Source: Omnitrophica WOR_2 bacterium RIFOXYA2_FULL_38_17
Lineage (GTDB): Bacteria; Omnitrophota; Gorgyraeia; Zapsychrales; Zapsychraceae
Length of the DNA stretch: 64,000 nucleotides
Direction: 5' to 3'
Assembly (NCBI GenBank): GCA_001805965.1
Contig: MHHG01000012.1
Coordinates: forward strand, 220-64,219
In this document: piece after piece, positions 1-64,000 of the stretch
Numbering within the stretch: the first letter of the stretch is position 1
Layout of the letters: the number at the start of each line of letters is the position of its first letter
Notes under the pieces: model-generated
Databases searched by the model: none
Seen by the model: the letters and a program-made list of their open reading frames with translations, nothing else
What the model was told of the DNA's origin: nothing
Position numbers and translations under genes: made by a program

Positions 1-1178
1 ATACACATAGCGAGGCTCAGCATTAATAACAACTCTCATGTGTGGATATTTAGATTTAAACTTATTTGCTATGGATATTTTAACTTTTTGTACCAGTGAA
101 TCATCGACCGTATCATTAAGTGCAATGTCAAAAACAACATTACACTTATCTATTTTCTTTCCAACTATCCTAAGTTCATGAAAACTTTTTACCCTATTAT
201 CATTACTTACTATCTCACTAATCGTTTGGTAAATATTATCATACAAGGGATGTTCTCTATTTACTGGATCAATATGTGCCACTACTACACCTCCAAAAGA
301 TTCAGAAATTGCCTCTTCCACTTCTTCGGATAATATATGCAGCTTATTAACATCTTCTTTGTCTGAAACTTCAAGATGCAATGAAATAATCCTTGTCTGC
401 CCATAACTCTGGTATATGATATCATGAACTCCCAATACCCCTTCATAAGCTTTGGCTATTTTTTCTATTTTCAACAAAATTTCTTTTGATACAGCAGCTC
501 CTAACAGCGGGTCAATTGCTTCTTTACCTGCCAGGTACCCCGAGTACATAATCGCTAGAGAAACGAAAACACCCATAACACCATCTATATAATATAAACC
601 ATGTCTAGAAGCGACCATAGCGATCAAAACAAAAATCGTAGTAACAGCATCACATCTATGATGATAACCATCCACCTTTAATGCTTGTGAATCAATAGCA
701 TCTCCCAAGATAAAAGCAAATCTAGCCAGCAATTCTTTTACAACTAATGTGGCAAATATTATAGCGATAATCAATACAGAGGCGTGTGATGGATCAGGGT
801 TTAATATCCGGTAAAAAGATTTTTGAAAAAATTCAATACCAGCAACAAACAGCAAAACTGACATGATCAAAGCGGAAACAGGCTCCATCCTTCCATGCCC
901 AAAAGGATGTTCTTTGTCAGGTGGCTTTTGAGATAATTTAAATCCGAATAGGACTACAAAAGATGTAAACATATCTGATAAAGTATGGAATGCGTCAGCA
1001 ATCAAGGAAACACTGTTAATTAAAACACCTAATAAAAACTTTATTATGAACAAAATAATGTTAACAACTACACTCACCCATCCTTCAAGGGCACCATATT
1101 TAGATCTAACTGAAGGGTCTTCAACGTTCGAATAATCTTTTATAAATATTTTTAATATTAAACTGGTAATCGCTTTCA
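1..1178 (-). CDS. Cation diffusion facilitator (CDF) family metal efflux transporter, partial: the C-terminus runs off the window start
   Basis: Hand translation of the reverse strand from the ATG at 1176-1178 gives MKAITSLILK... with about 6 TM helices, the CDF motifs HTLSDM and FGHGRMEP, and a C-terminal cytoplasmic domain (VLGVHDI...LHLEV). There is no stop codon before position 1, which is why it is missing from the ORF track. Confidence 0.75.
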
Positions 1179-1198
1179 TTTATATTTAATTTCCTTTT

Positions 1199-1912
1199 TT
1201 AAATTGCGCCTTTTAAATAGGCAATTCTTTTATTTATTGGAAACCTCTCTATTGCATAGCGTAACATAGTCCTAGGCATTATCTTACAATAATCTTTTAA
1301 AAATTTCTCCTCTGAAGACAAATTTCTTTTACCGATTTCTCTAAGCATCCAACCAACTGCCTTATGAATCAGGTCATGTTCATCATTTAATAATTGTTCA
1401 GATATTTTTAAAGCATCCCTAAAAACATTATTTTTTATATAATAAAAAGTTGAGATTATTGCAATCCTTCTTTCCCACAACAAATCTGAACTTGCTAATT
1501 TATAAAGAATATCTTTATCCTTGTTCAACAAATATGCGCCTACTATCCTATGTGCTGACGAATCAACTAAATCCCAATTGTTTATATATTTAGTATTTTG
1601 TATATATAAATTATAAATTTCATCTTTATTGTTCAACTCTTTTTCAAACTTAGCTACAAGAAATAATAAAGCAGCCAATCTTTCTTCGTGTATTGCCGAC
1701 ACAAGAAGAATCCTAACTTCTCTTAAAGAGATGCTAAGATTTCTGTTAACAACTGGTCTTATTTCAGGGACTTTTACTCCTATAAAAATATCACCCGCAG
1801 CATACTCTCCAGGTCCGGTTTTGAAAAATCCCTGCAAAATCTTGGCCTTATCTTTATTGCTAAATACTTTTAATTCTTTACTTATGATTTCAGCGTTAAT
1901 CCTGTCTCTCAA
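1199..1912 (-). CDS. DNA alkylation repair enzyme (AlkC/AlkD-like HEAT-repeat DNA glycosylase)
   Basis: 237 aa, all-helical repeat protein. Motifs FFKTGPGEYAAGDIFIGVKVPEIR, WDLVD and HDLIHKAVGWMLREIG match the AlkD/AlkC family pattern. Confidence 0.55.
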   Translation of the reverse strand: MRDRINAEIISKELKVFSNKDKAKILQGFFKTGPGEYAAGDIFIGVKVPEIRPVVNRNLSISLREVRILLVSAIHEERLAALLFLVAKFEKELNNKDEIYNLYIQNTKYINNWDLVDSSAHRIVGAYLLNKDKDILYKLASSDLLWERRIAIISTFYYIKNNVFRDALKISEQLLNDEHDLIHKAVGWMLREIGKRNLSSEEKFLKDYCKIMPRTMLRYAIERFPINKRIAYLKGAI

Positions 1913-3438
1913 AGTTTTCCTTTTACCCTTATTGCCCTAATTGGCCTGACCGGGCACTTATTTTGGCATATACCACAGCCGACACAAAGGTCCTTGTCCA
2001 CATAAGGCAACTTAATAACTTCACCATTATTCATAGTTACATTTTTTAATTTAATAGTTGTATCTTTTAATTTTATAGCTTTATCTGAAACTGGACAATG
2101 CTCTTCACAAACAATACATTGTTTGCCTTGCGAATGTGGATAGCAGATAGATTCATCAATAATTGCCAATCCCAGCTTCTCTTTTTTCTTTTGCTCCAAT
2201 TTTAATTCTGGTATCGCTTTTGTAGGGCAAACTTCTCCGCACAAAGTACAATTATTTTCACAATACCCAATTTCCGGAACTAGCTGAGGAGTCCATAAAG
2301 CTTCTATCCCGGATTTAAGCAATATAGGGTGCAGGCCACTTGTAATGCATACTTTCATGCAATTACCACACCTGACACAAGTATTTATAAACTTCGCCTC
2401 ATTATTAACTCCCGGAGGCCTTATAACATTTTTATATTCTGTTATATCAATCTTATTTTTTTTATTAACAAATCCTAAGCTCGGTAAAGAAACAAACAAT
2501 ATATATAGAAATTCGCGCCTGCTTATCGTTCCCTTTGATTTAGCAGGATTAAAATGCTGTTTTTTATTGTTGAATTTAAAAGAAGTCCCCTCAACAGGAC
2601 AAACATACACACAATCCATGCAAAGGACACATTCATTTTTCTTATAGCTTATATCTTCTTTAATTGCTTGCATTCTGCACGTATTAAGACATTTCTTACA
2701 ATCGGTACACTTATTTACAACTCTTTGAAAAATTGAAAATCTTGAAAAGATTCCAAACAAAGCGCCTAATGGGCACAGGGCCCTACACCATAATCTAGGT
2801 ATTAACAACGGAAATATCGCTATTGCAAGAAATATTGAAAGTGAGCTTTCGGAATTTTCGAAAAAGTATATTTTTATTCCTAATAAATTCTTGCTTAAAT
2901 ATCTGTAAAAATCATAAAACTCACCGTATAGTTCAAAATTCTTTATTGCAAAAGCAAATGCTTTATCAATGACAAATGTCGATGCTGGTATTAAGTTCAG
3001 CGAAACAAATCTTGCAAAAATCACTATTGGGTCAAGTAGCCAGGCTGCTTGAATTCCCAAAATAGCTAAAAAGGAAACAATAAACAAAATATAGAATTTT
3101 AGCTTTATTATGTTTGCATTCAAGCCAGGACTTAAAACCCACTTATTTTTATTAACAATCCCAATAATATCGTTAATTGTTCCAACAGGACAAATCCATC
3201 CACAAACATATCTTCCGAATATCAATGTAAACGCAACAATAATAATTGAAAAAGAAACACCTTCAATCCATTGTCTTATGCTCAACGAAGTAAAAAACAT
3301 TATTAAAGGGTCCAACCTGAAAAGAAGTTTAGGGGAAATTGCACTATTTAAAGGATAGGTTGTTGACCATATCACATAAATAAATAATCCCAGAAATAAA
3401 AGTTGAAAAAATTTTCTTGCAATAATAAGTTTTTTCAT
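1909..3438 (-). CDS. Membrane-anchored polyferredoxin (NapH/MauN-like, multiple 4Fe-4S clusters)
   Basis: 509 aa with N-terminal TM helices and a CGWICPVGT motif. There are at least 6 CxxCxxCxxxCP ferredoxin motifs (for example CTDCKKCLNTC...CVLCMDCVYVCP, CVRCGNCMKVC, CTLCGEVCP, CIVCEEHCP, CVGCGICQNKCP). It overlaps the AlkD-like gene by 4 nt. Confidence 0.6.
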   Translation of the reverse strand: MKKLIIARKFFQLLFLGLFIYVIWSTTYPLNSAISPKLLFRLDPLIMFFTSLSIRQWIEGVSFSIIIVAFTLIFGRYVCGWICPVGTINDIIGIVNKNKWVLSPGLNANIIKLKFYILFIVSFLAILGIQAAWLLDPIVIFARFVSLNLIPASTFVIDKAFAFAIKNFELYGEFYDFYRYLSKNLLGIKIYFFENSESSLSIFLAIAIFPLLIPRLWCRALCPLGALFGIFSRFSIFQRVVNKCTDCKKCLNTCRMQAIKEDISYKKNECVLCMDCVYVCPVEGTSFKFNNKKQHFNPAKSKGTISRREFLYILFVSLPSLGFVNKKNKIDITEYKNVIRPPGVNNEAKFINTCVRCGNCMKVCITSGLHPILLKSGIEALWTPQLVPEIGYCENNCTLCGEVCPTKAIPELKLEQKKKEKLGLAIIDESICYPHSQGKQCIVCEEHCPVSDKAIKLKDTTIKLKNVTMNNGEVIKLPYVDKDLCVGCGICQNKCPVRPIRAIRVKGKL

Positions 3439-3447
3439 AGGAAGTTA

Positions 3448-4461
3448 TTATATGGTCAATTCTTTGATATCAGATTTTTCAAGATTTGATTTCCCAAATT
3501 TTCTTTCAAAAGCCTCTTTAAGGTAAGGCACTGACATCGGGTCTTTTTTCATTAATTTACAAGCATAGGTGTCTGCCAAAGTCGGATCAGTTGAAGCAAT
3601 AACTGTATCCAAATTTATCACATCCTTAAGGCTGCCTCCGCTTGGCCCATTTTTTGTAAGCACTCTTGTGGCATCAATAACAGTAAGGTCGGGGTTTATA
3701 AAATCAGTAAGATCGACAAGCTTTTTTGCAATATCAATATGAATAAGCCCCCTTGTTCCGCTGCATACACCCATCAAATTTTTCATTGATAAAGTAAGCC
3801 CTGTTAACCCGTGATGTTTTAATACAGGGACATTAATAAAGGTATCACAGACTACAGCATCGCGTACTATAGGCCAATCCTCCATAGCGCTTTTATAAGG
3901 GAATTTAGCCTTAAGCACATTCCAATGATCTGCAAAATATACTTTTGCGCCTTTTTCCTCTGCTGCTTTTTGAATACCGCTGTTTTCATATACACGCCTA
4001 TCATCGTTACATGGTATATCAAAAACATTGACCCTTTTAGCCCCAGCTTTGTAGCAAAGTTCAACAATAGTTGCAACTACTTGCGGGTCAGTATTGGCAG
4101 CTTGTTCAGGGCTTCTATCCCAAGCCATATTAGGCTTTACAAGGACAACATCACCTTTCTTAACAAATTTCTCAATGCCGCCTAGCAGCTCTATTGCTTT
4201 CTCAACATTTTTCCCTGAATTTAAGCCCTTTACGGCAACAAGGTCATGCGCACAATCAATACTCTTTTTGACTCTTGGCATAGCATCTGAATTTTTGGCA
4301 AATGCAAATTTAAGGAACTGGTTTTCTGAAAGAAAATAAACCAGTCCTCCAATAAGGATTTTCATGAACTCCCTTCTTGAAACTGACATTTTTAAATATG
4401 CTTCAAGTTTATATAACAATTTATTCATCTTATACTCACTTTCCATGGCCACTTGACGCAA
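3448..4461 (-). CDS. DUF362-family protein with twin-arginine (Tat) signal peptide
   Basis: 337 aa with a Tat motif SRREFMKIL near the N-terminus. The body (VLVKPNMAW..., LKHHGLTGLTLSMKNLMG, KNGPSGGS) resembles DUF362 proteins, which commonly neighbour ferredoxins. The true start may be M12 (MNKLLY...). Confidence 0.5.
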   Translation of the reverse strand: MRQVAMESEYKMNKLLYKLEAYLKMSVSRREFMKILIGGLVYFLSENQFLKFAFAKNSDAMPRVKKSIDCAHDLVAVKGLNSGKNVEKAIELLGGIEKFVKKGDVVLVKPNMAWDRSPEQAANTDPQVVATIVELCYKAGAKRVNVFDIPCNDDRRVYENSGIQKAAEEKGAKVYFADHWNVLKAKFPYKSAMEDWPIVRDAVVCDTFINVPVLKHHGLTGLTLSMKNLMGVCSGTRGLIHIDIAKKLVDLTDFINPDLTVIDATRVLTKNGPSGGSLKDVINLDTVIASTDPTLADTYACKLMKKDPMSVPYLKEAFERKFGKSNLEKSDIKELTI

Positions 4462-4832
4462 GATTTAATTTCAGGAAACACTGTATAATCAGCATTGCCA
4501 ATTAATGCCATTGTTTTAACATCAAAATCTTTCAACTCATTTTTTGCTGCAAGCATTGTTTTACCTGACACAACAGCATCATCAACCAACAAAATTTTTT
4601 TAAATTCATTGGGTAAATTAAAGGGCATCAGGAGTTTTGGTTCTTTAAATCTTGGTGAATTGCTACTATCCCTATAATTTATATGGATTGAGCTCAGTGA
4701 TAAGTTGAGATTATAAGCAACTATGCTTGCAGGAACCAATCCCCCTTGTCCAATAGCCACAACATGATCTACATCAGCAATATTTAAATCCGTCAATCCT
4801 TTTAAAACTTCTTTAAAACTCAATTCAATCAT
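4425..4832 (-). CDS. Phosphoribosyltransferase-domain protein
   Basis: 135 aa with the PRTase PRPP-binding motif ILLVDDAVVSGKTM. Confidence 0.5.
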   Translation of the reverse strand: MIELSFKEVLKGLTDLNIADVDHVVAIGQGGLVPASIVAYNLNLSLSSIHINYRDSSNSPRFKEPKLLMPFNLPNEFKKILLVDDAVVSGKTMLAAKNELKDFDVKTMALIGNADYTVFPEIKSCVKWPWKVSIR

Positions 4833-5371
4833 TTATTCAATCTTTCTGTTATGTTTTTTGAAAACAAGCCAATGATTAAAAGCACGAAAATCCCAGGCAA
4901 AGCCAAAGTTAATTCTGAAAACATATTACTTAATTCAAAGCGCTCCGACAGAAAATATATGATTAAATATGAAAACACTTTTGCAAAAACGAATGCAATA
5001 AATCCAACAAACCTGCAATATCTTTTTGAATGAAAAATAATTTGAGCAAAAACAGCGAAAACAATTAATTCGAAGGATAATTTTGATGCGATTTCCAGCC
5101 GAGGCATTCCTGTAAAAAACGTATTAATCCAAGGAGAGATAATACAAGACGTAATTGCCACGTGTCTCTTATAAACTATTGAAGAAAAAAGGGGCGCATA
5201 GAATATTGGTAACCATACTGCCCCAATAGGGTAAGGCCCCCTGCTTGGAATCATATGAAAAAGAATTGGAATTACAAGCATTGCAAAAAAAGTAAGAAGG
5301 ATCTTGTCAGCCTGAACACTAGCTAAGGACTCAATAACATTTATTTTTGTCTTGAACATAACTAACCTCAA
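4829..5371 (-). CDS. Hypothetical integral membrane protein (about 5 TM helices)
   Basis: 180 aa and hydrophobic throughout. Its start overlaps the PRTase stop by 4 nt. No diagnostic motif recognised. Confidence 0.35.
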   Translation of the reverse strand: MRLVMFKTKINVIESLASVQADKILLTFFAMLVIPILFHMIPSRGPYPIGAVWLPIFYAPLFSSIVYKRHVAITSCIISPWINTFFTGMPRLEIASKLSFELIVFAVFAQIIFHSKRYCRFVGFIAFVFAKVFSYLIIYFLSERFELSNMFSELTLALPGIFVLLIIGLFSKNITERLNK

Positions 5372-5469
5372 TTTTTATTAGTCTAAACTTTAATAAAAAA
5401 GGGGATACCTCTTTAGGCACCCCCTTTTGAAAAAGAAAAATAATTTTCAATTTTCCGAAAATTAGTTAT

Positions 5470-5766
5470 TTACCAGCTAAAAATCATAGCTAAAACAAGC
5501 ATCATAACAACAAAAAAAGTAATTCCACGTACCCATACAGGGGCTCTTGGCATTGTATCAACTTCACTACCTGCTTCCAAATCAGCTACTAGATTAATTT
5601 GTCTTCCAATTGTATAAAAGGCAAATGCGGCTAGCAATAACATCAAAGCTTCTGTTCCAACATCAAACCTAAGCACATACAAGACCGATACTGACATAAA
5701 AGTAAAAGTGTAAATGTATGTATTCACCTTAACTTTGTTTAGAAAGCCTTTTGTTACATCATTCAT
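5470..5766 (-). CDS. Small hypothetical membrane protein
   Basis: 98 aa with two to three predicted TM segments. It lies downstream of hypE on the same strand. Confidence 0.3.
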   Translation of the reverse strand: MNDVTKGFLNKVKVNTYIYTFTFMSVSVLYVLRFDVGTEALMLLLAAFAFYTIGRQINLVADLEAGSEVDTMPRAPVWVRGITFFVVMMLVLAMIFSW

Positions 5767-5902
5767 TATAATTCCTCCTATATCTGATTATTAGAGCATC
5801 TAAATAATAACAAAATCAGTATATCACAAATATATTAAGAGCAAACACAATAATGTTTTAATTATAATTAAGGATTTTTTGTTATTTGATAAATAATATA
5901 TA

Positions 5903-6961
5903 TTAGCAAATTCTAGGAAGCTGTTCTCCGGAAAGCATATCAACGACACGCATTGTGCCTATACAGCTACGCATTGTAACCAATCCGTGATTTTTAGATG
6001 AAACATAACCAATACACTTTGCATCCATACCCAGGCCATGTGAGTGAAAAATATTTAATGCTTTGTCAACATGATCATGTTTTACAAAAACAATAAATCT
6101 TCCTTCATTAGCAACGTACATAGGATCAAATCCCAGGATCTCGCAAGCGCCACGAACATCTTCTCTGACGGGTATGTTATTCTCATCAATGGTAATTTGC
6201 AGTTTGGAAGTTTTTGCAATTTCAACTAATGCAGATGCTAATCCGCCTCTTGTTAGATCGCGCATGCAATGTATTTCAATGTTTGAATCAATTAGCTTAG
6301 AAACAAGTTCATTTAGAGGCGCAGAATCACTTTCTATAACAGTATTAAACTCCAAGCCCTCTCTCACAGCCATAATAGCAATGCCATGTCTGCCAATATC
6401 CCCACTTAATATTATCGCATCTCCATCAACAACAGAAAATGGCTCAATACATAACTTATGTTTTATAAGACCTATGCCAGTAGTGTTTATAAATATGCCG
6501 TCTCCTTTTCCCTTATCAACAACTTTGGTATCGCCAGTAACAATATCAACACCTGCTTTATTTGCAGCGAATTGCATTGATTTAACAATTTTTATCAGCT
6601 TATCCATCTCAAGGCCTTCCTCAAGAATAAATCCTACAGATATAGCAACTGGAACTGCTCCGGACATAGCCAGATCATTAACTGTTCCGTATATTGCCAT
6701 TGAGCCAATATCTCCTCCCGGGAAAAACAGCGGTTCAACGACATAAGAATCCGTTGTCATTGCAATCCTAGATGAATCAATATCAAGGACAGCTGAATCG
6801 TGTGATTTATGCAATTCTTTATTATTAAACTCTTTTTTAAAAACGCCTTCAATAAGCTTATTCATCAGGGTCCCTCCGCTGCCATGCGCTAAAAGGACAT
6901 TAGGATAATCATTTATTGAGATAGGACAACTGGCATTAAAATCTCTATTTTTAGGCATCAA
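5903..6961 (-). CDS. hypE: Hydrogenase maturation protein HypE (carbamoyl dehydratase)
   Basis: 352 aa with an AIR-synthase/PurM-like fold and the diagnostic C-terminal ...GEQLPRIC motif of HypE. Confidence 0.9.
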
Positions 6962-8061
6962 ATTTTTGCTCCAAATGGATTCTTTCTATATCTAAAATAT
7001 GCATTACAAGCACCTTCTGAAGAGACCATTGGCGCCCCCAATGGGTGCTCCGGTTTACATTGCCTATCAAATTCACTGCATTCATGCGGGTTTTTAATAC
7101 CCTGCAATACCATTCCCGCAATACATTCAGTCGGCTCTTGAACATTAATATTTTCAAGCTTAAATATTTTCTCCGCATCAAAGCGCTCGTAAGACTTTTG
7201 AAGGCCTAATCCGCTGTAAGGTATTTCACCAATACCTCTCCATTTTCTTGGCACAACACAAAACACTTTATCAACAATTTTCTGAGCATTCAAATTACCA
7301 CTCCTGGTAACAACTCTTGAATATTCATTTTGAACCAAGAAAGTCCCTCGCTCAAGCTGTTCAACACACAATTGAATTCCTCTTAAAATATCAACAGGTT
7401 CAAAACCTGTAACCACTATTGGAACTTTATATTTTTCTGCAATTAACTCATATTGTTTATACCCCATAATCGTACAAACATGTCCTGCCGCCAAAAATCC
7501 CTGTACCTGATTTTGTTTCGAAGAAAGAACTGCCTCCATTGCCGGAGGCACTAAAACATGTGATACAAGAACAGAAAAATTCGACACCCCTTGCTTATCT
7601 GCTTGATATACTGCCATAGCATTTGCAGGTGCCGTAGTTTCAAAACCCACTGCAAAAAAGACGACCTTTCTATCGGGTTGTTTTTTTGCCAGCTCTAATG
7701 CATCCATCGGGGAATAAACGATTCGCACATCGCCACCTTCAGCTTTAACTGACAAAAGATCTTTGTTTTTACCGGGAACCCTAAGCATGTCTCCAAAAGA
7801 ACAAAAGATAACATCTTTCTTTGAGGCGATAATAACTGCTTGCTCTATTGCTTCAAGAGGAGTAACACAAACAGGACATCCCGGGCCATGTATAAGTGTT
7901 ACATTCTTTGGAAGCAGTTCGTCTAGGCCAAATTTTATAATAGAGTGAGTTTGTCCGCCACAGATCTCCATTATCTTCCATGGACGAGTCGTAGCTCTCC
8001 GAATTGACCCAGCTATCTTATGAGCAACTTCTGCATCACGATATTCATCAATAAACCTCAT
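6958..8061 (-). CDS. hypD: Hydrogenase maturation protein HypD
   Basis: 367 aa with the HypD signature motifs [16 protein letters not shown] and GFETTAP. Confidence 0.9.
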
Positions 8062-8321
8062 TAAAGCTCATCTCCTCCCCACTCTTCATCAGCAAATCCC
8101 TCGATCAGCTTGATATCTTCAAGTAACTTTTCTGCTTCTGCCTCATCAATTATATTTAAAGCAAACCCCACATGCGCAATGACATAATCATTGACTTTAG
8201 CGTCCGGAACATAGGAAAGATTTATATCCTTGATCACTCCGCCGAAATTAACTTTGCCAATTTTATTTAATGGATCAACTCCAATAATTTCTTCAATTTT
8301 GCCTGGAGCAGCTAAACACAT
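8061..8321 (-). CDS. hypC: Hydrogenase assembly chaperone HypC
   Basis: 86 aa beginning with MCLAAPGKI, the conserved HypC N-terminus with Cys2. It overlaps hypD by 1 nt. Confidence 0.85.
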
Positions 8322-8376
8322 ATTGTTTCCTCATATTAATTAAAATAATAAAAATATTATATCACGGCAGATTTGT

Positions 8377-10635
8377 TTATTTTTCCCTTTTAGCTGCTAG
8401 AACTTGGCCTAAAGATATGCCCCCATCATTTGGAGGCACCCTTTGATGCCAGTAAACTTTAAAATTCTCCGTAGTCAATCTATCAATTGCTCTCTCCGTA
8501 AGATACTTGTTCTGGAAACAGCCACCTGACAATGCAACTTTGTCAATATTTACAGTCTTTGCAATATCAACTATGATTTCCACTAAAGTGTTATGGAATT
8601 TTAAAGATATCATTCCGGTAGCACAGCCTTCTTCTAAATCACTTATCAGTGATTCCAAAAACTTATTATATTTTATAATAAGAACATTGTCATTATCATG
8701 AAGCTCATAAGGATAAAACTCATCCGTTTTATATCCTTGCGCAGCGAATTCAAGTTGCATTGCAGCTTGACCTTCATATTTTGAATTATGGCATAAGCCA
8801 ATCATTGAGGAAACAGCGTCAAACAATCTTCCTACGCTTGAAGTGTTAGAGGTATTAATAATATTTTCTAGCATCTGGCAGATATTTTTTAATTCAACAG
8901 GCTCAAAAGAATTAAAAGTTTTAACACTTTTTTTATCAAACATTTTGTCGCCAAAGACCTTATACAAAAGCCCTAAAGCCGACCTTCTGGCTTCTTTAAT
9001 TGCAATCTCACCTCCAGGCAAACTGAATGGATCAAAATATGCGACCCTATCAAACGAATTGTCATTTATTATCAAAAACTCCCCACCCCACAAGGTTCCA
9101 TCATCACCAAGCCCAGCTCCATCCCAGCTTATTCCCAGCACGGGTGAGCTAATTTGATTATCTGCCATACAAGAAAGAATATGGGCATAATGATGTTGCA
9201 CAGAAATTTTCGGCAGCTCTAATCCTTCAGCAAATTTAGATGATACATAATCTGGATGCTTGTCAAACGCAACAACTTCTGGTTTTTCTTCATAAATACC
9301 AATAAAGTCATCAATGGTTTTCCCGAAAGCTTCATTTGATTTTTGACTTCCAAGATCACCGATATGCTGACTAATAAAAACATTTGATCCGTGTGAAACA
9401 GAAACTGTATTCTTCAGATGCGACCCTAAAGCAATAACTGATGTTTTTCCATCTTCAATAAATATTGGCAAAGGCGCATAGCCACGGGCTCGGCGTAAAA
9501 TCTGCTCTTTTCCTTTAATTTCACGAACAATAGAATCATCCACATGCCTTGCTATTGGTCTATCATGAATAAGAAAATAATCAGCTACATTTCCAAGGTC
9601 TTCAATCGCTTCCCACTCATCAATGCATATAGGGTCTTCTGACAGGTTTCCACTGGTAGCTACTACAGGTATTTTTAGATTCTGCATTAAAATAAAATGC
9701 AATGGCGTATAAGGCAACATTACGCCAAGATATGGATTCCCAGGAGCAATATTTGCAGCAACAGGATGCCCCTTTTTCATAAGCAAAACGATCGGAGACT
9801 GTGCAGAGCATAGTATTTGTTCTTCAACTTGCGAAACACTGCAAGCTTTTTTTACTTCATCAATATCATAATACATAACAGCAAATGGCTTAGCTTCCCT
9901 GTTTTTCCTCACCCTTAAGCGCTCAACCGCCACTGCATCTCTAGCATCTGTCATAAGCTGAAACCCTCCCAAGCCTTTTATAGCAACGATATTTCCCTCT
10001 TTAATAAGGGAAGCTGCCATTTTGATAGCAGTAACTGTTTTGCCTATTATCTCCCCTTTATTATCGCATAGTTCTATAGATGGGCCACAAACGGGACAAG
10101 CATTTGGCTGCGCATGAAAACGTCTGTTATCCGGATCATTATATTCCTTATCACAGTCATCGCACATCACAAAAGCGCTCATTGTAGTATTCTTTCTGTC
10201 ATAGGGCAAAGTTTTAATAATACTGTAGCGAGGGCCACAATGTGTACAATTCGTAAATGGGTACTTATAGCGCCTATTAGCTGTATCTTGAATTTCTTTC
10301 TTACACTCCTCACACATTGCAATGTCTGGCATGATAAGAGCTGTCTTCTCCCCGATGATACTTTCTTTAATTTCAAAAGATTTATAACCAACCACTTCAA
10401 GGAATATCAACTCTAAAGACTGAACATTTGAGTGAACTGGATTCTCTTTATCGATCCTATAAATGAAATCCTCAATATCATTTTTTTCGCCTTCTGCTTC
10501 AATTACAACACCTTCAGAAGTGTTACAAACCCATCCATTAAGGCCACAGTCTTTGGCCATATTGTGGATATAAGGCCTAAAGCCTACACCTTGTACAGTT
10601 CCCTTGACCTTTAAATGAACTCTTAAAGTAGTCAT
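8377..10635 (-). CDS. hypF: Carbamoyltransferase HypF
   Basis: 752 aa with an N-terminal acylphosphatase domain (VQGVGFRPY), two CxxC-x18-CxxC zinc fingers, a YrdC-like domain and a Kae1-like C-terminal domain. Confidence 0.9.
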   Translation of the reverse strand: MTTLRVHLKVKGTVQGVGFRPYIHNMAKDCGLNGWVCNTSEGVVIEAEGEKNDIEDFIYRIDKENPVHSNVQSLELIFLEVVGYKSFEIKESIIGEKTALIMPDIAMCEECKKEIQDTANRRYKYPFTNCTHCGPRYSIIKTLPYDRKNTTMSAFVMCDDCDKEYNDPDNRRFHAQPNACPVCGPSIELCDNKGEIIGKTVTAIKMAASLIKEGNIVAIKGLGGFQLMTDARDAVAVERLRVRKNREAKPFAVMYYDIDEVKKACSVSQVEEQILCSAQSPIVLLMKKGHPVAANIAPGNPYLGVMLPYTPLHFILMQNLKIPVVATSGNLSEDPICIDEWEAIEDLGNVADYFLIHDRPIARHVDDSIVREIKGKEQILRRARGYAPLPIFIEDGKTSVIALGSHLKNTVSVSHGSNVFISQHIGDLGSQKSNEAFGKTIDDFIGIYEEKPEVVAFDKHPDYVSSKFAEGLELPKISVQHHYAHILSCMADNQISSPVLGISWDGAGLGDDGTLWGGEFLIINDNSFDRVAYFDPFSLPGGEIAIKEARRSALGLLYKVFGDKMFDKKSVKTFNSFEPVELKNICQMLENIINTSNTSSVGRLFDAVSSMIGLCHNSKYEGQAAMQLEFAAQGYKTDEFYPYELHDNDNVLIIKYNKFLESLISDLEEGCATGMISLKFHNTLVEIIVDIAKTVNIDKVALSGGCFQNKYLTERAIDRLTTENFKVYWHQRVPPNDGGISLGQVLAAKREK

Positions 10636-11102
10636 TAATTAATTTCTTTAAAATTATTTGTCGTTAATGTTTGTTCCAAAAATATAACAGCATCCTTTAA
10701 ATTATTTTTTGCTTTCTCGGATAAATATTGTCCAAATTCGTTAAAATCATATCCTCTGATCCCTAAAATATACCCCTGGGTTTTTGTTTTAAATAATTCA
10801 TGTGCCAGGCCTAAAACATTATCAGGTTCAATGCTATGAGTAGAAAAAGTCAATGAAGCTTTAGGAGTTAATTTCTGGAAGGAGAACGGTTCTGTTCCGT
10901 TTATAGAGGCATCGGCAAAGATCACAATATCATTCTCTGCTACTGAAGCTGCATCTTCTACAGATAGCTGATAATTAGAATCAATAGTTAATCCAGGGAA
11001 GCTCTTTTCTTCGAAGATCTCAGCCAATGCTGGACCTAAACCATCATCGAGCCGCCCTGGATTACCAAAACCAATAAGCAGGACTTTTCCTACAGAGGTC
11101 AT
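10635..11102 (-). CDS. hoxW: [NiFe]-hydrogenase maturation endopeptidase (HoxW/HycI/HyaD family)
   Basis: 155 aa with the N-terminal motif LLIGFGNPGRLDDGLGP typical of hydrogenase C-terminal processing proteases. It overlaps hoxH and hypF by 1 nt each. Confidence 0.8.
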   Translation of the reverse strand: MTSVGKVLLIGFGNPGRLDDGLGPALAEIFEEKSFPGLTIDSNYQLSVEDAASVAENDIVIFADASINGTEPFSFQKLTPKASLTFSTHSIEPDNVLGLAHELFKTKTQGYILGIRGYDFNEFGQYLSEKAKNNLKDAVIFLEQTLTTNNFKEIN

Positions 11103-12541
11103 TATTTAACTTTTTTATCGATCAAATTTCCTTTGTGATCAAATAAGCTGACAACTAAGGGCATTTGCCCCATTGCGTGAGTTGCGCAGGATAAACAAGG
11201 ATCGTAGGCACGAATTGCAACTTCAATATGATTTAAAAGGCCTTCTGTGATTTCTGGCTTTCCGCTCAAATAAGTCTGGGCAACTTTCTCTACCGCAGTA
11301 TTCATAGGGACATTATTGTGTGTTGTTGAAACTATCAGGTTACACATTTCGATTTGATCATCTTTATTAACTTTATAGTGGTGGAACAGCGTCCCACGGG
11401 GCGCTTCAATAAGACCAACAGCTTCTTCTCTTCTTTTACCCTTTAATACAAGATCATTGCCTTGTAGGTCAGGATCATTCAGCAGCTCCTGTATCTTCTC
11501 TGCTGAGTGTAATGTTTCTATCATTCTAGTCCAGTGATATGCTAATGAAAGATTATTTGGCTTTCCGCCTGTTATAGCCATAAATTCTTTTCTAGCTTCT
11601 TCAGCTAAAGGAGTATCAATAAAATCACAAGCATTAACACGAGCTAATGGACCAACCCGATACCAGCCTTTTTCATGCCCTAAAGACTTTATGAATGGGA
11701 ATTTCATATATGACCATGATTTAACTTCTTCCGCAATATAATCAACATAATTATTGTAATCAACCTGATCGAATATTTTATTTCCATCTTTATCTATCGC
11801 TCTTAAATTTCCATGATAAAGGTCCATGGCACCATCTTCGCGGATAAGACATAAATGGTTAGAGTCAAAATTAGCAAATTCTTGGGCTAATGAAAGATTT
11901 TCAACAGTATAATCCTTGGCTATCTTTAAAGCGCCTTTTGCCCACTCGAGCATTTGTTCAATATCTTTGAGAAAAACATCTCGTTCTGCTATTGAAAGAT
12001 TCTTATTAACTCCACCCGGGATAGCGCCTGTACCATGAATCTTCTTTCCAGCAGTTGCTTTAATGATCTCTTGTCCATATTTACGCATCATAACACCCTG
12101 GACAGCAAGCCCTGGATATTTTTGAGCTATACCAATAACATTTCTAATCGCCGGATCAGCATCAAAGCCGAATAATAAATCTGGTGAACATAAATGGAAA
12201 AAATGCAAAACGTGTGATTGAAACATCTGGCCATAATGCATTAATCTTCTTATTTTTTCTGCAGTTGGGGTCAATTTATCGACGCCAACAATTCCATCCA
12301 TAGCTTTAGCTGCAGCCAAATGGTGGCTTACAGGGCATATTCCGCATAATCTTTGAACAAGAACTGGAACTTCCCAGTATGGGCGGCCTTTAATAAATCT
12401 CTCAAATCCACGGAATTCAACAATATGCAGACGAGCCTGCTTTATATTGTTTTTTTCATCCAACAAAAGAGACACTTTACCATGTCCCTCAACTCGAGTA
12501 ACTGGTTCAATTATTATTTTTTTTAAGTTACTATCACTCAC
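11102..12541 (-). CDS. hoxH: [NiFe]-hydrogenase large subunit, bidirectional NAD(P)-linked group 3 (HoxH-like)
   Basis: 479 aa with RVEGHG, the N-terminal Ni-binding RLCGICPVSHH and the C-terminal DPCLSCATH motif. The His is followed by a roughly 24-aa extension, the expected substrate of the adjacent protease. Confidence 0.9.
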   Translation of the reverse strand: MSDSNLKKIIIEPVTRVEGHGKVSLLLDEKNNIKQARLHIVEFRGFERFIKGRPYWEVPVLVQRLCGICPVSHHLAAAKAMDGIVGVDKLTPTAEKIRRLMHYGQMFQSHVLHFFHLCSPDLLFGFDADPAIRNVIGIAQKYPGLAVQGVMMRKYGQEIIKATAGKKIHGTGAIPGGVNKNLSIAERDVFLKDIEQMLEWAKGALKIAKDYTVENLSLAQEFANFDSNHLCLIREDGAMDLYHGNLRAIDKDGNKIFDQVDYNNYVDYIAEEVKSWSYMKFPFIKSLGHEKGWYRVGPLARVNACDFIDTPLAEEARKEFMAITGGKPNNLSLAYHWTRMIETLHSAEKIQELLNDPDLQGNDLVLKGKRREEAVGLIEAPRGTLFHHYKVNKDDQIEMCNLIVSTTHNNVPMNTAVEKVAQTYLSGKPEITEGLLNHIEVAIRAYDPCLSCATHAMGQMPLVVSLFDHKGNLIDKKVK

Positions 12542-12555
12542 AATAAATCTCCTTA

Positions 12556-13101
12556 TTAATCGTATTTGATCAATTCATATGGTAAATCAACAGGTTTATT
12601 TGTTAATAATGCAACTAAAGCCTCCCAAAGAGTATCTGCTGATGGTGGACAACCAGGCAGGTGATAATCCATCTTTACTACGTGATGACATGGATATACT
12701 TTGTTTAATATCAGTGGAAGTTCTTTATCATTTGGTGTTATATTTTCTGGGTTATATACTGTCGGCCCATCATGATAGGCTTCATCAAAACACTCTTTTA
12801 AAGGAATGTTGTTCCTCATTGCCGGAATACCGCCATCTATTGCACAGTCACCGCAAGAAATAAGAATATCGCAATTTTTTCTGAAATCTTGCAGCACATG
12901 GACATTCTCTTCATTACAGCATCCACCTTCCACAATCCCAACGGCACATCTTCCAGTAAATTTTTTAATGTCATCAACAGGAGATTTATCAAAATCAACT
13001 AGTTCAATAAGTTTGAGAATTCGGTCATCTATGTCTAGTAAAGACATGTGGCAACCGAAACATCCTGCTAAGGAAGTTGTTGCTACTTTTGGTTTTTCCA
13101 T
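12556..13101 (-). CDS. hoxY: [NiFe]-hydrogenase small subunit (HoxY-like, NuoB-type)
   Basis: 181 aa with TSLAGCFGCHMSLLD and further Cys ligands (GCCNEENVH, CGDCAIDGG, GCPP) of the proximal cluster. Confidence 0.85.
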   Translation of the reverse strand: MEKPKVATTSLAGCFGCHMSLLDIDDRILKLIELVDFDKSPVDDIKKFTGRCAVGIVEGGCCNEENVHVLQDFRKNCDILISCGDCAIDGGIPAMRNNIPLKECFDEAYHDGPTVYNPENITPNDKELPLILNKVYPCHHVVKMDYHLPGCPPSADTLWEALVALLTNKPVDLPYELIKYD

Positions 13102-13126
13102 TTTTATACCCTTTGCTTTAAAGCGT

Positions 13127-13831
13127 TTATGATTTTGTTACTTCGATATCTGAACCTATTGGCTGAGTATCGTACAATCTTTTACCGATCGGCACCGCAA
13201 AACCAACCCTTTTTTTGATAATAGCTCCTACAGGACATACATTTGCAGCTTTATCGGTTACTGACATATTTGTTCCAGCCAGCGTATCAGAGTTAACAGC
13301 AATTTTCTTATTTGCTCCGCGCCCTACAAATTCAAAAACTGACTTTCCATCAACATCTCTAGAAGCGTTAACACATCTTCCACAAAGAATGCATCTATTG
13401 CGATCAATAAAAATATCAGGATGGGTAGCATCTAAACTGCGATCAGGAAATTGAAAGGGATATTTTGGCGCACAAATTCCCAAACGATATGCAACTGCCT
13501 GAAGCTCACAATTCCCGCTCTTTTCACAAAACATGCAAAAATGATTTCCCTCAACGAAGAACATATCAATAATATTTCTTCTTTTTTCATTTAATTCATC
13601 AGTGTTGTTCTCAACCTCAACACCTTCCGCAATCGGTTGTGTACATGCTGCCTGAGCGCGCCCGTCAACCTTTACTGTACAAACACGGCAACTACCATGC
13701 GGTGTTAAATCTTTCATATAACATAACCGAGGGATATACACCCCTGCTTTATCAGCTGCCTCCATAATCGTTTGACCCGGACATCCTTTTACATCAACAC
13801 CATCAATTTTAAACGTTATTGTTTTATCCAT
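13127..13831 (-). CDS. hoxU: Hydrogenase diaphorase Fe-S subunit HoxU (2Fe-2S plus 4Fe-4S, NuoG N-terminal-like)
   Basis: 234 aa with a 2Fe-2S ferredoxin N-terminus (CRVCTV...C), then His/Cys cluster motifs (HFCMFCEKSGNCELQ, CILCGRCVNASR). Confidence 0.8.
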   Translation of the reverse strand: MDKTITFKIDGVDVKGCPGQTIMEAADKAGVYIPRLCYMKDLTPHGSCRVCTVKVDGRAQAACTQPIAEGVEVENNTDELNEKRRNIIDMFFVEGNHFCMFCEKSGNCELQAVAYRLGICAPKYPFQFPDRSLDATHPDIFIDRNRCILCGRCVNASRDVDGKSVFEFVGRGANKKIAVNSDTLAGTNMSVTDKAANVCPVGAIIKKRVGFAVPIGKRLYDTQPIGSDIEVTKS

Positions 13832-13851
13832 ATTGCAATTCCTTAAATTAA

Positions 13852-15663
13852 TTAATAAATAACTGATTTTCTTCCCTGAAGTGCTTCAGCAACTTCCAAA
13901 GATGCTTTGATATCAAACGTTGGCTGCCTACCGTCTTCATTGGTCTTTAAAACAGCCTCGTATACTTCTCTAAAATTCCTTATACTAGATGTAACAGGAT
14001 TTGGTGACGTCTGGCCCAAACCACAACGACTGGTGACCTTAACTGTGCTACAAAGGTCCTCTAAATATTTAATGTCAGAAGGTTCGCCTTTTCCTTCAAG
14101 TATTTCTTCTATTTTATTCAACAAAAGGACATTGCCAGTGCGGCATGGTGTACAATATCCGCAGCTTTCTTCAACAAAGAACTCTAAGTAACTCTTTACG
14201 ATTTCCAGAATATTGCGGGATGAATTAAATATAACAATTGATCCGCCAGTAGCCAGGTCATCATAGCAAATAATCCTGCCAAAATCCTTTTTGCCAATTA
14301 ACTGCCCAGAAGGTCCTCCAATTAGAACTGCTTTAGTGTCCTTTGCGCCAGCATCCTTTAACATGTCTGACACCTTTACCCCAAAATCATACTCATAGAT
14401 TCCCGGCTTAGAACAATCACCTGAAACACTTAAGATCTTTGTTCCAGTACTTCCTTTTGTTCCAATGACAGAATACCACGCGGCATCTTTTTCTATTATT
14501 CTGGCAACACTACAAAATGTTTCAACGTTGTTTACAGTTGTAGGTGAGGCTAAATATCCTTTTTGTGCCGGGAACGGAGGCCTTGTCTTTGGATCCCCCC
14601 TCAAACCCTCACAAGAACTTATCAATGCAGTTTCTTCACCACAAATATAAGCACCAGCCCCTATTTGAATACGAATATCAAAATTAAAACCATTTTTCCC
14701 GCAAATACTTTTACCTAAAAGACTGGCTTTTTTTCTTTTTGATAATTTGTTTTCTAGGAATGCTTTAAGATAAGAATATTCACCTCGCAAGTAAATGATA
14801 CCGGAATCTGAACCTATACAATACCCGCCGATTGCCATACCTTCACATAACATGTCAAACTTTTCAGTCAGCAATACTCGATCCTTGAAAGTTCCAGGCT
14901 CACCTTCGTCAGCATTACAAACAACATATTTCTTGTTCCCTTTTGCTGCCCTGGTAAATTCCCATTTCATACCCGTAGGAAATCCGGCCCCGCCACGGCC
15001 CCTGAGTTTTGATGATTTGATTATGGAGATAACATCCTCTGGTTTCAGGGTTATAGCTTTTTTTAATCCAGCCTCGGCTACACGCTCAACAAAGATAACT
15101 GAGCCTTTTTTTACTATATTGTTCTTGACCATTGACCTGACAAGCTCATCAGAATTATTACCATCACCAAATTCTTTAGTTAGTGATTCTGGCGATGCCC
15201 CACTCAGCAAAGCCTTTGAAATTGATTTTGCCTTATCTACAGACAAATTAGTGATTGCAACTTCATTAACCAAAATTGCAGGCGCCTGATCGCTTAAACC
15301 TATACATGGAGTATATTCTAATGAAATAGTCCCATCAGCAGAAGTTTGACCAACCTTAATACCTAAAGTTTCACTGAAAGCTTTTGCAATATTATCCGCA
15401 CCCTTCATTAGATCAACAACATCATTACAAATCCTTATAACAATTTTGCCCTTTTCCTCTTTCGAAAGAAAAGAATAGAAAGAAACAACGCTTTCAACAT
15501 CTACTCTTTGAACTTTTACCTGTTTTGCAATAAGTTCCATAGCATCGATAGTAACAGCTCCACAATTTTTCTGTACGGCTATAACAATATCCATTAGCCT
15601 TGCACGGTCGTTACCGCAAGATTCACAAGCTTTTTTGATTATTTGAAATAATTTCTCGCTCAT
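13852..15663 (-). CDS. hoxF: NAD(P)H-binding diaphorase subunit HoxF with a fused NuoE-like N-terminal domain (NuoE+NuoF homologue)
   Basis: 603 aa. The first ~150 aa form a thioredoxin-like 2Fe-2S NuoE-type domain (CESCGN..., TPCIGLSDQAPAILVN). The rest is NuoF-like, with the FMN/NADH motif GRGGAGFPTGMKW and the 4Fe-4S motif ESCGYCTPCR. Confidence 0.85.
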   Translation of the reverse strand: MSEKLFQIIKKACESCGNDRARLMDIVIAVQKNCGAVTIDAMELIAKQVKVQRVDVESVVSFYSFLSKEEKGKIVIRICNDVVDLMKGADNIAKAFSETLGIKVGQTSADGTISLEYTPCIGLSDQAPAILVNEVAITNLSVDKAKSISKALLSGASPESLTKEFGDGNNSDELVRSMVKNNIVKKGSVIFVERVAEAGLKKAITLKPEDVISIIKSSKLRGRGGAGFPTGMKWEFTRAAKGNKKYVVCNADEGEPGTFKDRVLLTEKFDMLCEGMAIGGYCIGSDSGIIYLRGEYSYLKAFLENKLSKRKKASLLGKSICGKNGFNFDIRIQIGAGAYICGEETALISSCEGLRGDPKTRPPFPAQKGYLASPTTVNNVETFCSVARIIEKDAAWYSVIGTKGSTGTKILSVSGDCSKPGIYEYDFGVKVSDMLKDAGAKDTKAVLIGGPSGQLIGKKDFGRIICYDDLATGGSIVIFNSSRNILEIVKSYLEFFVEESCGYCTPCRTGNVLLLNKIEEILEGKGEPSDIKYLEDLCSTVKVTSRCGLGQTSPNPVTSSIRNFREVYEAVLKTNEDGRQPTFDIKASLEVAEALQGRKSVIY

Positions 15664-15709
15664 ATAAAACTGTCCTTATTTAAATAGGTGAGTTAATAAA
15701 AATAATTAA

Positions 15710-15727
15710 TTGTGAAATTTATAACGA
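15710..15727. promoter_or_regulatory. Candidate Rex operator half-palindrome upstream of hoxF
   Basis: TTGTGAA-ATTT-ATAACGA lies 47 nt upstream of the hoxF start. The left half is a perfect Rex half-site (TTGTGAA) and the right half is degenerate. The rest of the promoter region is AT-rich. Confidence 0.25.
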
Positions 15728-15826
15728 TTGAATGTTCATCGTAATATACATTGTTTAAAAAGATTTTCAAGACTTTTTTGATTTAAATTATAAAAAAATA
15801 AGTTTTTAATATCCTAATTTATAAAA

Positions 15827-16264
15827 TTAAAGAGTGCTTCCTAAGATATAATTCTTCATTTCCTTCAAATTAAATTCCTGATCCGATATTATCCTGTTTA
15901 CAATATCACCAATACTTATAATTCCAACTAATTTACCATTATCAATAATTGGTATATGACGGATTTTCTTGTCTGTCATCATAGCCATACACTGGTCTAA
16001 TGTTTCATTAAGTGATGCGGTTATCAGATTAACAGTCATCAAATCAGAAACTTTAGCTTCTTTAATATTTACTTTTCCAGATATTGACCTTCTTGCGTAG
16101 TCCCTTTCTGAAAAAATCCCCTTAATAACACCAGATTCTTCGACAACAACAGCACCTAAATTCTTTTCAGCCATAAGTTTTAATGCACTATAAACAGTTT
16201 GATCAGGCTTTATTGTCCACACATCTGAACCTTTGTCTTGTAGAACTTGCTTTACTGTAAACAT
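15827..16264 (-). CDS. CBS-domain pair protein
   Basis: Two CBS repeats (for example GAVVVEESGVIKGIFSERDY and HIPIIDNGKLVGIISIGDIV). The likely start is M10 (MFTVKQ), preceded by a GGAGGGG RBS. It sits between hypB and hoxF. Confidence 0.7.
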   Translation of the reverse strand: MFTVKQVLQDKGSDVWTIKPDQTVYSALKLMAEKNLGAVVVEESGVIKGIFSERDYARRSISGKVNIKEAKVSDLMTVNLITASLNETLDQCMAMMTDKKIRHIPIIDNGKLVGIISIGDIVNRIISDQEFNLKEMKNYILGSTL

Positions 16265-16418
16265 GTAAGCCCCTCCTTTCTTAATAAACATGAGTAAAAT
16301 TGTACATTTATTATGTCACTGAAGTAATAAGTGTCAATAAAATATAGATTTGGGGCTTTAAAATATCTATTTATGTAAATAAATACAAATAAGGGAAAAA
16401 TTATTCAATTTAACAATA

Positions 16419-17102
16419 CTATTCTTCCGTTACAAATCTCGCTTGTTGTCCAACTGATTGACTGCGTTTTTCCTTCAGCCAGAAAATCCATTCATCCATG
16501 CCTGCTGATGTTTTTGAGGAAATTTCAAGGAAAGTCACGTTCGCGTTTAGCTTGGCAATATCGTCTTTGACCTTTTTAATATCAAAATCCAAAATCCCCA
16601 GAAGGTCCGATTTAGTCAATAAAACAATATCCGCAACCCTGAAAGTAGTCGGATACTTGGCAACTTTATCGTCTCCTTCGGGAACACTTAAAAGCACAAC
16701 TTTAAGATTTTCACCAAGGTCAAATTCGCCGGGACATACAAGATTACCAACATTTTCAATAAAAACATAATCAGCTTCATCTATGGCTAAGTCCTTAAGG
16801 CTTTCTGAAACTTGATTAGCATAAAGGTGACAACTCATGCCAGTATTTATCTGAACTGCCCTTAGGGCTATTCCAGATACACGGTCAGCATCTCTAGTTG
16901 TCTGAAGGTCGCCAACAATAACAATAGATTTTTGTTCTTTAAGGGCAGGGATCGTTTTTTCCAGAAGGGTCGTTTTTCCACTTCCGGGAGAACTTATGAT
17001 ATTTAATGCTAGCACCTTTGCCTTATTAAAAATCTTTCTATTTTCATTCGCGACAATATCATTCGCTTTTAAAACATTCTTAACCACGTTAACTTTCATC
17101 AT
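16419..17102 (-). CDS. hypB: Hydrogenase nickel-incorporation GTPase HypB
   Basis: 227 aa with the P-loop ISSPGSGKTTLLEKT, the CH motif (MSCHL) and ENVGNLVCP motifs of HypB. Confidence 0.9.
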   Translation of the reverse strand: MMKVNVVKNVLKANDIVANENRKIFNKAKVLALNIISSPGSGKTTLLEKTIPALKEQKSIVIVGDLQTTRDADRVSGIALRAVQINTGMSCHLYANQVSESLKDLAIDEADYVFIENVGNLVCPGEFDLGENLKVVLLSVPEGDDKVAKYPTTFRVADIVLLTKSDLLGILDFDIKKVKDDIAKLNANVTFLEISSKTSAGMDEWIFWLKEKRSQSVGQQARFVTEE

Positions 17103-17191
17103 AAAACTCTCTTTCTCTGGGTGCTATAAAACCTACTAATGTTTTCAAATAAAACTCTTAGAAAATGAATGTATTCTTAGCAAGGTTAACT

Positions 17192-17536
17192 TTATTTATC
17201 ACCTATAATCGCTTTAAGAATTATTTCATTTCCTTTTAATGTCTTAACATCTGCAAGATTACAGTTTTTACATAAAAAATCATCTATTGCTGGTTCAAAC
17301 TGACTTTTACATTTATTGCAAACAACTAAAGCCGGCACTTCTAAAATCGTTAAAACAGCATTTTCACATATAGTGTTTAATTTGACAGATTCGAAAGCTT
17401 CTTGCATAACTTCCGGGATAACTTGACGCAGCACACCAGTTTCCAGTTGGATTTCATCTATCTTGACCAATTTGTTTACTCTTGCAACATCCTCTATTTG
17501 ATCCATCAAGCTTATAACAATAGACAACTCGTGCAT
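17192..17536 (-). CDS. hypA: Hydrogenase nickel-insertion metallochaperone HypA
   Basis: 114 aa with the N-terminal MHELSI (His2) motif and the zinc-site CNKC...CKNC. Confidence 0.85.
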   Translation of the reverse strand: MHELSIVISLMDQIEDVARVNKLVKIDEIQLETGVLRQVIPEVMQEAFESVKLNTICENAVLTILEVPALVVCNKCKSQFEPAIDDFLCKNCNLADVKTLKGNEIILKAIIGDK

Positions 17537-17557
17537 TTAATTATTCCTGGAATATTC

Positions 17558-18169
17558 TTACTGAATATCGCAAAAAAGTGACAAAAATTCAATTGTTAGG
17601 TCAATGTTCTTAACAATAATTTCTTTGGGCACAGTTACTGTTGTCGGAGTAAAATTAACTATGCCTTTCAAACCGCTCTTTATAATGATATCTGCAACCT
17701 TTTGACTGTATTCGACCGGAACTGCAATAATCCCAATTTCGACATGCGAACTTGCAATTATTTTTTGTGCTTCTGATATTGAATAAATACTTACACCATT
17801 AATTTCTGTACCGATTTTTTTCTTATCGGTATCAAAAGCCGCCACCAACTTTACTTTGTCCTGGTGAAAACCCGGGTACTTCAACAATGCGGAGCCTAAA
17901 TTCCCCACACCGAACAATACTGCATGAACAATGTTTTGTAAAATATAATTCTCGAGAACTTGTTTTAATTCAGCTGTTCTATATCCTATTCTTGGCCGGC
18001 CTACTTTACCAAAATTGGAAATATCTTTTCTGATCTGCACATCAGATAAACCTGTTATTAACGCTAATTGGCTGGATGAAACAACTTCTTTTCTAGACTC
18101 GAGAAGCTGCGCAAGCGTTCGAATATATACTAAGGCCCTACTTATTGTCCTTTGAGGAAATTTTTTCAA
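17558..18169 (-). CDS. rex: Redox-sensing transcriptional repressor Rex
   Basis: 203 aa with an N-terminal winged HTH (RALVYIRTLAQL, LAL..GLSDVQIRKD, GYRTAEL) and a Rossmann NADH domain (LFGVGNLGSAL). Confidence 0.85.
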   Translation of the reverse strand: MKKFPQRTISRALVYIRTLAQLLESRKEVVSSSQLALITGLSDVQIRKDISNFGKVGRPRIGYRTAELKQVLENYILQNIVHAVLFGVGNLGSALLKYPGFHQDKVKLVAAFDTDKKKIGTEINGVSIYSISEAQKIIASSHVEIGIIAVPVEYSQKVADIIIKSGLKGIVNFTPTTVTVPKEIIVKNIDLTIEFLSLFCDIQ

Positions 18170-18266
18170 ATATTGTTACTCCTTTATGATATTCTGTAAC
18201 GATTAGGTCATTATAAGCTTTAATAGTCGTCACTTCAAGAACAAATAAATTAACTATGCTTTTTTA

Positions 18267-19226
18267 TCAAACGAATAACTTCCAGCACTTATGAATATTT
18301 TTATTCCTATAGTCTTCAGGTATAGTTCTTGGCGTTAATTCATGTATATGGTCAATAGGCAAATTATCCATACGCGGCTCAAAACATTGATGATTTGTAG
18401 AAAAAAACACTATCGATCTAGGAGCCATTAATTTTAAGACTTTTTTAATTAAATCCGGGTGATCTTCATTAACATCAAATGACTTGCCTGCCGCATTATC
18501 CTTAAAAAAAGAAGGTGGATCAATAACAGCTAAAGAAAAACGTCTTTTTTCTTTTGCTGCATTAAATAAAAATTCATAAACATCTGATTTCACCATTATG
18601 TGCTGTTCAGTATTGATCCCATTGAGCTTTAGATTATCCTTTGCCCAAGTTACATTTGTATCAGAGCGATCAACACTAATGCTGGAAACAGCTCCGCCTA
18701 AAGCAGCTGCACAAGTAAAAGCTCCAGTATAAGAGAACAAATTAAGGAAGTCTTTACCTTCTGCATTTTTCTTAACTATTGCCCTTGTTTCTCTATGATC
18801 AGAATATAACCCTGTATCTAAAAAATCACTTAGATTGACTTTGAATCTCAAGTCACCCTCATTTACAACCAGACAATCCTCTTTACTATCTATCCTGCTA
18901 TAACGTATTTCATTTTCTGTTTTAGTCCGCCTTTTTTTAATATATATTTTCTCTTTAGGGACATCCAATGTTTTACCAATAACATTTGCCATTTCCTTAA
19001 GCCAATAGTCACTACTCTGCTTTCTCACATATTCTGCAATAACAAGATGTCCTGCGTACCAGTCAACAACTAAGCGAATTTCAGGTATATCCCAGTCATA
19101 CAAACGAAAACAATCTATATTTTTGCGAGCAAATCTCTTTTTCAAATGCAAATATCTTTTGCGAATTCTATTTGATAATATTTCTGAATGCTGCGCAATC
19201 TTTTCTGAAGTAATAAATGCTGTCAA
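18267..19226 (-). CDS. Class I SAM-dependent RNA methyltransferase (RlmI/RlmK/RlmL-like)
   Basis: 319 aa with an N-terminal RNA-binding region, a Rossmann SAM motif LNLFSYTGAFTCAAALGGA and the catalytic VIDPPSF (DPPF/Y) motif. Confidence 0.55.
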   Translation of the reverse strand: MTAFITSEKIAQHSEILSNRIRKRYLHLKKRFARKNIDCFRLYDWDIPEIRLVVDWYAGHLVIAEYVRKQSSDYWLKEMANVIGKTLDVPKEKIYIKKRRTKTENEIRYSRIDSKEDCLVVNEGDLRFKVNLSDFLDTGLYSDHRETRAIVKKNAEGKDFLNLFSYTGAFTCAAALGGAVSSISVDRSDTNVTWAKDNLKLNGINTEQHIMVKSDVYEFLFNAAKEKRRFSLAVIDPPSFFKDNAAGKSFDVNEDHPDLIKKVLKLMAPRSIVFFSTNHQCFEPRMDNLPIDHIHELTPRTIPEDYRNKNIHKCWKLFV

Positions 19227-20227
19227 TGTAAACCACCATCAAATATAAAGTCTATCTTCTCTTTAAGTTTATTGGCAACAAACAACCTTCCTTTATCAAT
19301 AAGGTGCTCATTTGGCGAAAAATCTCCCTTCAAATCAGTTCTCCAGCTAAAATAGCTTGCTTTTAAGGTTAAACTTAAATCAATGATATCAAATCCTTCT
19401 TTGCTTGCTATTTTCTTTATAACAGAAACATTATCATTAATTCTTCTTTGAAATTCTGGCCCAACTGCTTTGTTCCCAGATTCATAATCAATTGGAGTTA
19501 CATAAAAAATGACGTTAATATTGTTTAACTTAGCCATTTTATTAATTCTCAACATTGAGCTTATTTTTCTATGTTCTTTTCCAAGAGAATACATGTAATG
19601 AAAGATAAATTTATCTTTAATATACTTTTCCGATTTCCAATCGCTATAACGCCGTGACAGAAATTCCTTTACCCTTCCCACAGCTTTATCTCCGTTATAA
19701 ACAATTGCATTGTTATAATCATGATCTTTTATTTTCGGCAAGAACAGCTTAAAAACCGCAAGCGGCTTATAAAACACTCTAAATATCCAGTTATTGTAAT
19801 TCTTCATAGCAATATTCTCTTCTTCAAATTGATATCCTGGATTCATGTTCCACTGAGGTGAAAAACTGCGCATATTTATTGGAATGATCAGGATCTTTAC
19901 ATTCTTGTGTTCAGCTATAAAAAACCTAATCATGTTTTCATATAAATCCAGATGATATGCAGGACTATTAAACTCATGCAAACTTAACTGCGGGTAAAAT
20001 CCTGAAAGTATTTTAAAAATTGATTTATCAATGTCGTCTTCTTTTGCATGAAAATAAACTGAGCTGTCGCCAAACCCCACAATATCATTCTCCTTTTGCA
20101 ATTCTTTGCTCAGCATATTTACAATTGCAGGAAATTCCTGGGGAAGAATCAAATAAAATACACATTGAAGCAATAACAATACTAAAAGTATTAGGAGTAA
20201 CTTGAATATAAATCTGTTTAAATTCAT
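19223..20227 (-). CDS. Putative SGNH/AlgJ-DltD-like O-acyltransferase partner protein with N-terminal signal anchor
   Basis: The likely start is MNLNRFIFKLLLILLVLL (TM anchor) at 20227; the track ORF extends further into the MBOAT gene. It contains VGFGDSSVYF (GDS-like) and sits immediately downstream of the MBOAT gene. Confidence 0.4.
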   Translation of the reverse strand: MNLNRFIFKLLLILLVLLLLQCVFYLILPQEFPAIVNMLSKELQKENDIVGFGDSSVYFHAKEDDIDKSIFKILSGFYPQLSLHEFNSPAYHLDLYENMIRFFIAEHKNVKILIIPINMRSFSPQWNMNPGYQFEEENIAMKNYNNWIFRVFYKPLAVFKLFLPKIKDHDYNNAIVYNGDKAVGRVKEFLSRRYSDWKSEKYIKDKFIFHYMYSLGKEHRKISSMLRINKMAKLNNINVIFYVTPIDYESGNKAVGPEFQRRINDNVSVIKKIASKEGFDIIDLSLTLKASYFSWRTDLKGDFSPNEHLIDKGRLFVANKLKEKIDFIFDGGLH

Positions 20228-20229
20228 AA

Positions 20230-21690
20230 TTAAAATTGGAAATATATAAATGGTATTATTTTTACAACTCCGTAATTCATTATTACCAGACAAAGCAAAA
20301 GGTATATCGACCATCTTAAAGCAATATATCTTTCAAAATAAGAACACTTGAACCAATCATGCTTTTGAAAATACTGCACAACAACAAAAAACATTATTAA
20401 ATAGATTGATGGTATTACATTTGGATAATATTCAGTTGTTTTCCCTGCCATAAATGACAAGACGACAGAGCTTTTATTCCAGTTAAAAAACAAATGAGAA
20501 TAAATATATATGGCATCTTTTAAAGAATTAGCCCTAAAGAATATCCAGGAAAAACAAACTAATATAAAGGTAAACACTGTCTGCAAAAAAGAATGTATTA
20601 CAGGAAATTTGTTCAATTTAACAATCTTGACAATTAATGATCTCAAATTCCTTGTTAGTTTAGAAAATATGTAATAAAGAGCATGGAGGAATCCCCAGAT
20701 AACAAAAGTCCAGTTCGCTCCATGCCATAGACCACTCAGAAGAAAAACGACAAGGACATTAAAATAAAACCTTTTTGCTGAGACTTTGTTCCCGCCAAGC
20801 GGAATATACAAATAATCCTTAAACCATGTAGTCAAAGAAATATGCCATCTGCTCCAAAACTCTGGAATGGATCTGGCAAAATAGGGCTTATTGAAATTTT
20901 TCATCAGATCAAAACCTAAGACTTTAGCGCTGCCGATAGCAATATCCGAGTATCCAGAAAAATCGCAATAAATCTGAAACGCAAAGAATATAGTAGCTAA
21001 ATTCAATTCTAATCCGGTAAATGCATCAGGTTTAGAGTAAACCTTATCCACAAAGATTGCTAAGCGGTCCGCAATAACCACTTTTTTGAACATGCCCCAC
21101 AACATTAGGCGTAATCCGCTAACAACCCTGTCATAATCGAAATTGAACTTTTTATAAAACTGCGGCAGCAATCTTGTTGATCTTTCAATAGGGCCAGCAA
21201 CTAACTGCGGAAAAAATGCTACATATAATGCAAACATACCTAAATGTTTTTCAGGCTCCTTATCTCCCCTATAAACATCAATAGAGTAGCTCAATGTTTG
21301 AAAAGTATAGAATGATATCCCTACGGGCAGCAAAAGATTCAGGGATGAAAACTTATAATCAACGTGAAAATAATTAAATAAGCACCCAATAGATTGATTA
21401 AAAAAGTTATAGTATTTGAAGATCGCCAACAAACTTAAGTTCGTAAACAAACTTAAAATAAGATATATTTTTCTTTTTGATTTTTCTGAGTGCCTGCCCA
21501 TCATTATCGCCGCAAAATAGTCGATCAGGGTTGATAGAATTATGAGCAAAAGATAACCTGGCTCCCAGCACATATAAAAGTAATAGCTGGCAACAAGAAG
21601 GAATATCCACCTATACTTTTGATCAATCAGAAAATAGACAATTACTACAACCGGAAAAAATATTAAAAATTGTATTGAATTAAATAGCAT
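20230..21690 (-). CDS. Membrane-bound O-acyltransferase (MBOAT; AlgI/DltB family)
   Basis: 486 aa and polytopic. The conserved MBOAT motif FWSRWHISLTTWFKDYLYIPLGGN includes the catalytic His. Confidence 0.8.
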   Translation of the reverse strand: MLFNSIQFLIFFPVVVIVYFLIDQKYRWIFLLVASYYFYMCWEPGYLLLIILSTLIDYFAAIMMGRHSEKSKRKIYLILSLFTNLSLLAIFKYYNFFNQSIGCLFNYFHVDYKFSSLNLLLPVGISFYTFQTLSYSIDVYRGDKEPEKHLGMFALYVAFFPQLVAGPIERSTRLLPQFYKKFNFDYDRVVSGLRLMLWGMFKKVVIADRLAIFVDKVYSKPDAFTGLELNLATIFFAFQIYCDFSGYSDIAIGSAKVLGFDLMKNFNKPYFARSIPEFWSRWHISLTTWFKDYLYIPLGGNKVSAKRFYFNVLVVFLLSGLWHGANWTFVIWGFLHALYYIFSKLTRNLRSLIVKIVKLNKFPVIHSFLQTVFTFILVCFSWIFFRANSLKDAIYIYSHLFFNWNKSSVVLSFMAGKTTEYYPNVIPSIYLIMFFVVVQYFQKHDWFKCSYFERYIALRWSIYLLLCLVIMNYGVVKIIPFIYFQF

Positions 21691-21715
21691 CTAGTAAAAT
21701 ACTTTTATATTTAAG

Positions 21716-22426
21716 TTATAACCCTAGGAACTGAATCGCACACCCGCAAAGCAATATGGCAAACCCTGATATAGCATGCACATATCTTTCAAAATTTTTT
21801 AATGGCAGCAAATTCATACCAAAGGTAGTTATCAAGACAGATGCAATCATCGTTATTATAGTAACTGCACTAAAAACTGATGCTACCAAAACCATGCCCA
21901 CCATGCTTTGTTTAGCCGCTGGATACATCAGTATCGGTATAAGCGGTTCGCATGGGCCTAGAACAAAAACAACAAACAAAGCCCAAGGAACATAAGAAGC
22001 CCCATTACTTTGATGCACATGGGAATGTTCTAGCTTATGAGCGTGTTTGTGAATGTGAATTTCACCATCACTGTGGATATGAGGATGTGTGTGCGGTTTA
22101 TTCTTAATAGCTTGTTTTAAACCATAAATAAAATAAACAAAACCAAATACGATCAACGCCCAAGCAGCCCAATTACCTCTTATAGATTCAAACATTTCAA
22201 GTTTACCAACAGTTATACCTAGCCAAACTCCAATTAAGCCTATTACAATCGAACTACCAACATGACCAATACCGCACAAAAAAGTAATTAAAACAGTCTT
22301 CAGATATGACCATTTTTTTGCTTTCGCCATTGCTATGAACGGCACATAATGATCTGGCCCTAAAATTGTGTGAAAAAAACCAATTGATGCTGCTGCAATT
22401 AATAGCAGCCTGATTTCATTAGACAT
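21716..22426 (-). CDS. NicO/RcnA-family nickel/cobalt permease with histidine-rich loop
   Basis: 236 aa. TM1 FHTILGPDH matches the RcnA LHGLEPGH motif. The central loop is HTHPHIHSDGEIHIHKHAHKLEHSHVHQ, and the later GPCEPLIP parallels the RcnA GGLIPCP. Confidence 0.6.
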   Translation of the reverse strand: MSNEIRLLLIAAASIGFFHTILGPDHYVPFIAMAKAKKWSYLKTVLITFLCGIGHVGSSIVIGLIGVWLGITVGKLEMFESIRGNWAAWALIVFGFVYFIYGLKQAIKNKPHTHPHIHSDGEIHIHKHAHKLEHSHVHQSNGASYVPWALFVVFVLGPCEPLIPILMYPAAKQSMVGMVLVASVFSAVTIITMIASVLITTFGMNLLPLKNFERYVHAISGFAILLCGCAIQFLGL

Positions 22427-22489
22427 TTCAGCTCCTGATTTATAAAAATTATAGTTAGTTCACTTTTACAAACTTATAAAACAATGAAT

Positions 22490-22885
22490 TTAGTCAAGTG
22501 CGCTCATAACCATTTCACCATGCTTCATTCCTTTTAAAGCAATAAGCCTGTCTGATAATTCTCGCAATTGAAAAGCCTTCCCTTTTACAGCAATAGTCTC
22601 TAAACAATTATGATGATCCAAATGGACATGCTGAACTGAAAGCACGGTACTAGGGTAATCATGCTGAATGCTCATCGACTTGTTGAGAATATCTCTTTTG
22701 TGATGGTCATAAACAAGAACTATACAACCGCTTACTTCCTGGTTAGCTTCCCATCTATCATCAACCTGATTTTTTCTAATCAGATATCGTATCGCTTGTG
22801 ACCTATTGGGAAGCTTTTGCTTATTTACAATCTCATCTAAATCTTTTAACAGATTATCTTCTAATGACACACCAAATCTTTTCAT
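22490..22885 (-). CDS. nikR: Nickel-responsive transcriptional regulator NikR
   Basis: 131 aa with an N-terminal ribbon-helix-helix (MKRFGVSLEDNLLKDLDEIV...SQAIRYLIR) and a C-terminal metal-binding ACT-like domain with HVHLDHHNCLE. Confidence 0.8.
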   Translation of the reverse strand: MKRFGVSLEDNLLKDLDEIVNKQKLPNRSQAIRYLIRKNQVDDRWEANQEVSGCIVLVYDHHKRDILNKSMSIQHDYPSTVLSVQHVHLDHHNCLETIAVKGKAFQLRELSDRLIALKGMKHGEMVMSALD

Positions 22886-23002
22886 AGAATAGCACCTTTT
22901 AAGAAATCATAACACCCGATTTTTTCATGTCAACATAAATAATAATCAAATATTTCAGTTAAACAACTTATAAGACTTTAAGGAATTAACTAAATAAGAA
23001 AA

Positions 23003-23048
23003 CCTCAAGTTATAATTTACCATATTTTATATCTTGAGGCTTTTTATT
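23003..23048. terminator. Possible bidirectional intrinsic terminator downstream of the response-regulator gene
   Basis: A 7-bp stem CCTCAAG/CTTGAGG with a large roughly 22-nt loop is followed by CTTTTTATT on the plus strand and preceded by an A-rich tract, giving T-runs in both orientations. The stem is weak and the loop long. Confidence 0.3.
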
Positions 23049-23069
23049 ATATAGCAGTTTTTAAAACAA

Positions 23070-23657
23070 TTAAACTTTTCCAATTAGGGAATTAATCTTT
23101 TCTACCAAAAGATCTTCATTAAACGGCTTATCTAAACAACAATCTACATCCAATGATTTTATTCTCTCTCTTCCATCATCATCAAAAAATGCAGAGATTG
23201 CAATAATTTTAACATTTGCATTCTCTGGGACATCTTTTATTCTCTTAGCTACTTCATAACCATCCATTCCCGGCATGCGTATATCCAGCAATACTATATC
23301 CGGCCGAAAAAGTAGCATTTTCCTTCCTGCATCAAAACCATCACGCGCAATATCTATTTCAAAATTATCAATTCTTGCAAGGACTCTTTTTATGGAGTTT
23401 GACATATTCTTATCATCATCAACTATGAGTATTTTCTTCTTTGAACCATTATTAGCATTAGAAACAAAATCTTCCGGGATTGGAATATTATGTTCTTTCA
23501 GAAAAGATATAAAATCATCTTCTTTTACTCTATTATGATTACCAAGTGTTCTGAACGCCTTAATTTTACCTTCACTGATCCATTGAGCCACTGTTCTTGG
23601 CGAAACATCACAATGTTTTGCAATGTCATATGTTGTAAGTGCTTTTTTATTCACCAT
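23070..23657 (-). CDS. Response regulator with N-terminal excisionase/MerR-type HTH and C-terminal receiver domain
   Basis: 195 aa. The N-terminus TTYDIAKHCDVSPRTVAQWISEGKIKAFRTLGNHNRV is an HTH_17-like DNA-binding domain. The C-terminus is a receiver (ILIVDDD...LLDIRMPGMDGYEV). Confidence 0.7.
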   Translation of the reverse strand: MVNKKALTTYDIAKHCDVSPRTVAQWISEGKIKAFRTLGNHNRVKEDDFISFLKEHNIPIPEDFVSNANNGSKKKILIVDDDKNMSNSIKRVLARIDNFEIDIARDGFDAGRKMLLFRPDIVLLDIRMPGMDGYEVAKRIKDVPENANVKIIAISAFFDDDGRERIKSLDVDCCLDKPFNEDLLVEKINSLIGKV

Positions 23658-23865
23658 AAATTATATTCCTATGAATAAGTTATAAATTTTTTAAATTCTA
23701 ACCATAACTATTTTGTTATTCCTGAAATACTCTTTTTTCTCGTTTTTCAGGTTTGACTTGTTTAAATATAAAATATTATGAGACTAATGTCAATGCCATA
23801 AATTTCGTTTATCATGTTTTTTTACTAAATCACATTAAAACAGCAATAATATGAAATTTTTATAT

Positions 23866-24957
23866 TTAATTATCAAATAGATTCAAATATTCTTCATAAC
23901 CTTGTTCAGACAAGTCATTTTTAGGAATGAACTTTAATGCTGCTGAATTAATGCAGTATCTTAATCCTGTTGGCTGTGGGCCATCATGAAAAACATGCCC
24001 CAGATGTGAATCAGCATTCTTGCTTCTTACCTCAACCCTTTTGCTAAACAAAGAATTGTCATCTTTTTCTACAATATTAACTGGCTCAAGAGGCTTAGTA
24101 AAACTTGGCCATCCTGTTCCCGATTTAAACTTATCTTTTGAACTAAAAAGAACTTCTCCTGAAATTATATCAACATAAATCCCTTCACTTATATTATCCC
24201 AATATTCATTAGCAAATGGCTTTTCTGTTCCATTCTCTTGGGTAACCTTATACTGAAGTGGTGTTATTTTTGATTTCAGCTCTTTTACAGATAGCTTGAC
24301 AAATTTACCTTTTGAATTATTATGATTCTCCGTTTTAAGATCAGCACTCCAGGATCTATTCAAGAATTGGTCACGTCCTGATCTTGATCTGTAATATTTG
24401 TATTTAACAGGATGATTCTTATAGTAATCCTGATGGTATTCTTCTGCCGGATAAAAGCGTGAAAATTCAATTATTTTTGTTACAACCAGCTTGCTGAATC
24501 TTGCCGAAGCATCTAGATTTTTCTTTGATTCAATAGCTATCTTTTTTTCTTCTTCATTTGAATAGAATATTGCACTTGTATAATAAGCTCCTCTATCAAC
24601 AAATTGGCCCCCTTCATCCGTTGGGTCTATTTGCCGCCAAAAAACATCTAGAAGCTGAGAATAAGATATTTTTTCAGGATCATAAGTAACTTCAATAGCC
24701 TCTAAATGTCCTTTTTGACCATAATTCTCATAAGTTGGATTGTCACCCTTCCCCCCTGTATATCCTGAAACTACAGATAAAACACCATCCAGTTTTTCAA
24801 AAGGTAACTCCATGCACCAAAAGCACCCTCCTGCAAAAACAGCTTTTTTATATTGGCCTCCCATTGCAAAACTCCCCATAAAGTTTATTGCAAAACATAT
24901 AAAACATATCCTGATAATAACTCCTGATTTAGGAATTATATTTTTTATGTTTTGCAT
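23866..24957 (-). CDS. msrAB: Bifunctional peptide methionine sulfoxide reductase MsrA-MsrB fusion with N-terminal membrane anchor or signal
   Basis: 363 aa with a hydrophobic N-terminus, the MsrA active-site motif GGCFWCME, and an MsrB domain with [10 protein letters not shown] and RYCINSAAL. Confidence 0.85.
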
Positions 24958-24968
24958 TTTTAGTCCTC

Positions 24969-25388
24969 CTATTTTACTAATAGATCAAAATATATTGCCG
25001 CCATAAGAGCCAATCCAGAAGCTATAAAAATAAACAAAAAGTTCACTCTTTCTTTGTTAGACCTTATTTGGCACAAAATAACGGAAAGTATCTTATAATC
25101 TTCATTAGTCAGGAGTGTTTCTTTGTTGATCTTTTCAAGGAGCCCAGAATCATCAATAAGTTTGCTTCTTTCTTTAAACACTCCATATTTATACATAAAA
25201 AAAACAAAAAAACCTGTAACTCCTATATACCAGGCTAGTTTTCCCCAAAAAGGGGACAGATTCATCAAAACCGTAACAACGCGAATGGCTACAGTAGAAA
25301 TAAATCCGATTATTATAAAAATCCAAGATATAAATTCTTTTCGGCAGGCTTTTAAGCCTTTACAGTTAGAACACTGAATGTGCGTCAT
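24969..25388 (-). CDS. Small membrane protein with N-terminal Cys cluster ([10 protein letters not shown])
   Basis: 139 aa with 3 TM helices and CxxC...C at the N-terminus. It lies immediately downstream of msrAB with an 11-nt gap. Function unknown. Confidence 0.3.
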
Positions 25389-25412
25389 AGAACCTTTCCA
25401 ATAATTATGATT

Positions 25413-26000
25413 TTATAAAACTTTCTGTCCGATCAGATTAACTCCTGTGGACAATTTTTCACCGAACAGTCTTGCCTGTTCAACAGAAAGACCATCATCC
25501 CAACTATCATTCATTCTTGCACGGCAATCAATAGCACCCATCCATGTCATACCCAGAAAATCAGCTGTAGCGCACATTGCAAGCTGTAAATAGTCTGAGC
25601 CATTCATTAAATGAGAGCCTCCGTGGGTACTAAGAAGCGCTAAACCTTTTCCCTTGAGAGCTGTAGTAAAATCAGGATTTATAAAATCTGTCCATCTATC
25701 AACAAACAGTTTTAATTTTCCGGACATCTGATACCAATAAATTGGCGATGATAACAAAATAATATCTGCCTTTAACATTTTTTTCTTTAGTGCTGGCATA
25801 TCGTCTTTTATTTTATCTGTTTGCTTTTTCATAACATCACCAAAATAGTCTTTCCAAACTGCTTCAACATTGTAATCATAAACTTGGATAGACTCTATTT
25901 CAGCATCTTTATTTTTCTTCATTCCTTCTATACAGGCATTTAATAATTTAGCGCTATTTCCCTTCGCATCAGGACTTCCGTGAACAGTTAAAATTTTCAT
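25413..26000 (-). CDS. Flavodoxin-like fold NAD(P)H-dependent FMN reductase / iron-sulfur flavoprotein-like
   Basis: 195 aa with N-terminal MKILTVHGSPDAKGNSAKLL and SSPIYWYQMSGKLKLFVDR, typical of NADPH-dependent FMN reductase family proteins. Confidence 0.6.
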   Translation of the reverse strand: MKILTVHGSPDAKGNSAKLLNACIEGMKKNKDAEIESIQVYDYNVEAVWKDYFGDVMKKQTDKIKDDMPALKKKMLKADIILLSSPIYWYQMSGKLKLFVDRWTDFINPDFTTALKGKGLALLSTHGGSHLMNGSDYLQLAMCATADFLGMTWMGAIDCRARMNDSWDDGLSVEQARLFGEKLSTGVNLIGQKVL

Positions 26001-26028
26001 AACAACTCCTTAAGCAAAAATATATTTT

Positions 26029-26535
26029 CTATTTTTTCCCAAACATGATGCTTATATCCTTTTTTATTGCTTCGAGGTCTTCTTCATGCATAACCTCATC
26101 AGTCATTATCTGTAATGCCATATCATAAGTAACTGGATCCTTATCTTTAGTAAATTTCATTATATTCTCATAAACAGATATAGCACACTGTTCGCCTTTT
26201 ATATTCTGGTCTAATAAAACTCTTACATCCGGATTCGCTGGCTTATCATAACCACAGTTAGTAAAATCATACCATTCCTTAGGCTCAAGTAACGGCTCTC
26301 CTCCTAATTGGATTATCCTATCTGCTACCATGCCAGCATGACGCAACTCATCAGCTGAATGCTGTATTAATTCTGCAACAACCGCCTCCTTCGGCATACC
26401 AACAGCAACCTTTGCTCCAAGCCAATATTGATAATATGCAAGCCATTCATCAGCAAAGGCCTTGTTCAATAATGTTAATAATTTCGGGATCTTGATACCC
26501 AATGATTCTAGTATTGCTCTTCCTTTAGTACCCAT
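26029..26535 (-). CDS. bfr: Bacterioferritin-like (ferritin-like di-iron) protein
   Basis: 168 aa. LNKAFADEWLAYYQYWLGAK...ELIQHSADELRHAGMVADRIIQLGGEP fits the Bfr helix A/B ligand pattern (E...QY...E..H) and ...DEVMHEEDLE fits helix D. Confidence 0.5.
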   Translation of the reverse strand: MGTKGRAILESLGIKIPKLLTLLNKAFADEWLAYYQYWLGAKVAVGMPKEAVVAELIQHSADELRHAGMVADRIIQLGGEPLLEPKEWYDFTNCGYDKPANPDVRVLLDQNIKGEQCAISVYENIMKFTKDKDPVTYDMALQIMTDEVMHEEDLEAIKKDISIMFGKK

Positions 26536-26581
26536 CTTAAATCCTCCTTTTTAAAAAATACTGTTTTAACATTCTTAAATC

Positions 26582-27394
26582 CTATCCAAAAGCAACATCC
26601 AATACCATCATTACTACAAAGCCTAACATTGCGCCCATTGTGGCAAGGTCTGCATTGCCTTCTCTTTGTGATTCAGGGATAACTTCCTCGATAACCACAA
26701 AAATCATAGCCCCAGCCGCAAATGCCAAAGCATAAGGTAATATTGGCTTAGCCACGATAACAGCAGCTGCACCAATAACACTAAATATCGGTTCAACAAC
26801 ACCTGACAGCTGTCCATACCAAAAACTTTTTGAACGGGACATGCCATCACGCCTTAAAGGGACTGATATTGCAAAACCTTCCGGGAAATTTTGAATTCCT
26901 ATACCAATCGCCAGTGCTATGGCACCAGATAATGTTGCTGACGGTAATCCGGCGGTTACCGCACCAAACGCAACGCCAACAGCCAATCCTTCAGGAATAT
27001 TATGTAATGTAATAGCAAGTACCAGCAATGTACTTCTTTTCCACGAAGTTTTAACACCTTCTGCTTCATCCATATTAAATCCCAAGTGAAGGTGCGGCAG
27101 AATCTTATCAATAAGCCTCAAAAATATTCCGCCGAGTAAAAATCCGGCTGCTGCAGGAAACCATACAGGCAAATACATGCCTTCTGACATTTCAATAGCT
27201 GGTGCAAGAAGCGACCAATAGCTAGCTGCTATCATAACACCACCCGCAAAACCTAACATTATATCTAAAACTTTTCGATTTACCTGTCTTGTGGCAAAAA
27301 CTGTGGCAGCCCCTAATACTGTAACAGACCAAGTAAAGAGGCCAGCAATAAGAGCCTGAGAAACTGGATGGAATTTCTGAAAGATATCAATCAT
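26582..27394 (-). CDS. zupT: ZIP-family divalent metal transporter (ZupT-like)
   Basis: 270 aa and polytopic, with the ZIP signature [10 protein letters not shown] and a second [10 protein letters not shown] motif. Confidence 0.8.
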
Positions 27395-27587
27395 AAGATC
27401 GAACCTGTTATAAAGCTTCTTTTCAACATCACCTTATGAATATTTTTAAATAGCATGAATTATGATTTTACAAAAACCCTTAATTACTTTATTTTTTCAG
27501 GCTTACATAAATTAATTTGAGGATAGCATTATACATTCAGATCATTTGTAAACTAATAATATTATTATAGCCATATAAGTTTAGCTT

Positions 27588-28148
27588 TCAAGCAAACAAG
27601 TGCCCAACCAATATTTTGGCACCTATGCCTATAAGTATCAATCCCGCGACTATCTCAATTTTCTTCTCGAAAATTTCACCAAATTTATTGCCTATAAAAA
27701 ATCCTGTATAAGACATAACAAATGTAATTACTCCTATAACAACCACTGGCATAATAATTGATACCTTTAAGAAAGACAGGCTCAACCCCACTGCCAAAGC
27801 ATCAATACTTGTAGCAATTGAAAGGGCCATCAAGACTTTGTAACTCACATTACTGTCAGACCTTTCTAAAACATCTATCTTTCCAGCTTCCATTATCATT
27901 TTAACTCCGATCAAACTAAGCAATCCAAAAGCTAACCAGTGATCAATACCTTCTATCAGATGAACAAAACTTCTGCCAGCAAGCCATCCAATAATCGGCA
28001 TAACCATCTGAAATAGACCGAAACTTAGACCAAACTTCAATGCATTTTTGATCTTCTGTTTCTTTATTATCACACCACTGGCTATAGAAACTGCAAACGC
28101 ATCCATAGATAAAGAAAGTGCTATTAAAATCGTTGTTAAAAAATTCAT
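27588..28148 (-). CDS. mntP: Manganese efflux pump MntP
   Basis: 186 aa with two repeats of the MntP motif (LSLSMDAFAVSIASG and IATSIDALAVGLSL). Confidence 0.8.
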   Translation of the reverse strand: MNFLTTILIALSLSMDAFAVSIASGVIIKKQKIKNALKFGLSFGLFQMVMPIIGWLAGRSFVHLIEGIDHWLAFGLLSLIGVKMIMEAGKIDVLERSDSNVSYKVLMALSIATSIDALAVGLSLSFLKVSIIMPVVVIGVITFVMSYTGFFIGNKFGEIFEKKIEIVAGLILIGIGAKILVGHLFA

Positions 28149-28172
28149 GTTTGTTAAAATTTATTTATAAGA

Positions 28173-29240
28173 TTACCGTTTAAAATGTTTTTTAATGAAC
28201 CTGTCAATGCTCACTTTTTCCTCTAAAGATTGGATGCCGATTAAATAATCAGCCATTTGATTTGAATAAAAAGGGCCCCAGAGCAATCCTTTTGACGCCA
28301 AACCATTAAATATTGCAAGAGAACTAAATTCTGGATGCCTGCCCAATGCTGGATTCAAATCCTTCATGATGGGCCTAACTCCTGCCATGTGGTCAACAAC
28401 CTCAAATGATGCCTTAATAAAGATCCCGATTTCCGTCAAGATCTCCTCTTTTGCTTTTTCAGTTATTTTGCAGTCAAATTTATCCCACGAATATGTTGAT
28501 CCCGCTGTATATTTTCCATCACCAATCGGTATACACCATTTACCACAGCTAATAACTGCATCTGGAAGGCCGGAATCTTTATTTGACAATGTCAATATCT
28601 CTCCTTTTGCATGATTAAAAGGAAGCCAGGAAAACCATGGATTATCTTGAGATTGATAGCCTTCGCAAAAGACTACACATCGATAATAATTACTCTTCCA
28701 TTCAACAAGATCGTCTTTAATTTTCAAATCATCATAAACCAACTTTCCCGAAACCAACAAATTGTTCTCTTTGAAATAATCAGTGAAACAATTCAACAGA
28801 TCAAGTTTGCGGCAATACCCTCCCTGCTGAATGATAAAACTTCCTTTTTGATCATTTAGAGAATCTGCATAAGTGCCGGGCTTCTGTTTTTTTCCATAAT
28901 ATTTCTTAAGATGAGTTTGCTGTCTTTTTCTCGACCATTCATATAATTCCTGTTTAGAGCCGAACAATCTTACTATTTCTTTTGATTCAAAGAATTTTTT
29001 ATTAAATAATCTTTCAAGCTCATGATAGACTTCCTTTGCATAAGGCAAAAGCTCTTCACATCTCTGGGATAAAACCAGCCGCTTCCCTGTAATAGGATTA
29101 ATCATTCCAGCAGCAGCTAAAGATGAGCAGTTTTCATGATCTTGGTCAATAATAGCTATTGATTTATTTCGCCTCAACAAATTCCAGGATAAAAAGCTAC
29201 CCGCCAATCCTTGTCCGACAATAAGATAATCTTTAACCAT
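28173..29240 (-). CDS. FAD-dependent oxidoreductase (DAO family; MnmC C-terminal-domain-like)
   Basis: 355 aa with the N-terminal dinucleotide fold DYLIVGQGLAGSFLSWNLL. Overall it resembles glycine/D-amino-acid oxidase. It overlaps the downstream methyltransferase by 8 nt. Confidence 0.5.
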   Translation of the reverse strand: MVKDYLIVGQGLAGSFLSWNLLRRNKSIAIIDQDHENCSSLAAAGMINPITGKRLVLSQRCEELLPYAKEVYHELERLFNKKFFESKEIVRLFGSKQELYEWSRKRQQTHLKKYYGKKQKPGTYADSLNDQKGSFIIQQGGYCRKLDLLNCFTDYFKENNLLVSGKLVYDDLKIKDDLVEWKSNYYRCVVFCEGYQSQDNPWFSWLPFNHAKGEILTLSNKDSGLPDAVISCGKWCIPIGDGKYTAGSTYSWDKFDCKITEKAKEEILTEIGIFIKASFEVVDHMAGVRPIMKDLNPALGRHPEFSSLAIFNGLASKGLLWGPFYSNQMADYLIGIQSLEEKVSIDRFIKKHFKR

Positions 29241-29829
29241 TCTTCTGTCTATAAACCCTTTTCTCTATTCCGATCAAAAGCGGAGGGTTGTTATCTTGAT
29301 TAATGAAATCCAGACGAAATACATTATACTTTTGTTTATCCAATTTTTCCGAATAAGCGCATACCTTCTCTTTTTCATCTGTGCCTGTTGGCGGGCCATA
29401 ATATACAACAAGTAATATTAGCCCTCCATCAACAAGCAAATCCAAAGATTTATTTATCGCTAAAATTGTATTTTGAGCTTTTGTTGTTATCTTTTTATCG
29501 CTTCCCGGTAAATATCCTAAATTAAATACAACAAGCTTTACCTTATCTTTAATATATTTATCTATAAATTCATGTCCATCATTTACCAGCTTAACATTTC
29601 TAAAAATATTATTACTCTCTAAAAGCGATTTAGTATTATCGATGGCGTTAGCCTGTATGTCAAAGCTATAAACCTTACCTTTGGATCCAACAATATTCGC
29701 TAAAAACAATGTATCATTCCCATTACCAGCTGTAGCATCTACTGCAATATCGCCCTCCTTCAGCTTCTGAGAGATGATTATTTTTGCAATATTAAGTGAT
29801 TGATTTAAAAATTCCTGGGATTTAAACAT
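29233..29829 (-). CDS. Class I SAM-dependent methyltransferase (MnmM/YtqB-like tRNA mnm5U methyltransferase family)
   Basis: 198 aa. DIAVDATAGNGNDTLFLANIVG closely parallels the B. subtilis YtqB/MnmM motif DATMGNGHDT. Confidence 0.55.
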   Translation of the reverse strand: MFKSQEFLNQSLNIAKIIISQKLKEGDIAVDATAGNGNDTLFLANIVGSKGKVYSFDIQANAIDNTKSLLESNNIFRNVKLVNDGHEFIDKYIKDKVKLVVFNLGYLPGSDKKITTKAQNTILAINKSLDLLVDGGLILLVVYYGPPTGTDEKEKVCAYSEKLDKQKYNVFRLDFINQDNNPPLLIGIEKRVYRQKNG

Positions 29830-29873
29830 TATTAAATTGAGTTTAAAGGTTTAATGTGAAGCCATTAAATCAA

Positions 29874-30143
29874 TCACAAAACCATTTTTACTCCTTCAAC
29901 ATTCAGAAGGTCAGAGTTAACCTTACACATTTCCTCTTTGGACTTAACATTAATATCAACACCAAAGCTAAGGTAGTTGCTTTTATTAGATTTATTCCCA
30001 TCTTGAAGTTTGGTTTTTACTTCAAACTTTTTAAGTACTGATTCAATATCAACACTTATTTCATTTCGGTTAACAGCAATTATTCTGTAATGGCAAATTA
30101 TAGGGAATTGCAATTTTGGGACTGAAGGCAATCTTTCAGACAT
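29874..30143 (-). CDS. DUF493/YbeD-like small protein
   Basis: 89 aa. LQFPIICHYRIIAVN resembles the YbeD FPCxFxxKVMG motif and the size matches. Confidence 0.4.
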   Translation of the reverse strand: MSERLPSVPKLQFPIICHYRIIAVNRNEISVDIESVLKKFEVKTKLQDGNKSNKSNYLSFGVDINVKSKEEMCKVNSDLLNVEGVKMVL

Positions 30144-30485
30144 TATTTTTTATTCTCCAGTAGTTCAATTTTATATCCATCTGGATCTTCAATGAAGTCT
30201 ATAACCGTTGTTCCATTCTTCATTTGGCCAGTTTCAAGCACGACCTTACCGCCATTTTCCTTAATCAAATCGCACCCTTTATAAAGCATATTCCTTAGTA
30301 TCCCAATTATAAATCAATTCTAGGACAGTTAAATTCAGTTCATCTGCATATCCTAAAAAAGCCAAAGTAAATTTACGGGTCGGAAGAGCTTTCTTCCTTA
30401 AAATTTTTATTCCAAGAACATTAGCATAAAAATCAATCGATCTATCGAGATCTGTTACTCTGATCACCACAGGCAGCATTCTCAT
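30143..30485 (-). pseudogene. gloA: Disrupted glyoxalase I (lactoylglutathione lyase) gene, with frameshift and internal deletion
   Basis: The N-terminal part (MRMLPVVIRVTDLDRSIDFYANVLGIKILR...[12 protein letters not shown]) ends at a stop at 30279. The C-terminal part (...[43 protein letters not shown]) continues in another frame to a stop at 30143. Compared with GloA, about 20 aa including the GHIA metal-ligand region are missing, and the first metal-ligand His is replaced by Pro. Confidence 0.45.
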
Positions 30486-30633
30486 AAATAGCTCATTTTT
30501 ATAATTGCAGACATTATACTTCAAGGCAATTGTATTTACAATAGCCCCAGCATCTCAGTATAATTTATATGTTGAGGCATATAAAGCAATTGGGTATAAT
30601 GAAATAAAATTAGAATTCTTCCTAAAAAGAAAA

Positions 30634-31377
30634 ATGTACAAATTAAAAAGTATTTCAATAAAAACGCAGCTTTACTTGTTTCTTTTTTGCTTTCTTGCAA
30701 TAATTTCCTTCAATGAAAGGTCTTTCAACTCAATATCAAAAGGGCTCATTGCTCTTCTGGTATCCGCTCTATTAGATTTGGCTTTATTTTATATCAGAGA
30801 AAAACGTCCCAAGATAACAGAAAGCTCCTTAATTACAGGGTTAATTATTGGATTTGTCCTTTCATCAGACATGAGCTGGTGGGCTTTTGCTCTAGCTTCG
30901 TTATTAGCAATTATGTCAAAGCATATTATACGCTATAAAAATAAGCACGTATTTAATCCGGCTGCATTTGGGATCTTTTTTACAATTCTAATCACCAATG
31001 GATATACTCAATGGAAAGGCGCTTATGACTGGGCTATCATAATTCCGTTCGGGCTTTATTTTGCATTTAAAATGAAGAAGCTTTTATTGGTCATTATTTA
31101 CTTCATTCTCTCTCTAATACTGTATTCATTTGAAGCTAGCTTCGATAAAGCATCGTTCATAAACTCAATACTCTATGCAAATTATTTCTTCATGTTTATA
31201 ATGCTTACCGAGCCAAAAACATCTCCATTTAAAAACAGACAAAAGATGATCATATCCGCGATTATTGCCATTGCATCATTTTTACTTTATTTATTAAAAT
31301 TCCCTTATGACCCCGTGTTGCCTTCATTGTTAATTGGCAATTTGTTATTTTGCATAATGAGCCAGGTTAAAAAGTGA
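30634..31377 (+). CDS. Integral membrane protein with HVFNPAAFG motif (weakly RnfD/NqrB-like)
   Basis: About 248 aa from the ATG at 30634; the track ORF starts upstream at 30505 inside the opposite-strand pseudogene region. It has 7-8 TM helices. The FNPA motif is shared with NQR2/RnfD/RnfE family subunits, but no partner Rnf genes are nearby. Confidence 0.3.
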   Translation: MYKLKSISIKTQLYLFLFCFLAIISFNERSFNSISKGLIALLVSALLDLALFYIREKRPKITESSLITGLIIGFVLSSDMSWWAFALASLLAIMSKHIIRYKNKHVFNPAAFGIFFTILITNGYTQWKGAYDWAIIIPFGLYFAFKMKKLLLVIIYFILSLILYSFEASFDKASFINSILYANYFFMFIMLTEPKTSPFKNRQKMIISAIIAIASFLLYLLKFPYDPVLPSLLIGNLLFCIMSQVKK

Positions 31378-31446
31378 TTTTGGATTTGTAATTGTTTTGT
31401 TCGCTACTTTTAGGTGGGGAAAATATTATTGATTTAACAAACTGAC

Positions 31447-31647
31447 CTACCATGCTCCGCCATCTTGTAACTCTAATTTAAAAAAAACCGAACTGTGTGT
31501 ATTAATAATCTCGCCATTGCCTGTTTCACTTACAACTTTAATAAGGCAATCTTTACACTCTGTTACTTCAAGATTAGATATAAGAAACAACTTTCCGCCT
31601 TCAGACATTGTGATTTTAACCTTTCTTCCAATTAATTCAGCCAGCAT
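31447..31647 (-). CDS. Small hypothetical protein (66 aa)
   Basis: An ORF downstream of the receiver-domain gene on the same strand. No motif recognised. Confidence 0.25.
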   Translation of the reverse strand: MLAELIGRKVKITMSEGGKLFLISNLEVTECKDCLIKVVSETGNGEIINTHSSVFFKLELQDGGAW

Positions 31648-31680
31648 ATTAGCTCCTTTTAAAATTTTTAAAATGTTCGG

Positions 31681-32076
31681 CTAATTGTTCAGCAATTCCT
31701 CTATAATAGTCATAAACTTATCCTTTTCAACATATCCGTCATAATCAGTATTTACAAGATCAAGGTTAAAAGCATCCTTTGGATATGCGCTCAAAAAATA
31801 TATTTTAGTTTTTGGGAACTTATCTTTTATCCTATTAGAAGCATGAATCCCTGCATTTCTATAGTCCATTTTTATATCCAAAAAAGCAACATCTGGATGC
31901 AACGTATAAGCTTTAATAATAGCTTCTTGACTGTTGTGCGCAACAGCGATAACATCATGCCCAAGCATCTCTATTACAGTCTTATAAAGCTGGACAGAAT
32001 CTTCATCGTCATCAGCGATAAGCACTCTTTTAATCATAATTTTTCTTTCTTCTAAACAAACGTTTTCTAAATTCAT
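31681..32076 (-). CDS. Single-domain response regulator (CheY-like receiver)
   Basis: 131 aa with VLIADDDEDSVQLY...DVAFLDIKMD, giving the acid pocket and the phospho-accepting Asp. Confidence 0.7.
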   Translation of the reverse strand: MNLENVCLEERKIMIKRVLIADDDEDSVQLYKTVIEMLGHDVIAVAHNSQEAIIKAYTLHPDVAFLDIKMDYRNAGIHASNRIKDKFPKTKIYFLSAYPKDAFNLDLVNTDYDGYVEKDKFMTIIEELLNN

Positions 32077-32205
32077 ATTTATTTTTATACTCTTTTTTAT
32101 TCTTTTGTCAATTTATAAAAGCTTATAATCGCCTTAAAAGCTGGCTATCCTGCAACAAGTAAAATAATATTTAAATAAATCTATTGTTTTAAAAACCTGC
32201 TACTT

Positions 32206-32646
32206 TCAATTCACAAACGGGTCATCACCGCTGACCTTTATTAACATCCAATGTTTTTTATAATCCTTAAACACGAATTCCGCGTTGCCAGAAAGATCGT
32301 TTACATTAGCATTTGAATATTTATTGCGTTTCTTATTCCATTTTATCTTAACAGTTAAAATATCATCTTCTCTCTCTGCGCTGTAAGCAACCGCACTAAA
32401 TTTTATAACATGCTCAGCTGAAGCAGCATTAGAAATATTACTCAAATATTCGTATTTATTTGGAGTAAAATCATTTGATATATAAGGGTCAAGATAGCCA
32501 GGCAAATAATTCTTATAGTTATTGAACATTTCATTAACTATGTTTTGAGCTTCGAATAAGTTCTCACTGCCAGACGGTTCTTTTTCGATCCATGCACACC
32601 CAGCTATAATCGCCATAAAAGCTATAACCAAAATTTTATTTTTCAT
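32206..32646 (-). CDS. Hypothetical lipoprotein
   Basis: 146 aa with a signal peptide and lipobox MKNKILVIAFMAIIAGC. Confidence 0.45.
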   Translation of the reverse strand: MKNKILVIAFMAIIAGCAWIEKEPSGSENLFEAQNIVNEMFNNYKNYLPGYLDPYISNDFTPNKYEYLSNISNAASAEHVIKFSAVAYSAEREDDILTVKIKWNKKRNKYSNANVNDLSGNAEFVFKDYKKHWMLIKVSGDDPFVN

Positions 32647-32767
32647 AATTTTAAAGATTCCGATCTCGTTTAATAAATAATTTTATTACAGTGAAAACAG
32701 TCTACACAAAGTGTATTTTACAGTCAATATAAATCTAATAACCATGCGGATCATCTCTATTTTTGAT

Positions 32768-32795
32768 TTGATATTTAAATCATTAATGATATAAT
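32768..32795 (+). promoter_or_regulatory. Sigma-70-type promoter for the PEPCK gene
   Basis: A -35 TTGATA (32768-32773) is followed by a 16-nt spacer and an extended -10 TGaTATAAT (32787-32795). An AGGAGA RBS lies about 8 nt before the ATG at 32837. Confidence 0.45.
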
Positions 32796-32836
32796 GTGCC
32801 AAAATTACAAGTTGTAATAATTATAGGAGAATATAA

Positions 32837-34738
32837 ATGAGTGCGAATAAAGGCCTAGACTTGATCCTTTCCAAATGCGATGAGCACAACCAAGGCAAAA
32901 TATGTCAAATAAGTAATAATAAAATATTAGCGACTATTGCAGATAGAATCGAACTCTGTAACCCAAAGAATATTTTTATCCACACAGGAAGCGATGCTGA
33001 CTGCGAACACATTAAAAAGATGTCTTTAGCTACCGGTGAAGAGCAAAAGCTAAAAATGGAAGGCCACACTATTCATTTTGACCCTCCAACTGAGCAAGGA
33101 CGAATAGTTAAGCAGACATATGCAATAGAAGATGAAGGTGTATACACTAGCAGTCTTGCCAAAGCTATGCCACGGTCAGAAGCTAATGATATTGTAAAAA
33201 AATACATGAAAAACATCATGACCGGAAGAACAATGATCGTAGGTTTTTATATCAGAGGGCCTATTGGCGCCCCTACTTCCTATGCATCCCTAACCTTTTC
33301 TGACTCTTGGTATCTCGCGCATCAGCAAAACCATCTATACAGAAAAAATCCAGCATATTTTGAAAAGCAAACAGACCTAATAGGGTTTTTCTTTACAAAC
33401 ACTCACAGTAAAGGAAATTTAAATACAAAAGAAGCCTATGTTTTAACTGACAGAAAAAACAAAGAAACATGGGCATGGAACGTGTCGTACCTTGGCAACT
33501 GCGCCTTGATCAAAAAGGGCCACCACCGGCTTGCAAATGATGATGCTATCTATAATCATCGTGGTGAACAGCTTTCAGAGCACATGTTCATTACAGGCAT
33601 TTCAATGAAAGACGGCTCCACAATCTGGATCGATGGAGCAGCTCCTAGCGGATGCGGTAAAACCACTACAGCAATGGCTGGAGATGTTTTTATCGGGGAC
33701 GATCTTGCCCAAATATGGATTGACAGCAAAGGAACTATCCGATCAACAAATCCTGAAATAGGCATTTTTGGCATTATAAAAGATGTAAATATTGAGGGCG
33801 ATCCTCTTCTAATGGAAAGATTAAGAAATCCTGGCTCTACCGTTATTTGGACAAATGTTCTTCTTGCCAACGGTGTTCCCTACTGGGAAGGCAGCCATGA
33901 AAACATACCTGACAGCGGAATCAACCACCAGGGCGAATGGACTAAAGGCAAAACTGACGCACAAGGCAATCTTATACCAATTTCACATCCTAATTCTAGG
34001 TGTACTATCCGAAGCAATCAGTTAAAAAACTTTGATGAAGAGTCAGCAAATGACCCTAAAGGAGTTGACACAAAAGTTTTTACTTATAGCGGCAGGGATC
34101 CTGACACCATGCCTCCTGTTATAGCAGCATTAACTCCTGAAGAAGGTGTTATTTTCGGTGCTGACATTGCATCTGCGACGACAGCAACTGAAGTCGGGGC
34201 AAAAGGCAATATCACGCGCTCACCTTGGGCAAATGCACCATTTTTTCTTGGCGCACTTGGAGATTACATGGATGGACAATTTAAATTCTTTACTAATCCA
34301 AAACTTAAAACTAAGCCAGTTCTTGCCTCCCTTAATTATTTTCTCACTGTTTCATCTCGCGGAGGCGATTCAGACAAACTTCTTGGCGAAAAAAGAGATG
34401 TCAGAGTTTGGCTAACATGGCTGGCTAAATTAGCGAACAAAGAAGTAACTGGCATTAAAACTGCCTTGGGAACTATTCCTTCTTACGATGAATTAAACTC
34501 TATTTTTGAAGAACTTATTCCAAATAAAGGTTACACTAAAGAGCTCTACAACAAACAATTCTCGCTTTACATTGATAATATTATCGCGAGAATCGATATG
34601 CAGGTTGAAGCATACAAAAAAGAGATCAACATCCCAGAAATTTACTTTGAGACACAGGCCAAAAAGAAAGCCAGATTGAATGAACTTAAATCGGCAAAAG
34701 GCGCTATAGTCGTACCAGACCAACTGGCTAATTCATAA
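32837..34738 (+). CDS. pckG: Divergent GTP-type phosphoenolpyruvate carboxykinase family protein
   Basis: 633 aa. The kinase-1a motif AAPSGCGKTTTAMA matches AFPSACGKTNLAMM, IGDDLAQIW matches VGDDIAWM, TNPEIGIFG matches INPENGFFG, TNVLLANGVPYWEG matches TNVAETSDGGVYWEG and SHPNSRCT matches AHPNSRF, all against GTP-PEPCK. Confidence 0.65.
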   Translation: MSANKGLDLILSKCDEHNQGKICQISNNKILATIADRIELCNPKNIFIHTGSDADCEHIKKMSLATGEEQKLKMEGHTIHFDPPTEQGRIVKQTYAIEDEGVYTSSLAKAMPRSEANDIVKKYMKNIMTGRTMIVGFYIRGPIGAPTSYASLTFSDSWYLAHQQNHLYRKNPAYFEKQTDLIGFFFTNTHSKGNLNTKEAYVLTDRKNKETWAWNVSYLGNCALIKKGHHRLANDDAIYNHRGEQLSEHMFITGISMKDGSTIWIDGAAPSGCGKTTTAMAGDVFIGDDLAQIWIDSKGTIRSTNPEIGIFGIIKDVNIEGDPLLMERLRNPGSTVIWTNVLLANGVPYWEGSHENIPDSGINHQGEWTKGKTDAQGNLIPISHPNSRCTIRSNQLKNFDEESANDPKGVDTKVFTYSGRDPDTMPPVIAALTPEEGVIFGADIASATTATEVGAKGNITRSPWANAPFFLGALGDYMDGQFKFFTNPKLKTKPVLASLNYFLTVSSRGGDSDKLLGEKRDVRVWLTWLAKLANKEVTGIKTALGTIPSYDELNSIFEELIPNKGYTKELYNKQFSLYIDNIIARIDMQVEAYKKEINIPEIYFETQAKKKARLNELKSAKGAIVVPDQLANS

Positions 34739-34758
34739 TTATAGACCCATAATAAAAA

Positions 34759-34789
34759 AGCGGGCTTTTAAAAGCCCGCTTTTTTATTT
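34759..34789. terminator. Bidirectional rho-independent terminator
   Basis: A perfect 10-bp GC-rich stem AGCGGGCTTT/AAAGCCCGCT with a 2-nt loop (TA) is followed by TTTTTTATT and preceded by AAAAAA. It serves pckG on the plus strand and the convergent minus-strand operon ending at 34815. Confidence 0.8.
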
Positions 34790-34814
34790 AACAAATATTT
34801 CATTGTTAATCTAA

Positions 34815-35732
34815 TTATTTCCCCTTATCCCTATTTATAATCTTATTTATAAATATTGAAGTAAATCCCAGCCCTATTAACGTTGGGAAAATATGCTCTA
34901 CAAAAGAATACAAGATCCCCAAAGCTAATAATCTTCCAGCTGATGCATATTTTTGAAACAGCAAAATAACCAGCCCCTCTCTCATTCCTAGCCCTAAGAA
35001 TGTTAATGGGATACTGCTCAACAATATAATAATTGGCAGATAAAAAAACACTTCAGAAAAAGGTAAATCAACATTAATAGCTTTTGATAAAAAATAAAAA
35101 CATACTAGCTCTAAGAATCCGAACAAAAGGCTGAAGAGAATTATTTTCTTATTCTTAAAAATATTTTCATTCTCAAAGCACTTTAAAAGTCGTTTTTTAA
35201 ATGTCATTATCCATTTATTCTCAGAAAATAATATTTTGAATTTAACAAAGCAAAGGACTAGGGCTGGCTGATCGCCAGGCAAAGAAACCAAAGCTTTAAT
35301 AAAAACAAAAATCAAACATAAAGACATGAAAAATAACATTGTGAAAAGATTCAGCATATATTCTGCAAATATAGAAAAAACCGAACTTTCATGGTCAATT
35401 CCATTGATTTTTTTTAAGTATAATATACGAGATATTTCACCTATTTTAAGAGGGACTGCGCCAATAATTGGGGCACTACCAACTTTTATAAAAAACGCTT
35501 CTTTATGTGGCAAATGGCATCCCATTACTTTAAGAATAAGTTTCCATCTTATTGATGAGATAAAAAAACCATTGAACAACGCTACCAAAAGGACTAAAAA
35601 TATTAATTTTAAATCTGCAGATCCTACCGTAGCGTAAACCTGGCCTAGGGAAGCTTTTTTTAATAAAATAGAAAAGATAATAACCGTTATCGCAACTGAC
35701 ACTATTGTGCGGAAAGGATCTTTATATGACAT
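34815..35732 (-). CDS. Flippase-like domain membrane protein (lysylphosphatidylglycerol-synthase TM region / UPF0104 family)
   Basis: 305 aa with about 8 TM helices. The N-terminus ...ILLKKASLGQVYATVGSADLKLIFLVLLVALFNGFFISSIRWKLIL is typical of this family. Confidence 0.45.
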   Translation of the reverse strand: MSYKDPFRTIVSVAITVIIFSILLKKASLGQVYATVGSADLKLIFLVLLVALFNGFFISSIRWKLILKVMGCHLPHKEAFFIKVGSAPIIGAVPLKIGEISRILYLKKINGIDHESSVFSIFAEYMLNLFTMLFFMSLCLIFVFIKALVSLPGDQPALVLCFVKFKILFSENKWIMTFKKRLLKCFENENIFKNKKIILFSLLFGFLELVCFYFLSKAINVDLPFSEVFFYLPIIILLSSIPLTFLGLGMREGLVILLFQKYASAGRLLALGILYSFVEHIFPTLIGLGFTSIFINKIINRDKGK

Positions 35733-35798
35733 AAGATTATTGTTTTCTTTTAAAACAAATAAACAAACTGCTCATTACAAAAAAGCATCTTATTCGCC

Positions 35799-36746
35799 CT
35801 AAATATTTTTTAACCATATTTTAATGCTCTTGCTTATACTAGAAACATCAAGATTGTATAATTTTTGCAAGTCGTTTCTATCTCCATAGATCTCACAAAA
35901 TTGATCTGGTATCCCTATAACCTTAAATGAAGGCGTTTTTTTCTGTACTGCGATCAATTCAGAGATCGCAGTTCCTATGCCCCCCGTTACAAAATGTTCT
36001 TCCAATGTTACAAGACATTTAGCATCTTTTACAACTCCCCAAAGCCCTTCTTTATTCATAGGCTTGATCCTGAAAAGATCGATTACACCTACCTCAATTG
36101 ATTGGGAAGAAAGCTTTTTTGCCACTTGTAATGCGCTATAAACCATCCTACCAGTTGCAACAATATATAACTGTTTTGACTTGCTTAAAACAGAAAATCC
36201 TCTAGACAGATCAAATTCAGACTCCTCCTCATATACCAAAGGCAATCCTTCTCTATCCAACCTTATATATCTGGGACCAGATTGATTATCATATTGCCTT
36301 GCCAACAGATCTGCCATTAATCCATCAGCTGGGCTATAAATCTCCATATTAGGCAAAGAACGCATCAACGCAATATCTTCTGTTCCATGATGAGTCGCTC
36401 CAAGCGTTGAGTAATCAAGCCCTGCACCAATACCGACAATACTAACTGGCAGGTTCATGCAACAGAGATCAACTCTTATCTGTTCATAGCATCTCATGGT
36501 TGCAAAAGGCACTATCGCATAAACATATACTATCTTGCCGGTTTGAGCTAACCCTGAAGCAATACCTATCATGTTTTGCTCAGCAATGCCAACATTTATA
36601 TATTGATAAGGAATTTTTTCTTTGAATTCATCATGACATATTGCCCCGGTATCAGATGTTATTAGGATTATATTGCGATTTTTCTTTGCTTCCTCATAAA
36701 GAGATTGAAAGAAAGAATCTCTCATGCCGGCAGTCCAGTGGCTCAT
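35799..36746 (-). CDS. Transketolase, C-terminal (pyrimidine-binding plus C-terminal domain) subunit
   Basis: 315 aa. It matches the split-transketolase second subunit (GIAEQNMIGIASGLA, GATHHGTEDIALMRSLPNM). Confidence 0.8.
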   Translation of the reverse strand: MSHWTAGMRDSFFQSLYEEAKKNRNIILITSDTGAICHDEFKEKIPYQYINVGIAEQNMIGIASGLAQTGKIVYVYAIVPFATMRCYEQIRVDLCCMNLPVSIVGIGAGLDYSTLGATHHGTEDIALMRSLPNMEIYSPADGLMADLLARQYDNQSGPRYIRLDREGLPLVYEEESEFDLSRGFSVLSKSKQLYIVATGRMVYSALQVAKKLSSQSIEVGVIDLFRIKPMNKEGLWGVVKDAKCLVTLEEHFVTGGIGTAISELIAVQKKTPSFKVIGIPDQFCEIYGDRNDLQKLYNLDVSSISKSIKIWLKNI

Positions 36747-37618
36747 TGTAAATCCTCACTTTCTTGATTTAATTCCCTTCGTGCAATATCAAGTTGTTCT
36801 CCAATAGGGACTCGATAATGCCATATCGGACTGTTCTCCATAAATGACACCCCTTTCCCTTTTGTAGTTAAAGCAATTATAGCCAAGGGCTTTGATCTTT
36901 TTTGTTTAGCATTTACCCTGAGCACATGCAATAATTCAGCAAAAGAATGTCCCTGTACACTTATAGCATCCCAGCCAAAAGCCTCCCACTTGTTTTGCAG
37001 CGGAGAAACCGATAAATACTGTTCTAATATCCCTGTCGCAGAAAGCCCATTATGGTCAACAATAGCTATCAAATTATTCAATTTATATTGAGCTGCGAAC
37101 ATTGCAGCCTCCCATACTGACCCTTCATGGCACTCGCCATCCCCCATTAATACAACAGTTGAATAGCCTTTTTTATCCAATTTAGCCCCTAGTGCTAAAC
37201 CAGCACCAATAGACAATCCATGTCCTAATGACCCTGTAAAAGCCTCAACTCCAGGTGTCGAATTTTCCGGATGACAGCCTAAACGATTTCCATTCTTAGC
37301 AAAACCATCTAAATCTGATTTAGGGAAAAATCCAAGATCAGCTAAAATAGCATACAAAGCGGGTGCGGCATGTCCCTTGCTTAAAATAAACCTGTCTCTA
37401 TCCGGCCAGTTATGATCTTTTCCGTTAACACGTAGTATCCCCCCATAATAGAGTGAGACAAGAATTTCCATGCAGGAAAAAGAAGGCGCCACATGGCCGG
37501 CACCAGCGTTAACTGCCATTTCTAAGACTTTTTTTCTTAATCTATTAGCTTTTCCCTTTAGACTTTTAATTTCTTCATTCAATATATTTTTATCTTTTAT
37601 TGTTTTTTCTTCCGCCAT
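36743..37618 (-). CDS. Transketolase, N-terminal (ThDP-binding) subunit
   Basis: 291 aa with GHVAPSFSCMEIL, FILSKGHAAPALYA and the GDGECHEGSVWEA ThDP motif. It overlaps the C-terminal subunit gene by 4 nt. Confidence 0.8.
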   Translation of the reverse strand: MAEEKTIKDKNILNEEIKSLKGKANRLRKKVLEMAVNAGAGHVAPSFSCMEILVSLYYGGILRVNGKDHNWPDRDRFILSKGHAAPALYAILADLGFFPKSDLDGFAKNGNRLGCHPENSTPGVEAFTGSLGHGLSIGAGLALGAKLDKKGYSTVVLMGDGECHEGSVWEAAMFAAQYKLNNLIAIVDHNGLSATGILEQYLSVSPLQNKWEAFGWDAISVQGHSFAELLHVLRVNAKQKRSKPLAIIALTTKGKGVSFMENSPIWHYRVPIGEQLDIARRELNQESEDLQ

Positions 37619-37642
37619 AAAACCTCCCCATAAGAACTTAAT

Positions 37643-39037
37643 TTAGTTTGAAGACATGAAAATGGATTTTAATATGCCATTTATATTTTCATTTACGGTT
37701 CTACATGCTACGAAATATTGAATACGATAACTATACGAAACCCCCTTGTTCTTTTCAAAAAATGCTTTATATAAGCGTACTGGACTTAAAAAATAAATTA
37801 ATGCAAAAAAACGATACAACACATAAATTAATAGCTTCTTACTTCCCCAAAAAACATTAGCCTTTCCAAAAAGATTATATTTTGTACTATCATTTCTACC
37901 GGGCCAATCCTGCCAATAATCCGAACCCGGCCTTGGCTCCAAAATACTTACATGCCATAAAGGTGAGGTTTTTATCAGGAAAAAATAAGTGTTCAGGATT
38001 TCCCGTACAGTTTCATCAAAATATCCAATAACACCATGATTATGTATTAATATTCTTCGCTTATTCAGGCTTTCACATAACTTCTCATTATCTTTGACCG
38101 TATAAGGCTTGCGATATGCTTTCAAAAGCCTCGCATTTGCTGATTCAATACAAACATTAACCTTAACACACCTGCTTTCAGAAAGTAGGTCAAAAGTTGA
38201 TTCATCTTTTATAGAAGCCGACCCAATACCCATACCCCAGTCTAACCCGACATCTTCTTCTATAAGCAACTTGCAAAAAGCACGCAAATTATCTTCATTT
38301 AGCGCGACATCGTCATCTTCTAAAAACACGAAATCAAGATCAAGCTTCTTAGCTATTTTAAACTCATCAACAATCCTTCTTGGAGACTTATGCCTATAGC
38401 GATGTCCCCACATCCTGACAGTCGAACAAAAAGCACAGTTATACACACAACCTCTTGATGTTTCCATACTTATATATCTTAATCCTGATTTCTTAAAGTA
38501 CGGCTCCAGATCAAATTCTGAATAATCATTAAATGGCAAAGTATCTAGATCTTCAATAAGTTCCCGGGGCTTATTTTTAATAATTTTGCCATCGCTCAAG
38601 TACATTAATCCTTTAATATCTTGCAAAGATCGCTTGATCAAACAATATTTTACAAACTCTCTAAAAGTAAGTTCCCCCTCTCCGTAAATAATGAAATCAT
38701 ATCCATGGAATAAAATATCTTCGGGCACTAAAGTCGCATGATTCCCCCCCGAAATCACTATTGTATCTGGATATGTTATTTTAATATCATTTGCATACTG
38801 CATGCAATAAGGTGCAGCATTAGTAAAATTACATGTAATTCCTATAATGTCGTATCTTTTAGATAATATTATATCCAGACCTTTTTTATACTGCACATCA
38901 GTCAAATCTATAAGTTCCATTTCACAGCCAAGCTCTTTGCCAATCAGGTAAAGGTTCATTAAACCCATACTGGGAACGTGCTCATAACATGTATCAACCG
39001 TAGGAACAACTAATAATATTTTCATAATTTTTACCAA
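37643..39037 (-). CDS. B12-binding domain radical SAM enzyme (class B, probable methyltransferase or C-C forming)
   Basis: 464 aa with an N-terminal cobalamin-binding Rossmann region (KILLVVPT...DIIGITC) and the radical SAM motif ETSRGCVYNCAFCS. Confidence 0.8.
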   Translation of the reverse strand: MVKIMKILLVVPTVDTCYEHVPSMGLMNLYLIGKELGCEMELIDLTDVQYKKGLDIILSKRYDIIGITCNFTNAAPYCMQYANDIKITYPDTIVISGGNHATLVPEDILFHGYDFIIYGEGELTFREFVKYCLIKRSLQDIKGLMYLSDGKIIKNKPRELIEDLDTLPFNDYSEFDLEPYFKKSGLRYISMETSRGCVYNCAFCSTVRMWGHRYRHKSPRRIVDEFKIAKKLDLDFVFLEDDDVALNEDNLRAFCKLLIEEDVGLDWGMGIGSASIKDESTFDLLSESRCVKVNVCIESANARLLKAYRKPYTVKDNEKLCESLNKRRILIHNHGVIGYFDETVREILNTYFFLIKTSPLWHVSILEPRPGSDYWQDWPGRNDSTKYNLFGKANVFWGSKKLLIYVLYRFFALIYFLSPVRLYKAFFEKNKGVSYSYRIQYFVACRTVNENINGILKSIFMSSN

Positions 39038-39052
39038 ACAATAACTGTCTTT

Positions 39053-40759
39053 TTAAAGCCCCAAGATTTCTTTATAGAGATTAACTTCATTTACATTAGT
39101 GTCCTTGCATAATAAAGCCTTTTCTATATCACTTTTTGCTTTTTGCTTTTTGTCTAAAGAATAATATGTTAATGCCCTGCTTAAATACGGAGAATAATCA
39201 TCCTGATTAAAGTCTACTGACAAATCAAAGTAGGCCAATGCTTCTTCATATTTATGCATTCTACGATAAGCTTCTCCAACATGACAAAGCACACGATACC
39301 AATTTTGACTAAACTTATTATTGGGCAATACGGTACTTCGGCTATAAGGGTCCTGGCTAAGAAGATTCTTCATAGACTTTTCTGAATATTGAATATTCCA
39401 TAAACTAGCAGGATCCATTAAGAAAAGTGTTTCAAAACACAATAAAGAACGTTCAGAAAACCTGTTATTAGCTTGAATTGAATTAATTACAGCATGAAAG
39501 GTGATTCTTTCCCAATTCATATGGTTTTCTGCAATATCTTTAAATGTTGGCAACTTCACATTAAATGCATAGTCTTCTAACTTTTTCTTAACTGTGTTTG
39601 AATCAAAAAGCTTTGAATAAATATCATTATTCTGAAGAATTGTTTTTATAAGCGCCTTATCCATTACCGGAAAATACTCTTTCCAAACATGACAATGGTC
39701 CCTAAACTGCTCCTTGCCTGTCAAACCATTTTGAGCTGACTTAGTAAATATTTCTTCAAGATCAAGCAATCCTGCGCCTTCTTCTTTAGCTATTTTTTTA
39801 ACAATTTCATTTTTTTTAGTATTTGAAGTATCAGCGACTGCCATGAGATTCTTGGCCAAAGAGTAATTATTCTTTGCCTCAACATGATCATTATTCTTTT
39901 CATGTGCCCTACCAAGAAAATAATACCCTAACATATCTCCAGGATGATCATTAATATAACCATTAAAAACATCTATTGCTTCTGCATAATTCCCATCATC
40001 TAAATAAATCTTACCTTGAATGAACTGACTGTCTACCGGTTCCGGGACATCAACCAAACTACCACTAAAATTCAAAGGCAGAGTAGATAAGACAATTGGA
40101 ACATCATTTTTATTTGCATTAGCAACAATACTCTTTATATTCTTTTCATAATTAAGATAGATCAGTTGAAGCTGGTCAATATTCTCTTCATTTATTTTTT
40201 TATTATTAAACATAATGCTTTTCTTAAAATTGCGATAAAAGGAAAATCGTGCAAGGAACTCATTAAAATAATAAGCAGTTAAATTAATACCTTGTTGATT
40301 AAAATACTCATTATTTCCCGAAATAAGGACTACAAGATCCGGATCATATGACATCATTTCTTTTGCAATAATTTCAACCCTATAACTATCGTAACCCGGC
40401 ATTCCGGCATTAATGATCTCCAGTTTTTTGCCTGGTATTAGGTCAACAGGTAGAGTTATATGCCCCGCCCAATCATAAGTAAATGAACCTCCAATGAAAA
40501 TGATCCTTATTGTATCGTCAGGCTTTTTAACAGAAAACTCTTCATAATCCGAGAAATATTGCCTTTGTGATGAATATACAAAATCCCCACCTTTAAACTT
40601 CTTTTTGTAAAGCTTCTTATAAATATCTCCATATGCATACTTAAAAGAAACATCGTCTCCACCCATGGGAAGCACAAAAGAAGATCGTTTTCCTGATAAA
40701 AAATCAATTGATAGCAGGATAAAGATCGCTGTTAAGATAAATATTATTTGTTTTTTCAT
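39053..40759 (-). CDS. Secreted or periplasmic SGNH-hydrolase domain protein with C-terminal TPR repeats (paralog 1)
   Basis: 568 aa with N-terminal signal anchor MKKQIIFILTAIFILLSIDFL. SGNH blocks are FIGGSFT (Ser), NAGMPGYDS (Gly), ISGNNEY (Asn) and RDHCHVW (DxxH), followed by TPR-like helical repeats. Confidence 0.6.
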   Translation of the reverse strand: MKKQIIFILTAIFILLSIDFLSGKRSSFVLPMGGDDVSFKYAYGDIYKKLYKKKFKGGDFVYSSQRQYFSDYEEFSVKKPDDTIRIIFIGGSFTYDWAGHITLPVDLIPGKKLEIINAGMPGYDSYRVEIIAKEMMSYDPDLVVLISGNNEYFNQQGINLTAYYFNEFLARFSFYRNFKKSIMFNNKKINEENIDQLQLIYLNYEKNIKSIVANANKNDVPIVLSTLPLNFSGSLVDVPEPVDSQFIQGKIYLDDGNYAEAIDVFNGYINDHPGDMLGYYFLGRAHEKNNDHVEAKNNYSLAKNLMAVADTSNTKKNEIVKKIAKEEGAGLLDLEEIFTKSAQNGLTGKEQFRDHCHVWKEYFPVMDKALIKTILQNNDIYSKLFDSNTVKKKLEDYAFNVKLPTFKDIAENHMNWERITFHAVINSIQANNRFSERSLLCFETLFLMDPASLWNIQYSEKSMKNLLSQDPYSRSTVLPNNKFSQNWYRVLCHVGEAYRRMHKYEEALAYFDLSVDFNQDDYSPYLSRALTYYSLDKKQKAKSDIEKALLCKDTNVNEVNLYKEILGL

Positions 40760-40786
40760 TTAAAATTATATTATGAGCAGGTTGTT

Positions 40787-42508
40787 TCAATTAGCAAGAT
40801 TGATTGTTTTAAGTATAATATCTTTGTAATATTGGACTTCTGATAAGTTTTCATTCGCATTTTCTTTAGCTTTTTCAATATTCTTTAAAACTTCATTATG
40901 ATTACCTTGGGAACAATTAAGCAAGGCCTTTCCTAAATACGGCAGATAGCTATCTTTATCCAGTTCAATTGCTTTATCATAATACACATCGGCTTCTTTA
41001 TATAAGTTCATTCTTCGATATGTTTCAGCTATATGATTAATCACTTTCGGCCATTTGCTGTCGAATGAATTTTTAAAAATTATATTATTAACATATTTGT
41101 TTTCAAGCAAATCCCTTTCAATAGAATCTTTTGAGAATTGAATATTCCACAAATATTCCGGATTCATTAAATAAAGAGTCTTAAAGTTATAAAGCGCCCT
41201 TTCAGAATAACCACTAACGGCTTCAATAGCATTAAATGCAGCTTGTTCAATCCTATTACTTATATAATCTTCATTTTTTCCCAATTCCTTTAATGAAGGT
41301 GCCTGAAACGGTTCATTCGAATACGGGATCATTTTATCATTCTTATCCGAACCAAATATTCTTAAATAATCTGAAGTATTGTTCGTAAACTCTTTGATTA
41401 GTGCCTTATCAAACAATTGATAATACTCATCCCAGATGTGACAATGGTCATTAAACTGCTCTCGTCCTGTTATGTCATTTTTAGCTGTTCTCATAACTAT
41501 TGACTCCAAATCAATAAATCCAGTGTCTTCTTCTCTGCTTATTTTACGAATTACTTTATTTCTGCTTGGAGTAACATAATCATCATCGGAAAACTCAACC
41601 GACTTTAAATAGTTCTCTTTGGCTTCTTTATAATCTTTAAGTTCTTCATAAACCTGACCCAAATAATAATACCCATAAATATTTTCAGGATTTCTGCTAT
41701 TAAAATATCTTAGATATTTTATAGCATCAGAATATTTCTTGTTTTCAAACGATAGCTTACCCAGCAAAAAATAATTATCAGATGGTAGCATTAGTGACGA
41801 CATACCATGCAAATTCATTGGCAGTGTACAAAGAATCAAAGGGACTCTTTTACTCCTTGCGCTTCGCACAATAGAACGTAGATTCTTCTCAAAGTAATCA
41901 AGCGTCTTTTCCCTGTCCTTATGATATTTATTTGCATATCTTGATATCAAATGATTAATACTGTTTTTTAAATAATAATAAAGATGATACCTTAGAAAAT
42001 ATTTATTCAGTTTATAAGCAGTTAAATTGAAACCTTGCTGATTGTAATATTCATTATTCCCAGTTAAAACCACAATTGCATCAGGCTCATAGGACAAAAG
42101 CTCTTGCGCAATTAACTTAACTCTATAACTATCATATCCTGGCATTCCTACATTTATAATTTCAAGCTTTTTCCCGATAACAATGTCCTCATCTATTGAT
42201 ATTGCATCTTCCCAACCATGAGCTACTGAACCACCAATAATGAATATTCTTATTACATTTGGGTCTTTTTTAACTGTAAATTCTTGATATTGCTCATAAT
42301 ATTGTCTTTGAGAAACATACATTTCTTTCTCGCCGTTTAAAACTTTTTTGTACAAATTTTTATAGATATCTTCATATTCATATTTAAATGAAGGTTGTTC
42401 TTCTTTAATAACTTGAGCAGGACCATATTTTATTTGCTTAAAGGATTCAATAGCTATCAGTGGAAATAAAAATAAAATCAGCAGGAATAATATAAATATA
42501 TATTTCAT
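40787..42508 (-). CDS. Secreted or periplasmic SGNH-hydrolase domain protein with C-terminal TPR repeats (paralog 2)
   Basis: 573 aa with the same architecture as the upstream paralog: FIIGGSVAHGW, NVGMPGYDSYRV, LTGNNEYYNQ, NDHCHIWDEY, then TPRs. The two share roughly 40-50% identity by eye. Confidence 0.6.
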   Translation of the reverse strand: MKYIFILFLLILFLFPLIAIESFKQIKYGPAQVIKEEQPSFKYEYEDIYKNLYKKVLNGEKEMYVSQRQYYEQYQEFTVKKDPNVIRIFIIGGSVAHGWEDAISIDEDIVIGKKLEIINVGMPGYDSYRVKLIAQELLSYEPDAIVVLTGNNEYYNQQGFNLTAYKLNKYFLRYHLYYYLKNSINHLISRYANKYHKDREKTLDYFEKNLRSIVRSARSKRVPLILCTLPMNLHGMSSLMLPSDNYFLLGKLSFENKKYSDAIKYLRYFNSRNPENIYGYYYLGQVYEELKDYKEAKENYLKSVEFSDDDYVTPSRNKVIRKISREEDTGFIDLESIVMRTAKNDITGREQFNDHCHIWDEYYQLFDKALIKEFTNNTSDYLRIFGSDKNDKMIPYSNEPFQAPSLKELGKNEDYISNRIEQAAFNAIEAVSGYSERALYNFKTLYLMNPEYLWNIQFSKDSIERDLLENKYVNNIIFKNSFDSKWPKVINHIAETYRRMNLYKEADVYYDKAIELDKDSYLPYLGKALLNCSQGNHNEVLKNIEKAKENANENLSEVQYYKDIILKTINLAN

Positions 42509-42527
42509 AATTATTAGCGGTCTTAAA

Positions 42528-43940
42528 CTATTTATTTACAAGATATCTTGCAACAAAACGCTGGGTTAAAATTAACCAGCTTGTAGATAATATTTTATCC
42601 AAAGCATTAACTGCCTGGTCCAGCTCTTCTTTCTTTATGATATATGGCGGCGAAAAAACAATAAGATTACGCCTTGTAAATCCCAGATAAGACAAAATAT
42701 TATGCGCATGGAACAATTCAGACAAGACTATCGCACCGGTTAATGCAAGAAGTGATGATAGCTTATCGGGAAAGAACCTTTTTATTATCGGTTCAATTTG
42801 GTTTGCTGCAGGCTCAAGCTCTACGCCCCATAAAAGGCCCCTACCGCGCACATCAAGAATTCTTTTAGGATGTTTTTCTTTGAGCTCTTTTAAACGCATT
42901 TCAAGATATGCACCCAATTCGCGCGCTCTTTCAACCAAATTTTCATCTTTTATAATATTAACCGCCTCAATTGCAGTTGCACATTCCTCACCCATTCCAC
43001 TAAATGTAGATGAATGTATCATTGAATCGCCTGATTTACCATATGCCTGCAAAAATACCGGCTTTCTTGCTGTAATCCCAGCGATAGATGCTTTTCCCCC
43101 GCCGAAAGACTTAGAATAACAAACAATATCTGGCACAATATTGTCTGCTTCAAATGCAAACCAATAACCTGTTCTGCCAAAACCGATATAGATCTCGTCC
43201 ATAATCAGAAGAACATCATATTTTGTACATAATTCACGAACTTTCTTCAGATAACCTTCAGGGGGAAATATTATTCTAGTACCATGAATTGCTTCTAAAA
43301 CAAATGCACATATATCAGGTTTATTATTTTCTATGGATTTAGAGCGAAATAATTCTTCCAAAGCATCACTATCACCATAAGGGACCTGATAGCATTTATC
43401 TAATAATTGAAAATTATGACGGTGCTCTTCCATACTTGATACCGACATTGACCCATATGATTTGCCATGAAAAGAACGATCCGTATAAGCCAATCCCAAC
43501 CTGTTTTTCCCACCATATTTCTGGGCCAATTTCAATGCCGATTCAATAGCCTCTGCGCCACTACCGCAAAAGTAGGAATACTGCAGATCGCCAGGAAGCA
43601 ATGATGCCATGTTAGCAGCTAGAGCAGCCATATATGGGGAAACAAGGGCTTTACAGACCTCCATTCTTTTATTTTCAGCAAATTTCCGCCTTACTTCAAG
43701 AATTCTTGGATGATTATGGCCTAATCCAAGAACACAGCTACCGCCTGTCATATCAAGAATTTTACGCCCATCATTAAGAGTTATATAAACACCTTCAGCA
43801 GAAACGCTACAGGGGGTATCAAATCTTAATATTTTAAGCAATTTTATCATGCCCGGATTAACATAATCTTCCATTAAGGTTATTTTTTCTTTTGATGTCA
43901 TATTTTCAACATCTGAGACTTTAAACCAAGTTCTATTCAT
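42528..43940 (-). CDS. Class III (PLP-dependent) aminotransferase
   Basis: 470 aa with GGSCVLGLGHNHP, LIMDEIYIGFGRTGYWFAFE and the Schiff-base lysine region YSKSFGGG. Confidence 0.8.
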   Translation of the reverse strand: MNRTWFKVSDVENMTSKEKITLMEDYVNPGMIKLLKILRFDTPCSVSAEGVYITLNDGRKILDMTGGSCVLGLGHNHPRILEVRRKFAENKRMEVCKALVSPYMAALAANMASLLPGDLQYSYFCGSGAEAIESALKLAQKYGGKNRLGLAYTDRSFHGKSYGSMSVSSMEEHRHNFQLLDKCYQVPYGDSDALEELFRSKSIENNKPDICAFVLEAIHGTRIIFPPEGYLKKVRELCTKYDVLLIMDEIYIGFGRTGYWFAFEADNIVPDIVCYSKSFGGGKASIAGITARKPVFLQAYGKSGDSMIHSSTFSGMGEECATAIEAVNIIKDENLVERARELGAYLEMRLKELKEKHPKRILDVRGRGLLWGVELEPAANQIEPIIKRFFPDKLSSLLALTGAIVLSELFHAHNILSYLGFTRRNLIVFSPPYIIKKEELDQAVNALDKILSTSWLILTQRFVARYLVNK

Positions 43941-44983
43941 ACATCCCCCTTAATAGCTTTTTTAATATAGTTCAGCCATACTTCTGGATCTAAATTAAAA
44001 AATAGATTTCTATCAATATATGCAGGGATATAGCACCCCAAACATCCATTTCTTTTTAATTTTAAAATCGAATTCCTCAAGCCATCTTTATGCACATTTA
44101 ATTCCGGCCTTCCCCAAAAATTACAGCAAGGATAAACGCTTCCATCACTATCGATAAAAACAACAAAATCCCCATGAATGCACTTTGTCTTTTTTAAAAC
44201 TTGTGAATTATCGTCTGCATAAGCCATTCTCTTTTTATAGGAAAAAGGCCAACTTGCAGCAATCTCATAACTCTTTTCTGTAAATTGAATTGGATATCCC
44301 CTTTTTTTACATATTAAAATATGTTGAAAAAGAGCTCTCATATGATCATTACTTATCTCATGAGGCTTTGCATCGATTGATTTGACGCTTGAAATAAATT
44401 CGAATGAAGGCGAGAAATTAACTGATAGCTTATTATCCATTGCAAAATTACTCAGCCACTCAATATCATTAACTGTAGTTTCTTGTGTTAGAACAGAGCT
44501 GAGCCTTACTGCTAGCCCCAAAGATCGGGCCATTTTGATCCCTTCAACAACTTTATCAAATGTCCCTTCCCCGCAATTTCTTTCATGCGCTTCTTTTGGC
44601 CCGTCTAAACTTATACAAATTTTATCTAAAAGTTTGATTGTTTCAAAATTTTGGTTTATCAGGATACCATTAGTGACAAGGTCACATATCATCCCACATT
44701 TCCTGGCTTCTTCGATAATAGTTCTCAAGTCATCTCTAAGCAAGGGCTCGCCTCCTTGCAGCTGTAAGATCTTTGTGCCCATCTTCCGGAGAGTTTTGAT
44801 CATTAGAAGAATTTCTTCCGTTGAAAAATCCTTCCAATTATTTCTTTGGTCATGCTGGCCATAGCAATACCAACACTTCAGATTACACTTATTTGTAACA
44901 CATAAAATAACAATCAATGGCACTTTCTTTGATTTTATTTTTGCAAAGACCAAATTTAAAACAAATTTTAGGTATCTAAGCAT
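43937..44983 (-). CDS. Radical SAM enzyme with SPASM/twitch-like C-terminal Cys cluster
   Basis: 348 aa with CVTNKCNLKCWYC (Cx3Cx2C) and a C-terminal CIHGD...PCCNFW...GCLGC motif. Confidence 0.75.
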   Translation of the reverse strand: MLRYLKFVLNLVFAKIKSKKVPLIVILCVTNKCNLKCWYCYGQHDQRNNWKDFSTEEILLMIKTLRKMGTKILQLQGGEPLLRDDLRTIIEEARKCGMICDLVTNGILINQNFETIKLLDKICISLDGPKEAHERNCGEGTFDKVVEGIKMARSLGLAVRLSSVLTQETTVNDIEWLSNFAMDNKLSVNFSPSFEFISSVKSIDAKPHEISNDHMRALFQHILICKKRGYPIQFTEKSYEIAASWPFSYKKRMAYADDNSQVLKKTKCIHGDFVVFIDSDGSVYPCCNFWGRPELNVHKDGLRNSILKLKRNGCLGCYIPAYIDRNLFFNLDPEVWLNYIKKAIKGDV

Positions 44984-45016
44984 AATTTAACGCGTTAATT
45001 ACTTTTTAAAAATCTA

Positions 45017-45709
45017 TTATTTTTTATATATATAAGATATATCTTTACACATCCTTAAAATGGAAGTTAGGCTCAGAGCTTTTGATTTTCCAGAATTTCT
45101 ACCTCTTAATGGTGCTGAAAGCTCAACTACCTCACATCCGATCCTGACTGAATGTATTATGCTTTCTGCACTAAATGCAAAACCTTTAGCAGCTAAAGAA
45201 ACCGACTTTAACACTTTAACTGGAAATACAGTTAAGCCATTGTAGTATTTAAGATCCATTCCAAAACTTTTGTTTAATATCCATGTATATAAACGAGAGA
45301 TCATTTTGCGGAATCCAGGCCTTCCGTCATGCTCTAGATGGTGAGAAGTTACGACACGATCATTCTTCAAATATGGCACACAGTCTGCCAGCTCTTTTGC
45401 ATAATTCTCATGATCTGACGGGAACCATGTAAAATATTCATATTCAGCAACAGCTAGTGCATCCCTGTAGCTAGTTCCTATGCCTTGGTTCTTAATGTGG
45501 CGAATAACTTTTATTTGCTTGTTATTTTCAGACAGTTTGGTAGCTATCCTTAAAGTAGAATCAACACTGGCATCATCAACAATAATGATCTCAAACATGG
45601 CCACGGCTTCAGTCAATACATCCATCAGGTCATTTACTGCTTCTTCAATATTTTCCTCTTCATTAAAAGCTGGGACGCAAACTGAAAGATTTATGGCTCT
45701 TTTGCTCAT
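45017..45709 (-). CDS. GT2-family glycosyltransferase (polyprenyl-phosphate sugar transferase, DPM1/ArnC-like)
   Basis: 230 aa with the N-terminal motif LSVCVPAFNEEENI...IIIVDDASVDST and a later DxD-type region. Confidence 0.75.
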   Translation of the reverse strand: MSKRAINLSVCVPAFNEEENIEEAVNDLMDVLTEAVAMFEIIIVDDASVDSTLRIATKLSENNKQIKVIRHIKNQGIGTSYRDALAVAEYEYFTWFPSDHENYAKELADCVPYLKNDRVVTSHHLEHDGRPGFRKMISRLYTWILNKSFGMDLKYYNGLTVFPVKVLKSVSLAAKGFAFSAESIIHSVRIGCEVVELSAPLRGRNSGKSKALSLTSILRMCKDISYIYKK

Positions 45710-45725
45710 TTAAATTAATGCCTCT

Positions 45726-46790
45726 CTAAATAAAATTAGTATGGCTGTCAGGATTCTTCAATTCCCACAAGTAGCGGTTGATCTCATCCATTCGGCATGA
45801 TTTTCTGCAAACTTTAAGTCCAAATTCTTTTGATATTTTATTAACTACATTTTTTCTCTTTTCTCCAGCCCAAATCTCTTCAAACCCCTCCTGATAAATA
45901 TTCCCATAAGCATACTGCTCATTTCCTACGAACGTGTTACATGGATATATGTTTCCTGAGGCAGCAACATGTGTAATAAATGACAATCCATAGCAACGAT
46001 CATAAGTCTTTTCTTCTTTGATATTATTTATTGCATGCGCTCTTAAAATCACATCAAATCTATTTTCTGAATACTGCTTCAAATCGTTTTCCAAGATAGC
46101 CATCTCAGCAGAGCTAATATCATTTTCCATTTTATTCTCGCTTAAAGGATGTTGAGAATATGGTTTGATAGCCAAATAATCAACCCCTATATTTTTTAAA
46201 ATTTTGACAAGCGGGACTAATTCTTTAATATTATTTTGCAAAAGCAAAAATTGAACACCAATTGTGCATGCATAATTTTTATCTTTCTTTAATTTGACAG
46301 CATATTCAAGATTCTTCATGACTTTCTCAAGATCCCAAGGAACAGTTCCATGAATTTCCGAATATGCTTCTTTAGTACCTGCGTTTAAACTAACCCTTAT
46401 CCATGTTAAATTTGGCAACAGGTCGTTAGCTGCTACCTCATCGAGCAAAACTCCATTTGTAGATAGTGCTGCGTCAATTTTATTCTGCTTGGTAAATGCA
46501 ATAATTTCATTAGCTTTATCATGCAAAAGAGGCTCCCCTTCACCAGAATAAAGCACAGATTTAATTCCTTTTTTTGAAAGCTCAACCAAAAGTTTCTTTG
46601 CAATGTTTTCATCTAGAATATCAGTATTCTTATCCAAGTAATCAAAAGCACAAAAAACACATTTATGATTACACCCGCCATTAAGCCCTATCTCAACATA
46701 AACTGGATAAACATCCTCCCCATTAAGCCATTGATTAACTCTAGAAACATGATACATAAGCTTGTGACTGTCGATTTTATATTTATCCAT
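45726..46790 (-). CDS. Radical SAM enzyme (paralog family A), SPASM-like C-terminus
   Basis: 354 aa with VEIGLNGGCNHKCVFCAF. The C-terminus has Cys residues and ends ...NFI, like its neighbour. Confidence 0.75.
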   Translation of the reverse strand: MDKYKIDSHKLMYHVSRVNQWLNGEDVYPVYVEIGLNGGCNHKCVFCAFDYLDKNTDILDENIAKKLLVELSKKGIKSVLYSGEGEPLLHDKANEIIAFTKQNKIDAALSTNGVLLDEVAANDLLPNLTWIRVSLNAGTKEAYSEIHGTVPWDLEKVMKNLEYAVKLKKDKNYACTIGVQFLLLQNNIKELVPLVKILKNIGVDYLAIKPYSQHPLSENKMENDISSAEMAILENDLKQYSENRFDVILRAHAINNIKEEKTYDRCYGLSFITHVAASGNIYPCNTFVGNEQYAYGNIYQEGFEEIWAGEKRKNVVNKISKEFGLKVCRKSCRMDEINRYLWELKNPDSHTNFI

Positions 46791-46812
46791 ATTTTTAATC
46801 CCAACAGATCAT

Positions 46813-47916
46813 TTAAATAAAATTAATATGTTCCGGAGGAATATTATCCGGCGCATCAAAAGACATTTTATTGTTCTTTAAGTCCCACAGGAACTCATTT
46901 GTCATATGCTGTAAGCATAAAGTACCACAAACCTTTCTAGCATCAAAATCTTTTGAAGCAATTAGGCCCATAACCTCCCAATAGCGGTCGCTCTTCCATA
47001 TCTCCTTAAATGATTTATCAACGATATTTCCTATATGATAATCTTTATATCTTGTGTGAAAAAGACCCCCGCAAGGTGCAACCAAACCAGAACCTGAAAG
47101 CTGCAAAATAAATGGAGGTCCGTAGCACTGGGCATACTTTCTTTTTCCCTCACTTAGCAATTTTGTCCATTTAACTTTTACTAAATAGTCTTGAGCTGAA
47201 TAAGATTCAGCTTCTTTCAGAACATCTTTCAATCCAAGATATTTTGAATAGTCAACACCCAAACTACCAAGGACATCATCACAACAATGCTTAATTACTG
47301 TATAATCGACACCCACTTCTTTACCATAAACTGCAAGAGGAACTATCATTTCAAAGAATTGAGGCATTAAAACCATCTGCAGCCCTATGGTGACTTTCAA
47401 TTTCTGTCTTTTTTTTATCTCAACACACTTCTTTATAGTATTATCAACCTTAAAGAAAGCACTCTCCTTGCAACCCATAATTTTCGAGTATGATATTGGA
47501 TCTGCCGCAGAGATATTGAACCTTAAGTAAGTTAAACAAGGTAGGACCTCTTCCAATCTTTCGTCTTTAAGCAAATATCCGTTTGTGCCTAAGGCGATGT
47601 CCAAACCATTACCCTTGCCTCTTATAATTGCATCATACAAATGTTCAGAGCATGTACTTTCCCCGTCACTGACAAAGCTAACTGCTTTAACTCCAATTTC
47701 AGCAGCATCATCAAGAAATCTAGATATAACATCCTTTGACATTAACTTCTCGTCATTTGCCTGCAATTGGCCATAACAATAAATACATCTATAAGTACAT
47801 CTTCTTGTCAATGCACAATCAACCGTAATAGGAGCGATCCTCTCTCCTCGTAACCACGCATCAACCCTGTCTTTATGCCAATTAAGCTTATGGCCATCTA
47901 ATATCAATTCGCCCAT
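46813..47916 (-). CDS. Radical SAM enzyme (paralog family A), SPASM-like C-terminus
   Basis: 367 aa with VDCALTRRCTYRCIYCYGQ. It has the same N-terminal lead-in (HKLNWHKDRVDAWLRGE versus HKLMYHVSRVNQWLNGE) and C-terminal ...INFI as its neighbour. Confidence 0.75.
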   Translation of the reverse strand: MGELILDGHKLNWHKDRVDAWLRGERIAPITVDCALTRRCTYRCIYCYGQLQANDEKLMSKDVISRFLDDAAEIGVKAVSFVSDGESTCSEHLYDAIIRGKGNGLDIALGTNGYLLKDERLEEVLPCLTYLRFNISAADPISYSKIMGCKESAFFKVDNTIKKCVEIKKRQKLKVTIGLQMVLMPQFFEMIVPLAVYGKEVGVDYTVIKHCCDDVLGSLGVDYSKYLGLKDVLKEAESYSAQDYLVKVKWTKLLSEGKRKYAQCYGPPFILQLSGSGLVAPCGGLFHTRYKDYHIGNIVDKSFKEIWKSDRYWEVMGLIASKDFDARKVCGTLCLQHMTNEFLWDLKNNKMSFDAPDNIPPEHINFI

Positions 47917-48007
47917 AATATTCCCTATAAAGAGCCTTTCCCATAAAATTCTTCTATTTGCTTATCTATTCGCTACTTCAATTAACAAAATACAGAAAGT
48001 CTCCCTT

Positions 48008-48883
48008 TCAATTTGCTTTTACAATATCTTTTATATCAACAGAGCAATGCCCAAATTTTTGGAACCTATTTGTCTTAATTTTCAGATCGCAAGGATTACA
48101 ATCTCCATATTGATCGCAATCCCTGAAAATATCCTCAATATCAAACTCAGGCTCCAAAAGATTGCCTATATGAGGAAAACCTTTGTACAGATCATGATGG
48201 CATCTGTACACCTTACAATCAGGGCCTATTATCAACTCAGTTGTTCTACATTTGCACTTTAACCTTGTCGTACTACCAACAGATCCTTCAAATTTATACA
48301 AGCCCTTTAACTCGCCTTCATGTTGACCTAAAAAATCCTTAACACGAAAATCTATTCCAAATTGCTCACACTTTTCCTTTGTTTCCAAAACATGATCTTT
48401 TGTTAGCGGATGAAGAACACCATATCCTCCAACAGAAAAACCAGCTTTCTGCAAATAAAGTATTTTTTTAATAAAAATATCTGCGCTCATTTGGGTTGAA
48501 TGATAACTGGCTCTTATGCTTGAATAAGGCGCCTCTCTTTTTAATCTGGACGGATTAACTTCTTTTGCAAATTTTTCAACATCAAATGATAAGTTGGTTA
48601 AAATATCAATATTCAGCTGAGTCTCAATATTGTTAATTATTGAAAAGAAATCGGGATGCAAGCTGGGCTCTCCACCTTGAAGAGTAATAGGCAAGTCTCT
48701 TCGTGAAACCAGGCGATTTAAAGCATGGGTCCAATCCTGCCCTGAGATCTGAGGCCATTTATTATCTCGCTTTTCTAACCAATTAATACAATAATCACAG
48801 TTAAAATTACAGTTTAAAGTCAAAAAACAAGCTATATAATTAAATCTTCCCGGAAGATATATTTTCTTTAAGCTCATGTTCAA
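48008..48883 (-). CDS. Radical SAM enzyme with Cys-rich C-terminal domain
   Basis: 291 aa with CFLTLNCNFNCDYCINW. The C-terminus (CKCRT...CHHD...CDQYGDCNPCD...CS) suggests an auxiliary cluster. Confidence 0.65.
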   Translation of the reverse strand: MNMSLKKIYLPGRFNYIACFLTLNCNFNCDYCINWLEKRDNKWPQISGQDWTHALNRLVSRRDLPITLQGGEPSLHPDFFSIINNIETQLNIDILTNLSFDVEKFAKEVNPSRLKREAPYSSIRASYHSTQMSADIFIKKILYLQKAGFSVGGYGVLHPLTKDHVLETKEKCEQFGIDFRVKDFLGQHEGELKGLYKFEGSVGSTTRLKCKCRTTELIIGPDCKVYRCHHDLYKGFPHIGNLLEPEFDIEDIFRDCDQYGDCNPCDLKIKTNRFQKFGHCSVDIKDIVKAN

Positions 48884-49817
48884 TCATTTCCTTAACTTTA
48901 GATGGATATATGTATTCCATACAATATTTAGTTTTATTACAAGTTGTGTTAAAGCAAGAAATGCACTCATATGGCGAATCAGGTAAAATGTATGTCCCAC
49001 ATTCATAAAAACTGAATTCAACCGGGGACGTCGGTCCAAACAAGCCAAGAACCCTCTTTTTTAATGCCAGTCCAATATGTAGCCCTAAAGTATCCGCGGT
49101 TACTATTAACCCGCATGAATTGATCCAATCAATATATTCATTAAGGTTATCAAATCCTTGCTGCCATGAAATTGAATATTGTTCCTTAAGCAATAACTCC
49201 AAATCTTTCCAATAATTATTAGGCCAGGATTTGTTTGTCCAGCGCTTTCCAGTTGTCCAATTAAAGCCGATGTCATAATTCTTCTCAGTCTTTGGTTTAT
49301 ATCCTAATATATATCCTTCACCTTTCCATTCTTTCCCAATAGCCTCTGCTAATATTTTTTGCCAACAATCCCTGTTCTTCTTCCTGTTTTCTACATGTTC
49401 ACTCATAAAAAGCAGTTGAGTCGATTTAAATAAAGTTCCATTTTTATTCGAGCAATTATCTTTAAACCCATAAAATTCGTCTGTTTTTAAAGAACGGCAA
49501 AACGATAGAATTTCATCAGTTTTTTCAAAATTTACAACAATATCAAAATTTTCGTTAAAAAGATCATTCAGATCACATTCTTGGTAAGATAAAATCCTAT
49601 CTATAAATTCATTCCCTTCTAACAAAGGAACAGCTTTCTCATCAACCAACCAGCTAACATAATAATCTTTGAAATAGTGAAGTATAAAAGTCGTCCTAAG
49701 AACATCTCCTAAGTTCACAGTTCTTCCTATGCTGTTTTCTAAGGTCTCTGAATACCCTAATTTTATTATTAATAATTTTCGCATCTTTAAAAAACAATGA
49801 TTAACACATAATTTCAC
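48840..49817 (-). CDS. GT9-family glycosyltransferase (heptosyltransferase-like)
   Basis: 325 aa with N-terminal KLLIIKLGYSETLENSIGRTVNLGDVL and the C-terminal GT9 motif GLIVTADTLGLHIGLALKKRVLGLFGPTSP. Confidence 0.65.
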   Translation of the reverse strand: MKLCVNHCFLKMRKLLIIKLGYSETLENSIGRTVNLGDVLRTTFILHYFKDYYVSWLVDEKAVPLLEGNEFIDRILSYQECDLNDLFNENFDIVVNFEKTDEILSFCRSLKTDEFYGFKDNCSNKNGTLFKSTQLLFMSEHVENRKKNRDCWQKILAEAIGKEWKGEGYILGYKPKTEKNYDIGFNWTTGKRWTNKSWPNNYWKDLELLLKEQYSISWQQGFDNLNEYIDWINSCGLIVTADTLGLHIGLALKKRVLGLFGPTSPVEFSFYECGTYILPDSPYECISCFNTTCNKTKYCMEYIYPSKVKEMIEHELKENISSGKI

Positions 49818-50134
49818 AAAACAAAGTGACTAATTATACACTGTGTAAAAAGTTATGTCATTATGAAATTTTTTAATATTAATATTGTAAAACCATTTTA
49901 ACAGTTATTTTTAGTATTAATTAAAGTATTATTAATTTACCAATCATAAAATTTTGAACTTTAGGTTAATCTTATGGAAAGGTCATTGCAAGTGAAATAC
50001 TTAGCAAGAACAAAAAACTATACGGCAGTAGACAGGAAATACAATATTGCAGCGGCCAAAACTTCTTTATGCATGTTTTTCTGATTTGCATTAGAACATT
50101 TTGGGATTTTATAATCGAATGAGAAAGCTCAAAC

Positions 50135-50515
50135 TTACTTATTTAAAGCTATTTCTCCCATATCTTCTCTGGCTAATTTGACCCAAAAAGAATCACCCTT
50201 GTTGCTTATTAATTTTTGATAAGTTAAGAATGCGTTTCTGTTATCCTGAATGTTTTTATAGCTTTTGGCCAAATAGTACAAAGCTACCTCATATATTGAA
50301 CTGTCATCGTTTTCCTCAATAAACTTTTCAAAGTTTTCTATCGCTTTATTATATTGACCCCTATGATAGTATTGCTTTGCTAGACCATATGCATTATCAA
50401 AGCAGGTGGACTTATCGTTCTCTTTTGAAAATTCAACAGGCTGACATCCAAGAAAAAAGTTACGGTTAACTAATGTTAATCCGAAAATAACTATTTTCAT
50501 AATATTCATCACCAT
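50135..50515 (-). CDS. TPR-like lipoprotein
   Basis: 126 aa with a signal peptide and lipobox ...NFFLGC, then TPR-like helices (YNKAIENFEKFI, ALYYLAKSY). Confidence 0.4.
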   Translation of the reverse strand: MVMNIMKIVIFGLTLVNRNFFLGCQPVEFSKENDKSTCFDNAYGLAKQYYHRGQYNKAIENFEKFIEENDDSSIYEVALYYLAKSYKNIQDNRNAFLTYQKLISNKGDSFWVKLAREDMGEIALNK

Positions 50516-50586
50516 CTTTAAACATACAAAATTTCCTGAAGCATTAAAATATTAAAGAGTTACCATTTAAGATCAAATAAACTTTT

Positions 50587-51048
50587 TCAATATGATATAT
50601 GGCACACTCTAGGTTTGACTATCCTTTCAAATTCTCTATATGGCATTTTAATAACTTCATCATGCGACCCGCCATTAAATGCAATATTATCATCTTTGGT
50701 CAGCTCTTCTTCGACATAAACATCCAATCCATAAATATTGCCAAACGGCGGCATTGCACCAACTGCACAGTCTGGAAATATATTCTTAAATTCTTCTTCC
50801 TGCGCTAGCCTTATATCACCTTTCCTTATTGCTTTTCGTAAAAGCTTAAAATCCAATTTATAGCAAGCTGGCAAAACTAGCATTATCAATTCATCGTGTG
50901 ATCTAATTATTACTGTTTTTGCGAATTCTTTGCCGGGAGTGTGGGTTACTGCTGCAGTTTCTTGTGCTGTAAAAGCAGTCAAATGGTTTATTACTTGATA
51001 TGGGGCATCTTCGATATCTAGATAATTTTTTATTCTGTTAAACATCAT
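50587..51048 (-). CDS. YbaK/ProX-type aminoacyl-tRNA deacylase domain protein
   Basis: 153 aa. KTVIIRSHDELIMLVLPACYKLDFKLLR...GAMPPFG matches the YbaK editing-domain fold pattern. Confidence 0.55.
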   Translation of the reverse strand: MMFNRIKNYLDIEDAPYQVINHLTAFTAQETAAVTHTPGKEFAKTVIIRSHDELIMLVLPACYKLDFKLLRKAIRKGDIRLAQEEEFKNIFPDCAVGAMPPFGNIYGLDVYVEEELTKDDNIAFNGGSHDEVIKMPYREFERIVKPRVCHISY

Positions 51049-51266
51049 AACTGCCTCCTTTCAATAAAAATTACAGTCATAAACTTCTTCAACTAAAATT
51101 TAAATCTCAGAGCCCGTTATAATGATTCTGTTACTAACTTATTGTTACCCTTTTCTTAAAGTACATTATATTCCTAATAATTTGCAAAGCAAAATAATTG
51201 TTGTTACCACAAAATGCTTAAAATCCATGCATTATTACAGCGAAATAACTCAACAGCCACTATTTT

Positions 51267-52037
51267 TTATTGATCTTTGGTTTTCTTCAATAACCGGTCA
51301 ACCCCAATACCAGCATATCCGCAGGCAAAAACAAGCAAAATCCCAAAGAAGCCGCCAGCAGCAAACGATGGTCTTCCTGAACTTTCGTTATATGTTTTTG
51401 CTAGGAACATGGCACAAATTATTGCAGGAACTGCCCTACCCCATGAAATCGTCCCATTACGACGAAATGCTATAAGAAACACTATACAAGATACAAAAGA
51501 CCAAGGAAGCGACTCAAAGTAGCTTATACCTCCGCCAACACCATATATAAGCGGAATGCCTATCAATCCTCCAATTATTAATACTCCCGTCATAAAAGCT
51601 TTATAATCTTTTTCTTTAAACAGCTCATCAGAAGCAATATTTTTCACTCGCGTTTCTGCAGAAATAAAGCCAACCTCTCCCTCTTCAGTCCTAACTTCTA
51701 CCCAATCAGACCCATTCTGGTTAATTAGATTTAACAAGGTAAGTTTTTCGCCTTTTTTTAAAGTCATTTTAACTTTAGAGTTAGAATCAGGATTTTGGTA
51801 TACATTAGCATTCTTCTGGCACAAAATAACCTCACGAATGCAGTAAACCTTAATATCTCCGAGCACATAACCTCTTGTGCCGTCTGACATAGTTGAAGCT
51901 ACCCACTCTGCTCCTTTATACTTCACAACCTTACCAAGAGTAAATTCATCACCTAAGCGCAATTCACCAACTACGTTTGATTCTTTATTACTTTGTTGAT
52001 AAACATCCGCTCTTTCATCAAGGACTCTAACTCTCAT
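51267..52037 (-). CDS. Membrane protein with two N-terminal SH3b-like domains
   Basis: 256 aa with two SH3_3-like segments (VRVLDERADVY...VGELRLGDEFTL...GAEWV...GTRGYV, and KMTLKKGEKLTLL...GSDWVEVRTEEGEVGFI), then 3-4 TM helices. Confidence 0.4.
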   Translation of the reverse strand: MRVRVLDERADVYQQSNKESNVVGELRLGDEFTLGKVVKYKGAEWVASTMSDGTRGYVLGDIKVYCIREVILCQKNANVYQNPDSNSKVKMTLKKGEKLTLLNLINQNGSDWVEVRTEEGEVGFISAETRVKNIASDELFKEKDYKAFMTGVLIIGGLIGIPLIYGVGGGISYFESLPWSFVSCIVFLIAFRRNGTISWGRAVPAIICAMFLAKTYNESSGRPSFAAGGFFGILLVFACGYAGIGVDRLLKKTKDQ

Positions 52038-52076
52038 TCCTTTAACCTTTCCTCTATCAATTAATAAATTTATCTA

Positions 52077-52454
52077 TTACCCTAAGATCCATTTAACTGC
52101 ATCATCGTAATTCTCGAATACTTTAACTTTATTTCTTGTTTTTATTTTTTTGCCTTTTGACCACAGCCTATGCCATTCGCCCAATAAACCCCTCTTAACT
52201 ACAATCGCTGACTTCCCTCCCCCGATATTTTCTTCGTTATTATTATGAAAAGTACTTATTTTTTGCAGATCATCCAGAGACATCTCATTAAAGTCTAAAG
52301 ACGTGTGATCAAATAACACATTGGAATTCGGCAAAAAGCAAGGATCTTGCAGCAAGGCTCTTGCCATTGCAATAAAATCCCCGGCATCTATATTGCCTTC
52401 AGTCTTTACCTCAAACGCCTCAATCAAATCTGAATAAATTATTTTAAAAGTCAT
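52077..52454 (-). CDS. Hypothetical protein (125 aa)
   Basis: ORF only; no motif recognised. Confidence 0.3.
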   Translation of the reverse strand: MTFKIIYSDLIEAFEVKTEGNIDAGDFIAMARALLQDPCFLPNSNVLFDHTSLDFNEMSLDDLQKISTFHNNNEENIGGGKSAIVVKRGLLGEWHRLWSKGKKIKTRNKVKVFENYDDAVKWILG

Positions 52455-52463
52455 TCACTTCTT

Positions 52464-52763
52464 TCATTCTTTTCCCCATCGCCATTTGATCTCACCTTCA
52501 GTCTTATCTTTAAACAATGCAAAAAATAATCCAATTAATACAATGATATCAAGTTCAAATCTTAAACAATCTTTGACGGAAACATCAGTAGTTTCACTTG
52601 CAATCGGCATATCAATAAAAAGCGCGATTATAAATAATACCAGCAAACATAAAGTAGCTACCCATCCTTGCCAGGTTACAGGACTGAGCCCAAAACCATA
52701 TTTCTTATTTTTGAACCAATATTTATTCATTTTTTCTCCTTTTTTAATCAGGCTTAATCCCAA
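52464..52763 (-). CDS. Small hypothetical membrane protein (99 aa)
   Basis: ORF with two TM helices. Confidence 0.3.
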   Translation of the reverse strand: MGLSLIKKGEKMNKYWFKNKKYGFGLSPVTWQGWVATLCLLVLFIIALFIDMPIASETTDVSVKDCLRFELDIIVLIGLFFALFKDKTEGEIKWRWGKE

Positions 52764-52819
52764 AGTAATAAAATGTACCTTTCTGCATAAAAATATCCAA
52801 AGGCAATTTTAAATCATCT

Positions 52820-54853
52820 CTAGTATTCTTTACTAGAGCATGAGTCTTCGACTATTTTTAAATTGCTGCTTAAATCAATTTCTTCGTTAAAACCAAATCT
52901 TGCTGCATGATATCTAGCAATAAACGACTCGATCAAGGCTATTATATTTTTAGGAACATTCTCCTGGCTTTCTAGTCTTGAAATCAATTCTGCATCTGTT
53001 TCTGATTTTCGCCTCATTATATCATATTTAGCTTTTAACAAATCTTCAAATGTCCTGTAAAACATTAAATACAAGGCCTTTCCTTTATCTTCTTTGTTTG
53101 AATCCATTTCTTTTCTTGTATTTCTCTTTTTCATTAAGGCCTTTATTCCTTTTTTAAGAACTTCTTCAAACACCAAAAGAGCTATTATCACTAACAGCAA
53201 ATAAACCAGAGTTTTTGTTTCAATGTCCAGTATCGCGGCTCGTATGCGTTTTTGCACACACCACATCCAGTCCGCAAATTTATTTATATCACTATCTTTT
53301 TCAAGCGCTTCTAATCTAGATGAAGAAGGCGTCGGATCAAATCTTACCCATTTATATAACTGCTCACCATTTTTATTATGAATTTTTTCTCCAGTCTTAA
53401 TATTAATCGACGGTAAAAGTGCTTCAACCCATGCATGAGCATCACGCCCTCTTACGATATAACGGTCTTTATTCCAAGATGATTCTTCTGACGCAAAAAA
53501 ACCTGTAGCCATTCTTGCAGGAATTCCCTGAGCCCTTAGCATTAAAACCATAGCTGTCGCGAAATAAGAGCAATAGGCAGGCTTATTTTTATATATCATA
53601 TAAAGTATGCCCCTATCATCAGCATTAAAATCAACATAAAGATTATATTCAAAGTAGTTAGTAAAATATTTTTGTATATTAATTGCGATAATCTGTGGAG
53701 TGTTCCCATCTCCCGCAGCATCAATGATGGCTTTTTTTAAATGCTCCTTCATAAAAGGCGAAATATTCAAATATTTTTTAATATCGACTTCTTTCACTGT
53801 TTTAAATGCTCTATCCTCATCCAGAAATATAGTTGCCTTGGGAATATTTTTATCGTTATTTATAACGATGCCATTCTCATCAATTTGATAGTTAGAACTC
53901 TTTCCTTCAATAGCAACAACTCCTCTAGGTAAAGGGATAACACCTTTAAGATGTTCAAACATGGAAATATTTAATGTCTTTATATAACTGCTCCTATGGC
54001 CAGGAATATCTGTCAGTGATAGGTCGTATTGCGCTTCCCATAATCCATTATTATATGTATCAAATACCTGTCCTACGAGATAGCTCAACTGATAATCTTT
54101 CTTATCGATCTCCATTATAGGCCTTATATCGCTGCGGCTATTGCCTGCTCCGGATAATAATAGCTTGGAATCAAAAAAACTAAAATGCCTACTAATTGCA
54201 TAATCTGTAATAAGGCTCATAACAAGCTGATCGCCCATTCGAATGCCGCTGATCAGCAAGACAAAAATAATAGAGCTGATTATTAAAAGAAATATCGGGT
54301 AGGAGTAAATGAGAATGTTTTTATGCTTTGTTTTTTTAAACTTCTCTTTCAGCTGCGATGAATATGGTAAATAAGACGGCATCATTATTATGCCAATAGT
54401 GACAAAACAGAACAGCCAAAAAATTAACTGGATCAGCGGATCAAAAGGCACATTTATTGAAGATGCAACCGTTAGCCATGCAAGAAATTTCAAATAGTAT
54501 GACCTATACTTATAATCAAATGAAAACCACATCAAAACTGCAACAAGTATCGAAGCCGATTGAATAGCTGAAAGCAAAATTGGGACAAAAGCAACTGCAT
54601 TTGCAGGAGGCGGAACAAAATTTCTCCAGATAGCGCTTAACAAAATTGATATATTAACAATATTTCTTACCGACATTTTAAACTTGGACTCTTTATTCTT
54701 CTCTTTTCTGATTAAAAGAAGCATAAATGACGGAAATGTAGCCAATATAGCTGCCCCTGGCAGGAAAACATCTTTTTGTGTTACTGCGTATATGATCCAG
54801 GACAATATTAAAGGAATATAAATTTCCGCCTGTATTCTTTTATCAATAATCAC
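52820..54853 (-). CDS. TgpA-like membrane transglutaminase (DUF3488 TM domain plus transglutaminase-like core)
   Basis: 677 aa with about 6 N-terminal TM helices. The transglutaminase core has the Cys in KPAYCSYFATAMVLMLRAQGIPARMATGF and the His in RGRDAHAWVEA, followed by a C-terminal TM helix. Confidence 0.75.
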   Translation of the reverse strand: MIIDKRIQAEIYIPLILSWIIYAVTQKDVFLPGAAILATFPSFMLLLIRKEKNKESKFKMSVRNIVNISILLSAIWRNFVPPPANAVAFVPILLSAIQSASILVAVLMWFSFDYKYRSYYLKFLAWLTVASSINVPFDPLIQLIFWLFCFVTIGIIMMPSYLPYSSQLKEKFKKTKHKNILIYSYPIFLLIISSIIFVLLISGIRMGDQLVMSLITDYAISRHFSFFDSKLLLSGAGNSRSDIRPIMEIDKKDYQLSYLVGQVFDTYNNGLWEAQYDLSLTDIPGHRSSYIKTLNISMFEHLKGVIPLPRGVVAIEGKSSNYQIDENGIVINNDKNIPKATIFLDEDRAFKTVKEVDIKKYLNISPFMKEHLKKAIIDAAGDGNTPQIIAINIQKYFTNYFEYNLYVDFNADDRGILYMIYKNKPAYCSYFATAMVLMLRAQGIPARMATGFFASEESSWNKDRYIVRGRDAHAWVEALLPSINIKTGEKIHNKNGEQLYKWVRFDPTPSSSRLEALEKDSDINKFADWMWCVQKRIRAAILDIETKTLVYLLLVIIALLVFEEVLKKGIKALMKKRNTRKEMDSNKEDKGKALYLMFYRTFEDLLKAKYDIMRRKSETDAELISRLESQENVPKNIIALIESFIARYHAARFGFNEEIDLSSNLKIVEDSCSSKEY

Positions 54854-54933
54854 TTTTTAATCCTTGTCATTTTGATCCCAGCTAATTCTTTTTTTGATAA
54901 CTTTGTTCATACATTTTGCATCTTTTAACAATT

Positions 54934-56184
54934 TTACCGAATAAGCCCTTCTTTATCTTTTGTATATATAACAGTAGCCTCTCTGTCAGGCTGTATGGTT
55001 AAAGGCTTGTCTCGGAAAATAAGCACTCTTATCTTTGTTCCCCTGGACTCAATTGAGTCACACAGCTCTTGTCTTCTTTTGTCCCAATCGCCTAAAAGAA
55101 TTATCATTGAAGACAACTGCTTTATATATGGCGATAAATGATCCTGAAGAAGTTCAAAATTTACATTTTTGGTTTCTTCAATCCCGGCTAACAGTTCAAG
55201 CAAATTTTCCAAATGGGCCAATGCCCTTCCCATCTGAAAATGATGAAGAATATCGCCTGCAGCAAATAGATCAATAATATAATCCTTTTTTGCAATCGCA
55301 TCAGCAATGCCCGCAGCTACTGAAATGCGAGTTTCAAATATTTCAGCATCCTTCTGCCATAAAGATGATTGTTCAGTATCAAGCAAAATACCGATACGAA
55401 TAAAATATTCATCAACATATTCTTTTACAATTAATTTTCCTGTTCTCGCATAAGAAGACCAGTGGATATCTTTTAGCCTGTCGCCCTTCCGATAATCACG
55501 GGTATTTAAAAATTCATTTGAATCACCGACATTAGAACTAATGGCAATCCCGCCAGGCTGATAAACCCGTTTAAAAGGCACATAAAAATCTGTCTGGGTT
55601 ATGAACTTAGGATAAACGATCAATTTGTCCTTTTTGGGGATCTTAACTGGGAACCTCAAGATTTCTGAAGGAAAGCTGCTTCCCACTAATAAATAAGCCA
55701 AATCATAGATGTCCCGATACTTGCATCTTATAACCAGTTTAATTGTGGCAATTTCGCCGGGCTCTAACCAATCAACAAAACCTTCATAAGAAGCATGGTC
55801 CGGAGCATCATAAATTCCATAAGGCAGAACACCTTCTGAAATTTTAACATTACGGACAGGGTATCTCCCTTCATTCTTAACAGCAACATCATAAACAATG
55901 AAATCACCCGCACTACAAGGTAACGGCATAAAACGATCAACAGATATTTTAGGCCTATTAAAATATGCAAAGATAAACGCTGTAATAAAAATGGCGATCA
56001 AAATACTAGGAAGAATATATGCATCAATATGTAAGCCCGGAGAAGAAACCATGCCTCCGATAAAAATTATCCCGCAGAGTATCCTTCCAATGTCAGTAAA
56101 CCACATTCTCGAATAGATCACAGAACGTTTAACAAACGTGTGGTCTTCTGCCGACATAAAAAATGAATATTTTCTCTTTGGCAT
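54934..56184 (-). CDS. DUF58-domain protein (MoxR-associated, vWA-like)
   Basis: 416 aa with the DUF58 signature EFLNTRDYRKGDRLKDIHWSSYARTGKLIVKEYVDE. It overlaps the moxR stop by 1 nt. Confidence 0.75.
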   Translation of the reverse strand: MPKRKYSFFMSAEDHTFVKRSVIYSRMWFTDIGRILCGIIFIGGMVSSPGLHIDAYILPSILIAIFITAFIFAYFNRPKISVDRFMPLPCSAGDFIVYDVAVKNEGRYPVRNVKISEGVLPYGIYDAPDHASYEGFVDWLEPGEIATIKLVIRCKYRDIYDLAYLLVGSSFPSEILRFPVKIPKKDKLIVYPKFITQTDFYVPFKRVYQPGGIAISSNVGDSNEFLNTRDYRKGDRLKDIHWSSYARTGKLIVKEYVDEYFIRIGILLDTEQSSLWQKDAEIFETRISVAAGIADAIAKKDYIIDLFAAGDILHHFQMGRALAHLENLLELLAGIEETKNVNFELLQDHLSPYIKQLSSMIILLGDWDKRRQELCDSIESRGTKIRVLIFRDKPLTIQPDREATVIYTKDKEGLIR

Positions 56185-57152
56185 TATCTTGGCACTTTAA
56201 TAGCTGAGATAATATCAGCAATGATTGAAGACCTGGCAATTCCTCCATACTGTGCTTTTGTATCAAGTAAAATACGGTGTGAAAGCACATAGGTTGCCAG
56301 CTCTTTAACATCTTCAGGGATTACATAGTCGCGGCCATTCATAATAGCGCGTGCCCTGACAATCCGGCCATAAAGAAGCGTGCCACGGGTCGAAACCCCT
56401 AACCTTAGCTGACGATGCAATCTTGTTTCTAAGACTATTTTTAATAAATAATCGCTTATTGATTCTTCAATTTTTACTTTATCGACAAGCTCTCTCAAGA
56501 GTTTAAAATCGTCTAAAGAAAGGACAGAACTTATGCTATCTACAGGATCCGCGCTTGTTCTGCTTATCAAAAGCGCCTTTTCTTTGTTTTCTGGCGGATA
56601 ACCAAGGTCTATCTGAAGCATAAACCTATCAAGCTGTGCTTCAGGCAATGGATAGGTCCCGTGATAATCAATCGGGTTTTGTGTGGCAATTACAATAAAA
56701 GGCTGTGGAAGATAATGGCTTTCCCCGTCAACAGTTACCTGCTCCTCACTCATTGCCTCTAGAAGCGCTGACTGAGTTCTTGGTGATGCCCTGTTGATTT
56801 CATCGCCTAATAAAATGTTCGCGAAAATAGGCCCTTTTTTAAATATAAATGCATTAGTATCTTTATCGAAAATATTATTACCGGTTATGTCTGTGGGCAG
56901 CAGGTCGGGAGTAAATTGAATCCTGTTAAACTCGCCATCCACAGTTTTGGAAATTGCACGTGCCAGAGTTGTTTTTCCTACCCCGGGGATATCTTCTATT
57001 AAAATATGTCCGCCTGAAACAAGCGCAAGAACAACAAGCTGAAGCTTATCCTCTTTCCCGTGTATAACCAAAGAAATGTTGTCTCTCACTGCTTGCATCA
57101 ATTTGCTAGCATCATTAATAGATAACGACATAAATTTATACCCTCCTATCAA
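56184..57152 (-). CDS. MoxR-family AAA+ ATPase
   Basis: 322 aa with Walker A GHILIEDIPGVGKTTLARA, Walker B ILLGDEINRASP and a MoxR-typical C-terminal region. Confidence 0.85.
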   Translation of the reverse strand: MIGGYKFMSLSINDASKLMQAVRDNISLVIHGKEDKLQLVVLALVSGGHILIEDIPGVGKTTLARAISKTVDGEFNRIQFTPDLLPTDITGNNIFDKDTNAFIFKKGPIFANILLGDEINRASPRTQSALLEAMSEEQVTVDGESHYLPQPFIVIATQNPIDYHGTYPLPEAQLDRFMLQIDLGYPPENKEKALLISRTSADPVDSISSVLSLDDFKLLRELVDKVKIEESISDYLLKIVLETRLHRQLRLGVSTRGTLLYGRIVRARAIMNGRDYVIPEDVKELATYVLSHRILLDTKAQYGGIARSSIIADIISAIKVPR

Positions 57153-57460
57153 TTATTGACATAATTTAATTTCTGCATCAGAGCACAATGCAATACATTT
57201 TATCACAAAAAGTAAGAAAATAAAGCTGACTCTGGACTTAATCAAACATATTGGAAAATATTATTAAACCCAAAGCACTAAACCAGCACTATATTAAAGT
57301 CTATTATTTATGAAACTTTCTAAATTATAATCTGCTAAAAACTATTGATTTAAATAAGCTTATGTGTTTGAATATAAACAATTAACAACACCGCTCATTG
57401 AATTTGATTAATAATATATTGTTAAATTATGTAAAACAAACAATCTTCCCGGAGGATAAC

Positions 57461-60400
57461 ATGAAAAAACTTTTCTTTCATTCTCTAATCTCATTGCTTT
57501 TACTGCAAACAGTCTTTTATAAGATATCCTATGCCCAAGCAGAAAAACAATCTGTTTCAGTCGCAAACCAAACAGAGCTCGAAACCCTTACAGAGCAGAA
57601 TATTTATATCCCTTACAAGATATTTGATGAGGTTTTGGAGAAAAAAGAAAAAGGAATTTTCATACCATATTCCGATTTCCTAAAATTATGGGAAGAAGCA
57701 ACAAAAAAACCCGCAGATAAGGTTATTTCGCCTCCTCCTTTGGATGCAGCCATAATCCATGCAAAATATACAGGCATTGTATATGATGATATTGCAGAAT
57801 TTAAGGCAGAGCTCAAAATATCTGCACTTAAAAAAAACTGGGCAAGCCTTATTTTAAACATTGAGAACATTGCCATAACTTCGTTTACCATAGATGGAAA
57901 AACACCTATTTTAAAACCCGTTGACAATGGCCTAGAATTAGTCCTTCCCGAAGAGGGCAACTATGTACTGCAACTCGAGTTTTCAACACGCGTAAATACT
58001 GCCCCTGGAAAGAATTTCATCAATTTCCAAATCCCCTCTTCACCTCTCACCAAAATTGATTTAACAATACCGGGAAAAGACCTTGATGTAAAGATTGAGC
58101 CCATGGTTTCCAGAAAAAGCAGCGTTGCTGGCGAAAACACATTATTTTCAGCCTTTTTATCTCCGGACGGAAAAGTTAATATAAGCTGGCTGGCTAAATC
58201 GCTGGAATCAAAAACCACAAAAAGCCTTATCTTTGCAAAATCTTCCAATGAGATATATATAAAAGAATCTGTCTACCTCATTAACACAAAGTTCGATTTC
58301 TCTATTATGCAGGCCAAGATCGATTCGCTTAAAGTTAAGATCCCTTCTACTTTAAGCCTTGTAAGAGTTGATGGTGAGAATATCAAGGATTGGAACCTCG
58401 GTGATGATGGCATTCTCTCTGTGAACCTTTATGAAAAAATAGACGGCAATTATAACCTATCAATTGGAACAGAAAAATACCGTGACATTGATGAAACAAT
58501 GTTTGAAATTCCGCAATTCGAGGTCATAGGTGCTCAGCGCGAAGACGGAGAAATAATTATTAAAGCTGAACCTTCTCTTCGTGTTCAAGTTGAAAAAAAG
58601 AACGGCGTTACACAAATAGACCCGAAAGAAATCGGCAACAGGATAGATTTCAATGAATTTGTTTCAGCGTTCAAATATTTCAGGCTTCCTTATACCGTAA
58701 GCCTCAACATATCTAAAATCAAACCAAAAATTACTGCCAAGCAGAACATCCTTATATCTTTCTCCGAAACTATTATTGATTATTACACTAACGTGAATTT
58801 TACCATTAAAGATGCAGGCTTATTCAAGTTCAGGTTCCTTATTCCTGATAACTTCAGAGTTTCCGAGATCGCTAATGACAATATAGTGGAAAGCTTTGAT
58901 ATAACAAAGGAAGGTGACAGCACTATACTCACAGTTGTTCTGAAGAATAAAGCATACGGTGATTTTATTCTTCCTATACACCTTGAAACAGATAAGGAAG
59001 ATAAAGCAGTTTCCAATAACATACCTAAGCTTCTATGCCTAGATGCAGAAAAAGAAGATGGTATTATTGCACTTTCTCTTAGGAAGAACCTTAAGCTTTC
59101 GACAGAAGACATAAAATCTCTTCGCCCCATAAGTCTTGAAGAACTGCAATCCCTTGGAATAAGAGCAATAGATCCAAAGAACGAGATTGCTGCCGGCTAC
59201 CGTTACTCAACAACCGATTATTCAAGCATTTTGAAAATTGACAAAAGAAGCACAAAGATCATAGCTAATGTGGAAAGGAACATTGACATCGAAGAAGCCG
59301 TAATGAAAATCAACGATGTTATACGCTATGATATCTTATATGCGCCTGTAAGCAAATTCATGATAGAACTTCCAGCATTAATCGGGAAGGACGCAGTAAT
59401 AACCGGAGACAATATAAAGGAAAAACGTTTCTCAACTGACATGGAATCTAATACGGGAATTTGGGAGATTGAGCTCCATTCGCCTATTTTAAACCAGTTT
59501 GTATTAAATGTCAGCCTTGAGAACAAGCTTCCTTCTGTTACAACTGATAACAAAATATCAATAAACATACCGCCAGTAAAAGTACTTGATGTCTTTAATG
59601 AATCCGGTGTTATTTCCATTACAAAGAGCCCAAACCTTCAAGTAACTGCAGAAGAAAACAATCTTGAACCTATCGACTCTAAAGAACTGCCATCGACAAT
59701 GAACAAGGATCAGAGCGTACTTGCTTTCAGATACCTTAATCATCCCTATTCTCTTTCACTTGAATCCACAAAGCACGAATATGAAAAGATCCTTGATACA
59801 ATTGTCAACCAAGCTCATTTTGACATTGTTGTATCCAACGAAGGCATCGCTAAAACAGAAGGGGTTTTTAAAATACAGAACACCAACAGGCAAAGCCTTG
59901 AACTAATGATGCCTGAAGGAACAGACAAGATATTTTCCGTGTTTATATCAGGCAAGAAAGCCAGCATATCTAAAGGCGAGTCTCCCAGAAGCAAGATCAT
60001 CATGCTCCCGAAAGACATAACACCAGGGCAAGAATTTTCTTTAAGGATAATATATCAATCCCAGCTTAGAAAAGACTTTGGATCGTTCGGAGGTCTTAAA
60101 GCAGAAAGCGCTGAAATTGTAGATATACCTTGTTCAAAGATCACCTGGAGAATTTACCTTCCAGATGAATATAGTTATATTTACCTTGACGGTTCTTTGA
60201 GCCAGAGCGGCATCAGGTCAGAGCCATTCAACGACATAAATCCCTACATGCAGTCACAACAGGTTCGTAGCCAGCAAAAAATTCAGCTGAACAATAAACA
60301 GATACCTCAACAATCAGATGAACAAGCCCTTTACGGGTTAGACATAGAGATCATTCGGGAAGGACGAATGTATTCATTCTCAAAGTTAGATAAGCAAGCA

Positions 60401-60724
60401 TACCTTAATGTCTGGTATGTAAAAAAACTTGCAATATTCCCAATATCCCTTATTATCATCGCTCTTGCGACAATAATGTTCACGCTAATACAAAATAAGT
60501 ATCCGGCAGATAAAATCAAGTTTATTTCAATAACGCTGGCATCAGCTTTAGCTCTTTTTATCCTTTTACCTCAGGGATTCAAGTTCTTCATTATACTTTT
60601 GCTTACAGGCTTTGTTATTTCTAAAGTGCCTCTAGCAAATAACTTTATTAATAACAGGTTGAAATATACAAAAAGCAAATCAAAAAAACCAATAAACCCT
60701 ACTGAAAACAGCATGGAAAATTAA
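57461..60724 (+). CDS. Giant secreted, membrane-anchored repeat protein (paralog 1; possibly BatD-like)
   Basis: About 1087 aa from the ATG at 57461, with a GGAGG RBS 7 nt upstream; the track ORF uses an upstream TTG at 57398. It has signal peptide MKKLFFHSLISLLLLQTVFYKISYA, internal roughly 150-aa repeats containing AFKYFRLPYTVSL and AFRYLNHPYSLSL, and two C-terminal TM helices. Confidence 0.5.
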   Translation: MKKLFFHSLISLLLLQTVFYKISYAQAEKQSVSVANQTELETLTEQNIYIPYKIFDEVLEKKEKGIFIPYSDFLKLWEEATKKPADKVISPPPLDAAIIHAKYTGIVYDDIAEFKAELKISALKKNWASLILNIENIAITSFTIDGKTPILKPVDNGLELVLPEEGNYVLQLEFSTRVNTAPGKNFINFQIPSSPLTKIDLTIPGKDLDVKIEPMVSRKSSVAGENTLFSAFLSPDGKVNISWLAKSLESKTTKSLIFAKSSNEIYIKESVYLINTKFDFSIMQAKIDSLKVKIPSTLSLVRVDGENIKDWNLGDDGILSVNLYEKIDGNYNLSIGTEKYRDIDETMFEIPQFEVIGAQREDGEIIIKAEPSLRVQVEKKNGVTQIDPKEIGNRIDFNEFVSAFKYFRLPYTVSLNISKIKPKITAKQNILISFSETIIDYYTNVNFTIKDAGLFKFRFLIPDNFRVSEIANDNIVESFDITKEGDSTILTVVLKNKAYGDFILPIHLETDKEDKAVSNNIPKLLCLDAEKEDGIIALSLRKNLKLSTEDIKSLRPISLEELQSLGIRAIDPKNEIAAGYRYSTTDYSSILKIDKRSTKIIANVERNIDIEEAVMKINDVIRYDILYAPVSKFMIELPALIGKDAVITGDNIKEKRFSTDMESNTGIWEIELHSPILNQFVLNVSLENKLPSVTTDNKISINIPPVKVLDVFNESGVISITKSPNLQVTAEENNLEPIDSKELPSTMNKDQSVLAFRYLNHPYSLSLESTKHEYEKILDTIVNQAHFDIVVSNEGIAKTEGVFKIQNTNRQSLELMMPEGTDKIFSVFISGKKASISKGESPRSKIIMLPKDITPGQEFSLRIIYQSQLRKDFGSFGGLKAESAEIVDIPCSKITWRIYLPDEYSYIYLDGSLSQSGIRSEPFNDINPYMQSQQVRSQQKIQLNNKQIPQQSDEQALYGLDIEIIREGRMYSFSKLDKQAYLNVWYVKKLAIFPISLIIIALATIMFTLIQNKYPADKIKFISITLASALALFILLPQGFKFFIILLLTGFVISKVPLANNFINNRLKYTKSKSKKPINPTENSMEN

Positions 60725-60738
60725 GGAGTCCAGGACAA

Positions 60739-63700
60739 TGAAAAAAAGATTATTATTCCTGATTTGCTTTTTTCTCCTTTGCTCCATTAATGACCCCGCT
60801 TCAGCAGAAAATGAGCTTCAGAACAGGACCAAGGAAACCTTTGTCTTCTTCCCTGCAGATGAGATCAAATCCGTTCTTGACATTGAAAAAGAAGGCATAT
60901 TTGTTTCGTATAAAGATTATAAGGAGCTTTACGAAAAAGCAAAGACTGAATTCTTAAAAATGAGGCGTGAAGTATTACCACCCCTTGAAATAAAACAACC
61001 TTATATTGTTCAGGCAAATTATTCCGGGACAATTAAAGGTGATATATTAGCAATTTCTGCCAACTACAAAATAGTGAACAACAACGAAAAGCCTCAAGTC
61101 ATGGAATTTCCTCTTGAAGGTGTCCTTTACCTTAATGCAACACTGAATGACAAAAAAGCTCTTTTCTATGATCAAGACGGCAACTACAAAATAGTCATAC
61201 CGAATAAAGGGGATTATACCCTATCTATAGACTTCTTAGTTCCTATAGATTTCAATAAAAAGAAAGGTATTATTTCTTTTAAAATCCCAAAGACCCTGTT
61301 AGGAGACATAACATTAGTTTCGGATCTTTTTTATGATATCAGGTTCCAGAACGTCCTATTCTCTTCTAAAAAACAAATTGATGACAAAATGGAATTTGTC
61401 GGATTTATCAGCGATAAAGACAATATTGCCTTCGAAATAACCAACCGCCGTACTTCAGGAGAGAAAAGAGTCAAAATAGTATCCGATGAGAAACACCAGG
61501 TAAACATTAATAACGATCTGATTGAACATACTGCCCTATATTCACTGGACATTCAAAACGGCAAAGTTAACAGCTTTGATCTTTCAATAGGAAAAAATAT
61601 TCACATTCATGACGTTTCAGGCAACGGCATTTCCGGATGGAGCCGAGAAAGTAAAACAGACACTGACATCTTGCATATAAATTTCCATGTTCCCTTAAAT
61701 GGAAAGACCTCTTTTTCATTAAAAACATATCAGTATAATGAAGAAAAAACCAAATCCTTTGAAATATCTGACATTCAGATAAAAGACCTGTTTGAAAGAA
61801 AAGGAATCCTTACAGTTTATTATGATGAAAACATAAGAATCGACACTGAAAACATAAAATTTTTACTGCCATTAAAAGGCCCTTCAATAACCGAGGATAC
61901 CGATGACAGCTGGCTTGTTTACAAGCAATTTCGCATCTTAAATCTTCCATATGAGATCTCTTTTTCCCTAAAAGATGTCCCCATCCAAACAGCTATGCAG
62001 CAATACAGCCAAATGAACATTGAGAGCTCTAAGATCAATCTTAATTCCCAGATCGTTCTTTCATCATTACCACAAGGAACAACTCAATTTGTCTTCCGTT
62101 ATCCCAAAGGTTACATATTAAGAGAAGTTTTTGCTTCGATAAACGATCAACCAGTTAAAGAGAATCACGAGATTAAAGGAGAAGAAAACAATCTTTATAT
62201 CGAAGTTCGTCAACCTGTAAGCTCAAAAGACACAATTTCTTTTTCAATACTTTCAGAACAATTCCTAGATGAAGAATCCTTGAAGAACAAATCTCAAACG
62301 ATTACCATTCCCGCCATAACTTATTCTCAAACACAAAATATGACAGGGACCCTTGAAATATCAATAGATGAATTATTCCTGCTCGAAGATATAATTCTTA
62401 AAGGATATATGCCTTCCGATATGATGATAGCTTCATCATCAGAGGCAAAAAACAAAATACTTTATTATAATTTCCGATCACTGTCACCCGAAGGCAGCAT
62501 ACTTCTATCTCTAAGAAAAGCTGAACAGACAACAAAATCAGTAACATTTTTAGCAGCCGATGAAAATTTGATACAAACAAATGCATATATACAATACGAG
62601 ATCACTGCAGGAAAAAAGGACAGCTTTTATTTTGCCATACCAAAATGGAATGATAGCAAGATAAATATAGAAGGCGAGAATATAAAAGAAAAAAAGAAAG
62701 TTAGCCTCGATAAACTACAAAAAGAGCTAAAAATCCCCAGCCTTCCTGATCTAGACAATTACGACATATGGAACGTTGTGCTTCAAAAAGAAGCAAAAGA
62801 AAGCTATCTGCTGGAAATAGACTATCAACAAATAATAGAGAAGTTCAATACTCTTGTGGATGTGCCACTTGTTATGCCTCTAGATGTTTTAAACGATACC
62901 GGCTATATTGTCCTTGAAGCAAGCAAGAATACTGAGATCGCCACAGAAAAATCCGGATTAAATGACATAGAAGCATATGAAATACCGAAATGGCCTTCTT
63001 ATACCCCATCAAACCGAATTGTCGAATCCCTTTGTTATTTTACACGGCCCTTTACTTTCAAGACAGCAGTTACGCGAAGAGATGAATCTCCCGTGCTTGC
63101 CTCCATTGCTGTAAGTGAGAACCATTCTTTTACTTTCGACACAGATTCTCCTGTCTTTTTTGAATCCAGCTACATAATAAAAAACACAAATCTTCAATTT
63201 CTTGAGATCCAGCTCCCTTCAAATTTTGAACTTTGGGGCGCAACCATACAAGGCAAAGGAATAAAGCCCAGAAAAGGCAAGAACAATCTTCTTCTGATAC
63301 CCCTTCCTGTTGATACTAATGAAAATATAGACCTTCGTCTAACAGGACAAATACCGAAAACAAGCAAAGGAAGCATCTTGAAATCACTTGTTCTTTATAG
63401 TCCAAAGCTTAACATTCCATCCCTTCAAACTAATGTTAATATCTATTTTCCTGTTGATTATTCTATTTTCAATATAAGTGGTAACTATGAATATTTTCCA
63501 GAACCAGATTATAAAAAACCTATGCTATTGTCATTATTCAGCAACTTATCATCATACTTTATACAAAATTTTGGCAATTTGACAAGTCCGGCCCTTTATG
63601 CCAGAAGAGGACTTCAAGGCAGGTTGAAATCCTCTTCAGACGATATAGGCGACCAGTTCAGTTATGGAACAATGCAACAATCAAGAGGCGGACGCCAAGT

Positions 63701-64000
63701 CTTCGTTGACAGAGAAGAAACATTGTCAGGCACCGTTCAATATGAACCATATTATTTATCTACTGATTACAACATCATCAGAGACGAATCTATTACCCAA
63801 GACGATAGTGCAGATATTTCAAGGTTCAAAACTTCTGGACCAAAACAACAAGATATTTTACAAGGCGATTATCAGAAAAAGAAAGGCATACTTTCATTGA
63901 ACATAAGCATACCAAAAGAAGGAGATTCTCTTTATGTTGATAAACTCTGGGGAAATAGCCGCCTCTCATTAACTTTTATTTCTGAAACATGGAAAAAATC
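60739..64000 (+). CDS. Giant secreted repeat protein (paralog 2), partial: runs off the window end
   Basis: An AAGGAG RBS sits 10 nt before the ATG at 60739. The signal peptide is MKKRLLFLICFFLLCSINDPASA. The N-terminal domain matches paralog 1 (EKEGIFVSYKDYKELYEKAKTE versus EKKEKGIFIPYSDFLKLWEEATKK) and it has the same FRILNLPYEISFSL repeat motif. The frame stays open for more than 1080 codons to the window end. Confidence 0.5.

Follow-up and report, generated by a model that had tools for sequence, protein, structure and literature searches.

Thirteen minus-strand genes within the window (the whole 64-kb stretch of DNA analysed here) appear, judging from their sequence, to form one operon of an uncultivated groundwater anaerobe of the Omnitrophota (Table 1). 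The first-pass annotation had described them as tightly spaced or overlapping; all 13 open reading frames (ORFs) were recovered, and intergenic spacing runs from -44 to +91 nt. Three starts are slightly shorter in public gene calls on identical contigs (GT9, 49784; rSAM-Ctail, 48877; B12-rSAM, 39025). The upstream promoter-like site is the top-scoring sigma-70-like site in a 16-kb scan (34.5–50.7 kb) and, as a consensus match only, is a putative promoter. At the other end, direct reading found the bidirectional terminator claimed earlier, which a pattern scanner missed: AAAAAA-GCGGGCTTTT/AAAAGCCCGC-TTTTTT, a perfect 10-bp GC-rich palindrome with A6 and T6 flanks. Because nearly all genes of the window lie on the minus strand, co-directionality is weak as operon evidence; the assignment follows from the tight spacing, the promoter-like site, the terminator and conserved synteny.

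Table 1. Coordinates of the operon, its genes and its flanking signals
Feature	Position	Strand	Basis or remark
13-gene operon	34815-49817	-	ORFs verified
Promoter-like site ATGACA-17-TATAAT	49833..49861	-	11/12 sigma-70-like; in 317-nt gap 5′ of first gene
GT9, divergent GT9-like glycosyltransferase, 314 aa	48840..49784 (ORF can extend to 49817)	-	Pfam Glyco_transf_9
rSAM-Ctail, radical-SAM enzyme with its own Cys-rich tail	48008..48877	-	Pfam Radical_SAM; overlaps GT9 stop codon
rSPASM_A, radical-SAM/Twitch-like enzyme A	46813..47916	-	Pfam Radical_SAM and SPASM
rSPASM_B, radical-SAM/Twitch-like enzyme B	45726..46790	-	Pfam; anchor of widespread cassette
GT2, short and soluble, 230 aa, putative polyprenyl-phosphate sugar synthase	45017..45709	-	Pfam Glycos_transf_2
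rSAM_H, radical-SAM enzyme	43937..44983	-	Pfam; stop overlaps aminotransferase start by 4 nt
AT3, class-III (omega-type) aminotransferase	42528..43940	-	Pfam Aminotran_3
SGNH hydrolase/acyltransferase with TPR, copy 1, membrane-anchored or secreted	40787..42508	-	TPR modules: one inserted, one C-terminal
SGNH/TPR protein, copy 2	39053..40759	-	39% identical to copy 1
B12-rSAM, class B (B12-binding) radical-SAM enzyme	37643..39025	-	Pfam B12-binding and Radical_SAM
TK-like ThDP enzyme, N-terminal (PP-domain) subunit	36743..37618	-	Pfam Transketolase_N, 129 bits
TK-like ThDP enzyme, C-terminal (Pyr and C domain) subunit	35799..36746	-	Pfam Transket_pyr and Transketolase_C
LPG_synthase_TM/flippase-like polytopic membrane protein	34815..35732	-	Pfam, 108 bits
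Bidirectional intrinsic terminator	34754..34785		Between operon and convergent PEPCK gene; read directly

Pfam domains, counted above gathering thresholds, comprise five Radical_SAM proteins (one with a B12-binding domain), GT2, GT9, a class-III aminotransferase, Transketolase_N, Transket_pyr with Transketolase_C, and LPG_synthase_TM. All five radical-SAM enzymes carry a CX3CX2C motif, and the original count of five, one of them B12-binding, stands. None of the 13 proteins reached a curated NCBIfam equivalog cut-off in an HMM search and we found no description of this gene cluster in the literature, in agreement with the initial impression that it matches no characterised pathway.

The radical-SAM enzymes rSPASM_A and rSPASM_B had been called close paralogs; at just 30% identity they are better described as old paralogs that apparently diverged anciently. 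Four C-terminal cysteines are conserved in rSPASM_A (264, 282, 330 and 334), four are invariant in rSPASM_B (C266, C284, C328 and C332), and rSAM_H keeps four in the pattern C268-x17-C286/287-x26-C314-x2-C317. Since only four are kept in these three enzymes, each would hold one auxiliary cluster (Twitch- or BtrN-like) instead of a full SPASM set, which makes their earlier designation as SPASM-like imprecise. Orthologs of rSPASM_A occur at 280–680 bits in at least 28 other loci, and rSPASM_B has 3428 homologs at E≤1e-10. When an AF2 model of rSPASM_B (pLDDT 89.7) was compared with solved structures, the closest fold was that of DesII (TMq 0.72), followed by SuiB and BlsE; this likeness to DesII comes at 15–17% identity, and the peptide-modifying SuiB and anSME score nearly equally. 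By profile, the top PDB match is BlsE, followed by CteB, MoaA, BtrN and DesII. Like the Twitch-subclass enzymes DesII, BlsE and BtrN, rSPASM_A and rSPASM_B combine a partial-TIM-barrel radical-SAM core with a C-terminal domain bearing about four cysteines, and the spacing in rSPASM_B, C-x17-C-x43-C-x3-C, presumably resembles that of BtrN. They differ in that rSPASM_B is only 15–17% identical to these enzymes and reaches no curated model, and in that A and B form a large family of their own with conserved N-terminal H-K-L-x-x-H...W and C-terminal NFI motifs.

In rSAM-Ctail the CX3CX2C motif lies at residue 25, and 20 homologs keep all five tail cysteines (C212, C228, C256, C262 and C265) without exception, which substantiates the distinct Cys-rich tail seen at first reading; a specific relative was found in neither NCBIfam nor the PDB. 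The rSAM_H family is narrow and mostly confined to Omnitrophota (only 110 homologs at E≤1e-15), and its top PDB match is the lipid-acting GDGT/MAS synthase, followed by BlsE and MoaA. Its gene always adjoins that of AT3 in orthologous loci, and the overlapping pair occurs on at least 31 contigs. The class-III assignment of AT3 is upheld by a 270-bit Aminotran_3 match; the nearest curated families, both below cut-off, are PigE (315 vs 850) and putrescine aminotransferase (276 vs 612), and orthologs at 59–84% identity are found in ~50 Omnitrophota clusters. Elsewhere, the terminus of a sugar or polyol is aminated by oxidase/aminotransferase pairs such as HpnO (hopanoids), NeoQ/NeoB and KdnB/KdnA. 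AT3 resembles these in its tight coupling to an oxidoreductase-type partner, and in locus L091 a DprE1-like FAD oxidase lies directly 5′ of an AT3 homolog; it differs in that the partner here is a narrow-family radical-SAM enzyme and that no curated aminotransferase model is reached. B12-rSAM has a C-terminal hydrophobic helix (residues 402–420 of the longest ORF). Its top NCBIfam matches (BchE, HpnJ, ApyD and P-methyltransferases) all fall far below cut-off, its top PDB matches are CysS, TokK, AprD4 and OxsB, and orthologs at 730–800 bits come after AT3 in L092–L098.

GT9 matches Glyco_transf_9 at 47 bits, in the C-terminal (nucleotide-binding) part only, and PDB 3tov at 27 bits. It had been called heptosyltransferase-like; the GT9 family match stands, but the heptosyltransferase HMMs give 32 bits for type I (cut-off 185) and 30 bits for type II (cut-off 135). 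Its C-terminal CxxC-x4-C-x5-C motif (Cys285/288/293/299) is conserved at 89–100% in 18 homologs, and it adjoins rSAM-Ctail in 15 other loci. GT2, first annotated as a polyprenyl-phosphate sugar transferase, indeed has such synthases as its nearest solved relatives: the top PDB matches are DPMS from Pyrococcus (5mlz, over the full catalytic domain) and GtrB (5ekp), with ArnC weaker, and weak full-length NCBIfam matches point to PpgS and a Halo dolichyl-P hexose transferase. The membrane protein encoded last has seven hydrophobic segments and, besides LPG_synthase_TM, matches the TIGR00374 flippase-like domain (57 bits, cut-off 43), as its original flippase-like annotation would predict. It is present in L091, and L172 shows a weak YfhO match. 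This gene set recalls three-component glycosylation (a CsbB/GtrB-type GT2, a flippase and a GT-C such as YfhO or ArnT): GT2 is nearest DPMS/GtrB, and the flippase-like protein closes the operon at the position held by YfhO in orthologous L089. It differs in that no TM segment was found in GT2, the flippase candidate is LPG_synthase_TM-type rather than GtrA-type, and no GT-C transferase was found in the 64-kb window.

Both SGNH/TPR proteins carry the SGNH catalytic residues, the SGNH fold and N-terminal anchors, and keep their first identification. Compared with periplasmic SGNH enzymes (PatB, the OatA C-domain, Ape1 and AlgX/AlgJ), they carry one TPR module as an insertion between blocks III and V and another at the C-terminus; unlike for periplasmic SGNH O-acyltransferases, the operon encodes no MBOAT partner, and one MBOAT lies 13 kb away. 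For the reported split transketolase (TK), the fold survives but the canonical function does not. The two-subunit TK fold is that of the Carboxydothermus hydrogenoformans split TK (N subunit vs 6yak, 251 bits; C subunit vs 6yaj, 183 bits), and the ThDP motifs of the N subunit, read off the translation, appear kept. In the C subunit, however, motif alignment places Gly at His469 and Leu at Asp477 (yeast numbering), and the Ser386 motif is missing; we take these to be canonical acceptor- and phosphate-site positions, as in the yeast and E. coli enzymes. The three changes recur in every homolog linked to a cassette and are not seen in genuine TKs, and the enzyme appears to represent a divergent cluster-specific clade and not a canonical transketolase. 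In other genomes its position is taken by E1-alpha/beta-like enzymes or a short Pyr-only subunit. Because every cluster-linked C subunit lacks the canonical acceptor-site residues, and because three different ThDP architectures fill the same position, the ThDP enzyme is probably integral to the cassette and not housekeeping.

The order GT9–rSAM–rSAM/Twitch A–B–GT2–rSAM–aminotransferase–(B12-rSAM / TK-like) is shared by roughly twelve diverged loci of the Omnitrophota, and L007, L089 and L092–L098 share the gene order of the operon at 59–84% aminotransferase identity. To place the cassette more broadly, we counted genes within 6 kb of an rSPASM_B homolog in 55 GTDB loci with at least 4 kb on either side. 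A ThDP subunit is present in 44/55 and a second rSAM paralog in 38/55, followed by SDR (34/55), GmhA-like (33/55) and HldE-like (30/55) genes; the core pairing of rSPASM_B with a two-subunit ThDP enzyme thus spans 80% of these loci and many bacterial and archaeal phyla. Genes for DegT, NTP-transferase and NeuB/PseF often occur nearby, YfhO (GT-C) genes are found there too, and one of the loci is carried by a plasmid (pDCAR1) of Solidesulfovibrio carbinolicus, a cultured species. The resemblance to the ADP-heptose/LPS inner-core system (GmhA, HldE, HldD and the GT9 enzymes WaaC/WaaF) lies in the GT9 fold signature of the operon and in the GmhA-like, HldE-like and SDR genes beside the cassette in 55–62% of other loci. 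It differs in that those HldE-like and GmhA-like proteins fall well short of their equivalog cut-offs (171 vs 521 and 101 vs 209), as does GT9 (~30 vs 135–185), and in that the HldE-like protein carries its domains in reverse order. The envelope-glycan reading of the first-pass annotation gains from these sugar-activation and YfhO neighbours of the core-enzyme relatives, but no GmhA, HldE or SDR homologs were found in the 64-kb window; as GT-C is missing too, the proposed pathway lacks both its beginning and its final part locally.

On balance, and by a modest preference, we read the operon as a system that tailors a heptose-type sugar anaerobically, transfers it to a lipid carrier, flips it and edits its O-acyl groups in the periplasm. 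A heptose-like sugar, nucleotide- or phosphate-activated, would come from genes elsewhere in the genome. The sugar reading follows from the sugar-activation genes that flank the cassette elsewhere and from rSPASM_B, nearest the TDP-sugar enzyme DesII by fold and BlsE by profile. The DesII/BlsE/BtrN-like rSPASM_A and B would abstract a hydrogen from the sugar, with the carbon oxidised, deoxygenated or epimerised. Through the resulting carbonyl, the two-subunit TK-like enzyme could add or move a two-carbon unit; C2 transfer onto a sugar carbonyl is the YerE-type chemistry of ThDP-dependent branch and extension enzymes. GT9, its constant partner rSAM-Ctail and the Dpm1/GtrB-like GT2 would place the sugar on an acceptor and on polyprenyl phosphate. 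The probably translationally coupled rSAM_H and AT3 may convert a hydroxyl via a carbonyl to an amine, an anaerobic counterpart of the oxidase/transaminase pair, as suggested by their overlap and co-occurrence and by the DprE1-like oxidase of L091. B12-rSAM, apparently membrane-tethered, could methylate an unactivated carbon. The LPG-synthase-TM-type protein would flip the lipid-linked product; the affinity of GT2 to DPMS/GtrB, the flippase-like domain, YfhO in L089 and the hydrophobic helix of B12-rSAM all point to a lipid carrier and export. Given their catalytic residues, fold and anchors, the two SGNH/TPR proteins would act outside the cytoplasm to attach or cleave O-acyl groups. Tailoring may proceed on the nucleotide or on the lipid carrier, with steps in any order.

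It is unlikely, in our estimation, that the operon is a mosaic whose co-transcribed genes serve two or three separate processes and not one product: a sugar cassette (rSAM-A/B, ThDP enzyme and GTs), an Omnitrophota-specific rSAM_H/AT3/B12-rSAM module acting on some other substrate, such as a lipid or polyamine, and periplasmic SGNH/TPR proteins in an accessory role. Distributions do differ, with thousands of rSPASM_B homologs across phyla against about 110 for rSAM_H, nearly all in Omnitrophota; module order varies among L007, L089 and the operon, and AT3 is nearest putrescine and PigE-type enzymes. In L090, moreover, the rSAM_H–AT3 pair lies among TPR and GDSL proteins without a clear A/B pair, the sole rSPASM_B-like enzyme being weak (226 bits) and 9 kb downstream. 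However, the modules are contiguous in L007, L089, L092, L093, L097 and L098 at 60–84% protein identity, the distant L091 and L172 also join TK-like, rSPASM_A, GT2 and AT3 or rSAM_H-like genes, and the overlapping genes suggest translational coupling.

That the operon makes not an envelope component but a diffusible natural product derived from a sugar (aminoglycoside- or nucleoside-like), with the membrane protein as exporter or self-resistance factor, seems to us quite improbable. The nearest characterised radical-SAM relatives do belong to antibiotic pathways (DesII, BlsE, BtrN, AprD4, TokK, CysS and OxsB), and the succession of an alcohol oxidation and a class-III aminotransferase step is reminiscent of aminoglycoside 6′-amination. 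Yet the locus is kept in many small-genome Omnitrophota amid housekeeping genes, homologous cassettes sit inside surface-polysaccharide-type loci with NeuB/PseF, DegT and YfhO, and the Dpm1/GtrB-like GT2, flippase-like protein and anchored SGNH/TPR proteins suit envelope assembly.

Membrane-lipid tailoring with a minor role for sugars, by the hopanoid side-chain logic of HpnH/HpnO/HpnJ/HpnI/HpnL or on polyprenoid or ether lipids, is very improbable in our view. Weak NCBIfam matches link rSAM_H to HpnH and Tes, GT2 to HpnB, and B12-rSAM to HpnJ, HpnR and a 'lipid biosynthesis B12 rSAM' family, but they lie 3–7 fold below cut-off and unrelated rSAM families match equally well. Tetraether lipid synthase is the top PDB match of rSAM_H, the cluster has an LPG_synthase_TM protein, and B12-rSAM bears a hydrophobic helix; against this, the HpnL model had no match to the membrane protein in the NCBIfam search, the operon has no cyclase or prenyl-lipid gene, and the core cassette follows sugar-activation genes, not lipid genes. 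A RiPP cluster, in which the rSAM/SPASM enzymes would mature a precursor peptide together with a B12-rSAM C-methylase and an aminotransferase of the daptide kind, is scarcely credible: the rSAM/SPASM and B12-rSAM families do include many peptide maturases, sactipeptide/ranthipeptide maturases, ApyD and the daptide aminotransferase turn up among the NCBIfam matches, the folds of SuiB and anSME match well, and a C39 peptidase is found close to the related rSAM_H–AT3 pair in L090, but gaps of at most 91 nt leave no space for a precursor gene within the operon, upstream small ORFs are unconserved and have no gene call on identical contigs, the tails are four-Cys Twitch-type vs the seven-Cys SPASM of peptide maturases, and the operon carries GT2, GT9 and the TK-like enzyme, with related cassettes linked to sugar-activation genes.

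Under sugar tailoring on a lipid carrier, the reading we prefer, it is plausible, by analogy with the enzyme families concerned, that the product is C-methylated, branched, aminated and acylated. Comparison across genomes indicates that the cluster is no isolated case; it appears to be a lineage-specific elaboration of a widespread, uncharacterised cassette.

All 13 consecutive open reading frames (ORFs) of the minus-strand cluster described in the first-pass annotation are present. The same 13 genes are called on at least 23 public contigs bearing an identical class-III aminotransferase (AT3), and this protein is 100% identical to one from Omnitrophica WOR_2 bacterium RIFOXYA12_FULL_38_10. 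Public gene calls give shorter forms of three genes; in the B12-binding radical-SAM enzyme (B12-rSAM), the annotated start is an internal ATG rather than the TTG of the longer ORF. Pfam assigns all 13 proteins above gathering thresholds, and CX3CX2C occurs in each of the five radical-SAM enzymes (rSAMs). None of the 13 reaches the cut-off of a specific NCBIfam enzyme family; the only NCBIfam cut-off passed is that of the generic TIGR00374 flippase-like domain. The assignments are at sub-family level at best.

Positions and assignments of the operon genes (in transcription order), other features of the window and selected comparison loci
Feature	Sequence	Position	Strand	Assignment or content
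Operon	window	34815-49817	-	13 genes
Gene 1, GT9-like	window		-	Pfam GT9, C-terminal part only; 48840-49784 with the public start
Gene 2, rSAM-Ctail	window		-	Pfam Radical_SAM; public start 48877
Gene 3	window		-	Pfam Radical_SAM + SPASM
Gene 4	window		-	Pfam Radical_SAM + SPASM
rSPASM_A and rSPASM_B	window	45726-47916	-	paralogous rSAM pair
Gene 5, GT2	window		-	Pfam GT2
Gene 6, rSAM_H	window		-	Pfam Radical_SAM; SPASM sub-threshold
Gene 7, AT3	window		-	Pfam Aminotran_3
Genes 8 and 9	window		-	TPR proteins; Lipase_GDSL_2 sub-threshold
Gene 10, B12-rSAM	window		-	Pfam B12-binding + Radical_SAM; public start 39025
Gene 11, TKN	window		-	Pfam Transketolase_N
Gene 12, TKC	window		-	Pfam Transket_pyr + Transketolase_C
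Gene 13	window		-	Pfam LPG_synthase_TM
Hydrogenase region	window	1909-15663	-	NiFe hydrogenase large subunit, NuoF-like flavoprotein, HypD, HypE-like, HypF, multi-ferredoxin protein, DUF362 protein
MBOAT cluster	window	18267-21690	-
Methyltransferase	window	18267-19226	-	SAM-dependent
363-aa ORF	window	19223-20314		no Pfam match
MBOAT protein	window	20230-21690	-	MBOAT-family O-acyltransferase
39-aa ORF	window	49972-50091	-	hydrophobic
MoxR trio	window	52820-60724		MoxR AAA+ ATPase, DUF58 protein, 677-aa transglutaminase-core protein; range includes the divergent 1108-aa ORF
HldE-like gene	L064	3818-5338		nucleotidyltransferase/kinase fusion
rSAM-rich locus	L172 (JGI 3300036982, Ga0393266_0000013)	3698-17911
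TPR-rich locus	L090 (ENA ERZ24794679 NODE_133)	1-21413

Spacing between the operon genes ranges from a 44-nt overlap to a 91-nt gap. The 317-nt gap upstream contains ATGACA-17-TATAAT, the top sigma-70-like site of the scanned region, and the 3′ end carries a perfect palindromic terminator with A6/T6 flanks, common to the convergent PEPCK gene; this terminator was found by direct sequence reading and was missed by the pattern scanner. The 39-aa ORF within the promoter gap is uncalled on the identical public contigs, the matching gap in the comparison locus L007 is only 166 nt, and the ORF is probably not a gene. An Rfam search of the window returned no RNA family and hence no sign of riboswitch control. 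Co-directionality is uninformative, since nearly all genes in the window share the minus strand and the GC skew is negative throughout. As far as sequence goes, synteny with other loci is the strongest evidence for functional coupling of the operon genes.

The flanks consist of unrelated genes (hydrogenase/Hyp maturation, MsrAB, a ZIP transporter, PEPCK, and MoxR/DUF58/transglutaminase). The MoxR trio, upstream of the operon, also lies ahead of the orthologous cluster in L007. A 1108-aa ORF, divergent to the trio, has no Pfam match; its N-terminus is signal-like and its C-terminal part contains three hydrophobic segments. The organism derives from a Rifle aquifer groundwater metagenome. Members of the Omnitrophota are abundant and tiny bacteria, most of them uncultivated, that may depend on hosts. 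The hydrogenase/Hyp and Fe-S-rich genes near the operon indicate an anaerobic, hydrogen-metabolising lifestyle.

A search for conserved neighbourhoods, which the first-pass annotation had proposed, recovered recurring gene orders within and beyond Omnitrophota. L007 carries the same gene set at 68-84% identity, with one SGNH/TPR gene relocated. L089 has the order GT9–rSAM-Ctail–X–A–B–GT2–rSAM_H–AT3–TPR–TKN–TKC, in which X is an unnamed gene, A and B are rSPASM_A and rSPASM_B, and TKN and TKC are the subunits of a transketolase (TK)-like ThDP enzyme; here a YfhO GT-C transferase replaces the flippase-like protein and B12-rSAM is absent. L092-L098 retain A–B–GT2–(X)–rSAM_H–AT3–(TPR)–B12-rSAM, and L103 carries AT3–TKN–TKC. 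AT3 orthologs (59-84% identity) and rSAM_H homologs occur together on at least 31 contigs, contigs of equal length being taken as the same. A metagenome scan anchored on AT3 retrieved mostly generic class-III enzymes (∼30% identity), with true orthologs in only ∼13 loci. Two further loci differ in gene content. L172 is as rich in rSAMs as the window operon, with a different gene set: five radical-SAM genes, an 820-aa protein that weakly matches YfhO, a DegT aminotransferase, a GT2 and TK-like subunits. L090 has the rSAM_H-aminotransferase pair amid five giant TPR proteins (693-1118 aa), with two GDSL lipase-like proteins and a C39 peptidase-domain protein; a clear rSAM A/B pair is absent. This arrangement suggests that the amination module (rSAM_H plus aminotransferase) can work in another context.

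rSPASM_B is far more widespread than the operon. It has 3428 homologs at E ≤ 1e-10, and full-length homologs (34-53% identity) occur in 80 GTDB loci from Planctomycetota, Elusimicrobia, Desulfobacterota, Campylobacterales, Gamma- and Betaproteobacteria, Lachnospiraceae, Fibrobacter and DPANN archaea. We counted its neighbours by searching the ORFs of the GTDB loci with the 13 window proteins and by all-vs-all ORF clustering; the counts refer to genes within 6 kb of rSPASM_B in the 55 loci that extend at least 4 kb in each direction. A ThDP N-subunit is found in 44/55 loci, a second rSAM paralog in 38, an SDR epimerase/dehydratase in 34, a GmhA-like SIS protein in 33 and an HldE-like nucleotidyltransferase/kinase fusion in 30. 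B12-rSAM (20/55), GT2 (16/55), a SAM methyltransferase (16/55), rSAM-Ctail (11/55) and GT9 (10/55) are less frequent. Farther away, DegT aminotransferases, NTP-transferases and NeuB/PseF genes are common. The cassette also occurs in a cultured bacterium: plasmid pDCAR1 of Solidesulfovibrio carbinolicus DSM 3852 encodes PfkB-kinase–hyp–SIS–rSPASM_B homolog–two large rSAMs, near a split ‘transketolase’, methyltransferases and pseF/neuB-family genes, all with generic annotations. From these conservation data, we conclude that the window operon is an elaborated version, specific to Omnitrophota, of a widespread sugar cassette that has no name.

The cassette-linked GmhA-like and HldE-like proteins score well under equivalog cut-offs. 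The HldE-like protein, present in L064 and 41 other loci (e.g. L008, L017, L033), reverses the domain order of E. coli HldE: its PfkB kinase follows the cytidylyl/adenylyl-transferase domain. It scores no more than 171 bits where the cut-off is 521, so the sugar that it activates may not be glycero-manno-heptose. In phmmer searches, the GmhA-like, HldE-like and SDR representatives matched none of the window ORFs; the window thus lacks an ADP-heptose locus (gmhA, hldE or hldA/hldC, gmhB, hldD plus a transferase).

The rSAMs of the operon depart from their initial description in two respects. rSPASM_A and rSPASM_B, described as close paralogs, are only 30% identical, which together with their wide co-occurrence identifies them as old, functionally distinct partners. 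Likewise, the seven-Cys SPASM motif, which binds two auxiliary [4Fe-4S] clusters, is absent from A, B and rSAM_H; Pfam does score SPASM above threshold in A and B. Each of the A and B families conserves just four C-terminal Cys, so a single auxiliary cluster of the BtrN-type Twitch fits better than a two-cluster SPASM domain. rSAM_H, a narrow family with BtrN-like Cys spacing, conserves five C-terminal Cys (C268, C286, C287, C314, C317) and C123. The five enzymes thus comprise three with four or five C-terminal Cys (Twitch-like), one with its own five-Cys tail and one dependent on B12. Both A and B share a conserved H-x-N-F-I C-terminus and an N-terminal H-K-L-x-x-H...W...G-E ahead of the CX3CX2C loop, which are family signatures. 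The AlphaFold model of rSPASM_B (pLDDT 89.7) has DesII, a TDP-sugar enzyme, as its top match (TMq 0.72), ahead of SuiB, BlsE and anSME, and its family profile matches BlsE, CteB, MoaA, BtrN, DesII and viperins. These model and profile matches favour, without proving, a small-molecule (sugar or nucleotide) substrate. B12-rSAM has the hallmarks of class B (PF02310, 50 bits; PF04055, 59 bits; CX3CX2C at residue 197) and a C-terminal hydrophobic helix. Its closest relatives are the methylases CysS and TokK, plus AprD4 and OxsB, and it is a predicted methylase.

The two-subunit transketolase of the first-pass annotation is not a canonical one (EC 2.2.1.1). Among the acceptor- and phosphate-site residues that define canonical enzymes (yeast Arg359, Ser386, His469, Asp477, His481 and Arg528), equivalents of Arg359, His481 and Arg528 are kept, while His469 is replaced by Gly, Asp477 by Leu, and the Ser386 motif is lost. 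On the NCBIfam transketolase model, whose cut-off of 488 bits was set for the unsplit protein, the subunits score 279 and 188 bits, and they resemble the split enzyme of C. hydrogenoformans (251 and 183 bits). We aligned 41 cluster-linked C subunits with the C. hydrogenoformans and human TKs. In all cluster-linked sequences, including those of the window and its Omnitrophota orthologs, the T/S-H-x-G histidine is a glycine, the GEDG aspartate is leucine or another residue and the Ser-rich phosphate-loop motif is absent; the T-H-H/Q motif that comes next retains its catalytic histidine. In yeast and E. coli TK, the residues lost here are those binding the substrate phosphate and the C2-hydroxyl of the acceptor. 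In other genomes, E1-alpha/beta-like enzymes, or a TK-like N subunit with a 165-aa Pyr-only subunit, occupy the ThDP position in the cassette. Because of these residue changes and the different ThDP types that share the position, we regard the enzyme as an integral, specialised component rather than a chance pentose-phosphate enzyme. The same observations led us to reject a TK that supplies sedoheptulose-7-P to GmhA.

The GT9-like protein, called heptosyltransferase-like at first, fails the full-length equivalog comparison for LPS inner-core heptosyltransferases (WaaC/WaaF), with 32.4 bits vs 185.3 and 29.7 vs 134.6 for heptosyltransferases I and II, and its Pfam match is limited to profile positions 173-246. 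It is very divergent, and since its gene almost always adjoins rSAM-Ctail, the two proteins may form a complex. Its homologs, seen in L011, L014, L016, L019, L020, L022, L026, L028, L042, L068, L073, L082, L086 and L088, keep a C-terminal CxxC-x4-C-x5-C (Cys285/288/293/299 at 89–100%), a pattern that suggests a metal or Fe-S site. GT2, a putative polyprenyl-phosphate sugar synthase, has as its best PDB relatives the Pyrococcus Dol-P-Man synthase (DPMS) and GtrB (∼42 bits), with ArnC weaker (23 bits). Enzymes of the Dpm1/GtrB/ArnC type combine a GT-A domain, a DxD motif and C-terminal TM or juxtamembrane helices; GT2 is short, has no TM helix and scores far below the cut-offs of curated polyprenyl-phosphate sugar synthase models. 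A YfhO-like GT-C was searched for in the window and none was found, so the operon differs from three-component periplasmic glycosylation (GT2, flippase and GT-C); the L089 ortholog does have a GT-C, YfhO.

The nearest curated relatives of AT3 are PigE and putrescine aminotransferase, both of which act on terminal aldehydes/amines. The rSAM_H stop codon overlaps the AT3 start; in the more distant L091, a DprE1-like FAD oxidase directly precedes the aminotransferase homolog, an arrangement that suggests rSAM_H may be an anaerobic oxidant preparing the carbonyl for AT3. As first proposed, both SGNH/TPR proteins belong to the SGNH/GDSL superfamily: they have the flavodoxin-like alpha/beta/alpha fold and sequence blocks I (GxS), II (G), III (GxN) and V (DxxH). 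They share 39% identity and each carry an N-terminal anchor, and their family has at least 112 representatives at E < 1e-30, in which the SGNH blocks are invariant; Lipase_GDSL_2 matches 35/40 members. Elsewhere in the window, an MBOAT-family O-acyltransferase gene overlaps the 363-aa ORF, which is followed by the methyltransferase gene. MBOAT proteins usually pair with periplasmic SGNH partners, and the two SGNH/TPR proteins, encoded 13 kb away, could receive acyl groups from this one.

Our best estimate, judged slightly more likely than not, is that the operon builds and exports a tailored heptose-type sugar. The sugar would be activated by genes elsewhere in the genome, radically oxidised or rearranged by A and B, and then extended or branched by the TK-like enzyme. 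The GT9-like/rSAM-Ctail pair and GT2 would transfer it, GT2 onto polyprenyl phosphate; rSAM_H and AT3 would aminate it and B12-rSAM would methylate it. The LPG_synthase_TM protein may then flip the product across the membrane, where SGNH/TPR proteins would edit O-acyl groups outside the cytoplasm. What the sequences establish directly is the gene content, the domains, conserved residues and folds of the proteins, and their synteny and co-occurrence; the individual steps are proposals. The weak points of this pathway are that activation genes and a GT-C are absent from the window. A bolder reading, which we consider doubtful, is a new biosynthetic logic: an rSAM with a single auxiliary cluster makes a carbonyl or radical on an activated heptose-type sugar and the ThDP enzyme, which has lost the canonical acceptor site, adds C2, giving an undescribed family of chain-extended or branched sugars of at least nine carbons, made anaerobically in many bacterial phyla and DPANN archaea and, in Omnitrophota, then aminated and C-methylated on a lipid carrier.

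Alternatively, the operon might be a mosaic in which separate modules have only their transcription in common, which we judge unlikely, or might make a diffusible aminoglycoside- or nucleoside-like product, which is quite improbable. Lipid tailoring of the hopanoid style is highly improbable: matches to HpnH (83.7 vs 225 bits), HpnJ (112 vs 578) and HpnB (24 vs 379) are low, HpnL has no match and the 13 genes include no squalene-hopene cyclase, so a hopanoid side-chain (hpn) cluster was rejected. A RiPP cluster is extremely improbable and was likewise rejected, as gaps do not exceed 91 nt, the upstream gap holds only three unconserved ORFs of 26-39 aa, no precursor gene is called upstream on the identical contigs and the full SPASM motif is absent. 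Nor is this a phosphonate cluster; no PEP_mutase domain was found in the 13 proteins, and P-methyltransferase and PbfA matches are far below cut-off.

The claim that the operon matches no characterised pathway stands: no specific curated family cut-off is reached, and the literature searched holds no matching description. Full-text searches returned no description of the cassette, which also goes unmentioned in a 2026 preprint on complete Omnitrophota genomes, and no curated model, solved structure or paper in that literature covers the core families. Surface-glycan tailoring and export loci are a known type, but this composition is not a known one: five rSAMs, an omega-aminotransferase coupled to an rSAM, and a TK-like enzyme whose active site is remodelled. 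The interest of the operon depends in part on chemistry that is still inferred. Because the cassette lies on a plasmid of a cultured sulfate reducer, the proposed chemistry is directly testable by genetics and anaerobic enzymology. Five radical-SAM enzymes spent on one envelope component provide a concrete lead to Omnitrophota surface chemistry. Thousands of genomes, among them those of Campylobacterales, Desulfovibrionales, gut Lachnospiraceae and DPANN archaea, contain the pairing of a Twitch-type rSAM with a non-canonical TK-like enzyme; it adjoins heptose-type activation genes, yet has no curated family model. A new higher-carbon sugar, if that is the product, would extend the known bacterial glycan building blocks and could bear on innate immune recognition of the ADP-heptose type.

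Follow-up and report, generated by a model that had tools for sequence, protein, structure and literature searches.

Two adjacent genes on the minus strand encode proteins of roughly 570 amino acids within the window, which is a 64,000-nucleotide stretch of contig MHHG01000012.1 from Omnitrophica WOR_2 bacterium RIFOXYA2_FULL_38_17. Both lie exactly where the original prediction had placed them. ORF A (39053-40759, minus strand) encodes a 568-aa protein with an N-terminal anchor, an SGNH core containing an embedded pair of tetratricopeptide repeat (TPR) motifs, and a C-terminal helical/TPR domain. ORF B (40787-42508, minus strand) encodes a 573-aa paralog with the same architecture. The two proteins share 41% identity over 536 aa (E 2e-141) and the order of secondary-structure elements is equal in their AF2 models, in agreement with the earlier description of paralogs with matching architecture. 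These models, proposed at that time as a check, have pLDDT values of 84 and 82 and pTM values of 0.85 and 0.83 for ORF A and ORF B, respectively. Orthologs of both the A type and the B type are present in contig L006, which indicates that the duplication is old.

The pair is located within a tightly packed 13-gene operon on the minus strand (34815-49817). In order, this operon encodes a GT9, a radical-SAM protein, two rSAM-SPASM proteins, a GT2, another radical-SAM protein, a class-III aminotransferase, ORF B, ORF A, a B12-rSAM protein, a transketolase split between two genes, and a flippase-like LPG_synthase_TM protein. Five of the genes are of the radical-SAM type. Most junctions are gaps of 15-33 nt or overlaps, and two are 66 and 91 nt; ORF B and ORF A sit between the aminotransferase and B12-rSAM genes with gaps of 15-27 nt. 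Because the gaps span only 15-91 nt, there is no room in the operon for a precursor peptide. The best minus-strand promoter-like site (49861-49833) is just upstream of the GT9 start, in a scan whose totals are near the shuffled background (76 vs 74.3 promoter-like and 8 vs 10.6 terminator-like sites).

Membership of the pair in a radical-SAM/glycosyltransferase cluster, as originally predicted, is upheld by this position and by synteny in other Omnitrophota-type contigs. The gene order is equal in L001, where the ortholog has 60% identity, and in L002. In contig L006 the shared part is limited to the two paralogs and the B12-rSAM gene after them, and synteny is partial in L052 and L055, the latter carrying a more distant member with GT2, PMT_2 GT-C, rSAM-SPASM, and B12-rSAM genes as neighbours. 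Syntenic contigs hold one to several SGNH-TPR copies, and these genes retain their position in L001, L002, L006, and L052, where protein identity is 40-70%.

Among ten operon neighbours compared with NCBIfam, the radical-SAM, aminotransferase, and GT2 matches are all below cutoffs, and thus no known pathway is assigned to the operon. The exception is the flippase-like domain (TIGR00374, 57 bits vs a cutoff of 43.2). Hopanoid (HpnH/J/O-like), RiPP, and aminoglycoside-like pathways were considered, and none was adopted. The 13 genes include no MBOAT, AT3, or cytoplasmic O-acyltransferase/acetyltransferase, and the window as a whole has neither a third, short paralog of the SGNH/TPR type nor a gene for a carbamoyltransferase, SxtJ, or a PpiD-like protein. 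An MBOAT is encoded in the window at 20230-21690, outside the operon and ~18 kb from the pair. It is adjoined by orf363, whose SGNH-like product has one TM segment and the motif 'GFGDSS' and matches PF13472 weakly.

Each paralog begins with a hydrophobic helix in the AF2 models (residues 2-22 in ORF A and 2-28 in ORF B), as anticipated for an N-terminal anchor. In ORF A this helix (40694-40756, minus strand) is predicted to be an uncleaved, N-in signal anchor. In the NCBI annotation, ORF A (P0001, 537 aa) begins at Met32 and has no anchor, whereas the conservation of a hydrophobic N-terminus in homologs supports the longer start. Exactly one strongly hydrophobic segment, located at the N-terminus, is present in 132 of 156 family members. 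The anchor flanks in the family have net charges of +2.45 on the N side and -0.24 on the C side, and the long N-terminal tails of family members are strongly basic. For the ORF B anchor alone, the charge bias is not decisive (one K/R on the N side vs three on the C side). A lipobox-like motif was found by scanning in only three of the 156 members, and the possibility of a lipoprotein was dropped on this basis. From these sequence features, an extracytoplasmic location of the SGNH-TPR domain is likely.

All the expected SGNH blocks are present in both paralogs, which bears out another part of the original prediction. The first SGNH part of ORF A (residues 76-238; 40046-40534, minus strand) includes strands 1-4 and blocks I-III, and the second part (residues 308-376; 39632-39838, minus strand) includes strand 5 and block V. 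The five strands in the AF2 model span residues 83-90, 112-118, 142-146, 222-225, and 330-332. Block I is G90-G91-S92 in ORF A and G92-G93-S94 in ORF B, and its form here is G-[G/E]-S rather than the GDS of small solved SGNH esterases. In ORF A, the nucleophile position directly follows strand 83-90. Block II reads 'NAGMPGY' in ORF A, where it is located around G119/G122, and 'NVGMPGY' in ORF B. Block III of ORF A is G148-N-N150-E151, and block V is D354-H-C-H357. The corresponding codons in ORF A are 40484-40486 for Ser92, 40310-40312 for Asn150, 39698-39700 for Asp354, and 39689-39691 for His357 (minus strand). In ORF B, the catalytic span is 41438-42229 (minus strand), with Ser94 at 42227-42229, Asn152 at 42053-42055, Asp354 at 41447-41449, and His357 at 41438-41440.

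These residues are strongly conserved in a 160-sequence family alignment (G90 98%, S92 97%, N150 98%, E151 96%, D/E354 99%, H357 99%), and S92, N150, D/E354, and H357 are retained in every long paralog. A whole-protein sequence search of the PDB yields only TPR proteins, whereas a query trimmed of the TPR insertion and C-terminal domain is informative. The SGNH-core family profile then matches 4iyj (2e-13), 7ddy (8e-13), Axe2 3w7v (2.6e-10), and 1yzf (9e-8), with the Ser, the block III Asn, and the DxxH motif aligned to the catalytic residues of solved SGNH esterases. Specifically, the block I Ser aligns with the GDS/GNS Ser of 7ddy and 4iyj, G148-N-N150 with 'GTND'/'GVND' of solved enzymes, and the block V D-x-x-H with 'DGVH' of 4iyj and 'DRVH' of 7ddy. 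The block II loop 'AGMPG' aligns with 'GAGIGG' of 7ddy, although the exact Gly varies (G119 is 67% conserved). Similarly, the Pfam model Lipase_GDSL_2 (PF13472; gathering score 32.9) scores below this threshold with the full-length proteins (22.7 bits) and above it with the ORF A core stripped of the insertion and C-terminal domain (35.0 bits), and it matches 22 of 22 family members tested at E<=0.01. Foldseek matches are SGNH enzymes as well (3p94, TMt 0.69; 4ppy, 0.68; the acetyl xylan esterase 7ddy, 0.59). Both paralogs have an SGNH fold with an intact Ser-His-Asp set and are predicted to be catalytically competent, and the predicted placement of this triad is supported by the sequence and by the secondary-structure positions in the models.

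Pfam TPR models match at residues ~243-306 and ~488-555 (TPR_2, 48.6/50.1 bits, gathering score 27; TPR_1, 41.6/44.1 bits, gathering score 27.8), and AF2 places paired helices at both sites in both paralogs. The first match in ORF A corresponds to two TPR motifs (residues 239-307; 39839-40045, minus strand) whose four helices, modelled at 244-304, follow SGNH strand 4. The insertion point is between strands 4 and 5 of the SGNH fold and upstream of block V. That the PDB alignments are continuous across the excision point indicates a true insertion. The equivalent TPR pair of ORF B spans about residues 241-308 (41585-41788, minus strand). An all-helical C-terminal domain is modelled for ORF A at residues 377-568 (39056-39631, minus strand), and TPR models match only its last ~70 residues. 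Therefore, the originally described layout of an SGNH domain followed by C-terminal TPRs holds for the helical/TPR domain, but one TPR pair is located inside the SGNH fold. With one pair embedded in the catalytic fold of the models, the suggestion that the TPRs act as scaffolds is doubtful. The high pTM values suggest instead that the repeats might be part of one rigid body in each protein and not form a free array.

The original prediction held that fusion of an SGNH domain to TPRs is uncommon, and this does not stand. An exhaustive HMMER search recovered 3,408 representatives of 50%-identity clusters at E<=1e-30, and the best 150 of these matches are almost all full-length. This search overturned an earlier picture, based on a word-indexed homolog search, of a rare family with 11 matches. 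The architecture is found in at least 10 phylum-level groups, and another SGNH-TPR fusion, TviD, has been characterised (PMC8760489). Present annotations of family members read only 'tetratricopeptide repeat protein' or 'hypothetical', and the combination of an anchor, an SGNH domain with a spliced TPR pair, and a helical/TPR domain has no characterised member, Pfam family, or curated name. ORF A and ORF B are an architectural variant within the known SGNH superfamily, and the catalytic fold itself is ordinary.

Distant family members occur in quite different contexts, including those with carbamoyltransferase/SxtJ, PpiD, and O-antigen ABC transporter genes, and thus family membership does not fix the substrate. 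One distant branch is associated, in more than one phylum, with a cassette encoding a carbamoyltransferase, an SxtJ-like protein, DUF5989, and an SGNH protein. The gene order of this cassette matches sxtI-sxtJ-sxtK-sxtL of saxitoxin clusters, a likeness in gene order only. In those clusters, the GDSL-lipase SxtL has been proposed to act in decarbamoylation (PMC2679770, PMC2684587). There are no SxtL-named relatives among the profile-search matches, and the SxtL-sized homolog P0216 (434 aa) is in an O-antigen ABC-transporter/GT4/sulfatase context rather than near a carbamoyltransferase. The window operon differs from sxtI-J-K-L in having no carbamoyltransferase or SxtJ, and adjacency to the cassette is limited to the distant branch.

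We tentatively favour a model in which ORF A and ORF B are anchored, outward-facing Ser-His-Asp SGNH esterases or transesterases that act on the exported product of the operon or its lipid carrier. The five radical-SAM enzymes, the class-III aminotransferase, the split transketolase, GT2, and GT9 would function in the cytoplasm, where they probably build an unusual glycoconjugate or glycolipid, and the flippase-like membrane protein probably presents this product to the periplasm. As predicted single-pass inner-membrane proteins with N-in/C-out topology, the paralogs would most likely work at the outer face of this membrane, making or breaking an ester bond on the product or its carrier. The TPR pair and the helical/TPR domain probably pack on the core and thereby offer a large substrate or a partner protein an extended surface to bind. 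Given the old duplication, the paralogs might have two different specificities or might work as a pair. In this model the topology, the packing of the TPR parts, the tie between the enzymes and the operon product, the substrate, and the reaction direction are all inferred. The more specific role of O-acyl editing, part of the original prediction, is weakly and not directly supported, with the operon encoding no acyl donor machinery.

It is rather unlikely that the pair are periplasmic O-acyltransferases that add acyl groups from a donor supplied elsewhere, in the manner of AlgX/AlgJ, PatB, and the SGNH domains of OatA/OafA. Candidate donors would be membrane phospholipids, as used by the SGNH acyltransferase GCAT, or the MBOAT of the window. 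Proven O-acetyltransferases exist among SGNH-fold enzymes, the membrane anchor would hold the enzyme beside lipid donors, and TviD, with its SGNH fold and TPRs, is a transferase (PMC8760489). However, the MBOAT is accompanied by an SGNH-like partner of its own, the adjacent orf363, and is not linked to the operon, and no MBOAT homolog was detected near family members in 51 loci by tblastn (E<1e-8), a search of limited sensitivity. The hydrolase-type oxyanion residues (the block III Asn and the Gly-rich block II loop) are all kept, which favours neither direction. A similarly doubtful alternative is that the pair are lysophospholipase-type or lipid-transacylase-type enzymes and that what they remodel is a membrane lipid or glycolipid produced by the operon, not a polysaccharide, with the flippase-like MprF-type domain carrying this lipid to the outer leaflet. 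The LPG_synthase_TM/flippase-like protein is the last gene product of the operon and the enzymes are membrane-anchored, both as expected for lipid remodelling. Short homologs are named 'lysophospholipase L1-like esterase' by JGI, although these source names are automatic annotations. The B12-rSAM protein does match the hopanoid/lipid-biosynthesis families HpnJ, HpnR, and rSAM_ladder_B12, but far under the curated cutoffs. Furthermore, GT9 and GT2 point towards glycan chemistry, and among solved proteins the pair are nearest in sequence to carbohydrate esterases, namely the acetyl xylan esterases 7ddy and 3w7v.

The precedent of TviD, whose TPR domain binds the glycosyltransferase TviE and mediates membrane association (PMC8760489), raises the question of whether ORF A and ORF B might face the cytoplasm, modify the product with acyl-CoA before its export, and dock on the operon glycosyltransferases through their TPRs. 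Translation from Met32 would leave ORF A without an anchor, and the charge bias of ORF B, taken alone, is ambiguous. We consider this arrangement very unlikely: homologs conserve the hydrophobic N-terminus, the family charge statistics and basic N-terminal tails point to an N-in anchor with the enzyme outside, and TviD has an atypical Cys-His site and lacks blocks II and III (PMC8760489), unlike the window proteins. It also appears highly improbable that the synteny is merely positional and that the pair serves as a housekeeping envelope esterase, for example on O-acyl groups of peptidoglycan or LPS, unrelated to the radical-SAM pathway. Some distant relatives are near genes for a PpiD-like PPIase (23 loci), PorV, or TonB-type outer-membrane proteins, as might be expected for such a function, but the pair is inside the operon with short intergenic gaps and its position is conserved in four other contigs.

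Beyond our favoured model of an outward-facing esterase or transesterase, a more speculative and distinctly unlikely proposal is that the anchored SGNH-TPR family forms the extracytoplasmic, catalytic end of envelope-modification relays that are independent of MBOAT and AT3 proteins. In the Omnitrophota version, the paralogs would carry out the last periplasmic step, either transfer or trimming, on a radical-SAM-tailored glycoconjugate delivered by GT2 and the flippase-like protein; such a step would normally fall to an acyl relay or a GT-C enzyme. For the distant branch, the carbamoyltransferase-SxtJ-SxtK-SGNH cassette might be a widespread trans-membrane O-carbamoyl (or decarbamoyl) system, from which saxitoxin clusters would have recruited one copy as sxtIJKL. 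These relatives could illuminate the unexplained sxtJ/K/L genes of saxitoxin clusters. A single characterised member would provide an annotation for a large set of envelope-associated genes, comprising thousands of sequence clusters in many bacterial phyla, and in Omnitrophota the SGNH-TPR genes mark a conserved radical-SAM-rich operon.

By profile and fold, the closest solved relatives of ORF A and ORF B are AlAXEase 7ddy, Axe2 3w7v, 4iyj, 4ppy, 3p94, and 1yzf. Unlike the window proteins, these small SGNH carbohydrate esterases and acylhydrolases are soluble, single-domain proteins of ~200 aa with no anchor, TPR insertion, or C-terminal domain. The OatA/OafA, PatA/PatB, and DltB/DltD relays resemble the predicted arrangement of ORF A and ORF B in that an SGNH-type domain, tethered to the membrane outside the cytoplasm, is directed to an envelope polymer. 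DltD, for example, has a single N-terminal anchor. In contrast to the AT3-SGNH (OatA/OafA) and MBOAT-plus-SGNH relays, no AT3 or MBOAT is fused or adjacent to ORF A and ORF B, and the operon lacks the linked MBOAT/AT3 translocase that is a feature of the AlgX/J, PatB, and OatA/OafA enzymes. In the alginate system, an MBOAT supplies the acetyl group. AlgX/AlgJ with AlgK, and PelA with PelB, are synthase-dependent exopolysaccharide systems that combine a periplasmic modifying enzyme, SGNH-type or other, with TPR modules through which modification and export of the polymer are organised (PMC9734138, PMC8760489). Those systems carry their TPRs on a separate protein and include an outer-membrane porin, neither of which is encoded in the window operon.

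The Vi-antigen O-acetyltransferase TviD of Salmonella Typhi is, like ORF A and ORF B, a protein in which an SGNH domain and TPRs are joined inside a glycan biosynthesis locus (PMC8760489). TviD lacks an N-terminal anchor, functions at the cytoplasmic face, and carries nine TPRs that are all C-terminal (PMC8760489). Neither its Cys-His site, nor its all-C-terminal TPRs, nor its cytoplasmic placement is shared by the window proteins, the location of the latter being predicted. Rather, when compared with the published description of TviD, ORF A and ORF B have the canonical Ser/Gly/Asn/His residues, are anchored, and enclose a pair of TPRs within the fold.

ORF A (568 aa; 39053-40759, minus strand) and ORF B (573 aa; 40787-42508, minus strand) are intact genes separated by 27 nt. 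Their products align over 536 residues at 41% identity and with little gapping (E 2e-141), and are clear paralogs, as originally predicted for this tandem pair of shared architecture. The 64.6-kb contig belongs to a metagenome-assembled genome of Omnitrophica (Omnitrophota), in which ORF A is annotated as a 'hypothetical protein'. AlphaFold2 yields confident models of both proteins (pLDDT 84 and pTM 0.85 for A; pLDDT 82 and pTM 0.83 for B) with structural elements in identical order. In ORF A, whose residue numbers are used unless stated otherwise, an N-terminal helix (residues 2-22; 2-28 in B) is followed by a disordered linker, a beta hairpin, and five strands (83-90, 112-118, 142-146, 222-225, and 330-332) that alternate with helices. 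Four helices at 244-304 lie between strands 4 and 5, and the protein is wholly helical from residue 360 to its end. TPR motifs are detected by Pfam at two separate sites, residues ~243-306 and ~488-555, and only the last ~70 residues of the C-terminal helical domain score as TPR. Together, sequence matches and models indicate that the first TPR pair is inserted within the SGNH fold, ahead of block V. The predicted layout of an SGNH domain followed by a TPR array is thus partly upheld, in that a C-terminal helical/TPR domain is present, but it needs correction because one TPR pair interrupts the SGNH fold.

The SGNH blocks are located in the ORF A model as the fold demands. Block I (G90-G91-S92) comes directly after strand 1, an 'AGMPG' loop follows strand 2, block III (G148-N-N150-E151) follows strand 3, and block V (D354-H-C-H357) occupies the loop preceding the helix that starts at residue 360. 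On the whole protein, the Pfam Lipase_GDSL_2 match at residues 88-228 is below threshold (22.7 bits versus a gathering score of 32.9). When the TPR insertion and C-terminal domain were excised from 22 diverse family members, the ORF A core rose above the Pfam threshold (35.0 bits) and every one of the 22 cores matched PF13472 at E<=0.01. The core profile also matches solved SGNH enzymes, including 4iyj (2e-13), the acetyl xylan esterase 7ddy (8e-13), 4ppy (5.5e-12), Axe2 3w7v (2.6e-10), and 1yzf (9e-8). In these alignments, the family Ser coincides with the GDS/GNS nucleophile and the block III Asn lies opposite 'GTND'/'GVND', with D-x-x-H matched to 'DGVH'/'DRVH'. The alignments are unbroken at the excision point, which shows residues 239-307 to be a genuine insertion. 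A Foldseek search with the full model likewise recovers the SGNH structures 3p94 (TMt 0.69), 4ppy (0.68), and 7ddy (0.59) amid generic TPR matches. In a 160-sequence alignment, conservation reaches 98% for G90, 97% for S92, 98% for N150, 96% for E151, and 99% for both D/E354 and H357. Other invariants in this alignment (K79, R85, E114, P140-D141, N230, and N317) are specific to the family. All long paralogs at Omnitrophota-type loci retain the catalytic residues.

The N-terminal signal anchor that had been proposed is a family-wide feature. Exactly one strongly hydrophobic 19-mer, located N-terminally with a median start at residue 9, is present in 132 of 156 family members, and a lipobox-like motif occurs in only three of the 156. 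Where the N-terminal tail is at least 20 residues long (49 members), it is strongly basic (+0.17 net charge per residue), and the net charge flanking the hydrophobic segment is +2.45 on the N side and -0.24 on the C side. This single segment, the basic tails, and the charge bias fit an uncleaved N-in signal anchor that would place the enzyme outside the cytoplasm, although the charge bias of ORF B by itself is not decisive. The NCBI call for ORF A (P0001, 537 aa) begins at Met32 and so lacks the anchor. Homologs keep the hydrophobic N-terminus, and the public start (window region 40666-40759) is probably mis-called.

Both genes reside in a tightly packed run of 13 genes on the minus strand (34815-49817), consistent with their predicted position inside a radical-SAM/glycosyltransferase cluster. 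The order is GT9, radical-SAM, two radical-SAM/SPASM, GT2, radical-SAM, class-III aminotransferase, ORF B, ORF A, B12-binding radical-SAM, a split transketolase (two genes), and a flippase-like LPG_synthase_TM gene. There are thus five radical-SAM enzymes, one B12-binding and two with SPASM domains. Among operon members, the flippase-like domain is alone in reaching a curated NCBIfam cutoff, so the NCBIfam matches link this conserved pathway to no known product. Elsewhere in the window, a 1,108-aa ORF (57398-60724, plus strand) that matches no Pfam family at E<=0.1 adjoins a MoxR AAA/DUF58/transglutaminase-like gene set (52820-57152). A hydrogenase block (1909-15663, minus strand), ordinary for an anaerobe, carries genes for a NiFe hydrogenase large subunit, HypF, HypD, a HypE-like protein, a NuoF-like flavoprotein, and a poly-ferredoxin.

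Gene order is conserved at other loci, and Omnitrophota-type clusters carry from two to about three or more SGNH-TPR copies. The single long copy of locus L001 is an ortholog at 60% identity, and a short paralog of 468 aa (L001:6106-7512) lies between the GT2 and radical-SAM genes. L002 has a tandem pair and a 415-aa short paralog (L002:1686-2933), and L006 has tandem B-like (54%) and A-like (70%) copies followed by the B12-binding radical-SAM gene. At L052/L053, the same radical-SAM, aminotransferase, and B12-binding radical-SAM genes have around them two or more long copies, a short paralog of 466 aa (L052:15656-17056), and extra TPR proteins. In L002 and L052, as in L001, the short paralog is placed between the GT2 and radical-SAM genes. 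Short paralogs have the anchor, and their SGNH core contains a larger TPR insertion, but they lack the C-terminal domain. The window has none, since its GT2 and radical-SAM genes are only 33 nt apart. At the more distant L055, a member lies amid GT2, PMT_2 GT-C, sulfatase-like, rSAM-SPASM, B12-rSAM, and DUF2079 genes and a separate GDSL lipase. In a neighbour-joining tree built without bootstrap, A clusters with the L001 copy and the second of the two L006 copies, B groups with the first L006 copy, and the paralogs of L002 cluster together, as do those of L052. These groupings indicate that the A/B duplication is old and that this clade has seen repeated duplication or gene conversion.

The original prediction held that SGNH-TPR fusions are uncommon, and this view is unsupported. 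A word-indexed homolog search gave only 11 matches, but HMMER, run exhaustively against 1.84 billion cluster representatives, found 3,408 proteins at E<=1e-30 and 12,556 at E<=1e-10, the larger count probably taking in generic TPR proteins. The best 150 matches are all below 1e-72 and nearly all full-length (500-700 aa). Species-representative genomes with relatives include Omnitrophota, Planctomycetia, Elusimicrobia, Ignavibacteria, Bacteroidota, Chlorobi, Zixibacteria, Acidobacteria, Chloroflexota, and Gammaproteobacteria MAGs. Source annotations name these proteins 'tetratricopeptide repeat protein' or 'hypothetical protein'. A characterised precedent also exists in the Vi-antigen O-acetyltransferase TviD, which like A and B joins SGNH and TPR in one protein and whose TPR domain binds the glycosyltransferase TviE (PMC8760489).

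Clustering all ORFs of 55 loci revealed two recurrent neighbours for a distant branch, which is ~20-25% identical to A and B. A PpiD-like PPIase gene is nearby in 23 loci, and a NodU/CmcH-type carbamoyltransferase gene, often immediately upstream on the same strand, in 18 loci across phyla. The latter include loci from Elusimicrobia (L009), Terriglobales (L038), Zixibacteria (L039, L043, L047), Ignavibacteria (L022, L044), and Chitinophaga (L034); example cassettes, within the range L003-L049, are L034:2928-9255, L009:125-3786, L043:5279-10825, and L014:1-6058. Several loci also carry SxtJ-like and DUF5989 genes for small membrane proteins. Profile-profile comparison joins the window family core to this group with 100% probability, the E-value being inflated because both alignments contain related sequences. 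The cassette may be a general carbamoylation/decarbamoylation system; there is none in the window. In Ignavibacteria/Bacteroidota loci (L003, L014, L020, L024, and others), a synteny block around distant members contains the PpiD-like PPIase, the SGNH-TPR gene, a T9SS-tailed CBM20 protein, PorV, a 1,187-aa ORF that matches nothing in Pfam, and a TonB-dependent OMP.

Our overall reading, which we advance tentatively and at somewhat less than even odds, is that A and B are Ser-His-Asp enzymes that are anchored N-in/C-out and face the periplasm. The operon product would be exposed by the flippase-like protein and then acted on by both, with the two old paralogs supplying two specificities or forming a pair. 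The high pTM suggests a rigid body in which the TPR elements are integral and shape the binding surface, rather than a free scaffold array. The reaction may be either hydrolysis (trimming) or transfer (writing), and the candidate substrates are a glycan, a glycolipid, or a lipid.

Several rival explanations bear on this reading. A and B could be acyltransferases fed by an MBOAT protein, and the window does encode one (20230-21690, minus strand). Its gene overlaps a downstream gene for a 363-aa protein (19223-20314, minus strand) that has a hydrophobic segment at its N-terminus, carries a 'GFGDSS' motif, and weakly matches Lipase_GDSL_2 (E 0.008). The two resemble AlgI/AlgJ and DltB/DltD, and 19223-21690 looks like a canonical MBOAT plus SGNH-like acyl relay that is unlinked to the operon. 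Genes for an MBOAT, an AT3, or a soluble acetyltransferase are absent from the operon itself, and this lack of linked acyl-donor machinery mildly favours hydrolysis or transfer from membrane lipids. Lipid-directed enzymes are a further alternative, compatible with the membrane anchor; the neighbouring glycosyltransferase genes point to glycan chemistry. Cytoplasmic TviD-like enzymes would share the domain combination, and the family-wide anchor points instead to the periplasm. Finally, the pair could be housekeeping esterases in accidental synteny, and the conserved gene order argues against accident.

The fold and chemistry of A and B are those of the well-known SGNH superfamily, and the SGNH-TPR combination is common and precedented. 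The novelty is of a descriptive kind and lies in the definition of a very large architectural subfamily that is uncharacterised, in the conserved position of this subfamily within a radical-SAM-rich envelope operon of Omnitrophota, and in the cross-phylum carbamoyltransferase/SxtJ linkage of the distant branch. No SxtL-named protein is among the database matches to the family profile, and the cassette matches sxtI-sxtJ-sxtK-sxtL of saxitoxin clusters in gene order alone. In those clusters, SxtL is a GDSL-lipase proposed to perform decarbamoylation, and the functions of SxtJ and SxtK are unknown (PMC2679770, PMC2684587).
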